Below, one piece after another: positions 1 to 64,000 of a DNA stretch of 64,000 bases. The position numbers were made by a program, and so were the translations under genes. Numbering within the stretch: position 1 is the first letter of the stretch; each line of letters begins with the position of its first letter. The notes beneath the pieces were generated by a model. The model made no database searches. It was not told the DNA's origin and was given only the letters and a program-made list of their open reading frames with translations. The stretch is from Macrostomum hystrix (taxonomy: Eukaryota; Animalia; Platyhelminthes). The DNA is taken from the NCBI GenBank assembly GCA_950097015.1, contig CATNEN010000033.1:620001-684000 (forward strand). The letters are read 5' to 3'.

Positions 1-292
1 ATTGATGATGCAACATGTTGGATGTTATTTTGTTGCAATGCGGACACGCTAGCACACGTCCACCGGCAGCGACATCTACACCAGCCCGCTGTAGTTGCAG
101 CATCTTCCAGACGGCAATTCCACGCTCCTTAACCGACGCGAATAATGATGGCCGTTGACCAACAGGTAGGACTGTCCAGTCAAACTCGACATGGACAGCT
201 TTATGCGCCTCTATAAAATGTCTTCGCATCATATTGGCGCGGATTTTCTTGCCGCAGAAATGGCAGAAGCGGAGTCCGTTCTTGTCTTCCAT
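1..292 (-). CDS. Zinc-finger protein Z1, 5' part (open frame runs off the window start)
   Basis: ATG at 292 gives MEDKNGLRFCHFCGKKIRANMMRRHFIEAH...CPHCNKITSNMLHHQ, near-identical to 29599..31077; no stop in the window, so absent from the ORF track. Confidence 0.8.
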   Translation of the reverse strand, partial: MEDKNGLRFCHFCGKKIRANMMRRHFIEAHKAVHVEFDWTVLPVGQRPSLFASVKERGIAVWKMLQLQRAGVDVAAGGRVLACPHCNKITSNMLHHQ

Positions 293-703
293 TGCAGCTT
301 AAGTATAGTCGTTCGCTGGCTAGCTTGCTGAATAATCGACAGACTGGGTTGTGACTGACTTTTAATTATCGATTTGCGTGCGCGCGCGCATATATTTACC
401 AAGCAACTGCCCATATTCTGTACAGAGAAGCAGTCGGACACATAGACATAGGCAGACATCGTCAACTGGGTCTAAGCTATTTCCTTATATAGTATTTTCG
501 CAAAAATACTGATATGTTCTTAAACGAAGGTAAGGGCAGTATTTTTGCAAAAGTTCTTGAAATTGGAAAATAATGGCATTTTTCGCGAAAACGCTCATAT
601 GTTCTCAAAAGGAAGGTAACGGCTTTTTGCAACATGCAGTACTCAAAAGAATTAATGATTATTATTTTCACAATATTTTTGCGAAAAAGACGTCTTCTAA
701 AAC

Positions 704-1925
704 GGAGGGGTCGGAGTCCCGAAGGCCCTCATGCAGCTTTTGGCTGAACGTGGGCCAGTCGGTGTTTCTGACATTACGCCTCCAAACAGTCTTTTGCTTC
801 TTATCGGGAGTACCGATGTTGAAGCGGATGAAACGGTGGTCCGAGAGTGAGCTTTCGGTCTCCCACACCTACCACCCCAGCACCCTTGGGAGGATGCCGG
901 GTGAGGCCAGGGTGACGTCCACCACCTCGGCCCACCGCCCATTGTCGAACGTGGGCGTGTTGCCCACATTGCAGAAGTTAAGAGGCGTGCCGCTAACGAA
1001 GGCCAGGAGCTCTTCGCCACGGTCATTAATTTTTGAGCTACCCCAATGGGTGTGATGTGAGTTCACATCTCCCGCGAGGAGCAGCTCAAAGTTACGTGCC
1101 CTGGCGAAATCGCAAAGGGTGACGAGGGGGGCATCGCCTGCCAGGTAGGCGGATGCCACGAGGGTCAGCTTGTTGGGCAAAATATGTGCAGATTGAATGA
1201 CGCAGATGTCCCCGTTAGAAAGATCGGGTCTCATCCACGCATTTAAGGCTTTTGCAGCATAGATCAGAGATCTGGGGCGGACAGAGTCTTCCATGCAAAA
1301 GCAGTCATAGCCAGCAGGAATGTTACTTGGCTTGTTTTTCGATAACCAGGGCTCCTGCACAAGTACAAGGCCTGGCATCATGCGCTCTGTCGTGCGCATC
1401 AGATTGACTGACGCTGCCACGCAGTGCTGGGTGATCCCGGGGATCATCATGCAGGCAGAGGTCTACTTGGAGGGGGACTCAGCCAGAAGGCGGTCCTCCT
1501 CCTCCGGGTCGATGTCGGTAGCCATGGGCTCCTCCGTGCCCCGGCCCCGAGCCAGAGGCGGGAACTCGGCGGGGTCAGCCGCCCAATCCCCACCCCCGGC
1601 CCCGAGCCCAGGCCCACAGTCTCCCTCAACCGGTGCCAACACCGCTTTCTGGGCCGTGGGAGGGGCGCTCGAAGGGCCCTGCTCGTTAGAGCTGGGCACC
1701 TCAGACGCCTCCCCCGTAGCCCTAGGTTGCGGCGCCTGCCCCGGTGGGCCACCGCGCATCTCACTGCGCAGCTGGGTCACCTTGGCGGTTCGCACCACCT
1801 CGGAGGCCCGCTGGAGAAGGCCCCGGCGCTTGGTGGCGCGCGCGGAGCGACGCTCAGAGCTGCCGGCAATGGCGCGCTCTGGCCTTTTTGGCGAGACGAC
1901 TGGGCCCTGCCCCCGCCAACCAGGT
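704..1925 (-). mobile_element. Truncated non-LTR retrotransposon (end of ORF1 plus apurinic endonuclease of ORF2; R1/LOA-like)
   Basis: APE motifs QEPW, SAYL, AGDVNSHH-WGS, N-RGE, NVGNTPTF, DVTL, SDH in 869..1450 and 668..868; no RT; GC-rich block with abrupt ends. Confidence 0.85.
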
Positions 1926-2039
1926 TGGTGACACTCAGTGTTGTGGCTCCTGCACTCATTTTGAATGTTTGACTGCTGATGTCGCTGAAACTCTCGTGCC
2001 ATGGACACTGCTCGCTTCTTAAGCTGATGCAGAACTTTG

Positions 2040-2475
2040 GCTTTAGCCAACTGTAGTACAGCAATGCATTTCTCACAGCACAGCCGCTAGCTGACTCCTT
2101 CGTGGAAGGTGAGCCCAGATCGTCTAGGTTGAATACCTGTCTGCCTAGCAGCTCAGTCTGAAAAATAGATTTTTCCTCTCCGCTTGTCCAAGTAACTCCG
2201 CCTCCAATGCTCACAATGTCATCGGCCAATTGAAAATACGGCCGGCTTCCATCGCTCCACTTGAATTTATGCTGATTCTTCGTGAGCTGACTGTAGTACA
2301 TTCGCATGTCGGGTGACACTCTCTCCCACGGATGCGGTGGGGCGTACACATGGTGGGAAATGTGGTAGCTTCCCTTTTTTACTTCGAGGACTGCCAGCTC
2401 CTTCACGATGAAGTCATCATTCTCTCCATCGCACGGGAAGCCTTGAATGTCTATGTACGAGTAGTTCATGCTCAA
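2040..2475 (-). CDS. Polinton-associated protein with DEDD-nuclease-like N-terminus
   Basis: YIDIQGF...FIVKELAV...HKFKWSDG...CAVRNALL; the ORF reads on into unrelated downstream sequence. Confidence 0.6.
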
Positions 2476-2794
2476 GTGCGGGTGCCTTAAAACCAGCAGA
2501 ATTCGACTGTGCTGCCTTTCTTAAATACTTTTTCTTCCCCTATTCAACCTCAGCCACGCAGACTTGCTGCCCAGTCTTTTGGTTGAAGGCTGTGCGTCTT
2601 TGCTCTCAATTGGCTCCAGAATTTCTTTTTGTACAGATTTTCCTACGGCTGACATTGGCACATTGAGATTCTTTTGACGAAGCAAGTCACTGAAAGCAGC
2701 CCATCCCACAGGCTCACTAGAACTTTTTGAGTCCTTCACTGTGTGCAGAATTAGATCTACTATGTTTGAGGCAGGGATCAAGTTCCCAGAAATA

Positions 2795-4436
2795 TAGCAT
2801 TTCCCATTCAATTTGGTCCTACGAGCAATCAATTTAGTCCAAAAGGGGAAAGAGACACACGAAGTCAGAGAGACTCTTGGGTTCTATGGCCAAAACTGCC
2901 GTTTCGTTCCATTCAATTTAATCTTGGGGGCACTCAATTTCGCACAAACCAACCAAAGCCTATGTACATAGGACATCATAAATTCAAACCTACAGGGAAC
3001 GAAACACAGAACAGAACAGAGGAAGCCAACAGATCATCATGCTGATTTGTTTGTTCTGAACGTGAAAAAAATTCAGAGAATAGGCACGCCATTGATGCAC
3101 CGCGGGATAAATCGCATCATTTCGCGATGCCACCCTCCGCACTTTGCAGCAGTCACCGAATCTGTCGCCTCCTCTGCAATCCTCGTCAGCACCACAATTC
3201 TCCATTGGCAGAGTGTCAGCTCAGGAGGCGGGTGGTCCAGTTCTTGGTGAACGTTCGGACGCGCCAGCTGCTGCTTAATCACGGTCTTGAGGCAGCTGTG
3301 TGCACATTCCACTGGATTGAGGAACGGCGAATAGGGCGGAAGGGTTGCCGTCTGCCATGTGTCACGAAGTTCCTCTGGAATCTGCACGCCGTTGTGGAAT
3401 CGCGCTCCATCCATGACGATGCTGAAGCGCTGTCCATCTTGGAAATCTTCGCGAGCCATTACACTGGCAATGAGGTGTCCGATGCACCCTTGGAATGTCA
3501 AAGCCGTCATTGTCTCTGCGATGATCTCGTGATGTACAAGTCCCAAAATCGGGGAGATGGCTTGGAAGATGTTGACCTGTACTCCTCTCTGAGTATGAAT
3601 CACGCGACGAACTCTCTGTCCCCTCCGACTGCGGCCCTGTCCACGCCGTGTCCACAGATTGAAACCCGTCTCGTCCACGTAAATCACATGGCAATCGGCT
3701 GGCAAGCCCAGAAGCCATTCAACAAACTCCCGCCTGCGCGCAATGTTCTCGGGGCTGTTCCGGGCCACCGGAACGTCGGCATCCCGGCCGAGAGACTTGA
3801 GTGTGATCAACTGCTTGTCCAGCTGACGAGCCATCGTGCTTGTGCCAACTTCAACTCCGTGGCGATTGTGCAATTCCTGCCGCATCTGCTGAAGGGTCCA
3901 CAACGGGTTCTCTTCGAGAAGTTGAACCAACGCGTGTGCGTGTTCCTCCTGCAACTTCACGTGACGCCTGCCACCTTTCGATGCACGATGTCGTTCGCCA
4001 GTTGTCTCGTACCGTCTTCGAATTGAATAAATGGTCCGGATCTTCACGTTCGTCCACTGAGCAATTGCTGATGGCGTTTCACCGCGATCAAGCGCCTGTA
4101 TGATCAAGGAGTACTGGTCTTTGCCGATTTTATCGTATGGTCCGCGTCCTTGAGGCAGTTCCTCTTCCTCACTCGCTGAGCTTGCGCCGCTTTCCGAATC
4201 GCTCATCATTCGGACAGCTCAGACAGCTAAGTCTAGTTCGCACCACAGAATATGATTAGCACTGAGACAGATGGGCCTATGACTTGTGCGAAATTGAGTG
4301 CCCCCAGGATTAAATTGAATGGAACGAAACGGCAGTTTTGGCCATAGAACCCCAGAGTCTCTCTGACTTCGTGTGTCTCTTTCCCCTTTAGGACTAAATT
4401 GATTGCTCGTAGGACCAAATTGAATGGGAAATGCTA
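2795..4436 (-). mobile_element. IS630/Tc1/mariner-superfamily DNA transposon, complete
   Basis: 153-bp TIRs 2795..2947 and 4284..4436 (3 mismatches seen); TA duplication at 2793-94 and 4437-38; single transposase ORF. Confidence 0.95.
3073..4209 (-). CDS. DDE transposase (378 aa) with HTH domain
   Basis: YVDETGF, VMDGARFH, LPPYSPFLNPVE (D-x33-E); uninterrupted ORF. Confidence 0.93.
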   Translation of the reverse strand: MMSDSESGASSASEEEELPQGRGPYDKIGKDQYSLIIQALDRGETPSAIAQWTNVKIRTIYSIRRRYETTGERHRASKGGRRHVKLQEEHAHALVQLLEENPLWTLQQMRQELHNRHGVEVGTSTMARQLDKQLITLKSLGRDADVPVARNSPENIARRREFVEWLLGLPADCHVIYVDETGFNLWTRRGQGRSRRGQRVRRVIHTQRGVQVNIFQAISPILGLVHHEIIAETMTALTFQGCIGHLIASVMAREDFQDGQRFSIVMDGARFHNGVQIPEELRDTWQTATLPPYSPFLNPVECAHSCLKTVIKQQLARPNVHQELDHPPPELTLCQWRIVVLTRIAEEATDSVTAAKCGGWHREMMRFIPRCINGVPIL

Positions 4437-4925
4437 TATTCACCTCCCCATTATCGGACACCCGGATGGCAGACTCGGTGCCAGGTGCCAGATAGGGTGG
4501 CCCATAGACTGCGAGCCCTGGGTTTGAACTTCTGTGGCACTTACTGGCAGATCTTTTCTTCCCAGCTCCTTAGTGGCGTCTCAGCTTTCACCATCTTCGC
4601 TTTCTTGTCTTCAGATGCAGTTTCCTTCCCTGCCTGCTTTCGCTTTGACAGCAAGTTCTTCATGGCACTCTGGTACAGGGCTGTCTTCATATCATCTGGG
4701 CAGTCTTGGGCCAACAGGATATCATCACATTTCATCTGTGCCTGCTTTATGGCCGTGTCACTCACAGACTCAATGGGCTTGGCACTCCTCCTCAGCATTT
4801 CATACTCGGACCCTGAGATCAGAACGATCTCATTGAATTTGTGCATCTCTTTTCCTCTTCTTTTTCACAAGTTTCAGCAGAGTGGGGAGGATTCTGATAA
4901 AAGAAGCTTTGAGTAAGTCACTCTG

Positions 4926-5153
4926 TTATCTTTGCCGGGGAATTCTGCGGATTATATTTTTAGATTTCAATAGCGTCGTCTTTTCAACAAGAGAAAATGG
5001 CAAATTCTCTTTCAAAAGGTTGTAACAGGCCTCGACAAGAAAAGTGCAAGCTTCTTTCGGACTCAGCTTTATAATTGCACGCTTGAGGCTAATTGTATAT
5101 TTGGGAGAGGCAAGGACTTCAAATAAACTTTGATGAGCTTCGAACAGTTCCAT
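4926..5153 (-). CDS. Small conserved Polinton protein
   Basis: LVEACYNLLKENLPFS...LLKSKNIIRRI pattern next to the ATPase. Confidence 0.55.
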   Translation of the reverse strand: MELFEAHQSLFEVLASPKYTISLKRAIIKLSPKEACTFLVEACYNLLKENLPFSLVEKTTLLKSKNIIRRIPRQR

Positions 5154-5196
5154 AGTTGCAATAATTCAGGCTAATAGCATTTTTCAACCTATATTC

Positions 5197-5847
5197 TTAA
5201 GCATAAACCAGATGTGGCCTCTGATTGGGCAGAATTCTGGCTCGCACTCGCAGCTCATCGGGAGTGCAAGGGTGAAAGTCCAGAAACAGGTAGCCCCCCC
5301 CTGCCCTGCGCTGTGACATGCTTGAACACCTCAAGCAGGAAGCCAGGCTTCTCTGGAAAGCACTGCCTGCCCAATGCAGCGATCTGCAGCTGGTCTCTGG
5401 GGTTTTTAAGGATCACATAGTACATCGCGTTCAAGCTCATGGTCCGCAACTCCTTGCCCTTGAAAAACATATTCTGAGTGAGCATTACAAGAAAGCATGG
5501 CAGGTGATGGGCGAGTCCAGTGAAAATATTTCGCATTGAAGCAGAGTTAGAAGTTTCATCAATCATGTCATCAAAAATGACCAGATCATTGCTCATCAAA
5601 GTGCTCTCAAAGTTAGTGGGTAATCCCTGATACAATTGCACACCAAGACTGCTCAGCTCTGCATGCGCTGGCTGTGCGATCCCATAGTACCAGAGCACTC
5701 TCCCAGGCTGGATGTCGAATAATACATCCTACTATACTAAATGTTTTGCTTCACGAAGGTTGTCTTTCCAGCATTGGTGGGTCCGCAGACCATCATGCAG
5801 CTGCCCTGTTGCAGGCGGACATCATAGTACACTCTTTCTGACTCCAT
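5197..5847 (-). pseudogene. Polinton A32/FtsK-like packaging ATPase A (frameshifted)
   Basis: Walker A CGPTNAGKTT near 5790, VIFDDM, LTQNMF, KNPRD, C-terminal GYLFLDFHP; frameshifts near 5735 and 5300. Confidence 0.85.
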
Positions 5848-8408
5848 CTCACTTAGGCTTTATTTCAACTATTTCTTTTTCGCCATGAACCTCTTTTTCT
5901 TAAGCTGGCTTCAAACTGACAAAGCATTCTGTCATTCAACGGGCAGTTTTCTTTCACGTGTAGATTTCGCAGAATCCATTCGAATGAATGAATGATTCGA
6001 ATTGCTTCAAAACAAATATTTGAAATGCAAAATAGAGACAGAAAAGTCCGCACTTGTCTGACTGACTGCATTGGATTCGGTTCGGAAAGGAAACTTGAAT
6101 TTATTAGCAAAAAATTGTGGATGGCACTCAGAGTCTGTGCATTCCAACCGAGAGAATCAAATAATTCAAATACATTTCCATTGTCAACAAAACTGCATGT
6201 CCTAGATGTTATTTCATTTAAATATATAATTTCTATAATTTCTATAGAAAATGTTCTGTCCACATAAGATAAACCATTATAAACTAACAATTTTCTTTGG
6301 TTTTGTGATGTCTTACTTTTGTATCTGTACATAAATTGAAAGGCAAATATCTTAAGCATCTGGTGGGCCCTTTATGAGCTAAGAATGCAAGAACCATGAT
6401 TTGTATTTCCATAGTTGTCAATCTAAGAAATATACTTATTATATTTGCATAACAACCACTTAAACCTAGATTAAGCAAGCTTCAACAAACTAGCTAATAC
6501 AGTTATTAAATAAATTTTATATTTAGCGTATTTATCCAATATAAGTGATATATCACTAATATTCATTTTATTCCAAGCTCTATCAAACAGAAAATAAAAA
6601 ACCAGTTATAAGTGTAGGCAGTCTACAGGGAATATATAAGGGCCTATATATATAGGCCTATGATTAGAACTATAGTTCTGCAGCAAAGAACTGTTAGTCA
6701 ATACAAGGTCCATATATGAAAACCAATGATTCAATAGCAATGTTGTTCAGCAAATATCAGACGCAAAAACGAAGCATATATACATGGTCATGGTTTACTA
6801 TATGCATTTGTATTACGCCTACAGGGTGGAAAATAATTTGTAATATATATAGAAAAACATGGTAACATGCCAATGGAATATCCTCGCATCTTAGATGTGT
6901 TGCGTGCTTATAAGCTAAGCTATCATATATACAACATAGCCATGAAAGTCAGCCACCCGTTCTTCGGCTGGCCATGTGCCGGCATGTAGAGCGGCAATTT
7001 TAAAAGTAAAATGTAGAATTTAAAGTAAAATTTTAAAATGTAGTATGGGTTAGCAGAACCCTGCCGACACTGGGGAGATAGGAGGGCGGCCTAATGCATT
7101 TGAATGGGGGAGGGGTTGCCTATCCCAGAGCAGAGGACACAGCCGACACTGTGGAGATAGGAGGAGAGGCCGGCCTATCTCTTTGCATTGGGGAGGGGTT
7201 AACACAGCACAGCTTGAGTGCTGGCGGAAAGACAGCCGCAGCAGCTGCAGCGGCTGTCTTTTCTTCACCATTGGAGGTGGCAACTGCAACTGCCATCAGT
7301 TCCTCGAGCTCGGTTGCTCCAGCATGCATATCGGATGCTTCAGTGGAACCCGGTGTAGATAATCTATGTCTGGATGTCAGCTTTGGAGTTCTCGAGCGTG
7401 TTCTCGCAGAAGCTGGGATAATGGAGCCACTCTGCAGGAGCTACATCTGCTGACGCTGCTGTTTGTGCTTATTCAGGTGAGCCTGCAACGGCTGTTCAAG
7501 ATGCAAATGATGCAGAGCAGGCCGCACTTCTGACGCTCCCTACCGCTGGAGTTGTTTTTCAACTGCCAAGCGTTAGTGGCAACGGATACACAGTTACTTT
7601 GGAGGGCAATCGCATCATAATTATTCCACTATGATGTATTCGGATGCTGAGAGCATGCTTCATTTGAACTTCGGGCCTATGCTTGCTGGAATTTAAGGCT
7701 TTCTTTTTGGTCTTTATTTTTTGCTTAATCCTAGCAATCTTTTATTAGCACAACTGAATATTCAATGAAAATAGTAGCTTCCATTTTTCTTACTCTCGTA
7801 TCTTCCATTCTCGTAGCTTCCATTTTTCCTACTCTCGTATCAGTCGTTTTGGAAGCCTTTAAGCACAGTACAGTAGCAATTTTACCCATGCCTGCCAATG
7901 CTGATTTTCTATTCTCATTTATGCAATTTCTTCAACCTTCCTCAAGCGTGTTGTACATTTTTATTCCGTACTCGATAATTTGCGCGATTGTTAAAAGTTT
8001 TTCCAAGGTTATTTCTTATTTTTTACTTAGCTAATTTGTTATACTACTGAAATAAATATATTTACGAAGCGGTGATGGTTCAGTGTCAGAATATAAGATG
8101 GAATGATTATTATTTTTCCTTTCATGTGCAAAAATCTAAGCAGTCCATTGGAAATTGTATAGATGGATCTGATGTCTCAGTTTGGGCGTTTATTTAAGTT
8201 CGTTCTAAGTCTATAAACAGAAAATTACTACTTAGCAGGCAGGTAAATCTGGTGGACTCAAACTTTGCCTTAAACTTCCTGGGCTCGAAAAAATCGGCAA
8301 AGATTTAGACAGATATAGATTTCTTATGAGAAACTGATGCTGTACTCAAACAGCTCGAACTCATCACTTGAGATATATTTTGGAGTGCCTTTCATTATCA
8401 CCACGATA

Positions 8409-8610
8409 TCTCATGCTACGCACATTTGAATTCTTACGGCTCAGTTTATGCTGCTACTTTTCCAGTCTAGAAATAATCATAGCTCTCACCTCGAGACAGA
8501 GCACTCATCTGGTGATGATGATGATGAGCACTCCTGGCTGCAAGAAGAACACTCTTGGCTGCAAGAAAAACACTCTTGGCTGTAAGAATTCAAATGTGCG
8601 TAGTATGATA
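8409..8610. repeat. ~32-bp inverted repeat enclosing three 21-bp tandem units at the broken end of the Gypsy element
   Basis: TCTCATGCTACGCACATTTGAATTCTTACGGC versus GCTGTAAGAATTCAAATGTGCGTAGTATGATA; CACTCTTGGCTGCAAGAAGAA-like unit x3. Confidence 0.7.
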
Positions 8611-8619
8611 GTTTCTGGG

Positions 8620-11528
8620 CTATAAGTGGTGACGTCAAACCGCAGGCGCGAGAGAGCATCGGCATGTGGAATGCTGCTACCTCGAACGTATTTGATCTCG
8701 AAATCAAACTGCATTAGGTGCAGTGCCCAACGACAAATCCTGGCAGACGTGTTCAGCGGAATACCTCCGCGGAAAAGTCGAGTCAAAGGCTGGTGATCGG
8801 TGTCGATGGTAAAGTGACGGCCATGGAGGAAGTGCTTCAGTCGTGAAACGGCCCAAAAATGGCTAGGGCTTCACGTTCGATGTTAGAATAATTTGATTCA
8901 GCCGATGACAGCGTCCTTGATACGTAAATGACGGGATGCCATTCCTAGGTAATGACGGCTGCTATGGAATGTTTTGAAGCATCCGTTGTAAGCGTCAGTT
9001 CCTTAGAAAGGCTGTAAGGTTGCACAATTGGAGCGCTCGCGATTTCAGCTTTGAGACTCTCAAAAGCCTGGGAGCACTCATTCGACCAATTAAAGGGAAC
9101 GTTGGCCTTTCTTAACTCGTTTAGCGGTGCAGTCTTTCCGGCGAAGTTCGGGATGAGCCTCCCAAAGAAATTTACTAGTCCAAGAAAGCTGGCTAGTTCC
9201 GATTTGTTCGAAGGGACGGACACTTGCTTGACTTTCTCGACCAACCGTTCGTCGGGCTGAATTCCAGCGGCTGAGATTTTAAACCCTAGAAAGGATATCG
9301 AATCGCTGTAGTTGACGCATTTCGACTCGTTGACTGTGAGTCGCTTTTCGGCAAGGCGCGTTCGCACCGCGGACAGTCGCTTTTCCAGGACAGCGGCATC
9401 TGGGGCATGAACCAGGATGTCATCTTGATAGATTAATAATCCCTTGATGTCGGTTAGGATGGCCTCCATGGTTCTCTGGAAGATGAACGAAGCGTTCTTC
9501 ATCCCCATTTGCAATCTGTTGACCCGATATAAACCGCGAGACGTGTTGATGATGGACAGGTCTCGTGCTGCTTCGTCCAGTTCAATCTGCCAATAGGCAG
9601 CGCGGTCCAGCGCGAAGATCCACCGTAGCGAAGACCTTGGCGTTCTTCAAGCGAGAGAATATGACTTCTACATTTGGGATTGGGTGTGAGTCGGATTTGA
9701 TTTTTTCATTGACGTGTACGCTGTAGTCGGCGCACATGCGCAACGTCCCATCCTTTTTCTTTACCCATACGACGGGCGATGCGTTGCTCACGGGCCCCTC
9801 GATTGGTTCAATTATTCCTAGGTGTTGCAAGCGGTCCAGCTCCGCATTGACTTGCTCCTCTATGGCAATGGGTACTGCACGAGCCCGGCAGAACTTCGGC
9901 TTGGCACCTTCGACGAGTTCCATGCGTGCCTTTATCCCTCTTATTGCAGGCAAGGGTTGTTGGCCACTGCGGCTAAGGCTTGAAGATGCAGGCGAGGCGT
10001 GAAAAAGGCCATCGGAATCTAGTAAGTCGCGGCCAAGCAAGCCGTATGGCTTGTTCGAGGCGACTACGATCAGTTCTGCCATGGATGCAGGCGACCGCGC
10101 AGCTAGCTCTACGGCAGCTGAGAGCTTCCCCAGCGAATGCATCACATGGCCGTCGAATGCTTCGAGTCGACGAGAGCACTTCTGGAGCTGCAGCCGGCCA
10201 AGTGACGTCCATTGTGAGCTTGAGAGCACCGAGACGGAGGCTCCGGTGTCGATTTGCATGTTTACTGGCTTGCCGTCAATGGCTATGGGCTCGGTGACAA
10301 CGCCGATAGCATGCACATAGTCCGCATCGCAGATGTGCATCAGGGGATCTGTGGCCCTTTCGTTGGGACTTGCGTCCTGATCCATTGAATTGGCGGCATA
10401 ATGCACCAGACGAGAGGATGACGAGCGGCATACATTGGCAAAATGGTTCTTCTTGCCGCACTTAGAGCAGTATTTACCAAAGGCAGGGCACCGGCCCTCA
10501 GAATGCGACTTCCCGCAGTAGCGGCAGTCACGGACACGCCGAGTGCTGGAGTATTTTGAATTCTGAGGTTGTTCGGGGTGCCGCGAGTGAGAAAAGTGTA
10601 CTGTGGACTCGCAGTCCGGATTCGCTGATAAGCTCGCTGCTGAGAGCTGAGGGGGAGGGGCGCTTTCGGCGATCGGGCGAGCTTGATTAGTTGTCGAGAC
10701 AAAGGATGACATCTGTTCCTGAGTACGAATAAAGTCTGAAATTTCCAAGACTGTCATAGGCTTGATCTGCATAGCTTCGAGCACGCGTTGCTGTACGCGA
10801 GAGTCACAGAGGCCAGGGACTAAGGCCATATTTATTAACTCGTCAGAAGGACTGCTAGCTGTCTTTAAGTCGTCAAAATTACAGTCCTTCGCAGCCTGAC
10901 GTAGGCGACTCACGAAGTCGGTAATGGACTCTTTTGGTGCTTGTCGAACCGAGAAGAAGCGAACACGTTCGGCAATAGTAAGTTTTTCTTTGGGTCGCAA
11001 ATAATTCAGCAATTCCTCTTGAATTTCTGTGAATGCCAGATCAGTAATGGCTCGCGGCGAGATTAGATTCTGTAACTTTTCCACAGCGCTGAGGCCGCAA
11101 CAGGCTAGGAAGTTGTCAGCAATGTATTTCCTGTCGTTCTTGTCTTCCCATCCTTTGGCGCGAGCTAACGCCTCGAAAGCGATGAGCCAAGTCTGCGCGC
11201 GAGCCGCATGTTCCAGAGGCAGTTCGCCAAGGCTACGCGACGCCATTGATGTGTCTGTAGCTTGCACCTCAATGGAGACGAAGTAATGCTTAATGGGAGT
11301 GTGACATGAAGTCCTTTTTGGTGGGTGTATTTGTAACAAGACTTTCTTTATATGTAAACATGCTGAGGGGATCCACAGAGATGCATTTCTGTGGGCTGCG
11401 GAACATAGACAAAAGGAGCAGAGCGTAACTTAAGTGTGTGATGGCTGACAAATAAAAGTCCATTAGCATTGGGGCTGGGATACAAGTTCAGCATGCAACA
11501 GTATGGCATATTATTTGTTACATCTTCA
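8620..11528 (-). mobile_element. gag-pol: Ty3/Gypsy LTR retrotransposon, degenerate, lacking integrase and 3' LTR
   Basis: Gag Zn knuckles CRYCGKSH/CSKCGKKNH, protease IDTGAS, RT (ADY, YQDDIL, FLGLVNFF), RNase H (TDAS, EREALAI, TDHQPL, ADALSR); frameshift near 9600, TAG at 8945; unpaired candidate 5' LTR ~11247-11528. Confidence 0.92.
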
Positions 11529-11564
11529 TATCCACTATACTAAAAATGAAATGCTTGGTTGGTT

Positions 11565-12050
11565 GGTTGGTTGGTTGGTTGTAATTGATTTTCTCCCGAA
11601 CGGCTCAACCGATTTTCACCATTTCTTCACCAAAAGATGCTAAATATGGGGACAATTATACACGTATTTTTATTAAGCTTAACTTTCTTGCTAAAGGGAT
11701 TAAATATTCGAAAAACATGATTTTTTCAAAGGTCAAACCATCTTGGCCTATTGAGAATTTTACTCACTGCCACTGAATTAGAATTGCGTCGTCAAATTGC
11801 GCAACAACCCCTAGCTGATTGAATTTGAAGCCTGCACTCTGGAGACAAATTTGAAATAAATGTACACAACCAACCGCGAGACTGAGTGTACTCTATTTTC
11901 TCACTTTGTTGTACAAAGCCAGAACTTCCCCAGTTATTCATTTTCTTTTTATATTCATTCATTCATTTTATAAGGCTGATTTTTGCACCCACTAACCAAC
12001 AGTCGGAATAGCCGATGTGGAGGCACTAGGAATAAGTTAGGCTAGGCTAG
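11565..12050 (+). mobile_element. Possible non-autonomous Helitron/Helentron-like repeat
   Basis: (TTGG)n followed by CTCCCGAACGGCTCAACCGATTTTCACC, resembling cores of such elements; ends not verified. Confidence 0.3.
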
Positions 12051-12194
12051 GGTTCGATTCTGCACTGCGTCAAATCATTTAGACTAATTTTCTGCCAGTA
12101 GTGATTGAAGATTATTTTAATTTATTTTTATCATTTCGTAAATAAAATATCATTAACCATAGAAAATCTGAGTTTGAATCATTGCAAAAACAGC

Positions 12195-12515
12195 GTCTGA
12201 ACCATGGCTAACCCAGCGTTTGAATCATGGCTAAACCAGAGTTTGAATCATGGCTAAACTGGAGTCTGAATCATGGCTAAACCATAGTCTGAATCATGGC
12301 TAAACCAGAGAATGAATCATGGCAAAACTGGAGTCTGAATCATGGCTAAACCATAGTCTGAATCATGGCTAAACCAGATCTTGAATCATGGCTAAACCAG
12401 AGCTTGAATCATGGCTAAACCAGAGCTTGAATCAAGGCTAAACCAGCGTTTGAATCATGGCTAAACCAGAGTTTGAATCATGGCTAAACCAGAGTTTGAA
12501 ACATGGCTAAACCAG
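12195..12515. repeat. ~20-bp minisatellite TGAATCATGGCTAAACCAGA(G/C)T
   Basis: Direct tandem copies visible. Confidence 0.9.
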
Positions 12516-13372
12516 AACTGGGGGATAATCGTCAACTGGGGAATCATAGTAAACTGGGGGATAATTGTCAACTGGAGGATAATTGTACACTGGGGAATCA
12601 TCATCAAATGGGGGATCATGGTCAACTGGGGATCATCATCAATTGGGAGTTATCATCAAATGGGGGATCACAGTCAACTGAGAGATAATTGTCGACTGGT
12701 GGATCATTGTCAACTGGGGGATCATTGTCAACTTGGGGATCATTGTCATTGTCAACTGGGATCATCATCAATTGGGAGTCATCATCAAATGGGGGATCAT
12801 AGTCAACTGAGAGATAATTGTCGACTGGGGGATCATTGTCAACCGGGGGATCATTGTCAACTGGGGGATCATTGACAACTGGGGGAACATTGTCAACTGG
12901 GGGATCATTGTCAACTGCGTGATCATCATCAACTGGGGGATCATTGTCAACTGGGTGATCATTATCAACTGGGGGATCATTGTCAACTGGGGGATCATTG
13001 ACAACTGGGGGAACATTCACAACTGGGGGATCATTGTCAACTGGGGGATCATTTTCAACTGGGGGATCATCATCAACTGGGGGATCATTGTCAACTGGGG
13101 GATCATTGTCAACTGGGGGATCATTGTCAACTGTGGGAACATTGTCAACTGGGGGAACATTGTCAACTGGGGATCATCATCAATAGGGAGTCATCATTAA
13201 CTGGGGGATCATTGTCAACTGCGTGACCATCATCAATGGGGGGATTATTGTCAACTTAGGGATCATTATCAACTGGGGGATCATTGTCAACTGGGGGATC
13301 ATTGTCAACTGGGGGATCATTGTCAACTCGGGGATCATTATCAACTGGGGGATCATTGTCAACTGATCATTG
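12515..13372. repeat. 18-bp minisatellite GGGGGATCATTGTCAACT
   Basis: Dozens of tandem copies; explains the spurious repetitive ORFs. Confidence 0.95.
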
Positions 13373-13459
13373 TAGCGCAAAAAAGGCTGAAAATACAGCT
13401 GCTAAAAAGTATATACTGGACGAATTAAAAATATATTTCTGCTCCCCGAAGGGGGGCAA

Positions 13460-14006
13460 AACTTGCTAGTACATTTACTAAAAACCGACTATTGCGTGGA
13501 AACATTTGCTGAGCTAGATGCTCAACTGATGCGCGATCTCGAAACCTTCGAGTTAGGCAAATATAACTAGCTGATAAACTTCACGTACGCGCCTCAGGAT
13601 CTGATCGATTAAAGAGGTTCTGACAAATATAAAGACACGTGAGTGCTGTATGATGGGCATGCTTTGTAAACAGGCTAGTAAACTCAGCAGACTTTGTCAC
13701 TTCACTTTGCAGGTCATCAACGACAACTAAATCGTTTGGCTTAAACCGAGAAGCAAGTTGAGCTGGAAATCCGTTTACGAAATGAACAGGTTCATCTCCA
13801 GGTTTATTCTAGCACTTGATTATCCGTTGCTGATCGTCGGAAGTTAGGTTTGTACAATGACACCAAAGAAGACGCTGAGGTTTCTTATCAAATAGCTTAT
13901 CTCGTTCACTTAGCAATCTAAGTGTCCATCCAGTTTTTCCGGAGTTAGATGGGCCCGCAATAATGAATGTTGAATCGTGAGCCAACTGCATGTTGAAAAT
14001 TTCCAT
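13460..14006 (-). pseudogene. Polinton packaging ATPase B (second, distinct copy; truncated)
   Basis: AGPSNSGKT, then after a frameshift LVVVDDLQ, LFTKHAHH, ICQNLF, RDRASVEHLAQQMFP; one in-frame stop. Confidence 0.85.
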
Positions 14007-14008
14007 TT

Positions 14009-14425
14009 CTAAGCACCAAAGCGTTGCTTCACCTGCATAACTTTAGCTACAAGTTTGGCAGCTAGTTTCTCCCTCCAACTTGTGGACGGATCGTTAGCAA
14101 TTTCATGTGCTCCTGATTCTAGCACCTGATCAGCCTTTAATCTTTCTTGAACGTCAGAATGTTGGTCGTACGCTATGTCGTGAAGCATGCACAGATTATC
14201 AAGTCTATTTTTACCTCGTTGACCCTTTGTAAGTCTCTCTTGTAACTTCGTTCCTGGACCGCAAAACTGATATCCGCCAGGTAAATGTGCCTCAAACGGA
14301 AAATGGTTGATTAAACAGTTCAGTACGCCGAAACCTCGCTGCTTCTTAATCGAGTTACTTGATCTCTTGATTTTAAATGAAGACTTTCCTAAACTCTTAG
14401 CTGATATTTTCTTACTACGTGCCAT
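14009..14425 (-). CDS. Parvovirus VP1u-like phospholipase A2-domain protein of Polinton remnant B
   Basis: HLPGGYQFCGPGT Ca-loop-like motif and catalytic HDIAY; basic N-terminus; adjacent to the ATPase. Confidence 0.85.
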   Translation of the reverse strand: MARSKKISAKSLGKSSFKIKRSSNSIKKQRGFGVLNCLINHFPFEAHLPGGYQFCGPGTKLQERLTKGQRGKNRLDNLCMLHDIAYDQHSDVQERLKADQVLESGAHEIANDPSTSWREKLAAKLVAKVMQVKQRFGA

Positions 14426-15815
14426 TCTGGAGATTTTTAATTACCAGCAAATTGCGAATTTGCTTATAGTGTATTTACAAAAAACGAGATTAACATCAAT
14501 AAAATTCCTCGCATAAAAAGTCTAGACAAGGGTTGCATCTGAGTCTTCAGTGGTGCTCATCATTAGGACTGGTTTTGGTGTTGACGTAGCTCCTTGAAGT
14601 GGCGTCATTGAAATTGATTGTACTTGTCCATTGTTTGTCTTTAGAGTCGAAAAATTGGTTCTATAAGTTAAATATGGAGTATTATTTAATCTAAACAGTT
14701 TATTAGTCAATTTTATACAGCAGAAGCATTTATTAAACCAATACTTACATAGCTCCTGCTTGACCTTCTTCTAAAATACAAGTTGAAGCATTATATCGAA
14801 CACGACGAATCTTGATTAAAATTGATCCTAAAGCTAGTAAATAGCTGTCATCAAAAAGATGAATGCAAGCTTGATAGAGTCCAGTGATTGCTGAACTAAA
14901 ACTAATCCACTAACAAGGTTGCTGATAGATTGACTATTTTGCTGTGTAATCTGTGCGTGGGCTGTCATCAAATTACTTAAAACTAAACTTTGAGCTTGAG
15001 ATGACATTTTGAAAAATTATCTAAAATGATACCGAAACTAATATCTTAAGCTTGCTATGTGTGCTTAAAGCCTACCTGTTCACGATAAACGTACCGACCG
15101 AAAACTGAAAACGAAAAAGTTGTAAATTAAAAATGTTATTTTCAACTAGTATATCAAACATTTATCGTCAACTATCGTCAATATGGTGCTATTCGCACCA
15201 TATTGTTTAATGGTGCGAATATGCTTGATCAGTGTGGTTTAGTTCATTAAAAAAATTATTTTGTAAACTAAGTTCGAAGTTCTCCCTCGCACACATCGTT
15301 CTCGCTAACTTAGTAAAATATCATTCAACTATGTTACTGAAAACCCACAAGCTTCTTTAAGGCAGTACGTGTATTTTAATTAAACCTTTAAGGTCAAGAA
15401 AATCTAGCAAATTTTTATACAGTTAATTTTTTTCACTTGTGATGTTTACCGAATGATGAAATTCAATAATAAAATCTCTACCTATGCAATCAAATCTTAT
15501 CATTGCTACGTAACGTCAAAATTGCTTTCAATTGTTGAATCAAATTACATTTTAACCTGTAGCAAATTAAATTCGTTTCCACATAAAAAGCATCGTGCAG
15601 TTGCTATCAGCAGATGAGCTTCAACAGTTGACTATAATTACCTTAATGACTATGTCTTGTAAACAAATTAGTTTGATTTCTATCATAAAAGCATCGTGCA
15701 GTTACTATCAGCAGGTGAATTGTGTTCGATTCGCTTCTATAAATACAAGTTTCAAAATTTTGGTCTTTTCATGAGCTCCTCGGCTTTCTAATCACTACAC
15801 CAGCTAGCAGCAAAA

Positions 15816-16114
15816 ATGTCTTACTACGCAGCTGAATCACTGCTAAAGTCTAACATGAGACCTATCTTCCACATTGGCGAGATCGAGTCGACAGTCAACG
15901 GATCGTGTTTGTTTCGATCGGTGGGTTGGAAGTCAGGTCCAGAGGCAAAGGGCTGGCAGCCCATTATCTTCCAGTCCGCCGGACCAGTTGAGCTACTGCG
16001 AGGCATCACCGAGCGACCGGAATACGATGCAGCTAGCAAGAATGACTCACGCGATGTCATCGGCATAACGTTTAGAAAGGAGTGTTGTGATCAGGATTTA
16101 GTCGATTGTCTTCG
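15816..16114 (+). CDS. Orphan putative first exon, unknown product
   Basis: TATAAATA near 15737, AAAAATG start, 100 open codons, GTGAGT donor at 16115; no downstream exon found. Confidence 0.3.
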
Positions 16115-16399
16115 GTGAGTATAATTATTTGTTTTACATTTCCTCAGCTTGTATTTGTCAATAGTAACCTACCTCACAGTTCATATAGCCAAATTGTAGA
16201 GCCTAAACAGTAGAACTTAAAGACACAAAAGCTCGTCCTCAACTGGGTCTTATATGCAATTTTTCTATATATAGTATTACGCATTCAATCGAATGTATAT
16301 GCAAAGTGTCAAAGTATTGATTAATAAAATTCATTTATAGGTGTTATCGCGAAAAAAATATAACGACTTCTAAACAGAAAGTAAATACAGTATTTTAGC

Positions 16400-16620
16400 G
16401 AAAAGACTGATATGTTCTAAAAACGAAGGTAAGAGCAGTATTTTTGCAAAAGTTATTGAAGTAGTGTGCATGGCTACATCTTATGGTATTTTCGCGAAAA
16501 TACTGATATGATATTAAACAAAGGTAGTTGGTGGTATTTTTGCAAAAGTTATTGAAGTAATGTGCATGGCTACATCAATTATGCAGTATTTTCGTGAAAA
16601 TACATGCATATTATTAGACG
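16400..16620. repeat. Short palindromic array (about 2 units)
   Basis: GGTATTTTCGCGAAAATAC and GGTATTTTTGCAAAAGT units as in 23.5-24.3 kb. Confidence 0.8.
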
Positions 16621-17062
16621 AAGTATCTTGTACCTTTATAACCATAGACACATTTAGTATTTCCGCAAATTGCCAAGAGTCATGAGTGTATTTTTTCGCG
16701 AAAAGACTTTATACTGTTGTCTATTGTATTGAATACTTGTGAATGAAAAATAATGACAGTTTTTGCAAAAATACTAACGATACGATGATGAATATATTTT
16801 TGCGAAAAAATTTAACATGTTCTTAAACAAATACAAACTGCTGTATTTGTGCGAAAGTGCTTTGAGTACTAAAATACAAACAATAATGCTTAACATAGTA
16901 CTGATGATTGTTGGTGATGGTATTTTCGCGAAAAGATTATAGTGTATTTTCAATCATTTACAACACAACACCAATATGTACATATCAAATAGTATTGATA
17001 ATCAGAAGCTTTATAAAATCACTGTAATTAATCATAGTGAATGTATTTTTTATAATATCATT

Positions 17063-17140
17063 TCAAACTTGTGCCTCCTCAATTGCAATCGCTACTGCTG
17101 CTGACGCTTCCGCCTCTTCAGCTGCGGCATACAATAGGCA
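17063..17140 (-). pseudogene. 3' remnant of the acidic repeat gene AR
   Basis: CLLYAAAEEAEASAAVAIAIEEAQV*, identical to the end of 61305..62078. Confidence 0.8.
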
Positions 17141-17478
17141 GATAGACAGTTTGCCGTCTCTATTGACAATATACGATATTATCGTATTATCGCGTTGACC
17201 ATTAATCATAATCAGATGACTGATGAGATCAGTCAGTAATAAAATATTAATACGCGAACACAGATGTGTGCAGCTAGTCAATCGGTTATTATTAATACTG
17301 TTATTATTAAATTTCACCAATACATATATATAAAGTATAAATATATGTAGAATTTCATTGATTAAACAAATAATCGTGCTATTCTACAATTAGTCTGATT
17401 TGCAAAGTCGCGAGAGCAAAAATAAACGTGTAAACTATAATACATAAAATTCTGTATAAATTCTGTATTTTACAGCAT

Positions 17479-17858
17479 TCATTGTTCGATGTACCAGTAG
17501 CGAACTCCATGTATGATGAGCTGGAGTTCAGCTTGGGCGTCCTCAAAAAGCTCTAGCACTTCGATGATGTCTTGTGCTTCATCCTCTCTTATACCAGTCA
17601 CGAACAAGACAGCCTTATAGTCTTCTGCTGACCGGTGCTGTTGCAGCCATTCTTGAGTGCGCGTAATAATAAGCATAACTCATTAGCGCTATACTCAGCA
17701 TTTGGAACACCGCGCTGCAAACTAGATAGCTGCTCGAAGCACCCTAGATGCGCTATGAACCGGCCAATGCAATCTATGCGACAACTGAGAAAGAGTTGAA
17801 ATATGTGCGGGTGAAGATACATTTGCACTAACTGCATCTGATCGGCAATGAACGACAT
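17479..17858 (-). pseudogene. S1 family copy with a 1-nt deletion
   Basis: Matches 45848..46228 apart from a missing C near 17660. Confidence 0.8.
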
Positions 17859-18116
17859 GTTCAGTCAGTTAGTAAATCAAGCCAGCATAAAGCTTAAAAA
17901 ATAGTTAATTTAAAAATATTTTAAACTTTAATTGAAGTCCCCATAGAGTATACTTTAGCAAACACAAGTGAGTCAGTCCACAGACAAATCAAATGAATAC
18001 AGGCCAGTCTGGGTATTAAGAACAAGAAATCTTTCTCGGCCAAGATATCAGCCCACAACCAACGCCACAGCAGCAGCAGCAGTAGCAACAGCAACAGCAG
18101 CAACAAACTATTCGAA

Positions 18117-18505
18117 ATGGCAAGCAGCAGCAACAACAGCAGCTTATTTCATTTGTTCCCCGCGGCCTTCCGGGAACACGTCCTGGCCTCCGTTGCCGCG
18201 GAGTTGGAATCCGCCCTACATGATGCGAATAGCGCCGCGAGTTCATTGGCGGCAGCGGAGGCCTGGGCGCCCGGACGTCGCGGGGCGGAGGCGTCGATGG
18301 CCGCAGCTATGCGGCGGGTCAGGGCGGCCATGCTACGCAAGGCCAAGGCCCGCCGCATAGCTGCGGGCTTGGACCCCTATGTGAGTAGTAGATTTCGATT
18401 CTTATTTTCATTTGAATATTTATTAACACATCTGATTACAGCTGAGCTAACAAACTAAATGAAACCTAAAACCCATCTTTCATCCCGTAGCCGGGTGTAC
18501 TATAA
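18117..18505 (+). CDS. S2 small helical protein (92 aa; exons 18117..18380 and 18491..18505)
   Basis: GTGAGT...CCCGTAG intron after LDPY; micro-exon PGVL* conserved in 4 complete copies. Confidence 0.75.
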
Positions 18506-19178
18506 TGCTATGTTGGCAAATAATTGTCGCAGAATTTCTTCATCAAACGGCAGACTGTACATATAATGCTACCCAGACTGGTGTTGAATATATAAGTGTT
18601 AAAGTAAAAACTGCTAGTGAAGTGAAGTAGCACTGGAATACGATTTAAATCCAATCAAAGTGGAATTTCTTAGCAGTATCTATTCTAGCATGTACTATAA
18701 TCCTATGTTGGCAAATAATTGTCGCAGAGTTTCTTCATCAAACGGCAGACTGTACATATAATGCTACGCAGACTGGTGTTGAATATAGAAGTGTTGAAAT
18801 AAAAAATATATAAAAATATAAAAAAGAAAAAAAGCAAATTGTTCGTTATAGTTTTCACAATACATAACTTCTTATCTTGGTTATTTATTTTATCATTAGA
18901 ATAATATGAACTGACTGGTAGTTATGTGGTGTACATTGGCGTTGAGACTTACTAGAAGACCGACGTAATATTAATCGATCAGTCTGATATATAATATCAA
19001 GCTAAGTTTATACAAGTTTGTCTGTAGTAAAACCTAGAACTACAGTTGAGTACAGTCGCAAAAGTGAGCTATGTAAGACTGAGCGCGCTTAACATCTACT
19101 TTGTGACCGACTGACTGACCGACCGAGCGATCAACCACATTTACGAGTTAATTCCTACGCCTCGACTTCAAGTTTGAA

Positions 19179-19448
19179 ATGTCAGCATTTCGTGGCCGTG
19201 GAAAGAAGGCTCGTGTGGATGCCAGCATTGCTACATCGGATTCTAATGGTCTACGCCAGACTAGGATCGTGGACTACTTTAGATCTGAGCAGTCAACCGA
19301 TCGTCCTACTGGCAACTCAATTAGACCGAGTGGGCAAGCAGCATCGGCATCATTCGCAGCACTGGCAGGAACGGCTGGCCGGGCATCGGCTGCCTTCAAT
19401 GTTCCCCGCCGTGCAGTAATACAGCAGCAACAGCAACCGCAGCAGCAT

Positions 19449-19487
<39 letters not shown>

Positions 19488-22400
19488 ACTGTTATTAAAA
19501 CCGCAGTTCAGAAGCGTCGACGTGTCCGATCGACTCTACGCAAGCGGACGCGTGTAGTTGTCGACTTGGATGCTTCGTCTAGCACTACATCGTCGTCTGA
19601 TGCTGAAGACACTGGCGTTGGATCTTTGGTAGCCATGCGACAGCCTCTGGTTATTGCCGCACAATCAATTGGTGGCGCCGGCGACCATGCTAATCGCATA
19701 GAGTCCACGCCTAAAGTGCTATCATCTGAAGATGACTCAGCGGACGACTTGCTAGCAGACGACGTACAGCTGGAGATTGTGGACGAGTGGACGAGCAATA
19801 CAGACAATGTAGAGTCGAATACTGCCCCTGTTTTGACGGCTTCTAATAGTTCAGCCTTGTCATCGCAGCTAGTCGATGATAAGTACAAAACAGAGGTGGC
19901 AGAATTATTGCGCGTAAATGGCGAGTCGACTATTCCTAAAAATAGTGCCGCACTTGGTGCCTGTCCGACTTCGCCAGATTATGCGCCTCGCTCTACACCG
20001 GCAATGTCTGTCATCGAGAATGGGACAACATCCGATGCTGATGAACCAGTTCGCGCTGTATTCTCTCCAGCGTATGTCGACGCTTCTCAACCAAAAGCGC
20101 AACAGTCGGGACGACTGCAGCAATCGCAGCAGCAGCAGCAGCAGCAGCATCAACAGCGAGAGCAACAACCGCAGCAACAGCCGCAGCAGCAGCAGTGGCG
20201 GCAGCAGCTGCTGCAGCAGATACAAGGGCGTGAACGGCAGCAGCAAGATGATGGCGTGGCATTTGCTCCGATAGCCGATGAATATGCGTTGTGTCGTTCG
20301 ACATCACCACTTCTACGGCTATGTCCTCGAGCTCCAATTACCGACTACGCCTCTTTAACAGCAGAGGGCAGGTCGGTTCTTATGACTAGAAGGACGCTAC
20401 ATCTTATAGAGATTGCATTCATCTCGAGCGATGTGGAAAAATTCAAGGCGTTTCTAGAAGATGAATTGGTAGCTCCATGTGCACAGTTTGCCATCGGCGC
20501 AACATCATGTATTCAGGTTGACATGCTGACCAGCGAAGAAATCCGAGCGCGTCGTCAGCAGAAATACAACATGTCAATCCGTGAATGTTTAGGAGCTCCG
20601 AATCATCCCAATGGTTTGCTGATGTTCCTGAACCTGCGCCAACCAGAAGATGGTTACACTGTTTACTGCGGACTGCATGCCCTTTTGATGGAATCTGCGG
20701 AAGCTTCGGCCTACCTGCATCCTACAATGTGTAGAATGACAGTGTCTGGTGTACGCAGTGCGTCAAGTGCAATTAAGCTAGTTACCAGTACGGACGAGTT
20801 TCCAGCTCTTTTCCGCGTTTCTACTCAAGAGTGCAGCTTGCTGACCAAGGCCTTTTGCTGGGTTGCTGCTCATGAGACGTCATCTACTGAGCCTTTGCTA
20901 GATAGTGGCTTCATGTTCGAACACTTTCGTGTCAGACAAGAGCTCAGCGATTACTTTAAGGTGACTCAGATGAAACGCGTAATAGCAACAGAGGTGCTAG
21001 CTGGTTGCCAAAACTGTCGCCCTACTGCCGCTGCCGCCGCCGCCGCTGCTGATGATGCTGCAACAGCCGACTATGCGAGGACGACCTTGCCTACTCAGCT
21101 GGAGGTATGCAAAATATTATAATACATGACATTTTTTAGCACACGTACGAGTATTGATCATTGAATTTTTGCTGTTGTTTTAATTCAAATAATTATTACT
21201 TTTGGACAATTAATTAATTAATTGTATGCGAACCTACCTAACAACACAACAGGTCTCTGCTGCTGCTGCTGATGTTGCTGCTTCCGCTGCTACTGCTGTT
21301 CAAGTATTTGATGCCGCCGTCGCTCATGTTCCCCGGCTGATCGCCGCCGCCACCAACGTGTGCCCAACTGTAAAGGCTGTGTGCAGCGCGTTGCAATTGC
21401 CAACTGGTGTCGTCTATCTATACGGCCCGTCTGGCGTTGGGAAGACACACTCTGTGCACAGTTTGCCATCGGCGCAACATCATGTATTCAGGTTGACATG
21501 CTGACCAGCGAAGAAATCCGAGCGCGTCGTCAGCAGAAATACAACATGTCAATCCGTGAATGTTTAGGAGCTCCGAATCATCCCAATGGTTTGCTGATGT
21601 TCCTGAACCTGCGCCAACCAGAAGATGGTTACACTGTTTACTGCGGACTGCATGCCCTTTTGATGGAATCTGCGGAAGCTTCGGCCTACCTGCATCCTAC
21701 AATGTGTAGAATGACAGTGTCTGGTGTACGCAGTGCGTCAAGTGCAATTAAGCTAGTTACCAGTACGGACGAGTTTCCAGCTCTTTTCCGCGTTTCTACT
21801 CAAGAGTGCAGCTTGCTGACCAAGGCCTTTTGCTGGGTTGCTGCTCATGAGACGTCATCTACTGAGCCTTTGCTAGATAGTGGCTTCATGTTCGAACACT
21901 TTCGTGTCAGACAAGAGCTCAGCGATTACTTTAAGGTGACTCAGATGAAACGCGTAATAGCAACAGAGGTGCTAGCTGGTTGCCAAAACTGTCGCCCTAC
22001 TGCCGCTGCCGCCGCCGCCGCTGCTGATGATGCTGCAACAGCCGACTATGCGAGGACGACCTTGCCTACTCAGCTGGAGGTATGCAAAATATTATAATAC
22101 ATGACATTTTTTAGCACACGTACGAGTATTGATCATTGAATTTTTGCTGTTGTTTTAATTCAAATAATTATTACTTTTGGACAATTAATTAATTAATTGT
22201 ATGCGAACCTACCTAACAACACAACAGGTCTCTGCTGCTGCTGCTGATGTTGCTGCTTCCGCTGCTACTGCTGTTCAAGTATTTGATGCCGCCGTCGCTC
22301 ATGTTCCCCGGCTGATCGCCGCCGCCACCAACGTGTGCCCAACTGAACTGTAAAGGCTGTGTGCAGCGCGTTGCAATTGCCAACTGGTGTCGTCTATCTA

Positions 22401-22877
22401 TACGGCCCGTCTGGCGTTGGGAAGACACACTCTGTGCAAAGCCATCTCGGTTCTACGAAAGTGCTGAATATCCAGGTGCAGAAGCGGTCTAACACGTTTA
22501 TGTTTGACAAGCTCTGCGAGACTATACACACTGCCATGTTTATTGACGAGCTACGCCCGCAACTGTTTGATGACACATCTGAAGTCATGTGCACACTACT
22601 TCGTTTGGTCAATGGAGACACTTTTGAAGTCAATGCTAAATACAAGGCTATTCGACACGTCTCTTGGCTCAATCGACTGTTAGTGCTTGCTGGGCATGCT
22701 CCGGTCAGTGCGTATTCGATGGACTTTCAGCGCCGATTAGAACCGACACCTGATGGGCACAAGCGTCCGGTAGTTGCCATCTTCATTGGTCATTCCCTCA
22801 GTACCGACTACCAATGCGATGGACAATGCCACCCAATACGCAATGTGTTTGGCGATCACCCGGACCGGCGAGTATGA
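19179..22877 (+). pseudogene. Rep-like/SF3 helicase paralog 1, disrupted by a ~975-bp internal tandem duplication
   Basis: Intron 21105..21252; 20478-21452 repeated with TGTGCA at the junctions; 5-nt insertion near 22345. Confidence 0.85.
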
Positions 22878-23479
22878 GCGACAAGACGGTGCTGTTAGCA
22901 GGTTTTTTTTACACCAAACTGCCTGCATGCTGCTATTTTATCGACTATATTTTTACTCGGTCATTCAGTCAGTCTTTCAGCTGTTTTTTTATATTTTTTA
23001 CTGTTTCATTCTGTTTTTGTATGCAATTTTATAATTAGTCATACAAATAAAATCAATTTATATGCTCAGTTTTGAGCTTTTATTGTTGTAAAGTAGGTAA
23101 TTGCTACTTCTGTTGCAAAAAATCATATTTCTTGCTAATTGTAGTCAATTGACTGATTAATGAAGCCCAACACGAATACAATAAATGTATTGAGCGTTTG
23201 CATGCATAAAAATACAAACAATAGTTACGATAATCAGTAGATTTATAATATAACTGCATAATGAATCATAGTGATTGTATTATTTTACATTCTGACGTTA
23301 TGACGCCTCTGCTTCCTTCAGCTGTGGCATACAAAAGCTCGTCCTCAACTGGGTCTTATGTGCAATTTTTCTATATATAGTATTACTATCTTCAAACGAA
23401 GGTATATGCAAAGTGTCAAAGTATTGATTAATAAAATTCATTTATAGGTGTTATCGCGAAAAAAAAACGACTTCTAAAC

Positions 23480-24320
23480 CGAAAGTAAATACTGAATTTT
23501 AGCGAAAAGACTGATATGTTCTCAAAACGAAGGTAAGAGCAGTATTTTTGCAAAAGTTCTTAAAGTAGGTGTGTGCGTGGCTACATGGTATGGTATTTTC
23601 GCGAAAATACTGCTATGCTATTAAACAAAGGTAGTTGGCGGTATTTTTGCAAAAGTTATTAAAGTAGGTAGTGGTGTGCATGGCTACATATTATGGTATT
23701 TTCGCGAAAATACTGCTATGCTATTAAACAAAGGTAGTTGGCGGTATTTTTGCAAAAGTTCTTAAAGTAGTGTGCATGGCTACATATTATGGTATTTTCG
23801 CGAAAATACTGCTATCCTATTAAACGCAGGTAGTAAAGGTAGTTTGCGGTATTTTTGCAAAAGTTATTAAAGTAGTGTGCATGGTTACATCTTTAGGTAT
23901 TTTCGCGAAAATACTGCTATGCTATTAAACAAAGGTAGTTGGCGGTATTTTTGCAAAAGTTATTAAAGTAGGTTATATGCGTGGCTATATGTTAAGGTAT
24001 TTTCGCGAAAATACTGCTATGCTATTAAACAAAGGTAGTTGGCGGTATTTTTGCAAAAGTTATTAAAGTAGGTTATATGCGTGGCTATATCTTATGGTAT
24101 TTTCGCGAAAATACTGCTATGCTATTAAACAAAGGTAGTTGGCTGTATTTTTTGCAAAAGTTCTTGAAGTTGTATGCGTGGCTATATCTTAAGGTATTTT
24201 CGCGAAAATACTGCTATGCTATTAAACAAAGGTAGTTGGCGGTATTTTTGCAAAAGTTATTAAAGTAGGTTATATGCGTGGCTATATCTTAAGGTATTTT
24301 CGCGAAAATACATGCATATT
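23480..24320. repeat. Tandem array of ~100-bp units, each with palindromes GTATTTTCGCGAAAATAC and TTTTGCAAAA
   Basis: 8 perfect cores counted between 23593 and 24310, plus a degenerate lead unit. Confidence 0.95.
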
Positions 24321-24798
24321 ATTAGACTAAGTATCTTGTACATTTTTAACCATAGACACATTTAGTATTTCTGCAAATTGCCAAGAGTCATGAGTGCATT
24401 TTTTTCGCGAAAAGACTATATACTATCTATATATTGTATTGAATACCTGTGAATGAAAAATAATGACAGTTTTTTTGCAAAAATACTAACGATACGATGA
24501 TGAACATATTTTTGCGAAAGAACATGTTCTAAAACAAATACAAACTGCTGTATTTATGCGAAATTGCTTTGAGTATTAAAATAATATGAACGTTTACAAA
24601 CAAAAAAAATAGAAACAATAATGCTTACGTTTGTGCTTATGATTGTTGGTGATGGTATTTTCACGAAAATATTAGTGTATTTTCAATGACTAACAAAACA
24701 ACACCAATATGTATATCAAATCGTTATGATAATCAGAGGCTTTATTTATAAAATAACTGTAATGAATCATAGTTTCTGCATTATTTTATAATATAATT

Positions 24799-25638
24799 TC
24801 AAACGTATGCCTCCGCCTCTTCAGCTGCGGCATACAATAGGCAGTCGTCAGCTGGGTCAAATAAACAGCTACTGGCTGCCATCGCTGCCGCTGATGCTGA
24901 CGCCTCCGCCTCTTCAGCTGCGGCATACAAAAGCTCGTCATCAGCTGGGTCAAACAAGCAGCTACTGGCTGCCATCGCTGCCGCTGCTGCTGACGCCTCC
25001 GCCTCTTCAGCTGCGGCATACAATAGGCAGTCGTCAGCTGGGTCAAATAAACAGCTACTGGCTGCCATCGCTGCCGCTGCTGCTGACGCCTCCGCCTCTT
25101 CAGCTGCGGCATACAAAAGCTCGTCATCAGCTGGGTCAAATAAACAGCTACTGGCTGTCATCGCTGCCGCTGCTGCTGACGCCTCCGCCTCTTCAGCTGC
25201 GGCATACAAAAGCTCGTCATCAGCTGGGTCAAATAAGCAGCTACTGGCTGCCATCGCTGCCGCTGCTGCTGACGCCTCCGCCTCTTCAGCTGCTGCATAC
25301 AAAAGCTCGTCATCAGCTGGGTCAAACAAGCAGCTACTGGCTGCCATCGCTGCCGCTGCTGCTGACGCCTCCGCCTCTTCAGCTGCTGCATACAAAAGCT
25401 CGTCATCAGCTGGGTCAAAGCAATTGGCTGCCATCGCCGCTTCGACCTCTTCAGCTACGGCGTATAACAAATGGTCGTCTGCCAGGCCGAATACAAAACT
25501 GTATGTTGAATTGTATGTTTCATCATACCCGTAGTCATCATAGCCTGGCTCTTCATTCAGCTCAACGTCATCGTCGTGACAGTTGGATTTTTCCGCATCG
25601 TTTAGAGTTGGCCCTGATGATGATGTTGATGTAGGCAT
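24799..25638 (-). CDS. Acidic repeat protein AR (279 aa; seven 31-aa DPADDELLYAAAEEAE units)
   Basis: 93-nt period; ATG preceded by a TTTAAATA box; second copy at 61305. Confidence 0.75.
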   Translation of the reverse strand: MPTSTSSSGPTLNDAEKSNCHDDDVELNEEPGYDDYGYDETYNSTYSFVFGLADDHLLYAVAEEVEAAMAANCFDPADDELLYAAAEEAEASAAAAAMAASSCLFDPADDELLYAAAEEAEASAAAAAMAASSCLFDPADDELLYAAAEEAEASAAAAAMTASSCLFDPADDELLYAAAEEAEASAAAAAMAASSCLFDPADDCLLYAAAEEAEASAAAAAMAASSCLFDPADDELLYAAAEEAEASASAAAMAASSCLFDPADDCLLYAAAEEAEAYV

Positions 25639-25872
25639 GGCGAGACAATGGGGGCAGTATTTAAAATGCTTAACTTGTTTAATTTACTTAATTAATTGTC
25701 CAAAGTTTCAACTGCATTGATTACATATTCCCAATCACATAAGATTATCAGCAAGCTTGTTACCATAGACTAGCAATAGGGTTTTTAGTTGGTTACTTTA
25801 CTAAGGTAAGTGGCGTAACTTATTTACACATTTTAGATTCTTAATTATTGTTTCAAATAAAAAAACTACAAC

Positions 25873-26331
25873 ATGTCATCCCTGGGTGGGCGGCACAATG
25901 GCGGAGATCGAGATCGAGATATCGACAGAGAGGAACACAACTCTGGCAACGACAAACCGATCTCGTGCCCTACCGTCAGTAGCAGCACGGATGTCGTGAT
26001 TGGCACTGAGCGGCGTCGACGAAGGCACAGTTCGGATAGTAGTTCAGACTCCGATTTTGCTATTCTGCCTTCACGTCAACGTGTTCAGTACGTATTGCAT
26101 CGTCCAGGTGTCGTGCGCATTTACAATCAGAGATTTGGAATTGTGAACGCCAATCCGACACGTGATTTAGCCGGCCAATTGCAACTGCCGCAGCATGCGC
26201 AAGTGACCGATATACAGTCACCAGTTATAAGCAGCAGCAGCAGCAACAGTAACAATGGCGGCACTGGCACTGAAAGAGAGCGCGGCGATGCCAATCGTGC
26301 TGCTAATAACCCAGATTTGAATGACATGTAG
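25873..26331 (+). CDS. S3 small basic/Ser-rich protein with RRRRR NLS-like motif
   Basis: ACAACATG start; ORF kept in 4 copies with in-frame indels only. Confidence 0.65.
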   Translation: MSSLGGRHNGGDRDRDIDREEHNSGNDKPISCPTVSSSTDVVIGTERRRRRHSSDSSSDSDFAILPSRQRVQYVLHRPGVVRIYNQRFGIVNANPTRDLAGQLQLPQHAQVTDIQSPVISSSSSNSNNGGTGTERERGDANRAANNPDLNDM

Positions 26332-26841
26332 CAATTCTTTTGTTATGCACTGTTGCCATTACTTATAATGAAATTAATTAACTGATTAATGTAATTAAAA
26401 GTTGGTATTTGATTAACACATCTAAGTATTCAAAGTCGACAGTTCATGATGCCTGCAAATGTTTTAAACTACTTTTACATACACTAGCTCTCGTTCACCT
26501 TCACGTGGTATATTCAAAGCATAAGAGTTTGCCGTCACTATTGACAATATATTGTCGCGTTTACCATTAATCATAATCAGATGACTGATGAGATCAGTCA
26601 GTAATAAAATATTAATACGCGAACACAGATGTGTGCAGGTAGTCAATCGTTTATTATTAATACGGTTATTATTAAATTTCACCAATACATATAGAGTATA
26701 AATATATATAGAATTTCATTGGTTGAACAAATAATCGTGCCATTCTACAATTAGTCTGATTTGCAAAGTCGCGAGAGCAAAAATAAACGTGTAAACTATA
26801 ATACATAAAATTCTGCATATAAATTCTGTATTTTACAGCAT

Positions 26842-27222
26842 TCATTGTTCGATGTACCAGTAGCGAACTCCATGTATGATGAGCTGGAGTTCAGCTTGGG
26901 CTTCCTCTAAAAGCTCTAGCACTTCGATGATGTCTTGTGCTTCATCGTCTCTTACACCAGTCACGGACAAGACAGCCTGATAGTCTTCTGCTGACCGGTG
27001 CTTTTGCAGCCATTGTTGAGTGCGCCGTAATAATAAACATAAGTCATTAGCGTTGTACTCTGCATTTGGAACACCGCGTTGCAAACTAGGTAGCTGCTCG
27101 AAGCACCCTCGATGCGCTATGAACCGGCCAATGCAATCTATGCGACAGCTGAGAAAGAGTTGAAATACGCGCGGCTGAAGATACATTTGTACTAACTGCA
27201 TCTGATCGGCAATTAACGACAT
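26842..27222 (-). CDS. S1 protein (126 aa, unknown function)
   Basis: Five copies, three intact; homologous to S1b. Confidence 0.75.
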   Translation of the reverse strand: MSLIADQMQLVQMYLQPRVFQLFLSCRIDCIGRFIAHRGCFEQLPSLQRGVPNAEYNANDLCLLLRRTQQWLQKHRSAEDYQAVLSVTGVRDDEAQDIIEVLELLEEAQAELQLIIHGVRYWYIEQ

Positions 27223-27434
27223 GTTCAGTCAGTTAGTAAATCAAGTAAAGCAAAAAATCAAAACCCCCATAGAGAATATTTTATCGAACACAGGTGAGTC
27301 AGTCCACAGACAAATCAAATGAATACAGGCCAGTCTGGGTATTAAGAACAAGCAATATCTTATCGGCCAAGAAATCAGCCCACAACCAAACTTCGCACGT
27401 CTGCTACAGTAACAGTCACTAAGTCAGCAAGCAA

Positions 27435-27817
27435 ATGTCAACTTTCCCTTTCTTCCCGGCGCCGTTCCGGCGCCATATACTTGATGCCGCAGCCGCCACA
27501 CTCCAAGCTGCTCTGGTGAAGGCAATGGAGGCGGCCGTTGATGTCGCGGCGACGGAGCCATGGTCGCCGGAACGGCGCCGGGCCGATGACGAAATGGCTG
27601 CCGCTATGCGACGGGTCCGGGCGGCCATGGTCCGCATGGCCCGGGCCCGCCGCATAGCGGCAGGGCTGGATCCATATGTGAGTAGTAGATTTCGATTCCT
27701 TTCATTTGAATAATTATGAACACATCTGCATTGTAACATCTGAGCTACTAAATGAAACCTAACAAACTAAACGAAACCTAAAACCCATCTTTCATCCCGC
27801 AGCCGGGTGTCCTATGA
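27435..27817 (+). CDS. S2 protein (85 aa; exons 27435..27677 and 27803..27817)
   Basis: Conserved GT-AG intron and PGVL* micro-exon. Confidence 0.75.
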
Positions 27818-28720
27818 GAACCAAAGGACCGAGGGACCGAGGACGGACCAGCCGATCTGAGACATCTGACCAGCCGAATCGATAACTGATTAATTAACTG
27901 ATTAACTGATTAAATGATTAAATGATTAAACGATTAAATGATTAAATGATTGGTGAAAATAAAACGAACATGATTAAATTAGAGATTAAAGCGAGATAAA
28001 ATTAAATTAGATTAATGAAGTAAATCTCGTCAATACGTGTTATGAATCGTTCTGTTATTTTATTACGTCTATTATTAACATTTGTGCGACATTAAGAACT
28101 CACTAACTGGCAAGCAAAAAGAAACGAATTTTCGAGGTGCATTATTCCTTGTACATTATTGTACATTATTGTACATTATTCAGCCATATAAGTTAGTTGG
28201 ATTCGTTAAAAAAAGTAAAGTACAAACGACGAATAAATTATTATACACTTTCGTATCGCTAGATATAAGATGTTACAAGATGCACTTTTAAAACGTGCGG
28301 ACTATAGGTATGTAGTGAATTAAGTTGTGCGTATTTTACCAAAGACATGTCTGCTTGGTACAGCTCGATTTTTCGCTATTTTTTTTGTTCTTCAAATCCA
28401 AATTTTTCTTTCGAAAATACAGTCAGACGTTTTTGGCCATAGACACAAAAATCGGCTGCATATAATTCATATTGTATGCAGTATTTTTGCAAAAGTTCTT
28501 TAAGTAGCGTGGCTATATCTATGGTCTTTTCGCGAATATAGCCAGACATTTCATCTATAATTAGTATTTGCGCACTGCCAAAAACTTTTTTTTCGCGAAA
28601 GTACATACGTATTCTTAAGTCAAAACGACTATGATCGTTGACTACTTGAGATCTGTGCATATTGTGCCAGTGGTAAAAAGGTAAGAAGGCTCTTGTGGAA
28701 GACAGTATCGTTAGCCATCG

Positions 28721-28800
28721 TTACCATCTGGCCGTACGTTAGCCAGATTTCAGTTTTTTTCTGAAAGCTTTCATCTGGCTAACGTACGGCCCGATGATAA
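28721..28800. other. Branched hairpin / inverted repeat, copy 1
   Basis: Perfect 19-bp arms 28730..28748 and 28773..28791; inner arm TTTCAG-T7-CTGAAA. Confidence 0.85.
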
Positions 28801-29598
28801 TGTGAGCATTAGCCAGCCCTGCTCTGCACCCGGACATCCCCGTGTTTCAAAATATAAATACACAGGACTGCTATGGTATTGTAGTGTATAGTGATTCGGT
28901 GTGACGGTTCAGTGGTTCACATACTGCGACATGTCACATACTGGTTGAACAGTATAATGTATTTTCGCGTCCTTCAATGGAAGCTGCTAAGATATCTGCT
29001 GGCTATGTGACATGTCGCAGTATGTGAACCACGAACCGTCACATTGCTCTGCACCCGGTCACCCGTTTCAAAATATAAATAAATAATAAACAAAAATAAT
29101 TTAGTGTTTGTAATTTGTTTAATTGTTAATAGTACACAACTTCTTGTCTCGTTTATTTTATCATTAAAATAATATGAACTGACTGGCGGTGTTATATGCG
29201 ATGTACATTGGCGCTGAGACTTATTACAAGACCGACGTAATCGTAATCGATCAGTCTGAGATATTATGTTTGTATTTATATTGCGCAAAACCTGAGAATA
29301 ATGAAGTGGACTTAAAGCTGAAATTGATGTTATTCAATTCGTTTGTTATTATAAAATTGATATAATCAAATCGCGTAAAAGTTTATATTTTTTAGTTTTT
29401 TATTACACCAACGTATATTAAATCAGGCGATTAAATCAAGTTCAGTCTTAATTATACCATAATAAGTGGTAACTTAAGTGAGTCATTATAAGTGAGTCAG
29501 TCGATTATTCAGCAAGCCAGCCAGCCAGCCAATCAGCCAGTAGACGTTCAAAGATGCCCAATCTGAGTTGCACGCAGAGCCAATTGAATTGAATGAAA

Positions 29599-31077
29599 TC
29601 AATTGCCGCACAGACATTGTCGCGTCTTGATCAATCGGCCGTGTCTTGACACTGTCGTAGTCAATATATTGTGTGTGCATATACAATACGAGCGTCTAGA
29701 TGCATGCAAAGCATCAGTCGCAGGTATAGTCGATTGCGATGACTGCACATCACTTATTGACATTGCGACATCGTCGTCAAGGTCGGCGGTCAGAACCAAT
29801 TCTGCTGCGGCATCGGCATCTCCTTGCGGCACTGTCACATCAGATAACTGTTCATCCGAATCGTTGTTGACATCAGCAATGATGATCTCCATTGCGACAT
29901 CAAACATATCATCGATGTGACTTGCTTCGGAATGGGCAGCGAAATCCGATCCAGCAGCAGCAGCAACACAATCCGTATTGGTAGACAGAAATTGCATAGC
30001 GGCAGGTTGCATCAAGTCGAGCAGAATCTGCGCCATTTCAATGTCATCACCGTGACCGGATGATGTACCAATACACACTGACTGCGTGCTGACATTGGCT
30101 TCGATTGAAACATCGGTCACACCGTTTTGTGCACTGACACCAACTGTCGCTGTTGTTACTCTTGGCGCACAGACAAGAATAAAAACAGGTAGCGGCACCG
30201 GAACGAAATACGGCACCTCGACAGTTGGAATCGGCAACATAGGCATCGCTGGTGATCCGATTGGCTCAATTTGCAACATTGGCATTGATGGCGATGGTAC
30301 TGGCGAGTGATCCGATTGGATTGTTTCTGCTGCTGCTTCAATCGCATTGTGATTAAGCGGAGTAGATGTACAAATTGGATGCCGTACTGATCCAATTGAC
30401 ACGCTGTCCGCTTGGCTCACATGTTCAGCAGGCTCGTCAGTACTTGTTGCATAGATGATGCCTGATTCAGCTGCGCTATCTTCTATGATGATAGTTTCTG
30501 CTGGCTGCTCTGCTGATGGCTGCTCTGCTGCTGGCTGCTCTGCTGCTGGCTGCTCTGCTACGGGCTGCTCTGCTACTGGCTGCTCTGCTGCTGGCTGCTC
30601 TGCTGCTGGCAGTCGACGGGCAATGTAGCGCTCGTGCATATAGTCGACAATCTCGCCGACCACAGCTGGTAGTGGATCCAGTTGTTCAAGCTGGACCACT
30701 TCGCCCATTGCCGCTGCTCCCGCCACTGCCACTGGCTGAGCTGGTTGGCCACCGACGCGACGCTGCGGATTCCGCTTACATCTATATAGATGATGCAACA
30801 TGTTGGACGTTATTTTGTTGCAATGCGGACACGCTAGCACACGTCCACCGGCAGCGACATCCACACCAGCCCGCTGTAGTTGCAGCATCTTCCAGACGGC
30901 ACTTCCACGCTCCTTAACCGACGCGAATAGCGATGGCCTTTGACCAACAGGTAGGACTGTCCAGTCAAATTCGTCATGGACAGCTTTATGCGCCTCTATA
31001 AAATGTCTTCGCATCATATTGGCGCGGATTTGCTGGCCGCAGAAATGGCAGAAGCGGAGTCCGTTGTTGTCTTCCAT
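29599..31077 (-). CDS. Zinc-finger protein Z1 (492 aa): C2H2 plus C2HC fingers, AEQP repeats, acidic tail
   Basis: CHFC-x11-H-x4-H and CPHC...HHLYRC; N-terminus homologous to 35886 gene. Confidence 0.8.
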   Translation of the reverse strand: MEDNNGLRFCHFCGQQIRANMMRRHFIEAHKAVHDEFDWTVLPVGQRPSLFASVKERGSAVWKMLQLQRAGVDVAAGGRVLACPHCNKITSNMLHHLYRCKRNPQRRVGGQPAQPVAVAGAAAMGEVVQLEQLDPLPAVVGEIVDYMHERYIARRLPAAEQPAAEQPVAEQPVAEQPAAEQPAAEQPSAEQPAETIIIEDSAAESGIIYATSTDEPAEHVSQADSVSIGSVRHPICTSTPLNHNAIEAAAETIQSDHSPVPSPSMPMLQIEPIGSPAMPMLPIPTVEVPYFVPVPLPVFILVCAPRVTTATVGVSAQNGVTDVSIEANVSTQSVCIGTSSGHGDDIEMAQILLDLMQPAAMQFLSTNTDCVAAAAGSDFAAHSEASHIDDMFDVAMEIIIADVNNDSDEQLSDVTVPQGDADAAAELVLTADLDDDVAMSISDVQSSQSTIPATDALHASRRSYCICTHNILTTTVSRHGRLIKTRQCLCGN

Positions 31078-31269
31078 TGCAGCTTAAATATAGTCGTTCG
31101 CTGGCTAGCCTGCTGAATAATCGACAGAGTGGTCGTTGTGGCTGAATTTTAATTATCGATTTGCGTGCGCGCGCGCATATATTTACCTAGCACTGCTCAT
31201 ATCCTGTACAGAGCAGCAGTCAGACACATAGACATAGACAGGCATCGTCAACTGGGTCTAAGCTATTTC

Positions 31270-31585
31270 CATATATAGTATTTTCGCGAAAATACTGATA
31301 TGCTCTATAAACAAAGGTAAGGGCAGTATTTTTGCAAAAGTTCTTGAAGTAGTGTGCATGGCTACATCTTATGGTATTTTCGCGAAAATACTGCTATGCT
31401 ATTAAACAAAGGTAGTTGGCGGTATTTTTGCAAAAGTTCTTAAAGTAGTGTGCATGATTACATCTTTGGTATTTTCGCGAAAAGACTGCTATGCTATTAA
31501 ACAAAGGTAGTTGACGGTATTTTTGCGAAAATTCTTAATGTAGTGTGCATGGCTACATCTTATGGTATTATCGCGAATGCAGATA
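31270..31585. repeat. Palindromic array (3 full units plus 1 degenerate) upstream of Z1
   Basis: Same ~97-bp unit. Confidence 0.9.
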
Positions 31586-31876
31586 CGCGGCGGTTGAAGA
31601 CAATAAGAAGACAATATTTTTGCGAAAGTACTTTAAGTATTCATGATGACTATATCTAATGGTAATCAATAACCAAATATGACTTGACTTCATTATATTT
31701 TATTATTATTCATGCCGCGAATACAACTTGCAACAGGTTCACTCATGTATTTTTGCTTGAGCGAATTAATTGGGTTAAATAAATAGCTGGCATTAATTAA
31801 ACGGCGAACAGAAAACTACAATTAGCTGTATTAAGTCTACCTAAAACTAGTGCTGCTACTGCTGCTGCTGCTGCTG

Positions 31877-32282
31877 TTACTGCTCAATTCGATATCGGCG
31901 GCTCCGGAGCAACTCTCGCAGTCTAGCCCTTTGCTGTACGCCGCGCCAGTAGTCCAGGCCGTGTAGAATGTGCTGCAGCTCCAAACATGTGTCCTCCAGC
32001 AGGCCTAGCAGCTCGGCCAAGTCGAAGGCCTCGTTCTCTGTTAGGCAGGTCACCTCAAGGATGGTCTCGTAGCCCGCAGCTGTCTTGTGTTGTAGCAGCC
32101 AGTCCAGGAGGCTCTTCATCAGGGTGTGCAGCTGGGTGACGTTCAGCTAAGCAGTCGGGCAGTGGCGCTGCAGGCAGGTTAGCTGCTCCAATCGTCCTCG
32201 GTAAGTCAGGAACGGGGCCAGACAGGCGATGTCGCATCTGGCCAGGAGTGCCACGGTGGCCGGCGAGCCGAACAGCGCCACA
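31877..32282 (-). pseudogene. S1b copy, 5'-truncated, with internal TAG
   Basis: Matches 49964..50383; GAG>TAG at 32147-32149. Confidence 0.8.
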
Positions 32283-32284
32283 AG

Positions 32285-32440
32285 GTTCTTAAAGTAGTGT
32301 GCATGGCTACATCTTATGATATTTTCGCGAAAATACTGCTATGCTATTACCGTAAACAAAGGTAGTTAGCTGTATTTTTGCAAAAGTTATTAAAGTAAGT
32401 AGTGTGCATGGCTACATATTATGGTATTTTCGCGAACGTA
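32285..32440. repeat. Short palindromic array
   Basis: Two CGCG and two TGCA cores. Confidence 0.8.
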
Positions 32441-32835
32441 GATACGTATTCTCAGACAAAGTGACTTGTACTTTCTTACCATCGACAAATTTAGTATATT
32501 TCTGCTAATTGTCAATAATCACGAATGATTTTTTCGTGTATCTGTGGCTTTTAAGAAAACGAGAATAGTTTAATCTCAGTTTAATCAGATGATAATCAAA
32601 TGATTTCATTTGTTAATTTATTTATTTACTAACGAAATAATCACAGTGTTGACAATCATTAGCATCTTAACAATATATAAGAGAGCAACAAACAGAACAT
32701 ATGAGATTCTCGGTTGTAAAGGGACGGGTATTAGTGGGGGTATCACAATTGACACAATTGATAATTGATAATTTTGGCAAATCAGACAATCAGCACATAT
32801 AAAGTCAGGTGACACGACTGGGACAATATGAGCAT

Positions 32836-35800
32836 TCAGATGTCCAGTCTAGTTCTCGAACTGATCAGGCGCCCAGATCGCGTCCTGTATTCCGTTCGAC
32901 GAACCATGAGTAGCTCAGAATCCGAGCTGGTCTCATTGTCATTGCTGACGTGCTGTTGTTCACCATCATCACCTTCTTCGTCGATATCGTCGTGAACGTT
33001 GCCTTGTCCAGCCGATGCTCCAAACATCGGCGGTTGACTAAGACTGCGTCGTCTAGACGATGTAGACGAAATAGGCGATGGTGTTGCTGAATCGATGGCC
33101 GGCTTTGTCGACTCGGTGTTGTCCGTTGTTGAACATCTAGGACTAACCGTAGCGGGTCGCATTGTCGACATTCGAGGTCGCTTCTTGTCAGTGGCCTTGC
33201 AAATGGACGACCGTCGAGTGCGTCGCTTGCGTGTGCGTTGACTATGTGGCATCACAATGTCATCAGCAGGTAGAGGAGATGCAGCCGATGAATTGGTTGC
33301 GTCCAGATCAACGCTACAGGCGGCAGAGCGACGACGATTCGTGTCGTTTTCGGCTGTTGGATGTCGTTGATGTCGACGATCAAGTGGCCGATTGTGACAG
33401 AATGTCTCGAAGCATCCTCTGACGTCGTCGGCGACCATCAGATTGGCCTGCTGTTTGGCCAGGCGTCCATACGCATTGACGACACAGTTGCGCGATGTGT
33501 CGTACAGTGGCACCAGCTGGTCTAGCTTGTCGGGATGCGCATGCACATATGCCGACAGTACATTTCGACGACCATCGCCCATGCGATAGGGCCGATCGAT
33601 GACCAACTCGGCGCCCTGCTTGACAAGCGTGCTGAAACTTGTCGAGTCACGCTGCTTGCCACGATGCGTAGGAAACAGCAGACATTTGCCTGGCCTGACA
33701 TGGATGTTGCACTCGGCGAAGTATGGCAATAGAAAGTTGTCTATCCATTGCAGTAGACATTCGCCGACTTTGCGTGGCGCAGTCCAGCTTGCACCTTTAC
33801 CACGACCGCCCTTTTTGTGTGCCACTTCGGTAGGCGGCAGGACTGTGACAATGGTGGAGGACGTTGATACGCCGCTATTGAGTGCAGCATCCAAATAGCA
33901 ACGCCGAATCGCGACCCATGGACGTAGTCGATTGGCATGGACAATTGCTGCACAGAAGAAGGCCAGTTCACGCGTGATCGGCATAATAAATGTATTCCAT
34001 TTGCCGACGACGTTGGCCATTCGACGTGCACATTGTCCAATGCGACCCCAGTAGCCCTTCACGGGTAGATGAGACCACGAATGTTTGGCGACCATATCAA
34101 TCAGGCAGTCTAGCCGGTTGTGAATGATGCGCCATTCGTCAGCGGTCAGGAACTTATCCGTGTAGGACAGCTGGCGTTCGTCATCGCGCAGGTGATAAAT
34201 ATTCTCTTGCCGTTGACGAATCAATCCAATGCAAGCCTGTACATGTTAAAGGGTTATGAAAGAGAAAGTACATGCAGTAGCTTCTACAATTGTTCGTGAT
34301 ATATCAACTAACATAGTATACAATATGCGACACAACAACACTGCTCACCATGATTGATTCGATGCGGCTAGTCAACAGACCAGATACTGCAGTCTGATGA
34401 TAGAGAATACCATCTTTGCGCGGGTCAGGACAGGCAGGCAATTCTGACGCGGCCTTGACAATGTCGGCATGCACGTTGGCAAACAATCCATCTGGTGGCG
34501 AGGTCAATTGGAACGCGTTCATAACACTAGGAGCACCGAAGTCGTTGTTGGCTGCTAGAAACTTCTTCGCGCCGCTCAATATGTTATGAAGCTCGTTCAT
34601 TCGCTGTCCAACAGTCGATGGTTTCCAGATATGGCGCTTCACCATCTCGTCCAAATCGAATTGGATGCGCGCTGGATTGATGAACCACATCTCGACTGTG
34701 ACATTGATTGCGTGTAGGAGACGACTAGTTGTAGCATGATAGTTCCGCTGGATTGCTTTCCTACGGCTAACATGCGATGCGTTCTCTTCTACACAGCAAT
34801 GACCCTTGAACCAGATGTCGCCGACATTGTCTAGTTGCTTGTACATGTGTTCAGATGCAACGTGGTAGTCTGGGCCGTCGAAAACAACAAGCCGAGACGT
34901 CTTGTGCCTCCGTTGCAATACAAGCTCCTCTTCACTGACAGAAGCATCAGTATTTTCCACGTCAGATTTAGAGGTCTGAGTCTCTGCTTGTCGCTGACTG
35001 ACAGCATTGGTGACTCCGACCGGAACATAGTCTGACGTATACTGGAGAATTGCTTCTGTCAGATTGACCAGATTCTGCAAGCTAGTACACACGCGCGGAT
35101 GCTCAGCGTTGTGGGCTTTCTGCAGAATCTCGTTGAGGCCGGCCGCATTCAGACGCAGTCCATTGATAAACTCTGTTTGACAGGAAAGTTATAAATATTT
35201 GTTGATTATTTTTTATGTCTTTACGTGTAAATTAAAAAATGTAAAGGCATGTACAACAATATTTTAGACCACTTACTGATCGCTGCCACATTGTCGTTGA
35301 CATTAATGAACTCCGGCATCGTACTCGTTTCGTTTTGCAGTCGCTCGATGTCGTGACTGACAATATCGGCCGTGAACGAAGATGGTCCGGCCCGATCGAA
35401 ACTCGCCAACACCGGTGCTACTGACAGTGAGCATTGATCTGACTGAGAAGTAGCTTTGGACTGTCCTGCAGAAGACGATCCCGCAGAAGACGCTAACACG
35501 ACAATAGGCAGCTCAATGTTTGCACCCGCGTCTATCAAATCAGACGAAGAGTCGTCGCTGTCACTTGACGAACGGGTTGCATTTGCTACCTCTGTAATTG
35601 CCGGTTTACGCTTGCATGACCTGGCAATGTGTTTAGTGAGATGCCGAACACCTTTGCCACAGTATTGACAATAAGGCGAATCTGGATTGGATCCATCCCG
35701 ACGTAACCGGATGATATTCCATACAGTTTTCGCCTTAATGTGATACGATGCAGTCGCTGCGGGTCGTCCAACCTCCGGAATTGTGCTCCAATCAAAACTC

Positions 35801-35886
35801 GAAACGAAGTCTGAATGATTTGTAATAAAGTGCCTTACAACATTCTTCTTCCGAATTGAAGCTTTGCAGACTGGGCACGTATCCAT
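32836..35886 (-). CDS. Zinc-finger plus tyrosine-recombinase-like protein (944 aa; exons 35886-35277, 35172-34349, 34236-32836)
   Basis: Introns 35173..35276 (GTAAGT..CAG, phase 1) and 34237..34348 (GTGAGC..CAG, phase 0) join three ORFs in frame; WKPSTV, ANRLRP, HKK, LLFP, DGRR, DTS...NAY motifs in YR order. Confidence 0.7.
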
Positions 35887-36490
35887 TTCGCTGGTTATTG
35901 TTTGATGCTGTTCCAAAGTGCTTATGACAGAAGAACGTTTACACAGATTTGTAAGCGAGCGCGCTCGGCTTCTGACTTAAGCTGCTATCGTGACCCGTAC
36001 GACAGTTTAATCACATAAACTATCATTCAAGGTTTGTCTATGGCGAAAAAGCATAATATTGAACTCATAATATATTTAACGTTGCTATATTGTCTACTCA
36101 TAGTAGAGTAGGTAGTTTCGAACAGCAGATGAACATAAACACGAATAATTAATTGATTTCTGATTTATGTCAACAATTTTAATCTGTATGTTGAGAAAGC
36201 ACTTAAATTATTGTTGATTATTCCAGAGGTATTTTCGCAAAAGTACATATGTATTCTCAAACGAAGGTCCATGTAGTCTTTTTGCGAAAATACTTTAGTG
36301 TCAATCAATATGACTACTGTTTCTGATGGTATTTTCGAAAAAAAACATGTGTCCTAAACGAAAGTAAAGGCATTATCAAAAGAAGGTAACAACCGTATTT
36401 GAGCAAAAGTACGTTCATAATAATAATAAATATTTATTTTCATAAGTAGTAAATTATTAGCTGATTTTATTTATTTATAAAAATGTGTAT

Positions 36491-36562
36491 TAGTGACTGG
36501 GATTCGAACCCGAGCCACTGGTATCGTAAAAGAATGCTTGTGACCTGCACGCCAGATCACTA
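36491..36562 (-). ncRNA. tRNA-like putative Pol III gene, copy A (72 nt)
   Basis: TATAAATA at -33..-26, TGGCGTGCAGG A-box-like motif, GGTTCGAATCC B box, 7-bp terminal stem TAGTGAT/GTCACTA, T5 downstream; no canonical anticodon arm. Confidence 0.55.
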
Positions 36563-36761
36563 GCAATTGAATAGTGTGTTATCTGGCTATTTATATTGAT
36601 TTTCTTTCGGATGTTGGATAATGTAACGGAATGATAAGATTTATTGAGAGAATATAGATAATACTGCTGATATTGCTATCGCGAAAATTATTCAAATGTA
36701 GTACCGTTGTTCATACAGGGCTAGGTATTTTCGCGAAAGTACATTTTCGCGTTATACTTTT

Positions 36762-36959
36762 GCGGGCCAAGTCATTCGGGCCGAAAGCTACTGCCGCCAG
36801 CCCGCCCAGGACGTCCTTCTGCTCACCCTGCAGGGCCCGTTCAGGCGCGGCCAGGCTCGGACCCGCCGCTACGACTGCGTGCTGAGCGACGCCAGGGCGC
36901 CCGACACTGCCACCGGCGCGGACCATGTTCGCGCGCTGGCTCTGCGGCGCATCATTTGA
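36762..36959 (+). pseudogene. Start-less coding remnant (65 aa) of an unknown gene
   Basis: GC-rich island with strong GC3 bias reading AGQVIRAESYCRQPAQDVLLLTLQGPF...LRRII*. Confidence 0.45.
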
Positions 36960-37359
36960 CGCCGCCCCCTTACGTTTGGGGCTTGCTAAAATTGTTGTTG
37001 TTGTTTTGCGAAAGAACATATTAAGGTAAATATGTTCTTGCGTCTATGTAAACTCGTGCATTCGCGAAAGCACAATAAAATAGTTCAGGATCAGGACAAA
37101 GAGTTATATTAGTAATATTAGTACTTTCGCAAACAGGACTACATGCTCCGCAGTGCCCGAGTGCGAAAAGACATAAGCTTAGCTGTTATAATTATAGAAA
37201 TACACTACGGAGATTAAAAAAAAGGTCATTTGGCATATCCGTCCGTATTTTCGCGAAATGACCACATGAGCTGTTCTATTTTTAGAAATACACTACGGAG
37301 ATCAAAAAAAGGTCATTCGACATTATTTGCGAAATCAATCACGAAGTTGAGGCAGATTG

Positions 37360-37641
37360 ATTGAAGATATTGTCCGCCCATAGACTTCTATTGAAAACTG
37401 ACTGAAGATATTGTCCGCCCATTGATTTCTATTGAAGTGAAGATAATGTCCGCCTACTGAAGGAAGATATTGTCCCATGTAGTTAATATGCTAGTGCCAT
37501 AGACGGTTGGGTCTGTAGTGCGGCCTTGAGTAGCGGATTTCCGACTTTCAGCACTTGTACATAGGGGAATCCACAGTCTAAGCTGGGGTCCACCGGACAA
37601 AATCTTCAGTTTGTTGGGGTCCGCAGGACATTATCTTCAAT
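37360..37641. mobile_element. MITE-like insert with 16-bp TIR ATTGAAGATATTGTCC
   Basis: TIR pair with 1 mismatch; internal subrepeats of the TIR; no TSD seen. Confidence 0.55.
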
Positions 37642-37644
37642 GCA

Positions 37645-37912
37645 TATTTTGTTGCAATGCGGACACGCTAGCACACGTCCACCGGCAGCGACATCTACAC
37701 CAGCCCGCTGTAGTTGCAGCATCTTCCAGACGGCACTTCCACGCCCCTTAACCGACGCGAATAATGATGGCTGTTGACCAACAGGTAGGACTGTCCAGTC
37801 AAACTCAAAAACATAAACAGCTTTATGTGGCTCTATAAAATGTCTTCACATCATATTAGCGCGGATTTGCTGGCCGCAGAAATGGCAGAAGCGGAGTCCG
37901 TTGTTGTCTTTG
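37645..37912 (-). pseudogene. 5' remnant of Z1 (ATG lost)
   Basis: Closest to the copy at 25..292; ATG>ATC and an indel. Confidence 0.8.
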
Positions 37913-38623
37913 ATTGCAGCTTTATAAATATAGTCGTTCGCTGGCTAGCTTGCTGAATAATCGACAGACTGAGTTGTGGCTGAATTTTAATTATCGATTT
38001 GCGTGCGCGCGCGCGCATATATTTACCAAGCACTGTCCATATTCTGTACAGAGAAGCAGTCGGACACATAGACATAGACAGACATCGTCAACTGGGTCTA
38101 AGCTATTTCCTTATATAGTATTTTCGCAAAAATACTGATATGTTATTAAACGAAGGTAAGGGCGGTATTTTTGCAAAATTTCTTGAAATTGGAAAATAAT
38201 GGCATTTTTTCGAAAATACTAACGATACGATGGACGAACAATTTTTTTCGCAAAAATGCTGATATGCATTTTTGCGAAGAGGGCAGCAAAGAGGGCAACA
38301 TGCAGTACTGAAAAGAATTGATGATTAATATTTTCACAATAAAGACCTGTTCTAAAACCAATATGAAATGCTGTATTTGTGCGAAAGTACTTTAAGTATT
38401 CATGATGACTATATCTAATGGTAATCAATAACCAAATATGACTTGACTTCATTATATTTTATTATTATTCACGCCGCAAATACAATTTTAAACAGGTTCA
38501 CTCATGTATATTTGCTTGAGCGAATTAATTTGGTTAATTAAATAGCTGGCATTAATTTAACGGCGAACAGGAAACTACAATTAGCTGTATTAAGTCTAGC
38601 TAAAACTAGTGCTGCTGCTGCTG

Positions 38624-39043
38624 CTACTGCTCCATTTGATATTGGCGACTCCGGAGCAACTCTCGCAGTCTAGCCCTTTGCTGCACGCCGCACCAGTAGT
38701 CCAGGCTGTGCAGAATGTGCTGCAGCTCCGAGCAGGAGTCCTCCAGCAGGCCTAGCAGCTTGGCCAAGTCGAATGCCTCGTTCTCTGTTAGGCAGGTCAC
38801 CTCCAGGATGGTCTCGTAGCCCGCAGCTGTCTGGTGTTGTAGCAGCCAATCCAGGAGGCTCTTCAGCAGGGTGTGCAGTTGGGTGGCGTTCAGCTAAGCA
38901 GTCGGGCAGTGGCGCTGCAGGCAGTTTAGCTGCTCCAATCGTCCTCGGTGCGCCAGGAACGGGGCCAGACAGGCGATGTCGCATCTGGCCAGGAGTGCCA
39001 CGGTGGCAGGCGAGCCGAACAGCACCACAGGATGCGCATTCAT
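38624..39043 (-). pseudogene. S1b copy with internal TAG
   Basis: 420 nt, colinear with 49964..50383; TAG at 38894-38896. Confidence 0.85.
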
Positions 39044-40357
39044 CGTGGTTCTACGCAACCAATAATGTCGTGAGTGCAACAGTAGTGCGTCTAACACTAG
39101 CAGAAGTAAAAAATTTTTCGAGAAAAAAACATATGTTCTTAAACGAAGGAAACGGCAGTATTTTTGCAAAAGTTCTTGAAGTAGCGTGCATGGCTACATC
39201 TTATGGTGTTTTCGCAAATGCAGATACGTATTCTCAGACAAAGTAACTTGTACTTTTTTACCATAGACACATTTAGTATTTCTGCAAATTGCCAAGATTC
39301 ATGCATGTATTCTTTTCGCGAAAAGAAAATATGTTCTAAATTAAATACTTATAAATGAAAAAAAGTGTCAGTTTTTGCGAAAATACTAACGATAATATGA
39401 AGACTATATTTTTCGCGAAAACGCTCATATGTTCTCAAAATGAAGGTAACGGCAGTCTTTTTGCACCATGCAGTACTCAAAGAAATTGATTATTATTAGT
39501 TCCACATTATCTTTGCGAAAATTTAAGTATTCTAAAACGAATACGAAATGCTTTATAGGTGCGAAAGTACTTTGAGTATTCATGATGACTATTTGTAATG
39601 GAAATCAAATATCAAATATGACTTACTTGAACTATTCACATATTTATTTTCTTATTATTTAATGTTTTCCTGTTCTTTATTAGGTGTTCATTATTTCAGA
39701 GGTATTTTTGCGAAAGTACATACACATTCTCAAACGAAGGTTAAGGTAGTCTTTTTGCGAAAATATTTTATTAGTGTTAATATGATTACTGCTTCTGATG
39801 GTATTTTCGCGAAAAGACATGTGTCCCATATGTGTATTTTCGCGAAAACACAGATGTATTTGAAACGATGGTCATACACTGCCGTACTTATGCAAAATTA
39901 CCTGTAAGACAAGAAACTTAGATCAAGCATAATCAAGCAACCTTAAAAGAGTATATTCACAAAACTGCTGATTAATATTGTGTTGCTTTATTATTCACGT
40001 CAGACGCTAGAAATTGCAACAGGTTCACTGCCATGCATATTTGCTTTGCATGATTATCTGGCGCATACCTGCGGCTTTTAAGAAAACGAGAATAGTTTAA
40101 TAGTAATACCAGATGTTAATCAAATTATTTTATAATCTGTTAATTAATTTATTTACAAACGAAATAATCACAGTGTTGACAATCATTAGCATCTTAACAA
40201 TATATAAGAGAGCAACAAACAGAACATATGAGATTCTCGGTTGTCAAGGGACGGGTATTAGTGGGGGTATCACAATTGACACAATTGATAATAGTTTGGC
40301 AAATCAGACAATCAGCACATATTAAGTCAGGTGACACGACTGGGACAATATGAGCAT

Positions 40358-41218
40358 TCAGATGTCCAGTCTAGTTCTCGAACTGATCAGGCGCCCAGAT
40401 CGCGTCCTGTATGCCGTTCGACGAACCATGAGTAGCTCAGAATCCGAGCTGGTCTCATTGTCATTGCTGACGTGCTGTTGTTCACCATCATCACCTTCTT
40501 CGTCGATATCGTCGTGAACGTTGCTTTGTCTTCCTGATGCTCCATGCATCGGCGGTTGACTAAGACTGCGTCGTCTAGACGATGTAGACGAAATAGGCGA
40601 TGGTGTTGCTGAATCGATGGCCGGCTTTGTCGACTCGGTGTTGTCCGTTGTTGAACATCTAGGACTAACCGTAGCGGGTCGCATTGTCGACATTCGAGGT
40701 CGCTTCTTGTCAGTGGCCTTGCAAATGGACGACCGTCGAGTGCGTCGCTTGCGTATGCGTTGACTATGTGGCATCACAATGTCATCAGCAGGTAGAGGAG
40801 ATGCAGCCGATGAATTGGTTGTGTCCAGATCAACGCTACAGACAGAGCGACGACGCTTCGTGTCGTTTTCGGCTGTTGGATGTCGTTGATGTCGACGATC
40901 AAGTGGCCGATTGTGACAGAATGTCTCGAAGCATCCTCTGACGTCGTCGGCGACCATCAGATTGGCCTGCTGTTTGGCCAGGCGTCCATACGCATTGACG
41001 ACACAGTTGCGCGATGTGTCGTACAGTGGCACCAGCTGGTCTAGCTTGTCGGGATGCGCGTGCACATATGCCGACAGTACATTTCGACGCCCATCGCCCA
41101 TGCGATAGGGCCGATCGATGACCAACTCGGCGCCCTGCTTGACAAGCGTGCTGAAACTTGTCGAGTCCCGCTGCTTGCCACGATGCGTAGGAAACAGCAG
41201 ACATGGTGATGCAGGCAT
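40358..41218 (-). CDS. Chimeric ORF: AR promoter and first codons fused in frame to the C-terminal part of the recombinase gene
   Basis: MPASP then CLLFPTHRGK...RTRLDI; upstream DNA matches that of 25638. Confidence 0.65.
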   Translation of the reverse strand: MPASPCLLFPTHRGKQRDSTSFSTLVKQGAELVIDRPYRMGDGRRNVLSAYVHAHPDKLDQLVPLYDTSRNCVVNAYGRLAKQQANLMVADDVRGCFETFCHNRPLDRRHQRHPTAENDTKRRRSVCSVDLDTTNSSAASPLPADDIVMPHSQRIRKRRTRRSSICKATDKKRPRMSTMRPATVSPRCSTTDNTESTKPAIDSATPSPISSTSSRRRSLSQPPMHGASGRQSNVHDDIDEEGDDGEQQHVSNDNETSSDSELLMVRRTAYRTRSGRLISSRTRLDI

Positions 41219-41454
41219 GGCGAGACAATGGGGGTAGTATTTAAAATGCTTAACTTGTTTAATTTACTTAATTAATTGTCCAAAGTTTTAACTGCATTGA
41301 TTGCATATTCTTAATAACATAAGATTATCAGCAAGCTGGTTACCATAGACTAGCAGTCGGGTTTTTTAGTTATTTTCTTTACTCAGTTAAGTTGCGTAAC
41401 TTATTTACACATTTTAGATTCTTAATTATTGTTTCCAATAAAAAAAACTACAAC

Positions 41455-41892
41455 ATGTCATCCCTGGGTGGGCGGCACAATGGCGGAGATCGAGACATCG
41501 ACAACTCTGGCAACGACAAACCGATCTCGTGCCCTACCGTCAGTAGCAGCACGGATGTCGTGATTGGCACTGAGCGACGTCGACGAAGGCACAGCTCGGA
41601 TAGTAGTTCAGACTCGGATTTTGCTATTCTGCCTTCACGTCAACGTGTTCAGTACGTATGGCATCGTCCAGGTGTCGTGCGCATTTACAATCAGAGATTT
41701 TCTATTGTGAACGCCAATCCGACACGTGATTTAGCCGGCCAATTGCAACTGCCGCATCATGCGCAAGTGACCGATATACAGTCACCAATTGTAAGCAGTA
41801 GCAGCAGCATCAACAATGGCGGCACTGGCACTGAAAGAGAGCGCGGAAATGCCAATCGTGCTGCTAATAACCCAGATTTGAATGACATGTAG
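41455..41892 (+). CDS. S3 protein copy
   Basis: Near-identical to 25873..26331. Confidence 0.65.
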   Translation: MSSLGGRHNGGDRDIDNSGNDKPISCPTVSSSTDVVIGTERRRRRHSSDSSSDSDFAILPSRQRVQYVWHRPGVVRIYNQRFSIVNANPTRDLAGQLQLPHHAQVTDIQSPIVSSSSSINNGGTGTERERGNANRAANNPDLNDM

Positions 41893-42420
41893 CAATTCTT
41901 TTGTTAAGCACTGTTGCCATTGGTTATAATGAAATTAATTAACTGATTAATATAATTAAAAGTTGCAGGTATTTGAATAACATATCTGAGTGTTCAAAGT
42001 CGACAGTTCATGATGCCTGCAAATGTTTTAAACTACTTTTATATACACTAGCTCTCGTTCACCTTCACGTGGTATATTCAAAGCATAAGAGTTTGCCGTC
42101 ACTATTGACAATATATTGTCGCGTTTACCATTAATCATAATCAGACGACTGATGAGATCAGTCAGTAATAAAATATTAATACGCGAACACAGATGTGTGC
42201 AGCTAGTCAATCGTTTATTATTAATACGGTTATTATTAATACGGCTTTTATTAAATTTCACCAATACATATAGAGTACAAATATATATAGAATTTAATTG
42301 ATTGAACAAATAATCGTGCTATTCTACAATTAGTCTGATTTGCAAAGTCGCGAGAGCAAAAATAAACGTGTAAACTATAATACATAAAATTCTGCATATA
42401 AATTCTGTATTTTACAGCAT

Positions 42421-42800
42421 TCATTGTTCGATGTACCAGTAGCGAACTCCATGTATGATGAGCTGGAGTTCAGCTTGGGCGTCCTCAAAAAGCTCTATCA
42501 CTTCGATGATGTCTTGTGCTTCATCCTCTCTTATACCAGTTACGAACAAGACAGCCTTATAGTCTTCTGCTGACCGGTGCTTTTGCAGCCATTCTTAGTG
42601 CGCCGTAATAATAAGCGTAACTCATTAGCGCTATACTCTGCATTTGGAACACCGCGCTGCAAACTAGGTAGCTGCTCGAAGCACCCTCGATGCGCTATGA
42701 ACCGGCCAATGCAATCTATGCGACAGCTGAGAAAGAGTTGAAATACGCGCTGCTGAAGATACATTTGTACTAACTGCATCTGATCGGCAATTAACGACAT
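42421..42800 (-). pseudogene. S1 copy with a 1-nt deletion
   Basis: Frameshift near 42597. Confidence 0.8.
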
Positions 42801-43045
42801 GTTCAGTCAGTTAGTAAATCAAGTAAAGCAAAAAATAGTTTTGTTAAAAAAAATTCTAAACTTTAATCAAAGCCCCCATAGAGTATATTTTATCGAACAC
42901 AGGTGAGTCAGTCCACAGACAAATCAAATGAATACAGGCCAGTCAGGGTATTAAGAACTAGAAATCTTTCACGGCGAAGAAATCAGCCCACAACCAATGT
43001 CAGTCACAACAGCAACAGCAGCAACAGTAACAACATTCTCGTGTC

Positions 43046-43413
43046 ATGTCAGGATTTCATCTCTTTCCTGCTAATTTTCACGCTTTCGTCCTGGCCTCCG
43101 CTGCCAAGGTGTTGGAAGAGGCGCTCCACGCAGCGAGTGAGGCAGCGACAGCAGTGGCGGCAGCGGAGGCCCGGACGCCAGGACGACGCGGGGCGGAGGC
43201 GTCAATGGCCGCAGCTATGCGGCGGGTCAGGGCGGCCATGCTACGCATGGCCAGGGCCCACCGCATAGCTGCGGGCCTAGACCCTTATGTGAGTAGTAAC
43301 TATTCACTTTTATTTTCATTTGAATATCTATTAACACATCTGACAACATCTGAGATAACAAACTAATTGAAACCTAAAACCCATCATTCATCCCGCAGCC
43401 GGGTGTCCTATGA
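43046..43413 (+). CDS. S2 protein (exons 43046..43288 and 43399..43413)
   Basis: Conserved intron and PGVL*. Confidence 0.75.
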
Positions 43414-43543
43414 CCGAGGGGTGTCCGAAGCGGTGCATTAATTGAAGACAAAGTGTCCTATGACCGAGGGGTGTCCGAAGCGGTGCATTAATTGAAGACA
43501 AATATGAACTGATTGAACTAATTGATTGATTAAAATTGATTGA

Positions 43544-43577
<34 letters not shown>

Positions 43578-44878
43578 AAGTAATTAATAATTGATTAAAA
43601 TGCTTAATACGTCTTATTGTTTTTTTTCTTAGCTTGGATTTAGTTTATTATATGAAATTGTAGGCGTGCAATAATATAACTATTATCGTACATTATACAG
43701 ACATATAAGTTAATTAGATAAGTTAGATAAGTTTGAGAAAGTAAAGTACAAACGACAAAAAATTATTATAATAATAAATAAATGAATTATTGTACACTTT
43801 CGTATCGCTAGATTTAAGATATTCCAAGATGCACTATTAAAACGTGCAGACTATAGGTATGTAGTGCATTAAATTGTGCGTATTTTACCAAAGACATATC
43901 TGCTTGGTACAGTTCGATTTTTCGCAATTTTTTATGTTCTTGGCATCCAAATTTTTCTTTCGAAAATACAGTCAGATGTTTTTGGCCATAGACACAAAAA
44001 AACGACTGCATATAATTCATATTGTATGCAGTATTTTTGCAAAAGTTCTTTAAATAGCGTGGCGATATCTTATGGTATTTTCGCGAATGCAGATACGTAT
44101 TCTCAGACTAAGTAGCTGTGGAGTAATTTTGAGCATTACTAAAATTATTATTACTTATTTGAAAGGAGTTCAAGTTGGCTAATGCACACATTGCCCTCAG
44201 GCCGCACGTTAGCCAGCTGAAATCGAAGCAGCTTCCTTTGAAGACCGCCGCGATCTGCACCCGGTCATCCGTTTTAAAATATAAATAAATAATAAATATA
44301 AATAATTTCGTGTTTGTTATTTGTTTAATCGTTAACAGTACACAACTTCTTATCTTGTTTATTCTATCATTAAAATAATATGAACTGAACTGACTGGCAG
44401 TTATGCGGTGCACATTGGCGTTGAGACTTATTACAAGACCGACGTAATCGTAATCGATCAGTCTGAGATATTATGTTTGTATTTATATTGCGCAAAACCT
44501 GAGAATAATGAAGTGGACTTAAAACTAAAATTGATGTAAAAAGAATAGACAGTAGCGGAATCGAATCGCTTGGAATCAAATCGCGTAAAAATATATATTT
44601 TTTAGTTTATTCTTATATCAACGTATATTAAATCAATCGATTAAATCAAGTTCAGTCTGAATTTATTATAAGTGAGTCAGTTGATTATTCAGCCAGCCAG
44701 CCAGCCAGCCAGCCAATCAGTCAGTAGACAGACAAAGCAGCCCAATCTGAGTTGCACGCCGAGCCAATTGAATCAAACGAAATCAATTGCCGCACAGACA
44801 TTGTCGCGTCTTGATCAATCGGCCGTGTCTTGACACTGTCGTAGTCAATATATTGTGTGTGCATAAAAAAACTACAAC

Positions 44879-45334
44879 ATGTCATCCCTGGGTGGGCGGC
44901 ACAATGGCGGAGATCGAGATCGAGATATCGACAGAGAGGATCACAACTCTGGCAACGACAAACCGATCTCGTGCCCTACCGTCAGTAGCAGCACGGATGT
45001 CGTGATTGGCACTGAGCGACGTCGACGAAGGCACAGCTCGGATAGTAGTTCAGACTCCGATTTTGCTATTCTGCCTTCACGTCAACGTGTTCAGTACGTA
45101 TTGCATCGTCCAGGTGTCGTGCGCATTTACAATCAGAGATTTTCTATTGTGAACGCCAATCCGACACGTGATTTAGCCGGCCAATTGCAACTGCCGCAGC
45201 ATGCGCAAGTGACCGATATACAGTCACCAATTGTAAGCAGTAGCAGCAGCATCAACAATGGCGGCACTGGCACTGAAAGAGAGCGCGGCAATGCCAATCG
45301 TGCTGCTAATAACCCAGATTTGAATGACATGTAG
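44879..45334 (+). CDS. S3 protein copy
   Basis: Near-identical to other copies; directly follows a Z1 3' remnant (44787-44860). Confidence 0.65.
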   Translation: MSSLGGRHNGGDRDRDIDREDHNSGNDKPISCPTVSSSTDVVIGTERRRRRHSSDSSSDSDFAILPSRQRVQYVLHRPGVVRIYNQRFSIVNANPTRDLAGQLQLPQHAQVTDIQSPIVSSSSSINNGGTGTERERGNANRAANNPDLNDM

Positions 45335-45847
45335 CAATTCTTTTGTTAAGCACTGTTGCCATTAGTTATAATGAAATTAATTAACTGAATAATATAATTA
45401 AAAGTAGGTATTTGATTAACACATCTAAGTATTCAAAGTTGACAGTTCATGCTGCCTGCAAATGTTTTAAACTACTTTTACATACACTAGCTCTCGTTCA
45501 CCTACGTGGTAATATTCAAAGCATAAGACAGTTTGCCGTCTCTATTGACAATATATTGTCGCGTTCACCATTAATCATAATCAGATGACTGATGAGATCA
45601 GTCAGTAATAAAATATTAATACGCGAACACAGATGTGTGCAGCTAGTCAATCGGTTATTATTAATACTGTTATTATTAAATTTCACCAATAAATATATAT
45701 AAAGTATAAATATATGTAGAATTTCATTGATTGAGCAAATAATCGTGCTATTCTACAATTAGTCTGATTTGCAAAGTCGTGAGAGCAAAAATAAACGTGT
45801 AAACTATAATACATAAAATTCTGTATAAATTCTGTATTTTACAGCAT

Positions 45848-46228
45848 TCATTGTTCGATGTACCAGTAGCGAACTCCATGTATGATGAGCTGGAGTTCAG
45901 CTTGGGCGTCCTCAAAAAGCTCTAGCACTTCGATGATGTCTTGTGCTTCATCCTCTCTTATACCAGTCACGAACAAGACAGCCATATAGTCTTCTGCTGA
46001 CCGGTGCTGTTGCAGCCATTCTTGAGTGCGCCGTAATAATAAGCATAACTCATTAGCGCTATACTCAGCATTTGGAACACCGCGCTGCAAACTAGGTAGC
46101 TGCTCGAAGCACCCTCGATGCGCTATGAACCGGCCAATGCAATCTATGCGACAGCTGAGAAAGAGTTGAAATATGTGCGGGTGAAGATACATTTGCACTA
46201 ACTGCATCTGATGGGCAATGAACGACAT
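45848..46228 (-). CDS. S1 protein copy
   Basis: Intact 126 aa. Confidence 0.75.
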   Translation of the reverse strand: MSFIAHQMQLVQMYLHPHIFQLFLSCRIDCIGRFIAHRGCFEQLPSLQRGVPNAEYSANELCLLLRRTQEWLQQHRSAEDYMAVLFVTGIREDEAQDIIEVLELFEDAQAELQLIIHGVRYWYIEQ

Positions 46229-46459
46229 GTTCAGTCAGTTAGTAAATCAAGTAAAGCAAAAAATAGTTTTGTATAAAAAATTCTAAACTTTAATCAAAGC
46301 CCCCATAGAGTATATTTTATCGAACACAGGTGAGTCAGTCCACAGACAAATCAAATGAATACAGGCCAGTCTGGGTATTAAGAACTAGAAATCTTTCTCG
46401 GCCAAGAAATCAGCCCACAACCAAAATTCACAGCAAGCAGTAAAGCAGTCAGCCCTCCG

Positions 46460-46828
46460 ATGTCAACTTTCCCAGTCTTCCCGGCGCCGTTCCGGCAACA
46501 TATACTGGCTTCCGCCGCCGCCACACTCCAAGCTGCGCTGGTCGAGGCGATGGAGGCGGCCGTCGAGGTGGCGGCGGCGGAGGCTTGGACGCCGGAACGG
46601 CGCCGGGCGGATGCCGAGATGGCTGCCGCTATGCGGCGGGTCCGGGCGGCCATGGTCCGCATGGCCCGGGCCCGCCGCATAGCGGCAGGCCTCGATCCTT
46701 ATGTGAGTAGTAGATTTCGATTCCTTTCATTTGAATATTTATGAACACATCTGCATGGTAACATCTGAGCTAACAAACTAAATGAAACCTAAAAACCATC
46801 TTTCATCCCACAGCCGGGTGTCCTATGA
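46460..46828 (+). CDS. S2 protein (exons 46460..46702 and 46814..46828)
   Basis: Conserved intron and PGVL*. Confidence 0.75.
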
Positions 46829-47841
46829 TGAACACAGACCGAGGACCAGAGGACAGTCCAAGAAGTCCAAGGATTGACTGATATGAACCGTATCCGTATG
46901 ATATGATGATATCATAGTCGAGCATGTGACTGATATGAACCGCGATATAAACAAAACATTTACAGATTGACTTGTTAAAACTGTTCTGTTATTTTATATC
47001 TATCTATATAAAATTTGTGCGACAATTGACAATATCATTATTGACAATATCATTGAAAATAACAATAATAAACAATATATAATACCTGAGGTCATATCAA
47101 TCTTAGCTTGGATTTCGTTTATTATATGAAATTGTAGGCGTGCAATAATATAAATATTATCGTACATTATACAGCCATATAAGTAAGTTAGATAAGTTTG
47201 AGAAAATAAAGTACAAACGACGAATAAATTATTATACACTTTCGTAACGCTAGACATAAGATATTCCAAGATGCACTATTAAAACGTGCAGACTATAGGT
47301 ATGTAGTGCATTAAAATCTGCGTATTTTACCAAAGACATATCTGCTTGGTACAGCTCGATTTTTTCGCGATTTTTTTTCTTCGTATCCACATTTTTTCTT
47401 TCGAAAATACAGTCAGACGTTTTTGGCCATAGACAAAAAAACGGCTGCATATAATTCATATTGTGTGCAGTATTTTTGCAAAAGTTCTTTAAGTAGCGTG
47501 GCTATATCTATGGTATTTTCGCGAATATAGCCAGATATTTAATCTATAATTAGTATTTGCGCACTGCCAAATGTTTTTCGCGAAAGTACATACGTATTAA
47601 GTCAAAACGAAAACAAGTTGACTACTTGAGATCTGTGCATAATGTGGCAGTGGTAAAAAGGTAAGAAGGCTCTTATGGAAGACAGCATCGTCACACCGGA
47701 CTGCTACGGTATTGTAGTGTATATAGTGACTCGGTGTGACGGTTCCGTGGTTCACATACTGCGACATGTCACATACTGGTTGAACAGTAGAATGTATTTT
47801 CGCGTCCTTCAACGGAAGCTGCTATGATATCAGCTGGCTAT

Positions 47842-47939
47842 TGCTCACGCACTGCCATCAGGCCGCACGTTAGTCAGATTTCAGCTTTTTTCTGAATGCT
47901 TTCAGCTGGCTAACGTGCGGCCTGACGGCAGTGTGAGCA
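47842..47939. other. Branched hairpin / inverted repeat, copy 2
   Basis: ~35-bp imperfect stem, same inner arm as 28721..28800; a half copy near 44198. Confidence 0.85.
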
Positions 47940-48465
47940 GTCAGCATTGCTCTGCACCGGTCATCCGTTTTAAAATATAAATAAATAATAAATATAAATA
48001 ATTTAGTGTTTGTTATTTGTATAATCGTTAAAAGTACACAACTTCTTCTCTTGTTTATTCTATCATTAAAATAATATGAACTGAACTGACTGGCGGTTAT
48101 GCGGTGTACATTGGCGTTGAGACTTACAAGACCGACGTAATCGTAATCGAATGTTGAGATATTATGTTTGTATTTATATTGCGCAAAACCTGAGAATAAT
48201 GAAGTAGACTTAAAACTAAAATTGATGTAATAAGAATAGACAGTAGTGGAATCAAATCGCTTAGAATCAAATCGCGTAAAAGTTTATATTTTTTAGTTTA
48301 TTCTTATATCAACGTATATTAAGTCAATCGATTAAATCAAGTTCAGTCTGAATTTATTATAAGTAAGTCAGTCGATTATTCAGCCAGCCAGCCAGCCAGC
48401 CAGCCAGTAGACAGACAAAGCAGCCCAATCTGAGTTGCACGCCGAGCCAATTGAATTGAATGAAA

Positions 48466-49700
48466 TCAATTGCCGCACAGACATTGTCGCGTCTTGATCA
48501 ATCGGCCGTGTCTTGACACTGTCGTAGTCAATATATTGTGTGTGCATATACAATACGAGCGTCTAGATGCATGCAAAGCATCAGTCGCAGGTATAGTCGA
48601 TTGCGATGACTGCACATCACTTATTGACATTGCGACATCGTCGTCAAGGTCGGCGGTCAGAACCAATTCTGCTGCGGCATCGGCATCTCCTTGCGGCACT
48701 GTCACATCAGATAGCTGTTCATCAGAATCGTTGTTGACATCAGCAATGATGATCTCCATTGCGACATCAAACATGTCATCGATGTGACTTGCTTCGGAAT
48801 GGGCAGCGAAATCCGATCCAGCAGCAGCAGCAACACAATCCGTATTGGTAGACAGAAATTGCATAGCGGCAGGTTGCATCAAGTCGAGCAGAATCTGCGC
48901 CATTTCAATGTCATCACCGTGACCGGATGATGTACCAATACACACTGACTGCGTGCTGACATTGGCTTCGATTGAAACATCGGTCACACCGTTTTGTGCA
49001 CTGACACCAACTGTCGCTGTTGTTACTCTTGGCGCACAGACAGGAATAAAAACAGGTAGCGGCACCGGAACGAAATACGGCACCTCGACAGTTGGAATCG
49101 GCAACATAGGCATCGCTGGTGATCCGATTGGCTCAATTTGCAAAATTGGCATTGATGGCGATGGTACTGGCGAGTGATCCGATTGGATTGTTTCTGCTGC
49201 TGCTTCAATCGCATTGTGATTAAGCGGAGTATATGTACAAATTGGATGCCGTACTGATCCAATTGACACGCTGTCCGCTTGGCTCACATGTTCAGCAGGC
49301 TCGTCAGTACTTGTTGCATAGATGATGCCTGATTCAGCTGCGCTATCTTCTATGATGATAGTTTCTGCTGGCTGCTCTGCTGCTGACTGCTCTGCTGATG
49401 GCTGCTCTGCTGCTGGCTGCTCTGCTGCTGGCTGCTCTGCTACTGGCTGCTCTGCTGCTGGCTGCTCTGCTACTGGCTGCTCTGCTGATGGCAGTCGACG
49501 GGCAATGTAGCGCTCGTGCATATAGTCGACAATCTCGCCGACCACAGCTGGTAGTGGATTCAGTTGTTCAAGCTGGACCACTTCGCCCATTGCCGCTGCT
49601 CCCGCCACTGCCACTGGCTGAGCTGATTGGCCACCGACGCGACGCTGCGGATTCCGCTTACATCTATATTGATGATGCAACATGTTGGACGTTATTTTGT
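48466..49700 (-). pseudogene. Z1 copy lacking its N-terminal zinc finger
   Basis: Similarity to 29599..31077 stops near 49700. Confidence 0.8.
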
Positions 49701-49963
49701 TTCAAATGGCGCAGTTGTGACAGCAGCGGAATGCAGTTCGAACATTCTATGAAATGAGTTTCATGCAGGGTATTATCTTACGTTACATGATGACTGCAGC
49801 CCCATGCCACTGCTGCACCTGAGTTAGGGACCCATTTCGCACTGTGATGATCGATCGAAATTTTTCCAATATACTGCGGGATATATAGTGACTATAGCGG
49901 TATTAGCTAGTGTTAGACGCGTTGCTGCTGCACGTACGACATTGTTGGGTGCGTAGAACCACG

Positions 49964-50383
49964 ATGAATGCTCATCCTGTGGCGCTGTTCGGCTCGCCGG
50001 CCATCGTGGCACTCCTGGCCAGATGCGACATCGCCTGCCTGGCCCCGTTCCTGGCGCACCGAGGACGACTGGAGCAGCTGACCTGCCTGCAGCGCCACTG
50101 CCCGAATGCTGAGCTGAATGCCACCCAGCTACACACCTTGCTGAAGAGCCTCCTGGACTGGCTGCTACAACACCAGACAGCTGCGGGCTACGAGACCATC
50201 CTGGAGGTGACCTGCCTAACAGAGAACGAGGCTTTCGACTTGGCCGAGCTGCTAGGCCTGCTGGAGGACACCTGTTCGGAGCTGCAGCACATTCTACACG
50301 GGCTGGACTACTGGCGCGGCGTGCAGCAAAGGGCAAGACTGCGAGTGTTGCTCCAGAGTCGCGAATATCGAATGGAGCAGTAG
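49964..50383 (+). CDS. S1b protein (139 aa), intact paralog of S1
   Basis: FLAHRGRLEQL...LQHILHGLDYW aligns with S1 FIAHRGCFEQL...LQLIIHGVRYW. Confidence 0.75.
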   Translation: MNAHPVALFGSPAIVALLARCDIACLAPFLAHRGRLEQLTCLQRHCPNAELNATQLHTLLKSLLDWLLQHQTAAGYETILEVTCLTENEAFDLAELLGLLEDTCSELQHILHGLDYWRGVQQRARLRVLLQSREYRMEQ

Positions 50384-51030
50384 CAGCAGCAAAAAGACTT
50401 AGCTAGACAGTTTAAATAACTTATCCCTGTTTGTGAACCCAAACCAACTCTGCACCAATAAAAGAATGGTTTAGTATCAACTAAGTTGGCAGATCCAACT
50501 CGATACCGGTAAGTTTATTTTGGATAACCTAAAAATAGACAGCAGAGTACAGTTCGTGGTGCGCGCACAATCCCTAAGAAATATATATACAAGACGATTC
50601 GATTAGAGCTGCTGCTTATCTACCTAAGAATAGCAGGCAAGTCCTTATATATTTTTAAGTAATGTGCGCGCACTATGAACTGTACTTCTCGCTAAAAGTA
50701 CACACTATCAACTTAACCGGGATCAGAATTAAACTAATTAAGCACCTATTAATAGAATCTTAATCTATCAGTTTAAAGCTATAAGATCAATATGCGCGCA
50801 CATGTGCGCATAAGATAAGTAGTAGTAACAGTGGTACTATCTGCTGCTTATCCTAAATAGCCTGCTCCTTCTCCTTGGGATGTACTTGGGACTCTATTAA
50901 TAGGGAATCCCACCATGTTGCACCCAGTTGAAGAAGTTGAGAACCTGGGACTGCGTTGGCTTTCTGCAGCCTGCTCATTTTCATACATCCAAATTTGAAC
51001 GCGCCTATAATTAACCCGCGGAAGCACAGA

Positions 51031-53928
51031 ATGTCGTTCAATTTTTCTACCGGCTGCGACAGCGACGATGAACGAATTGCGGCCGCGCTGGACGAGTTTG
51101 AGAGAGCTGCCCAAGATAGCAACTCCGCCGGGCCGGTAGCGTCATCAACTCACCAGCCACCATCACAGCGAAAAAGAAAGAGCGCTCCCTCTCAACGTCG
51201 CATTGTCAATGCAGCGGCAGCAGCAGCAGCTGCAGAATCTACGCCAGGCCCAAAGCGGTGCTGCCGTCCAGTGCAGACAGCAGCGGTGGCTAACATCAGC
51301 AGTGACGCCGACGACTTCAGCCTGCTGCCCCTGAGCGGTGTCATGCGCCTGAACACTGAAGAGCAGCAGCCTGCCAATGACCAGATGTCCACAGCATCAG
51401 GCAGTGTGGACCTGCTGAACGCGTCGATTGTGTCCATCCGCGTCGTATCCCAGCCAGCGGCAGCAGGCAATCAGCAGCCGCCACCACCTGCTAGTACGTC
51501 GGCAAATAACACGACCGTCTACGCACCAATCTCCCACGCGATGGCAGCCTCAGCCTCGACTGCGCCAAAAGGGAGCCTGCTGGCTTGGCTCGGTGATCAG
51601 CACCGGAGTGCCAAGAAGGCCACCAGCAGATGGTCGTCGCCGGCAGTGATCAGGCACGTCGGGCGACAGGCTGCTGGCAAAAGTGACGACAGCGACGGTG
51701 CGGCGTCTGACGCGCCCGACAGGTCCAGTGCAGCCCTACAGCCTCGCAGCCCCGTCGTCATCGAGATTGAGGATGTCGACGACGAGCGCCACGATATAGG
51801 CAGAACGACAGCGGCAACTCGCAGTAGCGGCCCAAAGGCGGAGCCATCGGAGCCTAACGAGCAGGAGGCGGCGATGGATAGCGACGACCGCGATGCTCTG
51901 CAGGCACTGCTGGACTACGAGGCGTCCACCGTTGCGCTGTCAGTCGCTGTAGATCCCCCACCGTCGGGCGCTGATGCGGAAATGGAGGAGGTCGCCAGCA
52001 CGGTGCCGAAACCGCCTCAAGTCGCGGCCGACCAACAACAGCAGCCAGGGAGGCGGAGGTTCCGTTTTCAGCGGCTCGAAACGACTGCTCCTGCTGGCTG
52101 TTGCTGCTGCTGCCGACTGCTCCATTGTGGGCGCCATGGTGCCAGACTCGCAGTCCGATGGCCGACGACTTGCAGTCGCCAAGACCACACCGTCTCAGCG
52201 TCCGGAAGATGAGACGACGGCCTACGTGGTGTCGCCTGGCACAGCGGCATTCGCAGCAGCGGTGGTGGCCGCTATGAATGAGGCCAGCCAGTCCGTCCCT
52301 GTCGGCCAGGAGTGGTGGCGCATAATGACACCGCAGCCGCTGCAGCAACAAGAGCAGGTGCAGCTCGAGCGTCCTCCCTCGCTGATGGCATTCAGCTACA
52401 GTCCGCCGGCGTCTGCGGCACAGTATATGCAGTATATGCAGCAACAGCAGGGGGACAGCGAGGCAAGCAGGAGCGCGGTCGGCGGCGCCAGAGGACAACG
52501 AGGCGGCCGAGGCGTGCGACGGCTGGGCCAAAACCCGCTGCTTAATGCGGCAGCAGCACAGCAGCAGTTCACGGTGACGCGCTCCGTCAGCCGACCGCTC
52601 GCAATGACCGGTGCTGCTCCTGCGGAGCGACTGCCAGAGGACAGCGGGATTCTGACCGGCGCCGCTATTTGCACGTCTTCCACATCGACAACGTGCGCTT
52701 CGTCGGTGAGTCACTTGCTTTGTTCTTAAGCTTTGAATCATATAACCAGCTGGCATCCACTGTTTCCATGCTGCCTACATAAACAGGTCGTGCCAAGGTA
52801 TATCTGGGCGAGGCTCTGGAGGCACACTGTGTCGAGCTCGTCCTGGCGTCCAGCCCGGGCCTCTGCGTCGGCATGGATGAATTCTGCGACCGGCGGCTAG
52901 TCGCTGACCCGCTCTCCGTCGACGAGATGGAGCAACAGCAGCAGCAGCAGCAGCATAGCGAGTATCGGCCACACCGCACTCTGTCCGGCTTCGTGCGCCT
53001 GGAGACCAACGCGGCCAGCTGGCATCTTTACGAGCTGCTGTTCAGCCTGCTGCCTAGCCGAGACGAGGGACGCTGCTTTGTGGTGCCCGACCGGACCACC
53101 CTGACGCTGTGCGGCGTCCGCTCGCCAGACAGTGTGCTGCGGAGCCTGACGCAGCACGACGGCTACCCGCTGCTGATCGGGATCGGCGCCACGCAGTGCA
53201 GCATGCTGGTGCAAGCGACTCGGTGGGCGCTGTCCTACCCGCTGACTGCCAACCTGCCCGACCAGACTGACGGCTTCTTGTTGGCCCACCAGCAGATGCG
53301 CGCCACGTTGCTGGGCGTTTTCAGAGATGTGCAGCGCCAGCGCCGGATTCGCAGGGAGCAGCTCGCCGGCTGTTCCGCATGCTCCACCGAGGCTGCCGAC
53401 AACAGGAACCTGTGCCCGCTCCGAGAGGCCGTCTGCATAGCCCTTCGCCACCAGTCGGGCGTTGTCTATCTGTATGGGCCGTCGGGAGTCGGCAAGACCA
53501 CCGCCGTCGAGCGCCACTTGGGCCAGGAGCGCGTATTCTGCCCGGTCATTAAGCGCTTCGGCGGTAATGACTTCATGTTCGACGGCCTGGACACCGCGCG
53601 CCACTCAGTCATCTTTCTGGACGAGGTGCGGCCGCACATGTTCGAGGGCGGCGACCTGGAGACCACGCTGTTGCGCCTGCTGAACGGCAACAGCTTCCTG
53701 GTCAACGCTAAGCACCAGGCGCATGTCTACCTGGACTGGGGCCAACGGCTGGTAATCATGGCCGGCCACGCCTCACCTGACGACTTCCCGGCTGACGTGC
53801 AGCGGCGCCTGCGCAACGAGGGCAACACATGCGTCGAGGTCGACCACGACATCGAGGCCTGCCAGGGGGGGTGCCGCCAGCAGCCGATGTTCGGAGCCGC
53901 CGCCGCCGCCAACGCCCAAGTTGAATAA
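51031..53928 (+). CDS. Rep-like/SF3 helicase paralog 2 (two apparent frameshifts; intron 52706..52786)
   Basis: GPSGVGKT, VIFLDE, RLLNGNSFLVNAK, VIMAGH, VQRRL; colinear with paralog 1; frameshifts near 52050-52150 and 52657 are lesions or assembly errors. Confidence 0.8.
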
Positions 53929-54499
53929 TTGATGAGGCCGCCTAATGTCTGTCTGTCTATTGCAAAATTATTTCACCCCTGCACCCGTATTTTGTTCCTA
54001 AAATGTTGAAAGGGGGGGTCTGGTCAAGGCAAAGGGGTGTCTGGTCCAGCCAAGCCCCAGCCAAGGCCCCCCAGCAAGACCAAAACGGACCTCTGTTGTA
54101 CGTGTATTCTAAATCGGTGCGAGTTTTCCCCAGAGACGACGACCCTAATTGGGATAGCCTTTATAAAATGTTCTATATTTAGAAATACACTACGGAGATC
54201 AAAAAAAAGGTCATTCGGCTTTTACAGCCATAGACGTGTGCAAGAAATACACTAAGGAGATAAAAAATGTCTTTTCAGCTACGCATGCGCCTGCTGTAAG
54301 TAGTAGCTATAGCAGTGCAGAAACTGGCTAGTCAGTGAGTTGCAGAAATTTGGATTTCGGCTTTGGTTTTTGGCTTTGGTGCTGTCGCATATTCTAAGTC
54401 TATCCTGAAGTCGCAGCAGCAAGTTGGCGGATAGTGAAAGCGAGGGATAGTGAAGAGAGGATCAAATCGAAGGAAGGGGAGGAAAGCAAAAGTAGGTTG

Positions 54500-55185
54500 A
54501 CTGCACAGATTGTAGATTTGTACTGATGTGTTACTTTCGCGAAAAAATATTTGGAGGATAGTATACAGGAGGAAAGTGAAAGCGAGGGAGAGTGAAGAGA
54601 GGATCAGGATCATCAGATCCTGAATCAGAATCCAGAATCCTGAATCCAGATTCCAGAATCATCAGATTAAAGGAAGGGGATCAGGAAAGCGAAGGTATAG
54701 GGGAGGAAGCTAAGACAGAGTGAAGGGAGGATATGCAGAGAGTCAGACACCACCACCTACCCAACCACCTGCACTCTGCATCCACCCACCCAAATTCGTA
54801 CGACTGATTCATTGTAATTATTAATTCATTGTACTGATCGATGTCTTACTTTCGAGAAAACATATTTGGAGGATAGTACAGGAGGAAAGTGAAAGCGAGG
54901 GAGAGTGAAGAGAGGATCATCAGATTAAAGGAAGGGGTTCAGGAAAGCGAAGGTATAGGGGAGGAAGCTAGGACAGAGTGAAGGGAGGATATGAGAGTGA
55001 GACACCATGCACCACCTACCCAACCTGCACCTGCACTCTGCATCCACCCACCCAACACCACACACCACACCACACCACACCACACACCACACCACACCAC
55101 ACACCACCCACCCAACACCACACACCACACCACACCACACCACACACCACACCACACCACACACCACACCACACACCACACCCTG
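54500..55185. repeat. Purine-rich ~300-bp tandem duplication followed by (CACCACAC)n-type microsatellite
   Basis: 54500-54790 resembles 54830-55050; CA-rich repeat 55040-55185. Confidence 0.8.
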
Positions 55186-55204
55186 CAGCAGAACTCCAAT
55201 TATA

Positions 55205-55795
55205 AGAGTTTATGGACTTAGAGAATTTACAATCTGTAAATTCTCGACCGTCCCAAGGCTTAAATAGTGTGGTGAGATTGGGGCGGGATAGAGGGAGCCA
55301 GTTAGTATATACTCTAAAGAAAGGTGCGCGTTGTATATTTTCGCTGGAGGCAATATGACGGAGATTATATCTAGATCGGGCTTGATGACGACTAGTTACT
55401 ATAATAGATGACCGAAAATGCATGGTGTTTCTATTTTTAGCCTAAGGCGCACCTTTCTTAAGAGTATATACTGGCTTGCGTGCCCCATAGACTTCAATAG
55501 GCTGCCATTTAAATACACACGAGCCAGCTTGTATATATATACTCTTAAGAAAGGTGCGCCTAAAGCTAAAAATAGAATCGAATCGCCCGGGGTTTAGCCA
55601 GCCCGGCTATATACTAGCCCCCATATGCCGACGACGACGACGAAGTCAAGTTGCGAAAAAACAGCTCGCGCACCTTTCTTTAGAGTATATATATATAATA
55701 CCTGCATTTACTCCACCAGCCACACCAACTAAGCTCTGGGGACGGTCGAAAATTTTATCACTGACATGATAAAATTCTCTAAGTCCGTAAACTCT
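55205..55795. mobile_element. Foldback/MITE-like element
   Basis: IR pairs AGAGTTTATGGACTTAGAGAATTT / AAATTCTCTAAGTCCGTAAACTCT and TCGACCGTCCCA / TGGGACGGTCGA; inner AAAGGTGCGC / GCGCACCTTT repeats. Confidence 0.6.
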
Positions 55796-56164
55796 AGTTT
55801 ATACGTATAGACCGATTGGGCAAGCAGCATCGGCTGCCTGAATCACATATCCGTACATATATGTGATGGATGTCGATTCGAAAACTGACTTGGCTGTGAA
55901 TAGACTCAAATGCTGGTATTTTCGCGAAAAGTGTATTTATTTTCGCAAAAATACTGATATGTTTCCAAAACAAAGGTAAGGGTAGTATTTTTGCAAAACG
56001 TTCCTGAACTACTCTCTATATTCGCTGAATAAAAATTATCAGTCTGTTAGAAAAAAAATTGTATTAGTGGTCAAGATTTCACCATTTGCAGACAAACGTC
56101 ATTAAAACTCGAACATGCGAAAGAAAATAAATATAAATAGCCAGATAACACACTATTTGATTGT

Positions 56165-56236
56165 TAGTGATCTGGCGTGCAGGTCTAAGGCATTTCTCTC
56201 TAATACCAGTGGCTCGGGTTCGAATCCCGGTCAGCC
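56165..56236 (+). ncRNA. tRNA-like putative Pol III gene, copy B
   Basis: TATAAATA at 56132, GGTCTAAGGC (tRNA-Leu-like D loop), GGGTTCGAATCCC, T6 at 56243. Confidence 0.5.
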
Positions 56237-56433
56237 TTACGCTTTTTTGTTATTAAAAAAACAGCTAACATTTTACTATCAATGAAAATAAATCTTTACT
56301 AGAAATCTATTTTTTTATATTCGAATCCCCACTATTTGTGGATCCCCATTATTATTAACGTACTTTTGCTCGAATACGCCAGTTAAGAAAAGAAAAGCAA
56401 TATAAATAGCCAGACAACACACACTTTAATTGT

Positions 56434-56504
56434 TAGTGAACTGGCATGCAGGTCTAATGCATTGTCGCTAGTACAAGTGGCTCGGGTTCGAATCCCATTC
56501 ACCC
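56434..56504 (+). ncRNA. tRNA-like putative Pol III gene, copy C
   Basis: TATAAATA at 56401, same A/B boxes, T7 at 56511. Confidence 0.5.
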
Positions 56505-56984
56505 AACGCATTTTTTTATTTAAAAAAATGGGCAATATTATACTAGAAATGAAAAAATATTTTTACTAGGAATCTGTTTTTTTATATTGGAATCCACACT
56601 TTTTGTGTGGATCCCCATTATTATTAATGTTTACTTACTACTGCAATATTACTTATAGTAGGGCCGATTGCACCTGAAGTAGTAAAGTATACTGCGAAAG
56701 TAATTGAATTAACATGGCTAGTCTATATACTTGTAATGGCTTTTTCGCGAAATAGCCATAGAAATTTTATCTATTAGTATTTGCGAATTGGGGATTGCAA
56801 TACACACGAGTGAATTTTCGCGAAAAAAAAGTTTTGTCTGTAGTCAAACCTAGAACTACAGTTGAGTACAGTCGCAAAAGTGACCTATGTAAGACTGAGC
56901 GCGCTTAACATCTACTTTGTGACCGACTGACTGACCGACCGAGTAATTACGAGTTAATTCCTACGCCTCGACTTGAATTTTGAA

Positions 56985-59700
56985 ATGTCAGCATTTCGTG
57001 GCTGTGGAAAGAAGGCTCGTGTGGATGCCAGCATTGCTACACCGGATGCTAATGGTCTACGCCAGACTATGATCGTGGATTACTTTAGATCTCAGCAGTC
57101 AACCGATCGTCCTACTGGCGCAGCATCTAGACCGAGTGTGCAAGCATCATCGGCATCATTTACAGCAATGGCAGGAACGGCTGGTCGGGCATCGGCTGCC
57201 TTCACTGTTCCCCGCCTTGCAGTAATACAGCAGCAGCAGCAGTCGAAACAGCAGCAGCAGCAGCAGCAGCCGAAGCAGCAGCAGCCGAAGCAGACTGTCC
57301 CATCGAGTGCAATTCGGAAGCGTCGATATGCCCGATCGACTCTACGCAAGCGGACGCGTACAGTTGTCGATTTGGATGCTTCGTCTAGCAATTCATCGTC
57401 GTCTGATGCTGAAGACACTGGCGTTGGATCTCTAGTAGCCATGCGACAGCCTCTGGTTATTGTTGCCCAACCAATTTGTGGCGCCGGCGACCATGCTGAT
57501 CGCATAGAGTCCACGCCTAAAGTGCTATCATCTGAAGATGACTCAGCGGACGACTTGCTAGCAGACGACGTACAGCTGGAGATTGTGGACGAGTGGACGA
57601 GCAATACAGACAATGTAGAGTCTAATACTGCCCCTGTTTTGACGGCCTCTAATAGTTCAGCCTTGTCATCGCAGCTAGTCGATGATAAGTACAAAACAGA
57701 GGTGGCAGAATTATTGCGCGTTAATGGCGAGTCGACTATTCCTAAAAATAGTGCCGCACTTGGTGCCTGTCCGACTTCGCCAGATTATGCGCCTCGCTCT
57801 ACACCGGCAATGTCTGTCATCGAGAATGGGACAACATCCGATGCTGATGAACCAGTTCGCGCTGTATTCTCTCCAGCGTATGTCGACGCTTCTCAACCAA
57901 AAGCGCAACAGTCGGGACGACTGCAGCAATCGCAGCAGCAGCAGCAGCATCAACAGCGAGAGCAACAACCGCAGCAACAGCCGCAGCAGCAGCAGTGGCG
58001 GCAGCCGCTGCGGCAGCAGATACAAGGGCGTGAACGGCAGCAGCAAGAAGTTGGTGGCGTGGCATTTGCTCCGATAGCCGATGAATATGCGTTGTGTCGT
58101 TCGACATCACCACTTCTACGGCTATGTCCTCGAGCTCCAATTACCGACTACGCCTCTTTAACAGCAGAGGGCAGGTCGGTTCTTATGACTAGAAGGACGC
58201 TACATCTTATAGAGATTGCATTCATCTCGAGCGATGTGGAAAAATTCAAGGCGTTTCTAGAAGATGAATTGGTAGCTCCATGTGCACAGTTTGCCATCGG
58301 CGCAACATCATGTATTCAGGTTGACATGCTGACCAGCGAAGAAATCCGAGCGCGTCGTCAGCAGAAATACAACATGTCAATCCGTGAATGTTTAGGAGCT
58401 CCGAATCATCCCAATGGTTTGCTGATGTTCCTGAACCTGCGCCAACCAGAAGATGGTTACACTGTTTACTGCGGACTGCATGCCCTTTTGATGGAATCTG
58501 CGGAAGCTTCGGCGTACCTGCATCCTACAATGTGTAGAATGACAGTGTCTGGTGTACGCAGTGCGTCAAGTGCAATTAAGCTAGTTACCAGTACGGACGA
58601 GTTTCCAGCTCTTTTCCGCGTTTCTACTCAAGAGTGCAGCTTGCTGACCAAGGCCTTTTGCTGGGTTGCTGCTCATGAGACGTCATCTACTGAGCCTTTG
58701 CTAGATAGTGGCTTCATGTTCGAACACTTTCGTGTCAGACAAGAGCTCAGCGATTACTTTAAGGTGACTCAGATGAAACGCGTAATAGCAACAGAGGTGC
58801 TAGCTGGTTGCCAAAACTGTCGCCCTACTGCCGCTGCCGCCGCCGCCGCTGCTGATGATGCTGCAACAGCCGACTATGCGAGGACGACCTTGCCTACTCA
58901 GCTGGAGGTATGCAAAATATTATAATACATGACATTTTTTAGCACACGTACGAGTATTGATCATTGAATTTTTGCTGTTGTTTTAATTCAAATAATTATT
59001 ACTTTTGGACAATTAATTAATTAATTGTATGCGAACCTACCTAACAACACAACAGGTCTCTGCTGCTGCTGCTGATGTTGCTGCTTCCGCTGCTACTGCT
59101 GTTCAAGTATTTGATGCCGCCGTCGCTCATGTTCCCCGGTTGATCGCCGCCGCCACCAACGTGTGCCCAACTGTAAAGGCTGTGTGCAGCGCGTTGCAAT
59201 TGCCAACTGGTGTCGTCTATCTATACGGCCCGTCTGGCGTTGGGAAGACCCACTCTGTGCAAAGCCATCTCGGTTCTACGAAAGTGCTGAATATCCAGGT
59301 GCAGAAGCGGTCTAACACGTTTATGTTTGACAAGCTCTGCGAGACTATACACACTGCCATGTTTATTGACGAGCTACGCCCGCAACTGTTTGATGACACA
59401 TCTGAAGTCATGTGCACACTACTTCGTTTGGTCAATGGAGACACTTTTGAAGTCAATGCTAAATACAAGGCTATTCGACACGTCTCTTGGCTCAATCGAC
59501 TGTTAGTGCTTGCTGGGCATGCTCCGGTCAGTGCGTATTCGATGGACTTTCAGCGCCGATTAGAACCGACACCTGATGGGCACAAGTGTCCGGTAGTTGC
59601 CATCTTCATTGGTCATTCCCTCAGTGCCGACTACCAATGCGATGGACAATGCCACCCAATACGCAATGTGTTTGGCGATCACCCGGACCGGCGAGTATGA
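56985..59700 (+). CDS. Rep-like/SF3 helicase paralog 1, intact (855 aa; exons 56985..58907 and 59056..59700)
   Basis: 148-nt GT-AG phase-0 intron; Walker A GPSGVGKT, Walker B MFIDE, B-prime RLVNGDTFEVNAK, motif C LVLAGH, Arg finger FQRRL. Confidence 0.85.
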
Positions 59701-60079
59701 GCGACAAGACGGTGCTGTTAGCAGGTTTTTTTACACCAAACTGCCTGCATGCTGCTATTTTATCGACTATATTTTTACTCGGTCCTTCAGTCAGTCTTTC
59801 AGCTGTTTTTTTTATATTTTTTACTGTTTCATTCTGTTTTTGTATGCAATTTTATAATTAGTCATACAAATAAAATCAATTTATATGCTCAGTTTTGAGC
59901 TTTTATTGTTGTGAAGTAGGTAATTGCTACTTCTGTTGCAAAAAAAATCATATTTCTTATTACTATATATAGTATTACGCATTCAAACGAAGGTATATGC
60001 AAAGTGTCAAAGTATTAATTAATAAAATTCATTTACAGGTGTTATCGCGAAAATAAAATAACGACTTTTATCCGAAAGT

Positions 60080-60865
60080 AAATAGCGGTATTTTTGCAAA
60101 AGTTATTAAAGTCGTGTGAATGGCTACATCTTAAGGTATTTTCGCGAAAAGACTGCTATCCTATTAAACGCAGGTAGTAAAGGTAGTTTGCGGCTGTGAC
60201 CTGGAAAAGTTATTAAAGTAGTGCGCATGGCTACATCTTAAGGTATTTTCGCGAAAAGACTGCTATGCTATTAAACAAAGGTAGTTGGCGGTATTTTTGC
60301 AAAAGTTATTAAAGTATGTTATATGCGTGGCTATATGTTAAGGTATTTTCGCGAAAATACTGCTATGCTATTAAACGCAGGTAGTAAAGGTAGTTTGCGG
60401 TATTTTTGCAAAAGTTATTAAAGTAGTGTGCATGGCTACATCTTAAGGTATTTTCGCGAAAATACTGCTATGCTATTAAACAAAGGTAGTTGGCGGTATT
60501 TTTGCATAAGTTATTAATGTAGGTTATATGCGTGGCTATATCTTATGGTATTTTCGCGAAAAGACTGCTATGCTATTAAACAAAGGTAGTTGGCGGTATT
60601 TTTGCAAAAGTTATTAAAGTAGGTTATATGCGTGGCTATATCTTAAGGTATTTTCGCGAAAATACTGCTATGCTATTAAACAAAGGTAGTTGGCGGTATT
60701 TTTGCAAAAGTTATTAATGTAGGTTATATGCGTGGCTATATCTTATGGTATTTTCGCGAAAATACTGCTATGCTATTAAACAAAGGTAGTTGGCGGTATT
60801 TTTGCAAAAGTTCTTGAAGTTGTGTGCGTGGCTATATCTTAAGGTATTTTCGCGAAAATACATGC
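60080..60865. repeat. Palindromic ~100-bp tandem array
   Basis: 8 TTTTCGCGAAAA cores counted. Confidence 0.95.
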
Positions 60866-61304
60866 ATATTATTAGACTAAGTATATTGTACTTTTTTAAC
60901 CATAGACATATTTAGTATTTCTGCAAATTGCCAAGAGTCATGAGTGCATTTTTTTCGCGAAAAGACTATATATTATCTATATATTGTATTGAATACCTGT
61001 GAATGAAAAATAATGACAGTTTTTTTGCAAAAATACTAACGATACGATGATGAACATATTTTTGCGAAAGAACATGTTCTAAAACAAATACAAACTGCGA
61101 AATTGCTTTGAGTACTAACATACAAACAATAATGCTTAACATAGTGCTGATGATTGTTGGTGATGGTATTTTCGCGAAAAGATTAGTGTATTTTCAATCA
61201 TTTACAACACAACACATATGTAGATATCAAATAGTATTGATAATCAGAAGCTTTATAATATCACTGTAATTAATCATAGTGAATGTATTTTTTATAATAT
61301 CATT

Positions 61305-62078
61305 TCAAACTTGTGCCTCCTCAATTGCAATCGCTACTGCTGCTGACGCTTCCGCCTCTTCAGCTGCGGCATACAATAGGCAGTCGTCAGCTGGGTCAAA
61401 TGTACAGCTACTGGCTGTCATCGCTGCTGCTGACGCCTCTGCCTCTTCAGCTGCGGCATACAATAGGCAGTCGTCAGCTGGATCAAATAAACAGCTACTG
61501 GCTGCCATCGCTGCCGCTGCTGCTGACGCCTCTGCCTCTTCAGCCGCGGCATACAATAGGCAGTCGTCAGCTGGGTCAAATAAGCAGCTACTGGCTGCCA
61601 TCGCTGCCGCTGCTGCTGACGCCTCTGCCTCTTCAGCTGCGGCATACAAAAGCTCGTCATCAGCTGGGTCAAATAAGCAGCTACTGGCTGCCATCGCTGC
61701 CGCTGCTGCTGACGCCTCCGCCTCTTCAGCTGCTGCATACAAAAGCTCGTCATCAGCTGGGTCAAATAAACAGCTACTGGCTGCCATCGCTGCCGCTGCT
61801 GCTGACGCCTCCGCCTCTTCAGCTGCTGCATACAAAAGCTCGTCATCAGCTGGGTCAAAGCAATTGGCTGCCATCGCCGCTTCGACCTCTTCAGCTACGG
61901 CGTATAACAAATGGTCGTCTGCCAGGCCGAATACAAAACTGTATGTTGAATTGTATGTTTCATCATACCCGTAGTCATCATAGCCTGGCTCTTCATTCAG
62001 CTCAACGTCATCGTCGTGACAGTTGGATTTTTCCGCATCGTTTAGAGTTGGCCCTGATGATGATGTTGATGTAGGCAT
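61305..62078 (-). CDS. Acidic repeat protein AR (257 aa; six 31-aa units)
   Basis: Same N-terminus as 24799..25638, different repeat count. Confidence 0.75.
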   Translation of the reverse strand: MPTSTSSSGPTLNDAEKSNCHDDDVELNEEPGYDDYGYDETYNSTYSFVFGLADDHLLYAVAEEVEAAMAANCFDPADDELLYAAAEEAEASAAAAAMAASSCLFDPADDELLYAAAEEAEASAAAAAMAASSCLFDPADDELLYAAAEEAEASAAAAAMAASSCLFDPADDCLLYAAAEEAEASAAAAAMAASSCLFDPADDCLLYAAAEEAEASAAAMTASSCTFDPADDCLLYAAAEEAEASAAVAIAIEEAQV

Positions 62079-62313
62079 GGCGAGACAATGGGGGCAGTAT
62101 TTAAAATGTTGAACTTGTTTTATTTACTTCATTAATTGTCCAAAGTTTCAACTGCATTGATTACATATTCCCAATCACATAAGATTATCAGCAAGCTTGT
62201 TACCATAGACTAGCAATAGGGTTTTTAGTTGGTTACTTTACTAAGGTAAGTGGCGTAACTTATTTACACATTTTAGATTCTTAATTATTGTTTCAAATAA
62301 AAAAAACTACAAC

Positions 62314-62772
62314 ATGTCATCACTGGGTGGGCGGCACAATGGCGGAGATCGAGATCGAGATATCGACAGAGAGGATCACAACTCTGGCAACGACAAACCG
62401 ATCTCGTGCCCTACCGTCAGTAGCAGCACAGATGTCGTGATTGGCACTGAGCGACGTCGACGAAGGCACAGCTCGGATAGTAGTTCAGACTCGGATTTTG
62501 CTATTCTGCTTTCACGTCAACGTGTTCAGTACGTATTGCATCGTCCAGGTGTCGTGCGCATTTACAATCAGAGATTTGGAATTGTGAACGCCAATCCGAC
62601 ACGTGATTTAGCCGGCCAATTGCAACTGCCGCAGCATGCGCAAGTGACCGATATACAGTCACCAATTATAAGCAGCAGCAGCAGCAACAGTAACAATGGC
62701 GGCACTGGCACTGAAAGAGAGCGCGGCGATGCCAATCGTGCTGCAAATAACCCAGATTTGAATGACATGTAG
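62314..62772 (+). CDS. S3 protein copy
   Basis: Near-identical to 25873..26331. Confidence 0.65.
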   Translation: MSSLGGRHNGGDRDRDIDREDHNSGNDKPISCPTVSSSTDVVIGTERRRRRHSSDSSSDSDFAILLSRQRVQYVLHRPGVVRIYNQRFGIVNANPTRDLAGQLQLPQHAQVTDIQSPIISSSSSNSNNGGTGTERERGDANRAANNPDLNDM

Positions 62773-63285
62773 CAATTGTTTTGTTAAGCACTGTTGCCAT
62801 TGCTTATAATGAAATTAATTAACTGATTAATATAATTAGAAGTTTCATGTATTTGATTCATACATCAGAGTATTTAAAATCGACAGTTCATGATGCCTGC
62901 AAATGTTTTAAAGTACTTTTATATACACTAGCTCTCGTTCACCTTCACGTGGTATATTCAAAGCATAAGAGTTTGCCGTCACTATTGACAATATATTGTC
63001 GCGTTTACCATTAATCATAATCAGACGACTGATGAGATCAGTCAGTAATAAAATATTAATACGCGAACACAGATGTGTGCAGGTAGTCAACCGGTAATTA
63101 TTAATACGGTTTTTATTAAATTTCACCAATACATATAGAGTATAAATATATATAGAATTTCATTGGTTGAACAAATAATCGTGCCATTCTACAATTAGTC
63201 TGATTTGCAAAGTCGCGAGAGCAAAAATAAACGTGTAAACTATAATACATAAAATTCTGCATATAAATTCTGTATTTTACAGCAT

Positions 63286-63666
63286 TCATTGTTCGATGTA
63301 CCAATAGCGAACTCCATGTATGATGAGCTGAAGTTCAGCTTGGGCTTCCTCTAAAAGCTCTAGCACTTCGATGATGTCTTGTGCTTCATCGTCTCTTACA
63401 CCAGTCACGGACAAGACAGCCTGATAGTCTTCTGCTGACCGGTGCTTTTGCAGCCATTGTTGAGTGCGCCGTAATAATAAACATAGCTCATTAGCGTTGT
63501 ACTCTGCATTTGGAACACCGCGTTGCAAACTAGGTAGCTGCTCGAAGCACCCTCGATGCGCTATGAACCGGCCAATGCAATCTATGCGACAGCTGAGAAA
63601 GAGTTGAAATACGCGCGGCTGAAGATACATTTGTACTAACTGCATCTGATCGGCAATTAACGACAT
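63286..63666 (-). CDS. S1 protein copy
   Basis: Intact; 1 aa difference from 26842..27222. Confidence 0.75.
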   Translation of the reverse strand: MSLIADQMQLVQMYLQPRVFQLFLSCRIDCIGRFIAHRGCFEQLPSLQRGVPNAEYNANELCLLLRRTQQWLQKHRSAEDYQAVLSVTGVRDDEAQDIIEVLELLEEAQAELQLIIHGVRYWYIEQ

Positions 63667-63954
63667 GTTCAGTCAGTTAGTAAATCAAGTAAAGCAAAAA
63701 ATAGTTTTGTTAAAAAAAATTCTAAACTTTAATCGTTTAATAAGAAGCGATATACTAATATTAATATTAATGCGATAAGAAGCCCCCATAGAGTATAATT
63801 TATCGAACACAGGTGAGTCAGTCCAGAGACAAATCAAATGAATACAGGCCAGTCTGGGTATTAAGAACAAGAAATCTTTCTCGGCCAAGAAATCAGCCCA
63901 CAACCAACGCCATACGGACAGAAGCTACAGGATAGCGAGCGACACAGCACGGAC

Positions 63955-64000
63955 ATGAGCAACAATAGCAACAAATTTCCCTCCTTCACCGCGGCGTTCC
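63955..64000 (+). CDS. S2 protein, 5' end (cut by the window edge)
   Basis: MSNNSNKFPSFTAAF at the expected position after the S1/S2 spacer. Confidence 0.6.
   Translation, partial: MSNNSNKFPSFTAAF

Follow-up and report, generated by a model that had tools for sequence, protein, structure and literature searches.

The question raised by this 64-kb window, by which we mean the whole stretch of DNA analyzed, is whether its repeated genes belong to one mobile element and, if so, of which kind. A sequence-only reading had placed an integrated element at 16230..64000. We confirmed that rearranged copies of one multi-gene DNA element occupy 16225-64000 and also 1-704; the proposed main cluster thus stands, but its start is not a boundary. 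The left edge (16225..16623) consists of an R-repeat remnant (sharing ACAAAAGCTC) followed by a short palindrome array, and position 16225 is a truncation inside that remnant, not a terminus. The fragment at 1..704, which holds the 5' part of the ZnF gene and a palindrome array, is 94% identical to 30786-31348 and abuts a LINE-type endonuclease remnant, with the junction at 704. Of 16225-64000, 76% is duplicated at a distance elsewhere in the window, and the order HelB-array-R-S-M1 is present twice (19017-27258 and 56833-63702). That these duplications are assembly artefacts, an objection that the reading had itself raised, is ruled out for most copies by their 77-99% identity and codon-biased divergence. 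The recurring gene set was borne out, although "about 8" types became nine upon mapping: HelA, HelB, YR-like, ZnF, R, S, M1, M2, and T. Introns are present as claimed; they are AT-rich, follow the GT-AG rule, and keep the frame, with two in the YR-like gene and one in HelB copy 2. HelA and M2 are richer in GC (0.64 and 0.62) than HelB, YR, and M1 (0.47-0.51), so that two related elements may be interleaved. Within the 64-kb window, we found no terminus, target duplication, att site or pair, or circle junction; a 46-50 bp repeated motif, with two copies at 37184..37319 (plus strand) and also at 54169-54219, is a candidate recombination site.

Helicase A (51031..53928, plus strand) comprises a disordered N-terminus, a dead HUH domain, a zinc knuckle, and an SF3 domain; it has an intron at 52706-52786 and changes frame twice, near 52050 and 52650. 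Helicase B copy 1 (19179..22877, plus strand) is broken in the assembly by an internal tandem duplication (975 bp as assembled, halves 99.4% identical, 9-bp microhomology), and copy 2 (56985..59700, plus strand) is open over 855 aa, with an intron at 58908-59055. Both paralogs carry Walker A, Walker B, the motif B'/C region, and the arginine finger (GPSGVGKT / FLDE / QRR) within an SF3 fold, and their profiles match NS1, Rep, and E1 (the last at 5e-11), as expected of the two SF3 paralogs first proposed. In the VIA structure comparison, SV40 LT (Z 11.0, rmsd 2.5, 129 aligned) was listed first, level with other AAA+ rows. The helicase model (pLDDT 78.7) found AAV Rep68 (433-480 columns) and CRESS Reps as best Foldseek matches, the comparison being of full-length helicase alignments to Rep68 and CRESS Reps; a single-sequence fold (pLDDT 33) was set aside. 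Both helicases hold a zinc knuckle, as in LT/E1; in LT, a zinc module lies between the origin-binding domain and the SF3 helicase, as it does here.

The proposed LT/E1-like nature was strengthened by the origin-binding region, which proved to be a catalytically dead HUH domain. The nicking motifs are gone, with TLS / SLTQ in HelA and GLL / LVTS in HelB at HUH motifs II / III. Among outside homologs, HxH is kept in 15 of the 16 covering motif II and the motif III tyrosine in 17 of the 18 with a recognizable motif III. When a profile of the intact nuclease domains was run against the 780 ORFs of the window, the four helicase ORFs were the sole matches (E 5e-9 to 2e-8). HelA and HelB are thus HUH-Rep-derived SF3 proteins devoid of the nicking histidines and tyrosine, that is, initiators of the LT/E1 type. 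Macrostomum lignano has diverged orthologs of both paralogs (P0001, 70%; P0003, about 55%), and relatives of the dead-HUH helicase are present in unrelated public data sets. Scans with intact-HUH homologs as queries returned only distant CRESS-like contigs (11 loci, 22-38% identity), and a word-based protein search with HelA gave no match among longer forms and one among near lengths. In a first tree of 31 rows, the zinc-knuckle group was broken by the long branch P0024; after pruning of six long or short rows (P0013, 19, 23, 24, 36, and 39), it formed one side of a 96/93 branch, beside the intact-HUH P0025/P0031. The nearest outside relatives of both helicases are CRESS-type Reps retaining the nicking residues, which, in this unrooted tree drawn without E1 and LT, suggests a separate loss of nicking activity. 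The linkage between helicase and YR is observed at this one locus.

The YR-like gene (32836..35886, minus strand) has three exons (introns 35276-35173 and 34348-34237) and is open over 944 aa; a 3' partial copy lies at 40358-41204. Its product combines zinc fingers, a middle domain, a tyrosine-recombinase-like catalytic domain, and a disordered tail. The zinc-finger N-terminus proposed earlier is present; the recombinase itself is predicted from language-model features and motifs, with no profile-level match in Pfam, PHROGs, or PDB sequences and none in protein databases. Atlas language-model features place the protein at 0.91-0.94 to the Phage_integrase, NDC10_II, and ResT-TelK clusters, and its 10 best named matches all fall in one clan, with 109-157 of 256 features shared, below the level usual for the same family in this tool. 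By eye, candidate Arg, Lys, Arg, and Tyr residues can be assigned at YR-like spacing, and both His positions of the R-H-R-Y tetrad are replaced (G/D and T). A word-based protein search with YR yielded none among 979 candidates, and phages and PDB sequences gave no meaningful match. The ZnF gene (29599..31077, minus strand; 492 aa) encodes a disordered tail behind an N-terminus with two zinc fingers, which the YR-like protein also has (BLASTP E 4e-15, 32% over 96 aa); partial copies lie at 37645-37910, 44783-44865, and 48466-49705. ZnF and M alignments found nothing significant in the PDB.

The palindromic arrays are as conspicuous as claimed, with 80 TTTYGCRAAA cores in 16230-64000, most commonly spaced 48 bp apart, where 50 local shuffles averaged 0.22 (maximum 2). 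In the array at 23496..24331, each unit of about 100 bp carries GTATTTTCGCGAAAATAC and, 48 bp on, a degenerate second palindrome; further arrays have three units (31274..31577) and about eight (60037..60881). Two long imperfect palindromes of about 80 and 144 bp (28721..29043; DNA fold z -10.8) have related sequences near 47693-47983. A nested palindrome of 590 bp (55205..55795; fold z -16.7), absent from the earlier reading, contains a 24-bp motif four times, its orientation alternating (55306+, 55447-, 55536+, 55668-; 0 expected), and is a candidate origin or resolution site.

The tRNA-like genes were confirmed, in three copies. One gene (36490..36562, minus strand), with ACG at the anticodon position, has TATAAATAG upstream and a T run downstream, and two tandem genes with a 269-bp period (56164..56507, plus strand) each have a TATA box, A and B boxes, and a T run. 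A 19-nt T-arm motif (0 expected) is common to all three, but their cloverleaves stay below the thresholds of ARAGORN and Rfam and no anticodon is conserved: ARAGORN called no tRNA at default settings, Rfam returned no family at gathering level, and the anticodon region differs from copy to copy. At a 95% ARAGORN threshold, two of them were the only intronless calls (99.3 and 97.3 of 100), the third scoring lower. A selenocysteine-tRNA identity was rejected, since tRNA-Sec, the one family that Rfam listed, scored no better than E 4.4.

If these genes formed the early region of an encapsidated virus resembling adomaviruses or meldviruses, its virion genes would have been deleted, lie outside the window, or be too divergent for recognition. 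Such an origin has precedents: Buck et al. 2024 (PMC11071296) describe adomaviruses in which RepLT, RepE1, or CressRep is paired with adenovirus-like virion genes, Meld19810, which joins a helicase and Yrec to adintovirus virion genes, and RepE1 cressviruses integrated in sea anemones as high-copy, rearranged arrays. The late region might be sought in the neighboring adintovirus-type remnants (packaging-ATPase-like and PLA2; 5255-5728, 13581-14042, and 14009-14440), but these have decayed, are not part of the repeated unit, and have a lower CpG o/e than the element (0.80 versus 1.07). At least four Macrostomum entries appear in the supplement of the same paper, all of them adintoviruses among those listed. 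Inside the element, none of the 17 ORFs scanned matched a DDE, RT, PolB, PIF1, or capsid gene in Pfam, in agreement with the sequence-only reading; neither pPolB nor rve integrase was found by Pfam, and no ORF or Pfam match in 16225-64000 corresponded to a VP1 or L1 jelly-roll capsid. Every single-copy stretch of at least 150 bp is accounted for, Pfam, PHROGs, and this check revealed no recognizable virion gene, and no capsid-sized unassigned ORF is left across several overlapping copies. Metagenome contigs held no relative of the element, nor did viral contigs in a search sensitive to close relatives only. We consider a viral early region, the main rival reading, rather unlikely; the read depth speaks partly for it. 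Four runs of one study each covered the element in 29-30 of 30 bins, and relative to host microsatellite contigs its median depth, which is not copy number, was 0.82 in X1, compatible with infection, and 0.008-0.039 in X2-X4.

Alternatively, a dead Rep family and a separate Crypton-like YR might have been amplified by unequal crossing-over into a nonmobile macrosatellite or B-chromosome repeat, the differences between lines being cytogenetic. The tandem scrambled layout, microhomology junctions, several broken copies, and lack of termini would fit, and repeat-rich B chromosomes occur in Macrostomum, numbering from 1 to 14 within a single species (PMC8708343). The helicase and YR copies likewise show no significant purifying selection (dN/dS 0.72 and 0.62 for HelB, 0.88 for YR; also 0.71 for ZnF; none significantly below 1). 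The small genes tell against it. R (24799..25638, minus strand; second copy 61305-62078), an acidic protein of 93-bp (31-aa) repeats, has dN/dS 0.18 (p 7e-6), and S (25873..26331, plus strand, about 150 aa; further copies 41455-41892, 44879-45334, and 62314-62772) has 0.15-0.42, with p<0.05 in five of six pairs. Purifying selection is also seen in some pairs of M1, a small helical protein that is broken near codon 67 at 17479..17858 (minus strand), open at 26842..27222 (minus strand; 126 aa), and further present at 42421-42800 (broken), 45848-46228, and 63286-63666. Its paralog M2 (49964..50383, plus strand; 139 aa, 45% identity) has a broken copy at 38624..39043 (minus strand) and a partial one at 31878-32282; the Ala/Arg-rich T gene (about 100 aa) lies at 18117..18458 (plus strand), 27435-27713, 43046-43366, and 46460-46744. 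With several genes under purifying selection and the element in all four runs, the copies are real. Together with the long open spliced frames, the lack of CpG depletion, the twice-repeated gene order, and the helicase relatives in unrelated data sets, this makes a nonmobile repeat improbable. We give hardly any credence to a linear, hairpin-ended replicon of plasmid type, whose YR-like protein would be a telomere resolvase acting on the 590-bp palindrome and not an integrase, for although ResT-TelK_cat scores 0.91 in Atlas and the palindrome resembles a fused end pair next to a GC skew flip (+0.25 to -0.19), phage-integrase clusters score higher (0.93-0.94) and the palindrome is imperfect, without a long perfect center.

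On balance, the element is probably a dsDNA replicon of a new kind that integrates, depends on host polymerases, and encodes a predicted tyrosine recombinase. As both helicases are Reps without nicking residues, it likely replicates as dsDNA in the manner of polyoma- and papillomaviruses, and it likely enters and leaves the chromosome as a circle by way of the predicted recombinase. The dead HUH domain would bind the origin, for which the four-motif palindrome is the best candidate, with the SF3 hexamer unwinding the DNA and host polymerases copying it; the arrays, which we liken to baculovirus hr, may be auxiliary origins or enhancers. While YR would recombine, the free ZnF protein, carrying the DNA-binding N-terminus of YR, might compete for the same sites, and the tRNA-like genes may yield Pol III noncoding RNAs and not decoding tRNAs. 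The scrambled tandem layout could stem from recombination and from re-replication driven by the helicases where the element is integrated. Of the replicon first proposed, the parts list and the LT/E1-like helicases hold; excision, integration, and circular replication we continue to infer. It is tempting to go further and propose, at somewhat less than even chances, a new class of mobile element in animals: a capsid-less, YR-integrating episome that acquired its LT/E1-like initiator independently from CRESS-type Reps through loss of nicking, that is amplified to high copy number in certain worm lines, and that is part of a wider helicase clade seen in unrelated invertebrate and environmental data. 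Our literature search found no description of such a helicase-recombinase combination in an animal transposon or virus.

How does this gene set compare with known systems? As tested, it falls outside Helitrons, Cryptons, and Polintons, as had been claimed, and likewise outside Polinton-like viruses (PLVs) and adomaviruses. With Helitrons, CRESS viruses, and parvoviruses, the element shares an HUH-fold domain fused to a helicase; unlike in Helitrons, the helicase is SF3 and not PIF1, and with the catalytic HxH and Tyr absent, it would not perform the rolling-circle nicking of an active HUH, be it CRESS virus or Helitron. Cryptons are likewise eukaryotic DNA elements with a YR, a predicted circular intermediate, and ends that are hard to define (PMC3212892), but they encode a YR (some also a peptidase), and the word "helicase" is absent from PMC3212892; here, YR is one of nine gene types in shared synteny and lacks the tetrad His, and the element ends, where 4-6 bp terminal direct repeats would be expected of a Crypton, lie outside the window. 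PLVs and meldviruses with Yrec also combine YR and helicase in integrating dsDNA of 15-25 kb with predicted circularization, but their defining genes, MCP, mCP, and packaging ATPase, were not found in the element, and their S3H is linked to a primase or TVpol and not to a dead HUH Rep (PMC4642659, PMC11071296). Adomaviruses and RepE1 cressviruses share an LT/E1/Cress-type Rep and a mid-size genome but carry virion genes, and no YR is mentioned for them in the parts of PMC11071296 that the analysis covered. Endogenous nimaviruses of invertebrate genomes have a YR with a C2H2 zinc finger and an N-terminal SAM-like domain, some multi-exon, but these viruses are large and carry WSSV core genes, of which we recognized none in the element (PMC10871703). 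If circles and YR-made junctions exist, animals would have a class of DNA element that is neither cut-and-paste nor Helitron, Crypton, or Polinton; should a virion module exist, the element would instead be the less novel case of a new virus family, still of interest. The closest parallel in initiator design is with polyomavirus large T and papillomavirus E1 (Papovaviricetes), which combine an SF3 helicase with an inactivated HUH domain (PMC6668415). These viruses, too, have spliced genes, a long disordered N-terminus, and no polymerase, but the element differs in its two paralogous initiators and YR-like gene and in that no VP1/L1 was found. Polyoma- and papillomaviruses are proposed to have arisen when a Rep that nicks for rolling-circle replication (ssDNA) became a helicase that binds the origin without nicking (dsDNA), a change whose drivers PMC6668415 calls "obscure". 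Because one profile links the dead and intact HUH forms, this transition can be compared and put to the test in a laboratory animal, and should the episome reading hold, the element would be an animal counterpart to bacterial integrative plasmids and would parallel, in a living system, the step from which polyoma- and papillomaviruses emerged.

Self-comparison of the window showed that positions 16225–64000 and 1–704 consist of one set of modules whose copies have been rearranged, with a distant second copy for 76% of this region; the single-copy stretches are the 5' part of the recombinase gene, HelA, the palindrome region, and short spacers. We mapped nine recurring or co-occurring gene types, in line with the roughly eight of the sequence-only reading: two SF3 helicase genes (HelA and HelB), a predicted tyrosine recombinase gene (YR-like), a zinc-finger gene (ZnF), an acidic repeat protein gene (R), two small genes (S and T), and two small paralogous genes (M1 and M2). 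Two blocks show the order HelB, array, R, S, M1, and three show the order S, M1, T. CpG observed/expected is 1.07 in the element versus 0.80 in the flank (705–16224). Junctions between modules have short or no microhomology, and their inspection yielded no true element terminus within the 64-kb window, since the left edge (16225) lies inside an R-repeat remnant. For most copies we reject an assembly artefact, a possibility that the sequence-only reading had raised: identity between most copies (86–99%), codon analysis, and presence in contigs from sequencing runs X1 to X4 lead us to regard the copies as genuine and the element as real.

Codon analysis compared copy pairs within the window, which are not independent of one another, and gave dN/dS values of 0.15–0.42 for S (p<0.05 in 5 of 6 pairs), 0.18 for R, and 0.09–0.85 for M1 (p<0.05 in 4 of 10 pairs). 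For the window copies of HelB (0.72 and 0.62), ZnF (0.71), and YR (0.88), the signal of purifying selection was not significant. Part of HelA was present in five of the seven runs listed, four of the five being from one study. Over 44001–64000, contigs from X1 to X4 covered 29 to 30 of 30 bins, at a median depth of 1011 in X1 versus 6–10 in X2 to X4. In one bin, the excess depth contributed by host contigs of CAG repeats was 1236 versus 261–718, and the ratio of element median to this excess was 0.82 versus 0.008–0.039. This gives a rough hint that relative element abundance is 20- to 100-fold higher in X1, contig depth not being equivalent to copy number. Contigs from X1 and X2 (records 4 and 11) leave the window sequence near 49694, hinting that the ZnF–M2 join there is specific to this locus.

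The two SF3 helicase paralogs had been described as LT/E1-like from the sequence alone, and alignment and structural comparison agree. The second HelB copy has an open frame of 855 aa; HelA contains two frame changes, and the first HelB copy is broken, with an apparent 975-bp duplication within it. The only close relative of HelA in the database is a hypothetical protein of Macrostomum lignano, with 70% identity; another M. lignano protein falls into one group with HelB. When 1.84 billion proteins were searched with a profile, 39 matched at E<=0.001, and upon alignment these formed two sets. The set containing HelA and HelB has a CxxC...CxxxxxxC knuckle ahead of the P-loop but is devoid of HUH catalytic residues ("dead HUH"): the motif III Tyr is absent in all seven non-window fragments spanning this motif, a count that leaves out P0011 and P0039, where the aligned letters look spurious. 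In the other, mostly intact set, the Tyr is kept in 17 of the 18 proteins whose motif III can be recognised and HxH in 15 of the 16 spanning motif II, the exception being P0036. One intact-set protein matches Gemini_AL1, and intact-HUH relatives show a 22–38% match to small CRESS-like viral contigs. A profile restricted to the intact nuclease regions, run against the 780 window ORFs, matched just the four helicase ORFs, a result that is partly circular because the homologs had been selected by helicase query.

An AlphaFold model of the helicase alignment (pLDDT 78.7) had among its best Foldseek matches AAV Rep68 (over 433–480 columns), parvovirus NS1, E1, and CRESS Reps. In the VIA ranking, SV40 LT shared first place with other AAA+ domains (Z 11.0, rmsd 2.5, 129 aligned), in an alignment spanning the helicase part only. 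In the SF3 tree, which is unrooted, the knuckle group formed one side of a 96/93 branch, adjoining two intact-HUH Reps; this branch was obtained after dropping 6 of 31 rows, and with all rows one long branch broke the group. According to Kazlauskas et al. (PMC6668415), LT and E1 are SF3 helicases with an inactivated HUH domain. Judged by this architecture, HelA and HelB therefore work like LT/E1, and, going by their motifs, the nearest relatives found for them still nick. The dead-HUH Rep clade itself is well supported; relatives of the dead form were recovered on short contigs in JGI, ENA, and Logan data.

Several further Reps deserve mention. P0019 and P0029, each from a 1916-bp contig, cover the helicase and dead-HUH halves and, given the equal lengths, may together make up an intron-containing relative, one exon each, in another organism. 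P0036, outside the zinc-knuckle clade, likewise has neither HxH nor the motif III Tyr and matches PPV_E1_C (7e-10); it may mark another loss of HUH activity. An 8513-bp IMG/VR contig holds two Rep-plus-capsid-like units, diverged and in tandem, that belong to a CRESS-type genome. In the window, short spacer segments at 28627–28711 and 47660–47706 resemble the HelB 5' end (78–89% over 28–47 bp) and are perhaps the vestigial start of a third helicase paralog.

The YR-like gene has three exons with GT-AG introns and a 944-aa open frame, and its N-terminal double zinc finger is common to ZnF (E 4e-15). Exon 3 matched unnamed eukaryotic Atlas clusters at 0.94–0.95 and, among named ones, Phage_integrase at 0.93–0.94 (on 29–67% of members) and NDC10_II and ResT-TelK at 0.91. 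All ten best named clusters belong to one clan, with low shared-feature counts, and we treat the two Atlas searches as one source of evidence. Candidates for the catalytic Arg, Lys, Arg, and Tyr were found, at spacings that we take to resemble those of known YRs. Of the zinc-finger tyrosine recombinase proposed earlier, the zinc fingers and YR-clan features stand, whereas both catalytic His positions are replaced and Pfam, PHROGs, PDB sequences, phages, and the protein database yielded no match. The C-terminal part likely has a tyrosine-recombinase fold, with a predicted recombinase role. The R protein (24799–25638 and 61305–62078) repeats an acidic-hydrophobic, DDELLYAAAEEAE-like motif, with a similar stretch at the HelA start (51031–51110); this may be a docking motif for host proteins.

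Palindromic arrays were also borne out: the core TTTYGCRAAA occurs 80 times versus 0.22 expected, mostly at 48-bp spacing, in arrays with units of ~100 bp. A 590-bp nested palindrome (55205–55795; z -16.7), located between the HelA end and the tRNA-like/HelB block, contains four 24-bp motifs in alternating orientation that are absent from the rest of the window and is a candidate origin of replication. Further palindromes lie at 28721–29043 (z -10.8), and a 46–50 bp motif at 37184, 37272, and 54169. At 54426–55182, a purine-rich duplicated 287-bp segment is followed by a (CCACA)n-like tract, and the GC skew changes sign adjoining the 590-bp palindrome. Each of the three tRNA-like genes has TATAAATAG upstream, boxes for the D and T arms, and a T run, but the anticodon region differs among them. 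Two of the three score slightly under the ARAGORN threshold; we infer that they are Pol III non-coding RNAs.

The flank (705–16224) holds decayed elements unrelated to the repeated set, including a LINE endonuclease. Decayed adintovirus/Maverick-type genes span 1777–5728 and 13581–16118: by eye, an exonuclease-like ORF (1777–2520), two packaging-ATPase-like remnants (5255–5728 and 13581–14042), and an OTU-like fragment (15792–16118), and by Pfam (1.7e-10) a PLA2-like ORF (14009–14440). A Tc1/mariner element (2791–4440) is inserted in a Maverick-type gene; its terminal inverted repeats measure 157 bp (98%), and its DDE_3 ORF of 381 aa is open. A broken Gypsy-type LTR retrotransposon (8505–11429) retains gag, protease, RT, and RNase H pieces, and adjacent minisatellites of 23 bp (15 copies) and 18 bp (47 copies) occupy 12170–13365.

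We slightly favor, as the most likely mechanism, an element that would replicate in LT/E1 style and integrate by means of its YR. The gene combination is well supported; mobility and circles are predictions. The chief rival, which we consider rather unlikely, is a virus that lacks its virion genes at this locus. At the level of Pfam/PHROGs sequence comparison, no element ORF matched a packaging ATPase or capsid, nor DDE, RT, PolB, or PIF1, as the sequence-only reading had noted for all but the ATPase; a divergent virion protein may be present among S, T, M, and R. A non-mobile amplified repeat ranks after the virus and is improbable.

Full-text searches of the open-access literature listed nothing that describes this gene set; the papers covered included PMC8502044, PMC3212892, PMC8708343, and PMC4642659. 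The Buck et al. supplement (PMC11071296) has at least four Macrostomum rows, all adintoviruses among the rows listed, and may hold relatives of the element. Within the window, the element does not match what defines a Helitron/CRESS, Crypton, Polinton, PLV, adomavirus, or papovavirus, which upholds its earlier placement outside the first-named transposon classes Helitron, Crypton, and Polinton. Its YR does resemble those of nimaviruses in one respect, a zinc finger, which is of the C2H2 type in the nimaviral proteins (PMC10871703).

Follow-up and report, generated by a model that had tools for sequence, protein, structure and literature searches.

A dispersed 18-bp palindrome in a repeated flatworm gene cluster: putative binding sites for a cluster-encoded protein

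The locus raises the question of what many copies of one short palindrome do in the spacers of a repeated gene cluster of the flatworm Macrostomum hystrix. The window, meaning the whole stretch of 64,000 nucleotides that was analysed (contig CATNEN010000033.1, positions 620,001 to 684,000), contains the cluster as a repeated, head-to-tail mosaic at ~16-64 kb, plus a fragment from position 1 to 0.7 kb. Its genes encode a CRESS-Rep/NS1-like SF3 ATPase, two C2H2-type zinc-finger ORFs, an acidic-repeat ORF and a putative 'tyrosine recombinase' ('YR'). The original prediction had likened the palindromes to baculovirus homologous regions (hrs), and the architecture it described was found: dispersed arrays of palindrome units, with solo copies, in the non-coding spacers of one repeated gene cluster.

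The 18-base palindrome GTATTTTCGCGAAAATAC gave 38 matches at up to 2 mismatches, 16 of them perfect, where 100 shuffles of the 64-kb window gave an expectation of 0.00. Its 12-mer core TTTTCGCGAAAA matched 59 times at up to 1 mismatch (0.22 expected in the 64-kb window), and about 35 of these matches lay outside the regular arrays as solo or degenerate TTTYGCRAAA cores. A second motif, the imperfectly palindromic TATTTTTGCAAAAGT, was matched 28 times versus 0.02 expected, always on the plus strand (28/28). Because it is present in each ~100-bp unit, the unit is a dimer whose ~50-bp half-units differ in their core, CGCG in one and TGCA in the other. Unit length was 95-100 bp across the arrays, and orientation was the same in all copies. 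The centre of the 173 TTTnnnnAAA words was CGCG in 39, TGCA in 29, TGCG in 11 and CGCA in 5; the core centre varies almost only as YGCR, and the symmetry class is thereby kept. CpG observed/expected was 1.0, so the retention of CGCG needs no selection. No RNA family was matched in Rfam and no tRNA was found.

Arrays were called with Tandem Repeats Finder, and array E (32283-32441) was read directly; with 38 motif matches against 0 expected, these calls confirm the predicted 18-bp palindrome in ~100-bp tandem arrays with solo variants. Five arrays were obtained, with ~8, ~8, ~3, ~2 and ~1.5 units. The coordinates first proposed, 23480-24320, are right for the regular array of module A, and the motif-bearing module is wider, at ~23451-24672 on the plus strand, with degenerate leading units (23451-23592), regular units (23593-24311) and solo cores at 24399, 24469 and 24655. 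Tandem Repeats Finder placed this array at 23542-24311 (period 100, 7.7 copies, 89% matches), and each of the 8 regular ~100-bp units has a perfect 18-bp palindrome. Module B (60039-61183, plus strand) has 8 units at 60136-60861 (Tandem Repeats Finder 60085-60861, period 100/200, ~7.8 units) and solo cores at 60949, 61019 and 61166; five of its 8 palindromes are perfect and three have one mismatch, and the flanking sequences are paralogous between modules A and B. Module C (16344-16937, plus strand) is a short version with 2.2 units (Tandem Repeats Finder 16389-16603, period 96, 2.2 copies) and solo cores at 16690, 16797 and 16920. Left and right flanks are common to modules A, B and C. Array D (31274-31577, plus strand; 3.2 units with a period of 95 bp by Tandem Repeats Finder) lies 200-500 bp upstream of the minus-strand zinc-finger ORF 29599-31083. 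Array E (plus strand, about 1.5 units) lies just 3' of the minus-strand 'YR' ORF, and a 0.7-kb G+C-rich segment (31615-32282) separates it from array D.

The remaining copies are smaller groups, also on the plus strand. Units and solo cores at the window start (492-687) lie within a fragment paralogous to 30786-31348. Solo or degenerate cores at 36229, 36276, 36329, 36725 and 37245 (36229-37262) occupy the spacer upstream of the minus-strand ZnF/'YR' ORF series, and two clusters of solo or degenerate units (38118-38256 and 39115-39851) stand on either side of a second copy of the G+C-rich segment (38374-39029). Solo cores at 55916, 55937, 56742 and 56815 (55916-56826) lie upstream of helicase copy B, the last of them ~170 bp before the first ATG of its ORF, and two copies of the motif (54534 and 54848) are found in repeats on the 3' side of the divergent G+C-rich helicase gene. 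Stop-to-stop ORFs of at least 150 aa hold 3 of the 59 core matches and make up 28578 of the 64000 positions (45%). Of 123 matches to the 10-mer family, 114 have positions above 16 kb; of the other 9, 5 belong to the cluster fragment in the window's first 2 kb. Nearly all palindrome copies are restricted to the cluster spacers, near-exclusively outside ORFs. Module A lies between the 3' ends of the convergent helicase and acidic genes, the largest arrays are so placed, and both 8-unit arrays are directly 3' of a helicase gene.

Helicase copy A (19152-22877, plus strand) is built like copy B and carries a 1-kb internal tandem duplication (20478-21458 and 21453-22438, 99.5% identical). Copy B (56958-59700, plus strand) has a polyQ-rich N-terminus, a conserved middle domain and an SF3-type ATPase, and is split into two ORFs (56958-58925 and 59017-59700) by a break in a low-complexity linker. 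In the divergent G+C-rich paralogue (52783-53928, plus strand), middle domain and ATPase share one ORF; its identity is 70% with M. lignano PAA62424.1 and, over 166 aa, 43% with copy B. Since all helicase genes in the window are interrupted, these copies may be dead. Among 1.84 billion protein representatives the ATPase family had no more than 5 relatives, and those that are named came from Macrostomum lignano. Pfam gave PF00910 (E = 0.004-0.016) and DUF5906 (E = 0.02), both below curated cut-offs, and a PDB profile search with the helicase alignment gave generic P-loop matches only.

The predicted Rep-like character of the helicase was supported for the ATPase and not for the N-terminal domain. 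The ATPase domain model had a pLDDT of about 80, and in the viral fold library BFVD all 24 named proteins among the 50 matches listed were Rep or NS1. Foldseek matches in the PDB included PCV2 Rep, Vientovirus Rep, E1 and AAV Rep68, with Lon and other AAA+ proteins ranking equally, and the ESM-Atlas neighbours were CRESS Rep clusters (0.92-0.95, 194-209 shared features). The middle domain, the supposed 'Rep-like' part, was modelled at a pLDDT of 35.9 (below 50 in the first model as well), and its residues 380-640 gave no protein-search match. No HUH (His-hydrophobic-His/Gln) or YxxK motif was conserved between the A+T-rich and G+C-rich helicase lineages, whose sole common motif was RRxLH[LV][IF][EH]I.

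The other cluster genes are on the minus strand. The acidic ORF (24799-25683), with 31-aa (93-bp) repeats, is convergent with the helicase gene and has a second copy at 61305-62123. The zinc-finger ORF (29599-31083) has two N-terminal CxxC...H...H/C fingers and a partial second copy at 48466-49701. Three consecutive ORFs at 32836-35976 comprise a zinc-finger domain (35221-35976) paralogous to that ORF, a middle part (34304-35188) and the 'YR' part (32836-34245). Zinc fingers had been predicted for the element, and two paralogous C2H2-type zinc-finger ORFs are indeed present; the 'YR' identity found no such backing. The 'YR' ORF had no Pfam match at E ≤ 10, none in PHROGs or the PDB and no homologue in the protein collection, its residues 1-290 gave no protein-search match, and its R...K...R...Y pattern is readable by eye only. 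The sole lead was a weak Atlas match to one cluster with PF00589 on 17% of its members (0.94, 130 shared features). Searches of 9 ORFs against PHROGs and of P0001, P0002 and the 'YR' ORF against PDB sequences returned nothing, Pfam scans of 30 and then 11 ORFs showed no baculovirus or other large-virus gene in the window, and no terminal inverted repeats or element ends were found. Coverage in sequencing run X5 (kind unknown) extended to the helicase and acidic ORFs and not to the array; no inference is drawn from this.

Conservation of the cores was assessed at several levels. In paralogous alignments outside the regular arrays, motif positions were 95.8% identical (622/649) and other positions 91.6% (29499/32211; Fisher p = 3e-5), a comparison made on non-independent pairs and BLAST-seeded alignments. 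Within the regular arrays (21 units aligned), the palindrome was no better conserved than most of the unit, as is expected of young, concertedly evolving repeats. Solo cores keep a ~50-70-bp spacing in diverged spacers whose linker sequence has changed, to about 75-80% identity around the regularly spaced cores. Non-motif blocks of the array flanks are conserved too. Among 40 listed of 66 cross-organism substitutions, 1 fell in the four 12-mer cores where ~3.5 were expected, a comparison of low power. Together these sequence comparisons offer modest evidence for extra constraint on the cores.

Contigs under two different organism labels (A and B) contained both the helicase gene and array units. 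For organism A, word depth in array bins versus the helicase gene was 118-442 versus 15 in X1 and 5134-15357 versus 844 in X2, a ratio of 6-29 in contig depth, which is not copy number; the window, with its ~24 units to 2-3 helicase genes, has a ratio of similar magnitude. For organism B the array bins had 11-14 and the helicase gene 28-33 (again contig depth, not copy number), with array/helicase ratios between less than 1 and about 2. These depths give no indication of a vast separate satellite. As far as they can show, the palindrome unit does not look like a common satellite unlinked to the element, the case that was to refute the prediction. The palindrome pattern had 0 matches in viral contigs and the alternating CGCG/TGCA pattern 0 in metagenome contigs; none of 289 pattern matches in metagenome contigs was confirmed as a P0005 relative, and 0 of 9 in viral contigs as a relative of the G+C-rich helicase.

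We tentatively favour the reading that a dimeric protein encoded by the element binds the arrays and cores as multimerised sites, which would act as an origin or enhancer, and give this reading somewhat less than an even chance. The cores would be bound by a protein, for which their perfect two-fold symmetry suggests a dimer; the candidates are the two zinc-finger proteins and the middle domain of the helicase. Binding would then load the SF3-type helicase, as at an origin, or drive transcription, as at an enhancer. This reading draws on the motif excess, its non-coding placement and restriction to the cluster, the solo-core spacing, the core identity and the YGCR centres. It also draws on the plausible binders that the cluster encodes, the co-occurrence of helicase and units in two organisms and the depth ratio of organism A. 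Against it count the uniform conservation of units within arrays, the conserved non-motif flank blocks, the depth in organism B, the CpG ratio, the interrupted helicases, and a middle domain that has neither HUH nor YxxK and no usable model. If one function must be picked, we favour origin-type, helicase-loading sites over an enhancer, because both 8-unit arrays directly follow a helicase gene and because palindromic sites are where SF3 initiators, for example papillomavirus E1 and SV40 large T antigen, assemble. The largest arrays are not promoter-like, since they lie between convergent 3' ends.

Known systems resemble the arrays in part. Baculovirus hrs are bound by a dimer of IE-1, and hr/dr repeats also occur in other large insect and crustacean dsDNA viruses. 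Like hrs, the arrays are dispersed, intergenic and A+T-rich, with 1-8 tandem palindrome-centred units (~70-100 bp), single copies and variable unit number. Unlike hrs, they are carried by a chromosomal head-to-tail mosaic gene cluster of an animal genome in which Pfam found no large-virus gene, the palindrome is perfect and only 18 bp long, each unit alternates two core types, and cis activity is putative. The EBV oriP repeats and the papillomavirus E2 sites and E1 palindrome are sites for dimeric viral proteins, and an 18-bp palindrome has the size of an EBNA1 or E1 site. Such clusters of short palindromic sites by an SF3-type or host-loaded origin are what is predicted here; unlike in those viruses, no EBNA1-, E1- or E2-like DNA-binding domain was recognised, any episome is hypothetical, and the ATPase resembles CRESS Rep/NS1 and not E1 specifically.

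CRESS-DNA virus and pCRESS origins consist of iterons and a nonanucleotide hairpin nicked by Rep. The likeness here is that the nearest recognisable relatives of the ATPase are CRESS Reps and that repeated, putative sites adjoin a rep-like gene. The sequence TAGTATTAC, which we take to be the circovirus/nanovirus nonanucleotide, occurs at 16272, 23378 and 59970, the left edge of three array modules; the three matches are paralogous and therefore count as one event versus 0.52 expected. A CRESS-type hairpin origin was rejected: TAGTATTAC is not in a stable hairpin and folds no better than shuffles (z -0.83 to +1.21). Also unlike CRESS systems, HUH and YxxK are not conserved, the palindromes sit in 100-bp units and not in short direct iterons, and the locus spans tens of kilobases in a double-stranded chromosome. 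Some DNA transposons have subterminal transposase-binding repeats, for example the 12-bp TnpA motifs of En/Spm-CACTA. The arrays share with these many clustered copies of a short motif in non-coding parts and a predicted element-encoded binder, and differ in having no terminal inverted repeats and motif clusters that are internal, between most genes and all in one direction.

A more specific version is unlikely: the arrays would be origin or maintenance cis sites of an undescribed animal mobile or episome-derived element, integrated as head-to-tail concatemers in flatworm chromosomes and encoding a helicase that has no nuclease motifs, zinc-finger proteins and a divergent tyrosine recombinase. 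Its CRESS-Rep-like SF3 helicase, having lost the nuclease motifs, would bind a double-stranded origin, as the polyoma- and papillomavirus proteins do. The recognisable catalytic domain of a Crypton-type tyrosine-recombinase element was not found in the 'YR' ORF. None of the papers listed for TTTCGCGAAA concerned such an element, and none matching it appeared in titles and abstracts on Macrostomum transposons or tyrosine recombinases, on EVE, Rep or CRESS in Macrostomum, or on an SF3 helicase with a tyrosine recombinase in eukaryotic transposons. Replitrons have no helicase and are reported from plants, algae and protists (PMC10288648). Should the palindromes prove to be binding sites, they would offer a way to identify the DNA-binding protein and to learn how a very rare gene family is replicated or expressed. 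That family unites a Rep/NS1-type helicase with chromosomal, multi-gene, multi-copy animal DNA, and so bears on the recruitment of small-DNA-virus replication modules by larger elements.

The strongest rival, which we consider possible but doubtful, is a neutral internal minisatellite, in which a ~50-bp palindrome-bearing sequence doubled to a 100-bp dimer, was amplified by slippage or unequal exchange and spread by segmental duplications, leaving solo cores as decayed units. Unit number does change rapidly between cluster copies otherwise 96-99% identical, conservation is uniform over the units and not confined to the palindrome, CpG decay pressure is absent, and internal tandem repeats are common in mobile elements. 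The 16-64 kb region is moreover a mosaic of head-to-tail partial duplications, with several block ends in or beside arrays (1-561/30786-31348, 16225-16623/23331-23733 and 31615-32282/38374-39029). Decay alone fits less well with the regular core spacing that persists between diverged linkers and with core centres that remain within YGCR; the motif is also found in spacers not obviously unit-derived (36.2-37.3 kb and 56.7-56.8 kb) and twice in the repeats behind the G+C-rich helicase gene. If neutral, the arrays would be an ordinary minisatellite that also promotes rearrangement of a repeat-rich locus.

The same block ends could point to recombination, with the palindromes as core or accessory sites of the putative tyrosine recombinase, or the arrays as homologous-exchange substrates that reshuffle gene modules. 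Units flank the G+C-rich gene segment on both sides in two copies, one ORF (40358-41263) is a chimera of the acidic gene (5' end) and the 'YR' ORF (3' part), and all units share one orientation. We nevertheless regard this as quite improbable: the junctions fall at no fixed unit position and resemble diverged sequence and not sharp crossovers, copy-number differences by themselves would already produce HSP ends inside tandem arrays, the 'YR' identity is without tool support, and typical recombinase core sites are longer than these 18-bp perfect palindromes. Integron-like cassettes separated by palindromic sites were dropped, the junctions being diverged sequence and not fixed crossover points.

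Least probable of all are enhancers for an E2F-like or other dimeric host factor giving cell-cycle or germline expression: motif clusters do lie 170-500 bp upstream of the zinc-finger ORF and helicase copy B, as well as upstream of the ZnF/'YR' ORFs, and TTTCGCG is like an E2F half-site, but the largest arrays stand between convergent 3' ends, a palindromic E2F site has a 6-bp G+C core versus 4 bp here, and with almost no copies outside the cluster the motif is not a general promoter element in those 16 kb of the window. By eye, TTTCGCGA differs at the last base from what we take to be the E2F consensus, TTTSGCGC; CGCGAAA had been likened to the yeast SCB. An intron or insertion in the acidic gene was also rejected as an account of the array, since copy B is without the left duplicate and the bracketing repeat is thus not a target-site duplication. 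Module A itself is bracketed by a ~130-bp direct duplication of the acidic gene's 3' end.

Direct reading identified 23480-24320 as a regular tandem array. The 18-bp perfect palindrome GTATTTTCGCGAAAATAC matched 38 times in the whole window at two or fewer mismatches (16 matches were perfect), versus none in 100 shuffles. Tandem Repeats Finder (TRF) delimited arrays at 23542-24311 (100 bp × 7.7), 60085-60861 (~7.8 units), 31274-31577 (95 bp × 3.2) and 16389-16603 (96 bp × 2.2); a partial array of 1.5 units lies at 32283-32440. On these counts and arrays, the tandem palindromes placed at 23480-24320 by the original prediction were correctly described and located. The 12-mer core TTTTCGCGAAAA matched 59 times in the window at one or fewer mismatches (0.22 expected), and ~35 of these matches were outside regular arrays.

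Each ~100-bp unit carries two motifs, its CGCG palindrome and, ~50 bp away, TATTTTTGCAAAAGT, which has the likewise palindromic core TTTTGCAAAA. Because of this spacing and a weak 48-bp period also detected by TRF, the unit is a dimer derived from an older repeat of ~50 bp. The flanks of TATTTTTGCAAAAGT are asymmetric and 28 of 28 matches were on the + strand; therefore all arrays and solo copies in the window run in a single direction. The centres of TTTnnnnAAA words (n = 173) were CGCG in 39 cases, TGCA in 29, TGCG in 11 and CGCA in 5, giving the consensus TTTYGCRAAA. When 21 units were aligned, the palindrome was almost invariant, as was most of the unit, and the variable segment was directly 3' of the TGCA motif. 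The flanks of the two 8-unit arrays are 96-99% identical, but the order and number of unit subtypes differ between them, so the arrays evolve faster than their surroundings. As a single strand the palindrome folds weakly (-3.4 kcal/mol).

Self-comparison resolved ~16-64 kb into a mosaic, with a single gene cluster repeated head to tail in partly deleted copies. Helicase copies A (19152-22877, +) and B (56958-59700, +) each have a polyQ-rich N-terminus, a conserved middle domain and a P-loop ATPase. A G+C-rich helicase paralogue (52783-53928, +) is 43% identical to these A+T-rich copies over 166 aa, and 27% identical in alignment with the middle domain. All three are interrupted, copies A and B by a stop and a frame change within a low-complexity linker whose length differs among sequencing runs, and the G+C-rich copy by a stop just 5' of the ORF. 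Copy A also contains a 1-kb internal tandem duplication (20478-22438, 99.5% identical) that repeats the middle domain. The other members are an acidic ORF with 31-aa repeats (24799-25683 and 61305-62123, both -), a zinc-finger ORF (29599-31083, -) and a three-ORF series (32836-35976, -), the N-terminal part of which has a paralogous zinc-finger domain (31/96 residues identical, E = 4e-15).

Rearranged copies were also observed. The region 49800-54000 is a divergent, G+C-rich (55-63%) version of the cluster, in which the small ORF (49907-50383, +) shares 45% identity with 26842-27228 (-). The segment holding this small ORF recurs, ~93% identical and in opposite orientation, between palindrome arrays at 31615-32282 and 38374-39101. 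The ORF at 40358-41263 (-) is chimeric: its first 17 residues match the beginning of the acidic-repeat ORF and the remainder matches the C-terminal part of the ORF at 32836-34245, marking a junction where cluster copies were joined by deletion or recombination. The array module at 23451-24672 is bracketed by ~130 bp from the 3' end of the acidic-repeat gene, duplicated in direct orientation (23225-23365 and 24715-24860); the left duplicate is absent from copy B.

Only 3 of the 59 core matches fell inside stop-to-stop ORFs of at least 150 aa, which span 28578 of the 64000 positions. A degenerate 10-mer family had 123 matches in the window, nine of them in the first 16 kb and five of those nine in the first 2 kb. 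A fragment at the window start is paralogous to 30786-31348, and 0.7-16.2 kb contains repeats of other kinds (a Tc1-like element, fragments of LTR retroelements and two satellites of short period). The helicase gene and the acidic ORF converge, and both 8-unit arrays occupy the interval between their 3' ends; the zinc-finger ORF at 29599-31083 has the 31274-31577 array 200-500 bp upstream. The spacer upstream of the three-ORF series (32836-35976) is filled with solo cores, which also occur 170-240 bp upstream of helicase copy B; cores beyond the regular arrays are spaced ~50-70 bp apart, with diverged linker sequence. The arrays are a dispersed family of oriented, non-coding, fast-evolving repeats that carry the palindrome and are linked to a single gene cluster.

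Pfam matches to the helicase ATPase were all sub-threshold (RNA_helicase PF00910, E = 0.004-0.016; DUF5906, 0.02; generic AAA families). A model built from a 7-sequence alignment had a pLDDT of ~80 over residues 210-366. Foldseek against the PDB returned AAA+ proteins (Lon, HslU) in about the same measure as SF3 helicases, the latter including Vientovirus Rep, papillomavirus E1, the PCV2 Rep ATPase (target TM 0.63) and AAV Rep68. Among 50 listed matches to predicted viral structures, all 24 that were named were Rep, replication-associated or parvovirus NS1 proteins, and the ESM-Atlas neighbours were CRESS-DNA-virus Rep clusters (scores 0.92-0.95, 194-209 shared features). Assignment of the ATPase as SF3, Rep/NS1-like, is moderately supported. 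HMMER found five relatives of the ATPase part among 1.84 billion representatives; both taxon-labelled ones were from Macrostomum lignano, one being 70% identical to the G+C-rich copy. These homologues make a Macrostomum-like flatworm the probable source of the window. This rare, putatively Rep/NS1-like helicase gene cluster is a more interesting object than the arrays it carries.

Two further protein identities were not upheld. The middle domain, originally called Rep-like, had no homologue beyond the family in a protein search, gave no folded structure in modelling, and had neither an HUH nor a YxxK motif in common across the two helicase lineages. The ORF at 32836-34245 (-), proposed to be a tyrosine recombinase, found no support in Pfam, PHROGs, the PDB or the protein collection, a weak Atlas match being the sole lead.

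A perfectly symmetric 10-18-bp core, multimerised and also retained singly, usually marks the sites of a dimeric DNA-binding protein, which makes the palindromes candidates for such sites. The reading we favour, tentatively, is that the arrays are binding sites of an element-encoded protein, with an hr-like origin or enhancer role. Candidate binders from the cluster would be the two zinc-finger proteins and the helicase middle domain; within this reading, helicase loading would be the preferred role, since each of the two large arrays lies beside the helicase gene.

That the units are instead a neutral minisatellite is somewhat less likely. Constraint on the core was assessed in several comparisons. 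In paralogous alignments of 70-94% identity, with regular arrays excluded, core positions were 95.8% identical (622/649) versus 91.6% elsewhere (29499/32211; Fisher p = 3e-5); because the pairs are non-independent and BLAST seeding favours exact words, this extra conservation is suggestive only. Among the short spacer-only alignments listed, cores were roughly 94% identical versus 84% elsewhere. A five-way alignment of the right flanks showed cores retained in the most diverged copy, together with other blocks. Between organisms, one of the 40 substitutions listed (66 in total) fell in the four strong cores (48 of 551 nt), versus ~3.5 expected, which is not significant. The CpG observed/expected ratio was 1.0, so CGCG retention calls for no particular explanation. 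Downstream of the divergent G+C-rich helicase gene, a ~310-bp repeat has a core-like word at two positions (54534, 54848), a thin hint that the core may be conserved across lineages. Recombination sites or hot spots are an improbable reading of the same palindromes, and a host-factor enhancer a slightly less probable one still.

Linkage to the element was compared with an independent satellite through word depth in eight sequencing runs, as contigs, matching parts of 56800-63700. In organism A, one of two differently labelled contig sources, depth in array bins was 118-442 versus ~15 for the helicase gene in run X1, and 5134-15357 versus ~844 in run X2. The resulting ratio of 6-29, a contig depth and not a copy number, is of the same order as in the window (~24 units per 2-3 helicase genes), which argues weakly against a vast independent satellite. 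In organism B (run X4), helicase depth was 28-33 and array bins were at 11-14, with a local value of 59 at the last palindrome; this organism also has units, but fewer align. Some contigs run from arrays into sequence unmatched by 56800-63700, and the units therefore have other contexts in the genome.

As dispersed, non-coding palindrome arrays in cluster spacers, these repeats justify the hr-like label in architecture. Their layout resembles baculovirus hrs and the clusters of EBNA1, E2 and E1 sites in episomal viruses, but they fall outside those systems, since Pfam found none of the corresponding virus genes among the window's ORFs. They are best filed as element-linked palindromic repeat arrays. 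The motif TAGTATTAC, the nonanucleotide of circovirus and nanovirus origins, occurs at 16272, 23378 and 59970 (+), on the left margin of three array modules, each of which lies, or once lay, after the helicase gene. A CRESS-type origin finds no support, since the three sites are paralogous and count as one event (0.52 expected), folding gave no stable hairpin around any of them, and nuclease motifs are absent. Replitrons, which are the other Rep elements of eukaryotes, carry no helicase, and none is reported in animals (PMC10288648). The open-access titles and abstracts searched described neither this motif nor an element of this kind.

Several neighbouring repeats were recorded. An apparently complete Tc1/mariner-type element (2791-4440) has an ORF (3073-4218, -) with DDE_3 and HTH domains and is flanked by 157-nt inverted repeats (2791-2947 and 4284-4440, 98% complementary). 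An LTR-retroelement fragment (8945-11429, -) encodes gag and aspartic protease (9582-11429) and, in another frame, RT and RNase H (8945-9646). Two adjacent satellites at 12170-13365 (23 bp × 15 and 18 bp × 47 copies) have no relation to the palindrome units. A tRNA-like sequence with the T-arm motif GGTTCGAATCC, inverted, occurs at 36466-36618 and at 56109-56261 plus 56389-56463, the second site within a 269-bp × 1.9 repeat; neither ARAGORN nor Rfam called it, and it may be a tRNA-derived SINE. A ~140-bp CCACACC-type (C1-3A-like) microsatellite lies within the locus at 55044-55182. Two copies each of a ~35-nt AAATACACTACGGAGATCAAAAAAAGGTCATTCG-like motif are present at 37196-37320, near the A+T-rich cluster, and at 54180-54270, near the G+C-rich cluster.

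Follow-up and report, generated by a model that had tools for sequence, protein, structure and literature searches.

The question raised by this locus is whether a gene split by introns, and matched by none of the standard domain models, encodes a tyrosine recombinase, as an earlier note had proposed, and if so of what kind. The window, i.e., the whole stretch of 64,000 nucleotides of Macrostomum hystrix DNA that was analyzed, carries on its minus strand three open reading frames which, joined via two GT..AG introns, yield 944 codons from 35886 to 32836 (203 + 1 split codon + 274 + 466 = 944). The gene is built up as follows:

35277..35886, minus strand: exon 1, with the ATG at 35886-35884; 203 codons plus 1 base; zinc-finger module and Ser/Asp-rich linker
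35173..35276, minus strand: intron 1, 104 nt, gtaagt...acag, phase 1
34349..35172, minus strand: exon 2, 274 full codons
34237..34348, minus strand: intron 2, 112 nt, gtgagc...acag, phase 0
32836..34236, minus strand: exon 3, 466 codons plus TGA; catalytic domain, then a basic disordered C-terminal tail

Splicing is required, because read-through of either intron meets a stop within about 20 codons (in intron 1 after 19 codons). The order of the three exons is collinear along a single protein of Macrostomum lignano, P0008 (1084 aa): exon 1 aligns to its residues 114-236 (E = 4e-25), exon 2 to residues 481-671 (E = 1e-31) and exon 3 to residues 673-950 (44% identity, E = 4e-78). Another sequence from this species, P0001, crosses the exon 2/3 junction without a gap (RIDAVY-AQLGRVSRQQ-DNRYHL versus RIESIM / ACIGLIRQRQ-ENIYHL), and the exon 1/2 junction is predicted from GT-AG, frame and collinearity. 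The codon count, the GT..AG borders and the collinear M. lignano protein therefore agree with the 944 aa and two canonical introns given in the earlier note. Its statement that the three ORFs lie in different frames holds for ORF2 but not for ORF1 and ORF3, which are the same modulo 3, so that only two frames are used.

The N-terminal and C-terminal ends of the protein carry the following features:

35602..35886, minus strand: bipartite zinc module of about 95 aa, C-x2-C-x11-H-x4-H followed by C-x2-C-x9-H-x4-C
33175..33240, minus strand: basic clusters RTRKRRTRR ... KKRPR in the tail

The family alignment of the zinc module shows no variation at C4, C7, H19, H24, C73, C76 and H86, and rows that extend to the last Cys of the module, C91, keep it as well. 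The weak PDB profile matches of the module are classical C2H2 fingers without exception, and P0008 bears the UniRef label 'C2H2-type domain-containing'. Exon 1 thus contains a conserved C2H2 + C2HC module, as expected for the zinc-finger protein that had been proposed. Judged from the sequence only, the basic clusters of the tail look like a nuclear localization signal.

In Pfam, PHROGs and NCBIfam, searched with each exon and with every member of the family, no recombinase model matched at E ≤ 10. Neither PF00589 nor PF12012 matched a family member in Pfam, there was no Pfam match to the Starship 'captain' model DUF3435, and PDB sequence searches with the single protein and with a profile returned nothing relevant to recombinases. 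That no HMM library recognizes the protein is in line with its earlier assignment to an atypical lineage. When aligned with hhalign to 4 recombinases (P = 0.013), the register agreed with the assignment of catalytic residues proposed below and extended from the LLFPT box to the Tyr, and this was the sole profile-profile alignment of that length; against a profile of 10 recombinases the LLFPT box alone was aligned (P = 0.04), and the global mode gave a meaningless alignment.

The contig does not resemble human DNA, and the closest relatives of the protein are from the flatworm M. lignano, in which at least 7 near-identical entries (paralogs) were identified. A full HMMER scan retrieved 4 cluster representatives among 1.84 billion, word-index searches added one fragment, and no homologs were found in metagenome, viral and prokaryote-genome scans. 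The known distribution is patchy, comprising the flatworm and two environmental or read-set sources, and the lineages are mutually only 24-44% identical. The gene family is very rare, and its members are recognized by no standard domain model.

The fold was studied with template-free AlphaFold models of residues 480-960 of the flatworm homolog P0008 and of exon 3, which were compared with the PDB and BFVD using Foldseek. The region assigned to the catalytic domain is:

33397..34011, minus strand: tyrosine-recombinase catalytic domain as predicted with AlphaFold and Foldseek (residues about 76-280 of exon 3)

The model of P0008 480-960 has a pLDDT of 70-90 across the core; with alignments of 8-9 rows as input, the two models reach a mean pLDDT of no more than 58 and 53. 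In the PDB, ranks 1-36 of the homolog model were all tyrosine recombinases, with XerA as the best match (E = 0.018, probability 0.99); further down the list came a type IB topoisomerase from bacteria as well as YopR and MrpR, two proteins of recombinase fold. The best BFVD matches were integrases or DNA_BRE_C proteins (top E = 2.3e-3, probability 1.0). The exon 3 model, the weaker of the two, likewise had recombinases at the head of its list, namely an S. aureus integrase, XerD, Cre and XerH. Overall, XerA, Cre, Tn1549 Int, XerD and phage integrases were retrieved. The alignments covered more than 430 columns and included the exon 2 part, giving a two-domain match to Cre and XerA. Indeed, the C-terminal two thirds of exon 2, which contain a conserved W-x-[PA]-S-T motif, were modeled as a helical bundle (pLDDT 54-66) and probably represent a core-binding-like helical domain. 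Foldseek scores were marginal, with no match at E ≤ 1e-3 and TM-scores of 0.2-0.43. A predicted fold unlike that of lambda Int had been named beforehand as the result that would speak against a recombinase; the models retrieved almost exclusively tyrosine recombinases and proteins of the type IB topoisomerase fold, an outcome in favor of the earlier reading. At these marginal scores, the catalytic domain is predicted to have the fold of the tyrosine recombinase superfamily.

These Foldseek E-values, together with the lack of HMM matches and hhalign probabilities of 1-3%, could also mean that the protein is no tyrosine recombinase at all: a model that is mainly helical and of low confidence may have produced a spurious likeness, and the motifs may have arisen by chance. 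This is very improbable, since one fold family takes almost all of the top ranks with two independent models and in two libraries, and the invariant residues fall on the catalytic positions, in the proper order and within the elements of structure where these are expected. A type IB topoisomerase, or an enzyme resembling telomere resolvases, is a nearly negligible alternative: a bacterial topoisomerase IB and another topoisomerase were found at ranks 37 and 47, below 36 recombinase chains that outrank them throughout, the two-domain match is to Cre and XerA, the His expected before the Tyr in the R-K-R-H-Y pentad of type IB topoisomerases is a Thr, and the gene is repeated and partly truncated.

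The candidate catalytic residues are located as follows:

33928..33930, minus strand: R103, candidate Arg I, part of ANR; no variation among the window, M. lignano and lineage L001
33814..33816, minus strand: K141, candidate hairpin Lys (in EV-x-HK), invariant in four lineages
33565..33576, minus strand: D221-G-R223-R224, with Asp at the His I position and R224 as candidate Arg II
33496..33498, minus strand: T247, at the His/Trp III position, invariant in three lineages, aligned to XerD H270
33469..33471, minus strand: Y256, candidate nucleophile, invariant in the three lineages covering it, aligned to XerD Y279 (hhalign)

The motifs named in the earlier note (KPST helix, ANR, HKK, LLFPT, GDGRR and NAY) are all present and are kept in the homologs. 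In the alignment of four lineages 12 of the 112 common columns are invariant, among them K141, R223 and R224, and R103, T247 and Y256 are invariant in every lineage that covers these positions. In the models R103 is found in the loop following a long helix, K141 in the loop between strands E311-316 and E332-337 (P0008) and Y256 at a helix-helix junction, and the secondary-structure positions of R, K, D/R and Y in the P0008 model fit the canonical plan. Conservation, model and hhalign register thus place the candidate Arg I, hairpin Lys, Arg II and Tyr in recombinase order, as had been claimed, and in the expected elements.

At the two His positions the protein departs from the superfamily, which also agrees with the earlier reading. 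hhalign aligned D221 and R224 with XerD H244 and R247 (D-x-x-R on H-x-x-R) and the Thr with the His/Trp position; at His I, three lineages have Asp and one has Thr. Because the two His positions are the least conserved sites of the superfamily, their replacement lowers the assignment to it and does not exclude it. An Asp beside the scissile phosphate is unusual. Archaeal SSV-type integrases and poxvirus topoisomerase IB have Lys or Arg at the His positions and keep their activity, whereas the replacement at His I is acidic here; we know of no other case of an acidic residue at this position.

The replacement of both His residues, and the presence of YopR and MrpR among the fold matches, would also suit a DNA-binding protein of recombinase fold that no longer recombines and acts as a regulator or chromatin factor, comparable to the Crypton-derived DUF3504 domains of WOC/ZMYM proteins or to the phage repressors MrpR and YopR. 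An architecture of zinc fingers followed by a recombinase-type domain is known from the domesticated animal genes WOC, ZMYM2-4 and QRICH1. These are conserved single-copy genes of the host with MYM-type fingers, and in their DUF3504 domain neither the catalytic Tyr nor the second Arg is retained (PMC3212892). In contrast, the catalytic residues R, K, R and Y are retained in the present family across its divergent lineages, and the gene is multi-copy with truncated copies, so that such a loss of recombination is considered unlikely. On the preferred reading the protein is probably an active tyrosine recombinase from a eukaryotic lineage not known before, its activity being predicted from the model and the conserved residues.

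Among characterized enzymes, XerA (5hxy), Cre, Tn1549 Int, XerD/XerH and lambda Int are the best structural matches in both the core-binding and the catalytic domain. In these prokaryotic and phage recombinases Arg, Lys, Arg and Tyr follow one another as they do in the protein and are carried by corresponding structural elements. They share only 10-14% identity with it, without significant sequence similarity. The protein is set apart from them by Asp and Thr at the two His positions, by its eukaryotic context and its introns, and by a zinc-finger and linker region of about 480 residues that precedes the recombinase part.

In eukaryotes, the Crypton DNA transposons, said to go back to Goodwin in 2003, are the systems to which the gene can best be compared. 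They are divided into CryptonA, I, F and S (Kojima and Jurka, 2011, PMC3212892; Glomhopper, PMC13465315). Like this gene, Cryptons are eukaryotic, have a tyrosine recombinase as sole enzyme without reverse transcriptase, frequently contain introns and reside in repeat-rich compartments with ends that are hard to define. Unlike Cryptons, which are recognized by DUF3504/PF12012 or PF00589, the gene matches neither model, and with no PF12012 match in the family it would fall outside the Crypton/DUF3504 sequence clades. Moreover, Cryptons have no extra domain (animal) or GCR1_C (fungal) where the N-terminal C2H2 + C2HC module is found here, the His of their R-H-R-Y tetrad is Asp here, and the short (4-6 bp) terminal direct repeats of Crypton copies, which lack TIRs and LTRs, were not found in the window, where two copies, one of them truncated, could be compared.

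Retrotransposons of the DIRS/Ngaro/PAT/VIPER type are also mobile eukaryotic elements with a tyrosine recombinase, but they encode reverse transcriptase and RNase H beside it, which are absent next to this gene. No reverse transcriptase was identified in the protein or adjoining it, the sole one in the window being an unrelated Gypsy-like fragment 21 kb off. A DIRS/Ngaro-type element was rejected, since no reverse transcriptase is encoded next to the gene or in the 1084-aa homolog.

The surroundings of the gene are repeat-rich, with a single full copy in the window. The following copies and repeats were identified:

40066..41204, minus strand: second copy, 5'-truncated, comprising the 3' end of the gene and about 300 bp downstream (ORF 40358-41218)
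29599..31077, minus strand: neighbouring 492-aa gene, with only the N-terminal zinc module in common (tblastn with P0008 114-205, alignment)
5-265, 37618-37887 (with an in-frame stop) and 48466-49683: further copies or fragments (tblastn with P0008 114-205, alignment)
32282..32536: immediately downstream of the gene, ~100-bp satellite units that contain a palindrome of the GTATTTTCGCGAAAATAC type
36186..36350: on the upstream side of the gene, further units of this satellite and palindrome; others at 36722 and 37245

The second copy is 96% identical at the nucleotide level to 32539-33685; in the catalytic part the two differ by 3 synonymous changes and by no non-synonymous one. Its truncation point lies at 33686-33690 and 41204, and the junction shows a few bases of microhomology without a recognizable site. 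Together with the multiple flatworm paralogs this truncated copy points to a mobile element. Neither termini of the element nor target duplications or empty sites were found in the window, in which 33685-37645 occurs only once, so that there is no repeat from which the ends could be read. tRNA and Rfam scans of the window were empty.

The window as a whole is a mosaic of duplicated blocks, in which the recombinase gene, the zinc-finger-only gene and other ORFs recur in partly fixed order, with gene blocks in differing orders and orientations. The ~100-bp palindromic satellite brackets the gene and separates neighbouring gene blocks. An integron-like 'cassette' reading of this satellite is unsupported, as several block boundaries have no palindrome (the D unit at 25623/41203/62063 and the inverted E block at 49906).

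This mosaic, the missing termini and the purely synonymous differences between the catalytic parts could also be explained by an active recombinase that is domesticated by the host or lies in a locally amplified gene cluster and is not the enzyme of an autonomous transposon. The patchy distribution, with so few representatives in the full scan, the truncation of one copy and the many near-identical M. lignano paralogs argue against it, and this explanation is regarded as decidedly unlikely. It is concluded that the gene probably encodes a eukaryotic tyrosine recombinase. The most likely role of this enzyme is to mobilize a Crypton-like DNA element, of a lineage not described before, because the gene is multi-copy here and in the flatworm, has no reverse transcriptase partner and lies in a nest of repeats. 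That the protein is the integrase/resolvase of 'the element', as the earlier note put it, is something we infer for an element that is not delimited.

Starting from the gene model, zinc module, family, conservation pattern and fold similarity described above, catalysis, mobility, DNA substrate and the role of the zinc fingers may be pictured as follows. The protein would consist of three parts, an N-terminal double zinc finger, a helical core-binding-like domain and a C-terminal catalytic domain of the Cre/Xer/lambda-Int fold. The double zinc finger would likely provide sequence-specific DNA binding. Y256 would attack a DNA phosphate activated by R103, R224 and K141, with Asp and Thr occupying the places of the two usual His residues, and a 3'-phosphotyrosine intermediate would be followed by strand exchange via a Holliday junction. 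The element might then move by excision as a circle and reintegration.

To our knowledge, no class of mobile elements in eukaryotes is rarer or less well understood than the DNA transposons with a tyrosine recombinase, and those known from animals are almost only Cryptons, found via the DUF3504 model. A family that keeps Arg-Lys-Arg-Tyr yet is missed by every sequence model suggests that such elements are under-counted in annotation. Since Asp is conserved at His I, the family may serve as a natural test case for the contribution of the two 'His' positions to catalysis, and the zinc-finger targeting module might be of interest for site-specific recombination tools. A further-reaching and rather unlikely possibility is that the gene is the founding example of an unrecognized superfamily of animal tyrosine-recombinase elements apart from Crypton, DIRS and Starship, with an R-K-D-R-T-Y site, a zinc 'arm' that also occurs stand-alone and the GTATTTTCGCGAAAATAC-type palindromes as possible DNA partners. 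If this were true, the recombinase would shuffle or mobilize multi-gene blocks and not just itself.

The candidate tyrosine recombinase is encoded on the minus strand by three open reading frames (35221-35916, 34304-35092 and 32836-34224), joined by two introns:

35886-35277, minus strand: exon 1, starting with ATG, 203 codons and part of a split codon
between 35277 and 35172, minus strand: intron 1, 104 nt, gtaagt...acag
35172-34349, minus strand: exon 2, 274 codons
between 34349 and 34236, minus strand: intron 2, 112 nt, gtgagc...acag
34236-32836, minus strand: exon 3, 466 codons, ending with a TGA stop

The spliced gene comprises 203 + one split + 274 + 466 = 944 codons, which on recount is the total given in the earlier note, and stops are met in both introns on read-through. 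That note had assigned the three ORFs to different frames; the second is indeed shifted, but the first and third share a frame modulo 3. Database searches were performed with individual exons or natural contiguous homologs as queries. Macrostomum lignano homologs are collinear with the joined gene: in the 1084-aa protein P0008, residues 114-236 match exon 1 (E = 4e-25), residues 481-671 exon 2 (E = 1e-31) and residues 673-950 exon 3 (44% identity, E = 4e-78), with the order 1-2-3 kept. A second M. lignano sequence, P0001, crosses the exon 2/3 junction with equal length and similar residues, and this continuity therefore confirms the splice site to the residue. The putative exon 1/2 junction, located in a non-conserved linker, rests only on GT-AG borders, frame and collinearity.

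A full HMMER scan with exon 3 against 1.84 billion cluster representatives resulted in only four matches, two of which were M. lignano fragments. Their cluster includes P0008, a UniRef entry named 'C2H2-type domain-containing protein', and at least seven near-identical M. lignano entries were identified. No relatives were found in scans of viral, prokaryotic and metagenome contigs. In the related Logan contig L001 (SRR31628394), one in-frame stop (1263-1265) breaks the homologous frame between the Arg I and Lys regions; the surrounding stretch does not align to the recombinase family, and the stop probably marks an intron where the window gene has none.

Pfam (PF00589, DUF3504, DUF3435), PHROGs and NCBIfam gave zero matches for any exon or relative, even at E <= 10, and neither sequence nor profile searches of the PDB found anything relevant. 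Structures were predicted with template-free AlphaFold, both models being built on shallow alignments (8-9 rows). The P0008 model (residues 480-960) had a mean pLDDT of 58, with 70-90 across the core of the C-terminal domain. Compared with the PDB, its ranks 1 to 36 were all tyrosine recombinases, with XerA as the best match (E = 0.018, probability 0.99) and Cre, Tn1549 Int, XerH and XerD among the others; lower ranks were held by a bacterial type IB topoisomerase, S. aureus integrase, YopR and MrpR. These alignments exceed 430 columns and therefore cover both domains. Its top BFVD matches were integrases of phages and algal viruses (best E = 2.3e-3, probability 1.0). The poorer model of the window exon 3 (pLDDT 53) first matched S. 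aureus integrase, the XerD C-terminal domain, Cre and XerH. No fold match was found at E <= 1e-3, and TM-scores were low (0.2-0.43); it is the unanimity of the structural matches, and no single score, that argues for the predicted recombinase fold. As anticipated for a tyrosine recombinase, the predicted fold is lambda-Int-like, both models matching such enzymes first with marginal scores.

The family alignment comprised four lineages, represented by the window protein, M. lignano, the metagenome protein P0004 and L001. Among the 112 columns covered by all four, only 12 are invariant, including K141, the LLFPT-box residue F188, R223 and R224 (exon 3 numbering). All three lineages that cover the R103 position have Arg there, and T247, S248 and Y256 are likewise unchanged in the three covering theirs. 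The His I position is occupied by Thr in one lineage. In the P0008 model, candidate Arg I lies in a loop following a long helix, candidate Lys in a loop joining two beta-strands, the D-x-x-R at a helix start and candidate Tyr at the junction ahead of the last long helix; as modeled, this placement is the canonical layout. A profile-profile comparison with XerD, XerC, lambda Int and Cre gave P = 0.013 at a probability of just 3%; it placed LLFPT on VLFPS, D221/R224 on XerD H244/R247, T247 on XerD H270 and Y256 on XerD Y279, and with a broader 10-recombinase profile the LLFPT box alone aligned (P = 0.04). Conservation, model layout and XerD register together therefore make the residue assignment first proposed, including the replacement of both His, the best-supported register, with R-K-D-R-T-Y as the putative catalytic hexad.

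The first ~95 residues of the window protein contain a zinc module, C-x2-C-x11-H-x4-H followed by C-x2-C-x9-H-x4-C. Its Cys and His are kept in alignments with P0008 and the paralogous copies in the window, and its PDB profile matches were weak, all to classical C2H2 fingers. A second gene type has this module alone in common with the recombinase gene, and after the module it continues into low-complexity (AEQP)n sequence and then an acidic tail. The window has a single full copy, a copy truncated at its 5' end and two fragments:

29599-31077: distinct 492-aa ORF headed by the zinc module, just downstream of the recombinase gene
48466-49683: 5'-truncated copy
5-265: fragment
37618-37887: fragment with an in-frame stop

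A partner role, accessory or regulatory, is possible for this second gene.

The recombinase gene is bracketed by ~100-bp satellite units carrying a GTATTTTCGCGAAAATAC-type palindrome, which was observed at 23699-24413 and 60139-60963. Each unit consists of two related ~50-bp halves, one with GTATTTTCGCGAAAATAC and the other with GTATTTTTGCAAAAG. The 12-mer palindromic core TTTTCGCGAAAA occurs 59 times in the window with <=1 mismatch, compared to 0.22 expected (16344-16934, 23451-24669, 31281-31531, 32322, 36279-37259, 38121-39848, 55919-56826 and 60042-61180). This core resembles a palindromic E2F-type site. Satellite arrays separate most gene blocks, which recur in varying order with one inverted instance. 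Several block boundaries have no palindrome; that the palindromes are recombinase sites therefore stays a low-probability speculation. Further features of the window are:

31877-32119 (minus), 45848-46228 (minus), 49910-50383 (plus) and 38616-39101: small ORF family, 80-157 aa
19017-27258 and 56833-63702: duplicated block of >8 kb, ~37 kb apart, 96-99% identity
2791-4440: apparently intact Tc1/mariner-type element, 378-aa ORF with HTH and DDE_3 domains
5865-11339, minus strand: Gypsy-like LTR-retrotransposon fragment
12095-13437: two adjoining minisatellites, 23-bp unit (~15 copies) and 18-bp unit (~47 copies)
52873-53928: 351-aa ORF with a P-loop (GPSGVGKT) and Walker B-like VIFLDE

The small ORFs share the motif ...LDWLLQH...ILEVTCLTENEAFDLAELL...LHGLDYW..., recur beside the recombinase and zinc-finger genes, inverted once, and had no database match. 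Within the duplicated block lie a Gln-rich ORF of 647/650 aa, the satellite, a 93-bp tandem repeat whose two strands are both open, and a unit of ~2.2 kb of which the window has five copies; the block may have arisen by tandem segmental duplication or may form the arms of a very large element. The ORF of the Tc1-like element is flanked by 157-nt terminal inverted repeats (98% complementary). The Gypsy-like fragment, with gag and aspartic protease (9582-11339) and a reverse transcriptase end and RNase H start (8945-9514), is unrelated to the recombinase gene. The 351-aa ORF, located in an island of elevated GC content (50.9-54 kb, up to 0.635, far above the remaining window), had only weak, AAA-type Pfam matches and no PDB match, and may come from a different element that possibly carries a helicase- or Rep-like protein.

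A second copy of the recombinase gene (40066-41204, 96% identity) comprises its last 850 bp and 300 bp downstream, and breaks off within the gene, at the start of another repeated unit. The two copies differ in the catalytic part by 3 synonymous changes and no non-synonymous ones, and in the disordered tail by ~9 non-synonymous and 2 synonymous changes with one in-frame indel; these numbers are small, but the pattern is as expected under purifying selection on the enzyme. The ends of the proposed element are unreadable within the window, where 33685-37645 occurs once. The repeat-rich eukaryotic surroundings, the second copy, the M. lignano entries, the lack of relatives in the viral, prokaryotic and metagenome contig scans and the lack of an accompanying reverse transcriptase together point to a Crypton-like DNA element.

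The window protein is similar to Crypton recombinases in its proposed manner of working and to Cre and Xer in its predicted fold. Cryptons are recognized in sequence by the DUF3504 model (PMC3212892, PMC13465315), which gave no match to the window protein, and the zinc module of this protein is unknown in Cryptons. Asp and Thr take the place of the tyrosine recombinase His residues, and literature searches found no published description of such a recombinase family.

Follow-up and report, generated by a model that had tools for sequence, protein, structure and literature searches.

What are three tRNA-like units doing in a virus-like element of the flatworm Macrostomum hystrix? In the window (the whole 64-kb stretch of DNA analysed), the tRNA-like bodies lie at 36491-36562 (-) (u1), 56165-56236 (+) (u2) and 56434-56504 (+) (u3), with T runs of five to seven residues just downstream, as the first-pass annotation had described. 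From TATA box to terminator, u1 spans 36479..36595 (-), with its TATA box at 36595-36588, A box at 36554-36544, ACG at 36527-36525, B box at 36510-36500 and T5 at 36483-36479. The parts of u2 (56132..56248, (+)) are a TATA box at 56132-56139, A box at 56173-56183, CTA at 56200-56202, B box at 56217-56227 and T6 at 56243-56248; those of u3 (56401..56517, (+)) are at 56401-56408, 56442-56452, 56468-56470 (again CTA), 56485-56495 and, for T7, 56511-56517.

All three have the layout of a type-2 RNA polymerase III (Pol III) gene: A box, B box, spacing of tens of bases and T-run terminator. The TATA octamer TATAAATA stands 41 nt before the A box and 33 nt before the body start in each unit (its presence had been noted correctly, the distance put at ~30 nt). 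A perfect B box follows 43-44 nt beyond the A box, and the T run comes 15-16 nt after the B box and 7-8 nt behind the body. The A boxes depart from the consensus at the A14 position. The sequence that had been called invariant, TGGCTCGGGTTCGAATCCC, occurs three times in the window with no mismatch, while shuffles gave a mean of 0.01 even with three mismatches allowed. The only strict B boxes in the window are the three in these units, and the composite of TATA box, A box, B box and T run was found three times in the 64-kb window and in none of 100 block-shuffled windows. Both the TATA-headed type-2 layout and a tRNA origin, as proposed earlier, are supported. In established Pol III biology, TFIIIB is brought to the -31/-24 region by TFIIIC, which recognises the A and B boxes; transcription begins ~30 nt behind a TATA box and stops in a T run (PMC7279448). 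Relative to the predicted start sites, TATAAATA provides an AT-rich box at about -31/-24 in 3/3 units, and the predicted RNAs are ~85 nt (u1), ~84 nt (u2) and ~83 nt (u3). An internal T4 in u1 (36531-36528), missing from the earlier description, might end transcription prematurely. No fourth copy emerged when a profile built from the units was run over the 64 kb, the next match scoring 9.9 bits against 87-95 bits for the three.

The units were multiplied with their surroundings. Those of u2 and u3 form a tandem duplication (56120..56627, (+); period 269 bp, 1.9 copies, 83% matches). Behind each of the two units, alignment and folds show an AT-rich trailer together with a short CCAC/GTGG hairpin. 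BLASTN places an inverted, diverged copy of the cassette around u1 (36394..36658, (-)), pieces of which match 56015-56049, 56109-56301 and 56348-56378; 160 of 193 aligned bases are identical between the u1 and u2 cassettes. Homology takes in ~50 nt or more ahead of the start and a further 60-125 nt beyond the terminator and, since it continues past both, it fits DNA duplication and not SINE retroposition. Neither u2 nor u3 showed a target-site duplication, and u1 had no more than a single AT-rich 7-mer on its two sides; no SINE body or tail was seen at any unit. The earlier claim that these are not SINE heads thus stands. It is scarcely credible that what landed in the element were dispersed tRNA-derived SINE heads or copies of some small-RNA gene of the host, for instance a flatworm vault RNA. 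Flatworms do have tRNA-derived SINEs, and vault RNA is given as not found in schistosomes in the same source (PMC2770079), but besides the shared flanks and the lack of body, tail or convincing target-site duplication, the profile found no unit copy in the 15.5 kb of non-element DNA in the window and Rfam returned no vault or Y RNA row at E ≤ 10, although a flatworm member may be too divergent for its models.

The flanks belong to a rearranged, tandemly repeated virus-like element, whose repeats and palindromes they carry, in support of the earlier view that the units are element-borne. Its palindrome TTYGCRAA occurs 1.8-8.5 times per kb in the flanks, against 0 in the 15.5 kb of neighbouring non-element DNA. 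An unstranded array of ~100-bp repeats with TTTTCGCGAAAA-type palindromes lies at 23542..24311 (also at 16389-16603, 31274-31577 and 60085-60861), and single ~100-bp repeat units at 36230-36289 and 55938-56011 adjoin the tRNA-like cassettes. A ~50-bp motif of both far-upstream unit flanks (54169..54219, (+); 88-96% identical) is also found at 37184-37234 and 37272-37319. With u1 inverted relative to u2 and u3, the units bracket a helicase-to-recombinase block.

The element encodes two SF3 helicases of CRESS-Rep/parvovirus type and a weakly supported tyrosine recombinase; the nearest protein to its own is from Macrostomum lignano (69%). Helicase gene 1 (56985..59700, (+)) consists of two ORFs with a predicted intron between them and a Walker A motif in the last exon, and gave weak AAA/RNA_helicase matches below the Pfam cut-offs. 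Its ATG lies 468 nt behind the u3 terminator on the same strand. A second copy (19179-22877) has no unit upstream, homology ending at 19017. Helicase gene 2 (51031..53928, (+)) is of SF3 type, CRESS-Rep/parvovirus NS1-like, and judged by eye this copy changes frame in a CAG-rich stretch near 52040. The best Foldseek matches of the helicase domain were CRESS Rep, parvovirus NS1/Rep and papillomavirus E1 (E 2e-8 to 1e-5), the helicase part of the model having a pLDDT of 65-89; residues 1-179 before it fall under 50, and the HUH endonuclease sought there gave no Pfam match. The zinc-finger and putative tyrosine-recombinase gene (32836..35886, (-); three ORFs with predicted introns) has its ATG 593 nt behind the u1 terminator, on the same strand. 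Its assignment as a recombinase is weak (111/256 features shared in Atlas, at rank 10 with a score of 0.91), with no match in Pfam, PHROGs or PDB sequences, a pLDDT of 35 for the single-sequence fold of the ORF and 0/460 candidates when the region was compared with proteins. The helicase alignment gave 0/7991 against longer proteins, and scans of viral contigs for related loci confirmed 0/4 candidates for the recombinase ORF and 0/5 for P0002. No capsid gene was seen among the ORFs listed or scanned in the window, where the element is possibly incomplete, and no PolB or packaging ATPase gene in the element part of it. The carrier looks undescribed, with one annotated relative.

Default ARAGORN called none of the three units as a tRNA gene; u1 is called from 99% of the threshold down, u3 from 97% and u2 only from 90%. 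In relaxed runs the units are degenerate cloverleaves with a different broken arm in each copy, no arm being whole in all three or broken in all three. The acceptor has 7 bp in u1 and is broken in u2 and u3 (two mismatches in u3); the T stem has 5 bp in u2 and 3 bp in u1 and u3; the anticodon stem is broken by two mismatches each in u1 and u2 but paired in u3, where the D stem has 4 bp. Position 33 is U in u1 and u2, and G in u3. A 7-bp acceptor and 5-bp T stem occur together in one fold in 0/3 units, as do a paired anticodon stem, 7-nt loop and U33. Nothing on the units reached gathering level in Rfam, where the only match was of 13-15 nt of the T arm to the tmRNA model, and no tRNA row appeared at E ≤ 10 (one overlapping same-clan match is omitted from the list). 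Failure in both programs supports the earlier view that the units are probably non-decoding. The cloverleaf is nevertheless kept in u1 and u3 beyond box-fixed shuffles, of which 6/300 and 2/300 were called at the 95% threshold.

The anticodon region had been described as variable and non-canonical. Variable it is (two of ten columns invariant), but it is not shapeless: in relaxed ARAGORN runs each unit has a 7-nt loop where a cloverleaf normally has it, with the anticodons ACG in u1 and CUA in u2 and u3. That two units of three bear an amber (CUA) anticodon had been overlooked. A pyrrolysine tRNA, ARAGORN's label for CTA, was rejected: the units keep GG and TTCG motifs, and the Pyl geometry is absent.

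It is improbable that any unit still decodes, whether u1 as tRNA-Arg(ACG) or u3 or u2 as a weak amber suppressor. The canonically placed loops, the acceptor of u1 and the D and anticodon stems of u3 would suit such a role, as would an element ORF of 152 aa that ends TAG-CAA-TT in four of four copies, a context resembling known leaky stops that 27 of the 1211 TAG triplets in the element region share. Against this, the extension past the TAG is only four residues in three of the four copies. Read-through of TAG joins no element ORFs, giving 11 frames of at least 300 aa against 9 under normal reading and 15 for each control codon; a read-through polyprotein was rejected on this count. Rejection by default ARAGORN and Rfam, the G33 and acceptor mismatches of u3 and the anticodon-stem mismatches of u1 and u2 also argue against decoding, and the CTA common to the tandem pair u2/u3 amounts to one event. 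Just as improbable is the joint proposal of an undescribed flatworm element, integrating and equipped with Rep helicase and tyrosine recombinase, that would use tRNA-like RNAs of its own making, two with an amber (CUA) anticodon, to loosen UAG termination or jam tRNA-sensing defences in host cells. If true, an animal would harbour a mobile element with a tRNA for a stop codon.

The units are thus best described as element-borne, non-decoding Pol III units, which we consider probable. That they are kept mainly as promoter sites acting in cis for the element is a plausible, tentatively preferred account of the whole. They probably descend from a captured host tRNA gene, and Pol III would be likely to transcribe them into uncharged RNAs of 83-85 nt. 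It would be the promoter itself that is kept, occupied sites holding chromatin open before the helicase and putative recombinase genes, with a benefit in cis as a barrier or against silencing. Occupied tRNA genes act as chromatin barriers. Promoter and terminator geometry is fixed in 3/3 units though the cassettes differ by 16-20%, the shape of the RNA has not been maintained (across units, 79.7% of the cells of the cloverleaf are paired, and folds are discordant), and u3 and u1 lie upstream of same-strand element genes at the distances given above; the copy of helicase gene 1 at 19179, which has no upstream unit, counts against this account, as does the internal T4 of u1. TATA octamers and B boxes show no change and A boxes one, against many changes in the arms. 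From TATA box to T run 88/117 columns are invariant, compared with 35/58 downstream (p=0.033, one-sided). The longest stretch of unchanged columns covers the B box and measures 21 nt (permutation p=0.023). Both tests were picked after alignment, and with no more than three copies, of which two form a tandem pair, the signal of selection is weak. Bases outside the boxes are also invariant (AGTGA, CAGGTC, GCATT and the 10 nt before the B box); this, and the cloverleaf kept in u1 and u3, fit selection on the RNA or recent tRNA descent equally well.

Instead of the promoter, the RNA may be the functional product, as an uncharged tRNA mimic acting in trans, which would either decoy host proteins that bind tRNA or sense stress or else assist replication. 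By analogy its role might be like that of MHV-68 vtRNAs, VA RNAs, EBERs or bocavirus BocaSR; we regard this as possible, if rather unlikely. The kept TATA box and terminator imply a defined transcript, and 35 of 36 cells allow pairing when a terminal stem, the RTGC/GCAT stem and the GGG/CCC T hairpin are taken together. BocaSR offers the precedent of an SF3-helicase virus with no polymerase of its own depending on a type-2 Pol III RNA (PMC11194592), and one vtRNA that lacks miRNAs is reported to have a phenotype (PMC4337559). The covarying stems reported earlier do contain changes, but only one is two-sided (U.G to A-U in the terminal stem, in u3 only), the second being one-sided (G.U to A-U), and 167 of 500 shuffles equalled the covariation score. 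Forcing the terminal stem costs 10.0, 9.7 and 1.0 kcal/mol in the three units, minimum-energy folds differ among them (z -4.0, -0.6 and -0.3), and RNAalifold favours, for the three copies, a two-hairpin fold with no two-sided change; a conserved covarying structure is therefore not upheld. Nor is the suggested miRNA leader, which was rejected: no hairpin lies between body and terminator in any unit, T5-T7 beginning 7-8 nt behind the body. AT-rich sequence containing more T runs makes up the 140 nt downstream. Guide pairing with hairpins or repeats of the element was likewise rejected, the longest match elsewhere being 9-10 nt against a shuffle mean of ~11.

Slightly more doubtful than a functional RNA is that the units are cargo in decay: tRNA genes that worked when the element took them along but are now pseudogenes in a rearranged, partly broken integrated array. 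Arms whole in one copy and broken in another, u1 and u3 narrowly under the ARAGORN threshold, and the rearranged array with its frame-changed helicase copy would all agree with decay, and there are tRNA genes of Polinton-like viruses (PLVs; PMC12220804) and seven tRNA-Ser genes in the bracovirus MdBV (PMC4169385) on record. Against it, boxes were spared while arms changed (p 0.02-0.03), and the cassettes (80-84% identical) split long before the element copies, which are 98-100% identical in two non-coding stretches, so any decay is old and has left the boxes intact. Prokaryotic integrases use the T loops of tRNA genes as attachment sites, and the invariant core might be such a DNA site, T loop and inverted arms serving the putative tyrosine recombinase for attachment or inversion. 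The 7-nt loop of u1 is indeed flanked by a 10-bp imperfect inverted repeat, and u1 is inverted relative to u2/u3 across the block they bracket. We consider this very improbable: homology carries on past the core in either direction and shows no trace of an exchange, the outer arm pairs are broken in u2 and u3, TATA box, A box and T run need not be kept at such a site, and the recombinase call is itself weak.

Among known systems, the MHV-68 vtRNAs/TMERs are likewise several similar tRNA-like genes with Pol III promoters in a DNA virus, described as not aminoacylated (PMC4337559). They differ in having miRNA stem-loops before the terminator, and in a herpesvirus carrier as opposed to an integrated SF3-helicase flatworm element known here from sequence alone. 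BocaSR, VA RNA and EBERs share the type-2 A/B-box promoter, an element near -30 and the T-run terminator, VA and EBER genes are also tandem paralogues (PMC11194592, PMC7279448), and the BocaSR virus depends on an SF3 helicase and host polymerases (PMC11194592). BocaSR is longer (140 nt; PMC11194592) than the 83-85 nt predicted here, and only TATA-like boxes are listed for those genes (PMC11194592, PMC7279448), unlike the canonical TATAAATA; the present units have a residual cloverleaf, no long conserved stems and no pairing found to element hairpins. PLVs, MELD viruses and bracoviruses are integrating eukaryote DNA elements with tRNA-derived genes, and many PLVs also carry tyrosine recombinases (PMC12220804, PMC8502044, PMC4169385). 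However, cryptophyte PLV tRNAs pass default ARAGORN and are read there as codon supply (PMC12220804), whereas our units fail and two bear a stop anticodon; capsid, PolB and packaging ATPase genes were not seen in the element's part of the window. Rodent 4.5SI and 4.5SH are stand-alone 94-98-nt RNA genes that likewise have an A box, a B box and a box at -31/-24, and the first of them, 4.5SI, is linked to the tRNA-type SINE B2 (PMC7279448), but they are host genes, not element-borne, and alike by description. The Sm-alpha SINEs combine a degenerate tRNA head and A and B boxes in a flatworm genome (PMC2770079); the units here differ in lacking body, tail and convincing target-site duplication and in having common flanks on both sides.

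In viral contigs none of three unit patterns had a match. Three pattern matches in metagenome contigs (L001-L003) were dismissed as chance, lying on the antisense strand of a bacterial aminotransferase-like ORF without TATA box, T run or similarity to the window. The titles and abstracts of openly accessible papers that were covered describe no such units in Macrostomum or a CRESS-like element, and no paper was found that combines Macrostomum, tyrosine recombinase and virus; tRNA tables in PLV supplements may bear on novelty.

The finding is an anatomical one, made from sequence. Pol III small-RNA genes are well studied in a few vertebrate viruses, and among small DNA viruses that bring no polymerase of their own BocaSR is said to be the first example (PMC11194592). 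A set of such units in an invertebrate, within an SF3-helicase element that has introns, would add a further type of carrier and a further group of hosts. For vtRNA1 of MHV-68 the authors leave open an effect in cis of the Pol III promoter (PMC4337559), and the units described here bear on that question, whether vtRNA genes act via the RNA or via the occupied promoter.

Three tRNA-like units, each with a TATA box, an A box, a B box and a T run, lie at 36491-36562 (minus strand, u1, the position being that of the first-pass annotation), 56165-56236 (plus strand, u2) and 56434-56504 (plus strand, u3). The first-pass annotation had reported them, and this observation is confirmed, with TATA box, B box and T run found in all three. 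u2 and u3 form a plus-strand tandem pair with a period of 269 bp. In every unit the TATA box TATAAATA starts 41 nt before the A box, which reads TGGCRTGCAGG; a B box free of mismatches, GGTTCGAATCC, starts 43 to 44 nt after the start of the A box, and a T5, T6 or T7 run lies 15 to 16 nt past the B box. The composite pattern occurred three times in the window vs never in 100 locally shuffled windows, and the strict B boxes of the units are the only ones in the 64 kb. All three share an identical 19-mer, a match that chance would not be expected to produce, and an unfiltered profile search of the window turned up no fourth copy. If transcription starts about 30 nt downstream of the TATA box, the spacing given in PMC7279448, the predicted RNAs are 85 (u1), 84 (u2) and 83 nt (u3) long. 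Within u1 there is also a T4 run (36531-36528). A short CCAC/GTGG hairpin, with a B-box-like remnant before it, lies some 80 nt past the terminators of u2 and u3 (56318-56350 and 56590-56620), a feature absent from the u1 cassette (unit plus shared flanks).

No tRNA was called in the units by ARAGORN at default settings, and Rfam gave no tRNA, vault or Y RNA rows even at E ≤ 10. Calls required thresholds of 99% (u1), 97% (u3) and 90% (u2), and at 90% the three units were the only calls in the window. When the boxes were held fixed and the remainder of each unit was shuffled (300 shuffles per unit), 6, 5 and 2 shuffles of u1, u2 and u3, respectively, were called at the 95% threshold and 22, 27 and 23 at 90%. 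u1 and u3 therefore retain more of a cloverleaf than the boxes account for, u2 only marginally more. ACG stands at the anticodon position of u1, CTA at that of both u2 and u3. In the relaxed ARAGORN calls the defects differ from unit to unit. In u1 the acceptor reaches 7 bp, but the T stem is short and two pairs of the anticodon stem are mismatched. In u2 the T stem reaches 5 bp, but both the acceptor and the anticodon stem are broken. In u3 the D stem has 4 bp and the anticodon stem pairs, but position 33 is G, the T stem is short and the acceptor carries two mismatches. Sequences of the D and T arms presumably resemble those of eukaryotic Leu/Ser tRNAs.

Energy folding, RNAalifold and pairing of named structures established no common fold for the three copies. 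The minimum-energy fold of u1 is two separate hairpins (z -4.0), as is that of u2, where it is weakly favoured (z -0.6); u3 folds differently (z -0.3). RNAalifold chose the two-hairpin fold, in which none of the 19 pairs shows a two-sided change. The covarying stems proposed by the first-pass annotation (a terminal stem and an RTGC/GCAT stem, scored here with a T hairpin) hold as a description, since they contain the sole two-sided change, a pair also present in the cloverleaf; paired cells amount to 97.2% for these stems, 83.3% for the two hairpins and 79.7% for the cloverleaf. As evidence this covariation is weak, because 167 of 500 shuffles match its score, the stems were chosen from the same three sequences used to score them, and folds forced to form the terminal stem are less favourable by 10.0 (u1), 9.7 (u2) and 1.0 (u3) kcal/mol.

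Similarity between the cassettes begins about 50 nt upstream of the predicted start and extends 60 to 125 nt beyond the terminator, with an extra matching piece upstream (36624-36658 vs 56015-56049). The units have no SINE-type tail; u2 and u3 are not flanked by a shared 7-mer, and u1 is flanked by a single AT-rich one. Homology past both ends, without a tail or a shared 7-mer at u2 and u3, indicates DNA-level duplication and argues against SINE heads, as the first-pass annotation also held; SINE or host RNA is a most improbable reading. A miRNA leader, suggested by the first-pass annotation, is rejected because the terminator comes directly after the tRNA-like body and the 140 nt downstream contain more T runs, with no hairpins other than short or AT-rich ones. 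In this position of the terminator the units are unlike TMERs as described in PMC4337559.

The cassettes are 80 to 84% identical to each other, whereas two non-coding stretches between duplicated element copies match at 217 of 221 and 121 of 121 positions; the units are thus old paralogues and not products of recent rearrangement. Invariant columns number 88 of 117 from TATA box to T run vs 35 of 58 downstream (P = 0.033). A 21-nt invariant run has P = 0.023, and the least conserved block is the middle of the unit (2 of 10 columns invariant). The alignment is modest evidence that drift affected the arms and spared the promoter signals.

The carrier is a patchwork (16225-64000 and 1-704) of two to five partial, rearranged copies of one element, mostly 85 to 99% identical. 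From a composite map it is about 24 kb and contains two SF3 helicase genes, which are paralogues, zinc-finger genes with acidic tails, small ORFs, arrays of ~100-bp repeats and a putative spliced tyrosine recombinase. None of the ORFs examined in the window was recognisable as a capsid gene. Of 7736 candidates, two proved related to the ORF at 52873-53928, in helicase gene 2 (51031-53928, plus strand): PAA62424.1 of Macrostomum lignano, 69% identical across 65% of the query, and a fragment from a metagenome, 53% identical. On the strength of this one M. lignano protein, the host is probably a Macrostomum-like flatworm. The N-terminal half of the ORF product has no reliable predicted fold, and by features and predicted fold the protein groups with CRESS Rep, parvovirus NS1/Rep and papillomavirus E1. 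The three-ORF gene at 35886-32836 (minus strand) links a zinc finger to a putative recombinase domain, which was assigned from its residue pattern on visual inspection and from a weak lead in Atlas; Pfam, PHROGs, PDB sequences and a protein search gave no support for the recombinase domain. In Polinton-like viruses, tyrosine recombinases are paired with PolA or AEP replicases, mostly with SF3 helicase domains, according to bioRxiv 10.64898/2026.10.13.758929 and PMC10120064. The element looks undescribed.

Their flanks place the units in element DNA. The density of TTYGCRAA palindromes is 1.8 to 8.5 per kb in the four unit flanks vs 0 in 705-16224, single repeat units of the element adjoin both cassette sites, and a 50-bp motif is common to both far-upstream flanks. 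Each cassette site occurs once in the window. On the same strand, u3 ends 468 nt upstream of helicase gene 1 (56985-59700, plus strand) and u1 593 nt upstream of the zinc-finger/recombinase gene; the upstream region with the unit has been lost at the second helicase gene 1 copy (19179-22877). Repeat arrays (16389-16603, 23542-24311, 31274-31577 and 60085-60861) and scattered TTTTCGCGAAAA-type palindromes, which resemble E2F sites, are absent from 705-16224 and are candidate origins or S-phase enhancers. The stretch 54426-55800 holds tandem purine-rich repeats, a (CACAC/CACCA)n tract (55055-55182) and inverted repeats nested within one another (55205-55330 with 55667-55795; 55429-55577); together with a long hairpin at 50550-50682 it is a possible element terminus or origin.

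Other elements were also seen in the window. Decayed Polinton/adintovirus-like fragments (1777-2469, 4541-5728 and 13581-14440) include packaging-ATPase-like pieces and an exonuclease-like ORF (by eye) and a parvovirus-type PLA2 domain (PF08398, E 1.6e-10). A Tc1/mariner-type transposon (2791-4440) is bounded by terminal inverted repeats of 157 bp (98% identity) and carries an open DDE_3 transposase ORF of 378 aa. There are also a Gypsy-like gag-pol in several frames (8505-11246), a non-LTR endonuclease fragment (869-1450) and tandem arrays of 23-bp and 18-bp units (12170-13365), the 18-bp array translating as (NWGIIV)n and scoring as a hexapeptide repeat.

The units are most likely a captured tRNA gene, duplicated inside the element and retained as a TATA-reinforced type-2 Pol III unit. 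Perfect boxes, fixed spacing, terminators and inconsistent folds suggest that their value comes from occupancy and transcription more than from a precise RNA shape. tRNA genes can act as chromatin barriers. The position of the units upstream of the helicase and putative recombinase genes suggests that, once bound and transcribed, they might serve as barriers or open-chromatin sites there, a role with slightly less than even odds.

A trans-acting decoy or replication RNA would have good precedents in BocaSR (PMC11194592) and vtRNA1 (PMC4337559), but the three units share no conserved fold and no pairing with element hairpins was found, leaving this reading rather doubtful. Plain decay of formerly working tRNA cargo, for which PMC12220804, PMC4169385 and PMC8502044 offer precedents in PLVs and bracoviruses, is unlikely. 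Decoding, amber suppression included, is improbable given the broken arms and the lack of a read-through product, element ORFs not being joined when TAG is ignored. All four copies of the 152-aa ORF (26329-26340, 41890, 45332 and 62770) terminate with TAG-CAA-TT, presumably a context like known leaky stops; it is the one leaky-looking TAG context, and the extension is 4 residues in 3 of the 4. Little probability attaches to a recombination site. The earlier interpretation of the units is partly supported.

Virus- or element-borne tRNA-like Pol III genes are an already known kind. No report of such units for this carrier or host appeared in the titles and opening lines of abstracts searched, and a term search of PMC11071296 gave no mention of flatworm, Macrostomum or tRNA. 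Pattern scans revealed no relatives in viral contigs, and metagenome matches were chance matches only. Particular here are a carrier with Rep-like helicases, in which no capsid was seen, a canonical TATA box and an amber anticodon in two of the copies.

What the first reader, a model, noticed from the sequence alone, without database searches (positions are those of the whole stretch)
56985..59700. Helicase with the LT/E1 architecture: dead HUH-like domain, Cys cluster and SF3 motor with Asn>His motif C
Seen: Walker A, Walker B, an exact B-prime R-x3-G-x7-K, an Arg finger, and motif C as AGH in both paralogs. Upstream segments fall in Rep motif order (VFHIDN ~ motif I; HRTLSGFVRL ~ motif II; GVRS..S.....T ~ motif III) but lack the HUH histidine pair and the catalytic Tyr. 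A CxxC...C..C cluster precedes the ATPase. Established: polyomavirus LT and papillomavirus E1 are inactivated HUH origin-binding domains fused to SF3 helicases, and LT has a Zn domain there. Inference: an independent or related dsDNA initiator rather than a rolling-circle nickase.
Basis: partly seen in the sequence, partly recalled or inferred. Interest (0 to 1): 0.88.

Follow-up and report, generated by a model that had tools for sequence, protein, structure and literature searches.

The report
Nuclease-dead viral Rep gene in flatworm
A flatworm chromosome carries several copies of a gene descended from the replication protein of small circular DNA viruses; it keeps the fold of the DNA-cutting domain but has lost every cutting residue, keeps most of the helicase motor and has gained a cysteine cluster, which repeats the change that gave tumour-virus replication proteins such as large T antigen and E1.

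Summary
Window 56985-59700 is one two-exon gene (641 + 214 codons, 148-nt GT-AG intron). It has a second, broken copy at 19179-22877 and a GC-rich paralog at 51031-53928.

A profile of the family finds, among 1.84 billion proteins, about 14 genuine HUH + SF3 Rep proteins (E down to 6e-7). Profile-profile tests on each domain separately give:
- ATPase: 99.85 % (E 1e-30)
- linker: 97 %
- motif II-III half of the nuclease domain: 91 % (E 1e-6)

The middle domain models well (pLDDT 77.6). Its significant viral structure matches are CRESS-virus Reps wherever they are named.

Live relatives keep both HUH histidines, the Tyr and the Lys in 13 of 14 sequences. The flatworm clade has 0-1 of 5 and 0 of 10. 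Walker A, Walker B, the B-prime Lys and the Arg finger are kept. A four-Cys cluster is invariant in this clade.

- Two quoted motifs belong to the paralog, not to the stated interval.
- The intron was missed.
- The motif C Asn aligns with Gly, and the His sits one residue later.

Purifying selection (omega 0.08-0.18) argues against a dead fossil. The LT/E1-like architecture is supported and is probably convergent. The role as a dsDNA replication initiator is not shown: the gene is chromosomal, has introns, and has no viral neighbours.

The parts
56985..59700 (+). Paralog A, copy 2: the finding's gene, apparently intact (ATG to stop, two exons)
56985..58907 (+). Exon 1, 641 codons
   Evidence: It ends on a codon boundary at a GT donor.
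58908..59055 (+). Intron: 148 nt, GT-AG, phase 0, GC 26 %
   Evidence: Paralog B and relatives P0001, P0002, P0006 and P0009 run colinear across this point without interruption.
59056..59700 (+). Exon 2, 214 codons plus stop: second Cys pair, SF3 ATPase, C-terminal His/Cys motif
56985..58163 (+). N-terminal extension: low complexity, Gln-rich and acidic, with basic clusters at 57009-57023 and 57315-57359. No Pfam family.
57063..57086 (+). Match to the PCNA-interaction pattern Q-x2-[ILM]-x2-[FY][FY]
   Evidence: 6 matches in 128,000 six-frame residues of the window, so about 0.04 are expected in this protein. It is present in both A copies.
58164..58670 (+). HUH/Rep-fold domain without catalytic residues. 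Motif I, II and III equivalents at 58200-58223, 58416-58439 and 58572-58598.
   Evidence: AF2 pLDDT 77.6, pTM 0.70; Foldseek; hhalign 91 %; column counts
58710..58871 (+). Helical linker homologous to the segment between the nuclease and helicase domains of Reps (their oligomerisation region)
   Evidence: hhalign 97 %, E 9e-11; long helices in the model
58806..58820 (+). First Cys pair (C-x2-C)
   Evidence: Cys in 7 of 7 clade members at both columns; at most 2 of about 12 live Reps
59161..59187 (+). Second Cys pair (C-x6-C) just before the ATPase core
   Evidence: Cys in 8 of 8 clade members at both columns
59200..59600 (+). SF3-type ATPase core: Walker A 59227-59250, Walker B 59359-59373, B-prime 59425-59463, motif C region 59506-59520, Arg finger 59548-59562
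   Evidence: hhalign 99.85 %, E 1e-30 against live Rep helicase domains; counts
59611..59652 (+). C-terminal His ... Cys-x3-Cys motif
   Evidence: 6 of 6 clade members at each of the three columns; also seen in relatives P0035 and P0038
19179..22877 (+). Paralog A, copy 1: broken copy, 96-99 % identical to copy 2. It carries one internal tandem duplication of about 1 kb and one short frame-shifting insertion.
51031..53928 (+). Paralog B (GC 64-67 %). Its last exon, 52787-53928, holds most of the dead nuclease domain, the Cys cluster and the ATPase in one frame. Its N-terminal part needs two frame changes relative to the continuous ORF of the Macrostomum lignano relative.
52706..52786 (+). Intron of paralog B: 81 nt, GT-AG, phase 1, at the same position in the M. 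lignano locus L001
60085..60881 (.). 100-bp tandem array, about 385 bp downstream of the gene, with one TTTCGCGAAA palindrome per unit. The same array follows copy 1 (23331-24814).
56920..56946 (.). Left arm of a 27-nt inverted repeat (85 %) that brackets the gene. The right arm is at 59775-59801.
   Evidence: It may be chance.

Best explanation
The finding is one member of a multi-copy gene family in the genome of a Macrostomum-type flatworm. The family descends from a CRESS-DNA-virus-type replication protein made of an HUH endonuclease, an oligomerisation linker and an SF3 helicase.

Shown:
- The three parts are homologous to, and colinear with, those of live Reps.
- The nuclease fold is kept, but the two metal-binding His, the nucleophilic Tyr and the neighbouring Lys are replaced throughout the clade.
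- Walker A, Walker B, the B-prime Lys and the Arg finger are kept.
- The sensor-1 Asn is not kept.
- The clade has gained an invariant four-Cys cluster between linker and motor, a C-terminal His/Cys motif, a long disordered N-terminal extension, and introns at different places in the two paralogs.
- The protein-coding sequence has evolved under purifying selection.

Inferred:
- The protein cannot nick DNA or start rolling-circle replication.
- It most likely assembles through its linker and ATPase into a ring.
- It most likely uses the dead nuclease domain, perhaps with a zinc site formed by the Cys cluster, as a DNA-binding module. In that case it acts as an ATP-dependent DNA-binding or DNA-remodelling protein.

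This is the same functional shift as in large T antigen and E1, reached independently. Whether it serves the host or a resident selfish element is open.
For: Origin of the window:
- The best hits are M. lignano proteins (P0001 69 % identity, P0004 45 %).
- The window also holds a gag-protease ORF and a Tc1-like transposase.

Homology:
- The profile search found 41 hits, including about 14 full Reps, with E down to 5.9e-7.
- Those Reps reach the Pfam cut-offs for Gemini_AL1 (P0027, P0029) and DUF5906 (P0015, P0017, P0030).
- hhalign on independently realigned segments gave 99.85 %, 97 % and 91 %.

Fold:
- The model has pLDDT 77.6 and pTM 0.70.
- In BFVD there are 19 matches at E <= 1e-3, and every named one is a Rep.
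- PDB matches include pMV158 RepB, the E1 DNA-binding domain (probability 1.00, TM 0.55-0.57) and circovirus Rep domains (TM 0.59-0.64).

Residue counts:
- Live Reps keep the two His, the Tyr and the Lys in 13 of 14 sequences each, and the motif C Asn in 14 of 14.
- The flatworm clade has the first His in 0 of 5, the second in 1 of 5, the Tyr in 0 of 10 and the Lys in 0 of 10.

Selection: paralog B against L001 gives pN 0.20, pS 0.61-0.74 and omega 0.08-0.18.

Introns.

Clade: the split between dead and live sequences is present in an NJ tree of the ATPase columns, with bootstrap 193 of 300.
Against: - The first half of the nuclease domain (motifs I-II) is not significant by sequence alone.
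- PDB fold matches have E-values above 1e-3 and are mixed with generic ferredoxin-like proteins.
- The sensor-1 Asn is Gly here and varies within the clade, so ATP hydrolysis may be weak or lost.
- Copy 1 and the N-terminal part of paralog B are broken, and the two A copies differ at omega 0.72 in exon 1. Some members are therefore decaying.
- No expression data were available.
- The monophyly bootstrap is only moderate.
- The species is inferred from best hits only; no exact match to the window was found.
Confidence: 0.75

Rival explanations
1. The protein is the replication initiator of a double-stranded DNA virus or episome-like element that is integrated here. It would work like large T antigen or E1: the dead HUH domain binds an origin and the SF3 ring unwinds it.
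For: - The architecture matches.
- A Cys cluster sits where LT has its zinc domain.
- Arrays of a 100-bp unit carrying a perfect 10-bp palindrome lie directly downstream of both A copies, and single copies of the palindrome lie just upstream. There are 39 copies against 0.1 expected.
- A 27-nt inverted repeat brackets the gene.
- The gene is multi-copy.
Against: - No capsid, polymerase or other viral hallmark was found in neighbouring ORFs.
- Introns lie at different positions in the two paralogs, and one is shared with another locus.
- The copies are parts of larger segmental duplications interspersed with transposons.
- The palindrome arrays also occur away from these genes and are absent from the M. 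lignano paralog locus.
- The sensor-1 Asn is missing.
- There is no sequence kinship to LT or E1.
Confidence: 0.1
2. These are decaying fossils of an integrated CRESS-type virus. The loss of catalytic residues would simply be pseudogene drift, and no protein function would remain.
For: - Copy 1 carries two lesions.
- Paralog B needs two frame changes in its N-terminal part.
- The M. lignano relative needs one frame change, and another relative is interrupted by a transposase gene.
- Omega is 0.72 between the A copies.
- Rep-derived insertions are common in invertebrate genomes (PMC6069186).
Against: - Omega is 0.08-0.18 between deeply diverged members.
- The same catalytic positions are replaced in all clade members, while the ATPase motifs and new Cys positions are invariant.
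- Copy 2 has 855 uninterrupted codons across a clean splice.
Confidence: 0.1
3. It is an ordinary cellular AAA+ ATPase with an unrelated N-terminal domain, and the Rep-like motif order is chance.
For: - The finding's own protein gives only sub-threshold P-loop matches in Pfam and the PDB.
- The first low-confidence model matched both AAA+ and SF3 structures.
Against: - The profile finds complete Reps with colinear matches over both domains.
- hhalign gives E 1e-30 for the motor and E 1e-6 for the nuclease part.
- The Rep fold is recovered.
Confidence: 0.03

Closest known systems
Rep proteins of CRESS-DNA viruses (Cressdnaviricota): HUH endonuclease + SF3 helicase
   Same: - Same three-part order and homologous throughout.
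- Same nuclease fold.
- Same Walker A, Walker B, B-prime Lys and Arg finger.
   Different: - No HUH histidines, no catalytic Tyr or Lys, and no motif C Asn.
- An added four-Cys cluster, a C-terminal His/Cys motif and an N-terminal extension of about 395 residues.
- Chromosomal and spliced, with no capsid gene nearby.
[quoted passage not shown]
   Same: - A dead HUH-fold domain in front of an SF3 motor.
- The E1 DNA-binding domain is among the best PDB fold matches.
- A Cys cluster occupies the position of LT's zinc domain.
   Different: - No detectable sequence kinship.
- The nearest relatives are live CRESS-type Reps, so the inactivation is probably separate.
- No J domain.
- Not on a small circular dsDNA genome.
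- The sensor-1 Asn is absent.
Endogenous circovirus/CRESS Rep elements of invertebrate genomes, some intact and expressed (PMC6069186)
   Same: A virus-derived rep gene resident in an animal genome, with signs of purifying selection.
   Different: It shows clade-wide removal of the nuclease chemistry combined with new conserved features (Cys cluster, extension, introns) and amplification into paralogs. The paper I read does not describe this for those elements.

Membership tests
HUH + SF3 Rep (CRESS-type) | Nuclease domain with the HUH/Rep fold | tested here: met
   AF2 model pLDDT 77.6; BFVD matches to Reps at E 7e-5 to 1e-3; hhalign 91 % over the motif II-III half
HUH + SF3 Rep (CRESS-type) | Motif II: two His that hold the metal | tested here: not met
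   The columns hold Gly and Leu in the finding. The clade has 0 of 5 and 1 of 5, against 13 of 14 in live relatives.
HUH + SF3 Rep (CRESS-type) | Motif III: catalytic Tyr (and Lys) | tested here: not met
   Leu and Ser in the finding. The clade has 0 of 10 for each, against 13 of 14 in live relatives.
HUH + SF3 Rep (CRESS-type) | SF3 helicase domain with Walker A, Walker B, B-prime and motif C Asn | tested here: inconclusive
   Domain homology is firm (E 1e-30). Walker A, Walker B, the B-prime Lys and the Arg finger are present. The motif C Asn column holds Gly, with His at +1.
HUH + SF3 Rep (CRESS-type) | Encoded on a small circular genome together with a capsid gene | tested here: not met
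   The gene is chromosomal, spliced and segmentally duplicated, and no capsid-like neighbour was found.
LT/E1-type replication proteins (Papovaviricetes) | Inactivated HUH-fold DNA-binding domain N-terminal to an SF3 helicase | tested here: met
LT/E1-type replication proteins (Papovaviricetes) | Sequence membership in the LT or E1 helicase families | tested here: not met
   There is no such Pfam hit on the finding's protein and no PDB sequence hit. Only sub-threshold PPV_E1_C matches occur, on the live relatives.
LT/E1-type replication proteins (Papovaviricetes) | Zinc-binding domain between the origin-binding domain and the ATPase (LT) | tested here: inconclusive
   Four invariant Cys lie at that position. 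There is no structural or sequence match to a zinc domain, and the spacer between the two pairs varies from 7 to more than 30 residues.
LT/E1-type replication proteins (Papovaviricetes) | Binds and unwinds a cognate origin on a circular dsDNA genome | not testable with these tools
   Only circumstantial evidence exists: palindrome-bearing arrays next to the gene.
Endogenous viral element derived from rep | Virus-derived gene embedded in host chromosomal DNA | tested here: met
   It lies in a 64-kb context with transposons, satellites and introns. A relative lies on a 220-kb M. lignano contig beside ordinary genes.
Cellular AAA+ ATPases | Motor groups with a cellular AAA+ family rather than SF3 | tested here: not met
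   The nearest relatives are Rep helicases with SF3 Pfam matches.

The most novel reading that the evidence does not exclude
The clade marks a further, independent transition from a nicking Rep to a non-nicking initiator built like LT or E1. In this reading it still serves an undescribed flatworm dsDNA element. The palindrome-bearing 100-bp arrays next to the gene would be its binding sites, and the N-terminal PCNA-pattern would couple it to the host replication fork.
Probability: 0.1. Interest if true: 0.88.

Novelty: new variant of a known kind. Interest (0 to 1): 0.62.

Why it matters
The change from a DNA-nicking Rep to a non-nicking, origin-binding protein is the key step proposed for the origin of polyomavirus and papillomavirus replication proteins. 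So far it is known essentially from that one lineage.

This second lineage has closer sequence ties to live Reps. Its catalytic residues are removed cleanly, it has a newly gained Cys cluster at the equivalent position, and it shows evidence of selection. It therefore gives a natural comparison for how such a switch happens. It also shows that a virus-derived motor can persist as a spliced, amplified animal gene.

Tried and rejected
- Pfam, PHROGs and PDB sequence searches with the finding's own exons gave only P-loop noise.
- The word-indexed protein search found only two close relatives with paralog B. It found nothing with exon 1 and nothing new with the 29-sequence alignment.
- The first structure model, from 5 sequences, was poor (pLDDT 49). 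Its fold matches mix AAA+ and SF3 structures and are not used as evidence.
- My idea that the 462-aa neighbour at 32836-34224 is a tyrosine recombinase got no support.
- A suspected gene pair of the Rep-like gene with a small helical protein was rejected. That protein has 8 copies in the window, most of them away from the Rep-like genes, and none in L001.
- An exact look-up of paralog B found no record, so the source assembly was not identified.
- The first NJ script timed out and the second had a distance overflow. Only one search is used.
Full report
**What is at the coordinates**

The interval 56985-59700 runs from an ATG to a stop but is not one open frame.
- A 641-codon stretch ends at 58907 on a codon boundary, directly before GT.
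- A 148-nt AT-rich stretch (GC 26 % against 52 % in the flanks) ends in AG at 59055.
- A 214-codon stretch then follows in another frame.
- The paralog in the window and several relatives run colinear and uninterrupted across this point. I therefore read it as a phase-0 intron.

No result here depends on a joined sequence.

**Copies in the window**

A self-comparison shows a large segmental duplication: 19014-27258 matches 56829-63702 at 96-99 %. A translated search finds three loci of the family and no more.
- **Copy 2 of paralog A** is the finding and is apparently intact.
- **Copy 1 of paralog A** (19179-22877) carries one internal tandem duplication of about 1 kb and one short frame-shifting insertion.
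- **Paralog B** (51031-53928) is GC-rich. Its last exon (52787-53928) holds most of the middle domain, the Cys cluster and the ATPase in a single frame.
  - It is 43 % identical to exon 2 of A and 28 % identical to the end of exon 1.
  - It has an 81-nt GT-AG phase-1 intron at 52706-52786. The same intron occurs in a Macrostomum lignano locus.
  - Its N-terminal part needs two frame changes relative to the continuous ORF of that relative. These may be real breaks or assembly errors.

Walker A, Walker B, the R-x3-G-x7-K stretch, A-G-H, the R-R-L Arg finger and the Cys residues are all present in both paralogs. The two strings quoted for motifs I and II are in paralog B, not in the stated interval. 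The interval has its own equivalents at 58200-58223 and 58416-58439.

**Origin of the window**

- The closest database proteins are hypothetical proteins of the flatworm M. lignano (69 % identity to B, 45 % to exon 2 of A).
- One of them lies on a 220-kb contig beside ordinary genes.
- The window also holds a gag-protease ORF, a Tc1-like transposase and satellites.
- It is animal DNA and nothing suggests it is human. The species is inferred from best hits only, since no exact match was found.

**What the protein is related to**

The exons alone give only P-loop noise in Pfam, PHROGs and the PDB.

A profile of five family sequences was scored against 1.84 billion representatives. It found 41 proteins at E <= 1e-3.
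- The closest hits are further nuclease-dead members, from M. lignano and from short environmental contigs.
- From E 6e-7 onward come about 14 proteins of 300-570 residues, aligned over both the middle domain and the ATPase.
- These have textbook Rep motifs.
- They reach Pfam's cut-offs for the geminivirus Rep catalytic domain (P0027, P0029) and for DUF5906 (P0015, P0017, P0030). They also give sub-threshold matches to RNA_helicase, PPV_E1_C and Parvo_NS1.
- They come from contigs of 2.3-4.9 kb.

I did not fetch the DNA of those contigs.

**Domain-by-domain test**

I cut the joint alignment into segments, realigned each group independently and compared profiles.

| Segment | Probability | E-value |
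|---|---|---|
| ATPase | 99.85 % | 1e-30 |
| Linker | 97 % | 9e-11 |
| Nuclease part | 91 % | 1e-6 |
| Motifs I-II alone | not significant | 0.23 |

The nuclease match covers the stretch from motif II through motif III.

**Fold**

With a 28-sequence alignment, the last 276 residues of exon 1 model at pLDDT 77.6 and pTM 0.70. The model has alternating strands and helices followed by long helices.

Against predicted viral structures there are 19 matches at E <= 1e-3. Every named one is a Rep of Cressdnaviricota, Circoviridae, bacilladnaviruses or cruciviruses, with 200-280 aligned columns. An adomavirus EO1 and a papillomavirus E1 follow lower down.

Against the PDB no match reaches 1e-3. The list includes:
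- pMV158 RepB
- the E1 DNA-binding domain (probability 1.00, TM 0.55-0.57)
- circovirus Rep domains (TM 0.59-0.64)
- a smacovirus Rep domain

These are mixed with generic ferredoxin-like proteins.

**Residue counts**

| Position | Live relatives | Nuclease-dead clade |
|---|---|---|
| First HUH His | 13 of 14 | 0 of 5 |
| Second HUH His | 13 of 14 | 1 of 5 |
| Motif III Tyr | 13 of 14 | 0 of 10 |
| Motif III Lys | 13 of 14 | 0 of 10 |
| Motif C Asn | 14 of 14 | see below |
| B-prime Lys | 14 of 14 | 7 of 7 |

- The Walker A Lys, the Walker B Asp-Glu and the Arg finger are kept in the dead clade. The few exceptions are misaligned fragments.
- The motif C Asn column holds Gly in the finding and its closest kin. 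The His is one residue later, and other clade members have Ser, Ala or Asn there.
The loss of sensor 1 is a real caveat for ATPase activity.
- Two Cys pairs between linker and motor are Cys in 7 of 7 and 8 of 8 clade members, and rarely in live Reps.
- A C-terminal His/Cys/Cys motif is present in 6 of 6 clade members.
- One live-group protein (P0033) has also lost its His pair and its Tyr, so such losses recur.
- In an NJ tree of the ATPase columns the dead clade separates from the live Reps, with bootstrap 193 of 300.

**Is it a fossil?**

I compared paralog B with the M. lignano locus, using only stretches that are in one frame in both. This gives pN 0.20, pS 0.61-0.74 and omega 0.08-0.18. 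Synonymous sites are near saturation, so the value is rough, but constraint is clear.

The two A copies differ at omega 0.72 in exon 1. The differences lie in the N-terminal extension, and the middle domain is identical in the two copies.

Taken together with the invariant new Cys positions and the intact copy 2, this indicates a protein that has been kept for a function, while some copies decay.

**Mechanism**

- Shown: homology, fold, residue losses and gains, selection, and chromosomal, spliced context.
- Inferred: no nicking. Ring assembly through the linker and ATPase. DNA binding by the dead nuclease domain, possibly with a zinc site. ATP-dependent DNA binding or remodelling.

This is the LT/E1 solution as described in the literature (PMC6668415, PMC13595969). 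However, the nearest sequence relatives are live CRESS-type Reps and no kinship to LT or E1 was detected. I therefore read the inactivation as independent.

A role as initiator of a dsDNA replicon is not shown. No viral hallmark was found in neighbouring ORFs, and the introns indicate long residence in the host genome. Rep-derived insertions, some intact and expressed, are known in invertebrates (PMC6069186). The combination seen here is a new variant of that kind.

- I did not fetch the small Rep-bearing contigs.
- While reasoning I began to recall motif letters of animal-virus helicases and a short binding site from memory.
- My scripts printed piecewise match coordinates over broken copies, which indirectly show where frames change.

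Noticed in passing
window 60085-60881, 23331-24814, 16225-17141, 31274-31577; single sites at 56743 and 56816: A 100-bp satellite carries the perfect palindrome TTTCGCGAAA once per unit. There are 39 copies in the window against 0.1 expected. An array follows both A copies, and two single sites lie just upstream of copy 2. The palindrome is absent from the four fetched loci.
   Followed up: partly
window 57063-57086 (and the same place in copy 1): A match to the PCNA-interaction pattern Q-x2-I-x2-Y-F lies at residues 27-34, next to a basic cluster. About 0.04 matches are expected per protein of this size. It was not seen in paralog B.
   Followed up: partly
window 56920-56946 and 59775-59801; 19104-19130: A 27-nt inverted repeat (85 %) brackets the A gene 39 nt before the ATG and 75 nt after the stop. 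The left arm is also present before copy 1. It could be chance or could mark the ends of a small unit.
   Followed up: partly
window 63286-63666(-), 26842-27222(-), 45851-46228(-), 49910-50383(+), 38645-39076(-), 31931-32287(-) and two more: A family of small (about 125-155 aa) predicted helical proteins with no Pfam match has eight copies. Like the Rep-derived gene, it occurs as an AT-richer type and a GC-rich type, 45 % identical to each other.
   Followed up: partly
window 61337-61859 and 24809-25420: A 93-bp tandem repeat is open on both strands and gives Ala/Glu-rich and Pro/Leu-rich repeat ORFs of about 250-280 aa.
   Followed up: no
window 3073-4209(-), with 2791-2947 / 4284-4440: A Tc1/mariner-type transposase ORF (DDE_3 plus HTH domains) is flanked by 157-bp inverted repeats that are 98 % identical. 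It looks like a complete, young transposon.
   Followed up: no
window 9582-11339(-): A 585-aa ORF has retroviral-type aspartyl protease and weak Gag matches. It is part of an LTR retrotransposon.
   Followed up: no
window 29599-31077(-), 48466-49683(-), 35221-35916(-), 32836-35092(-): Repeated ORFs have paired Cys/His zinc-finger-like N-termini. A 462-aa ORF has no family match. My guess of a tyrosine recombinase found no support.
   Followed up: partly
window 56120-56627 and 36424-36618: A 269-bp repeat contains a tRNA-like segment and may be a SINE.
   Followed up: no
L004 733-1958: In an environmental contig, a nuclease-dead family member is followed directly by a Tc1-like transposase ORF where its ATPase part should be. 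That copy is therefore interrupted by a transposon.
   Followed up: no
protein P0033 (relative, not in the window): One protein grouping with the live Reps has also lost both HUH histidines and the Tyr while keeping the motif C Asn. This suggests that nuclease loss recurs in this Rep group.
   Followed up: no
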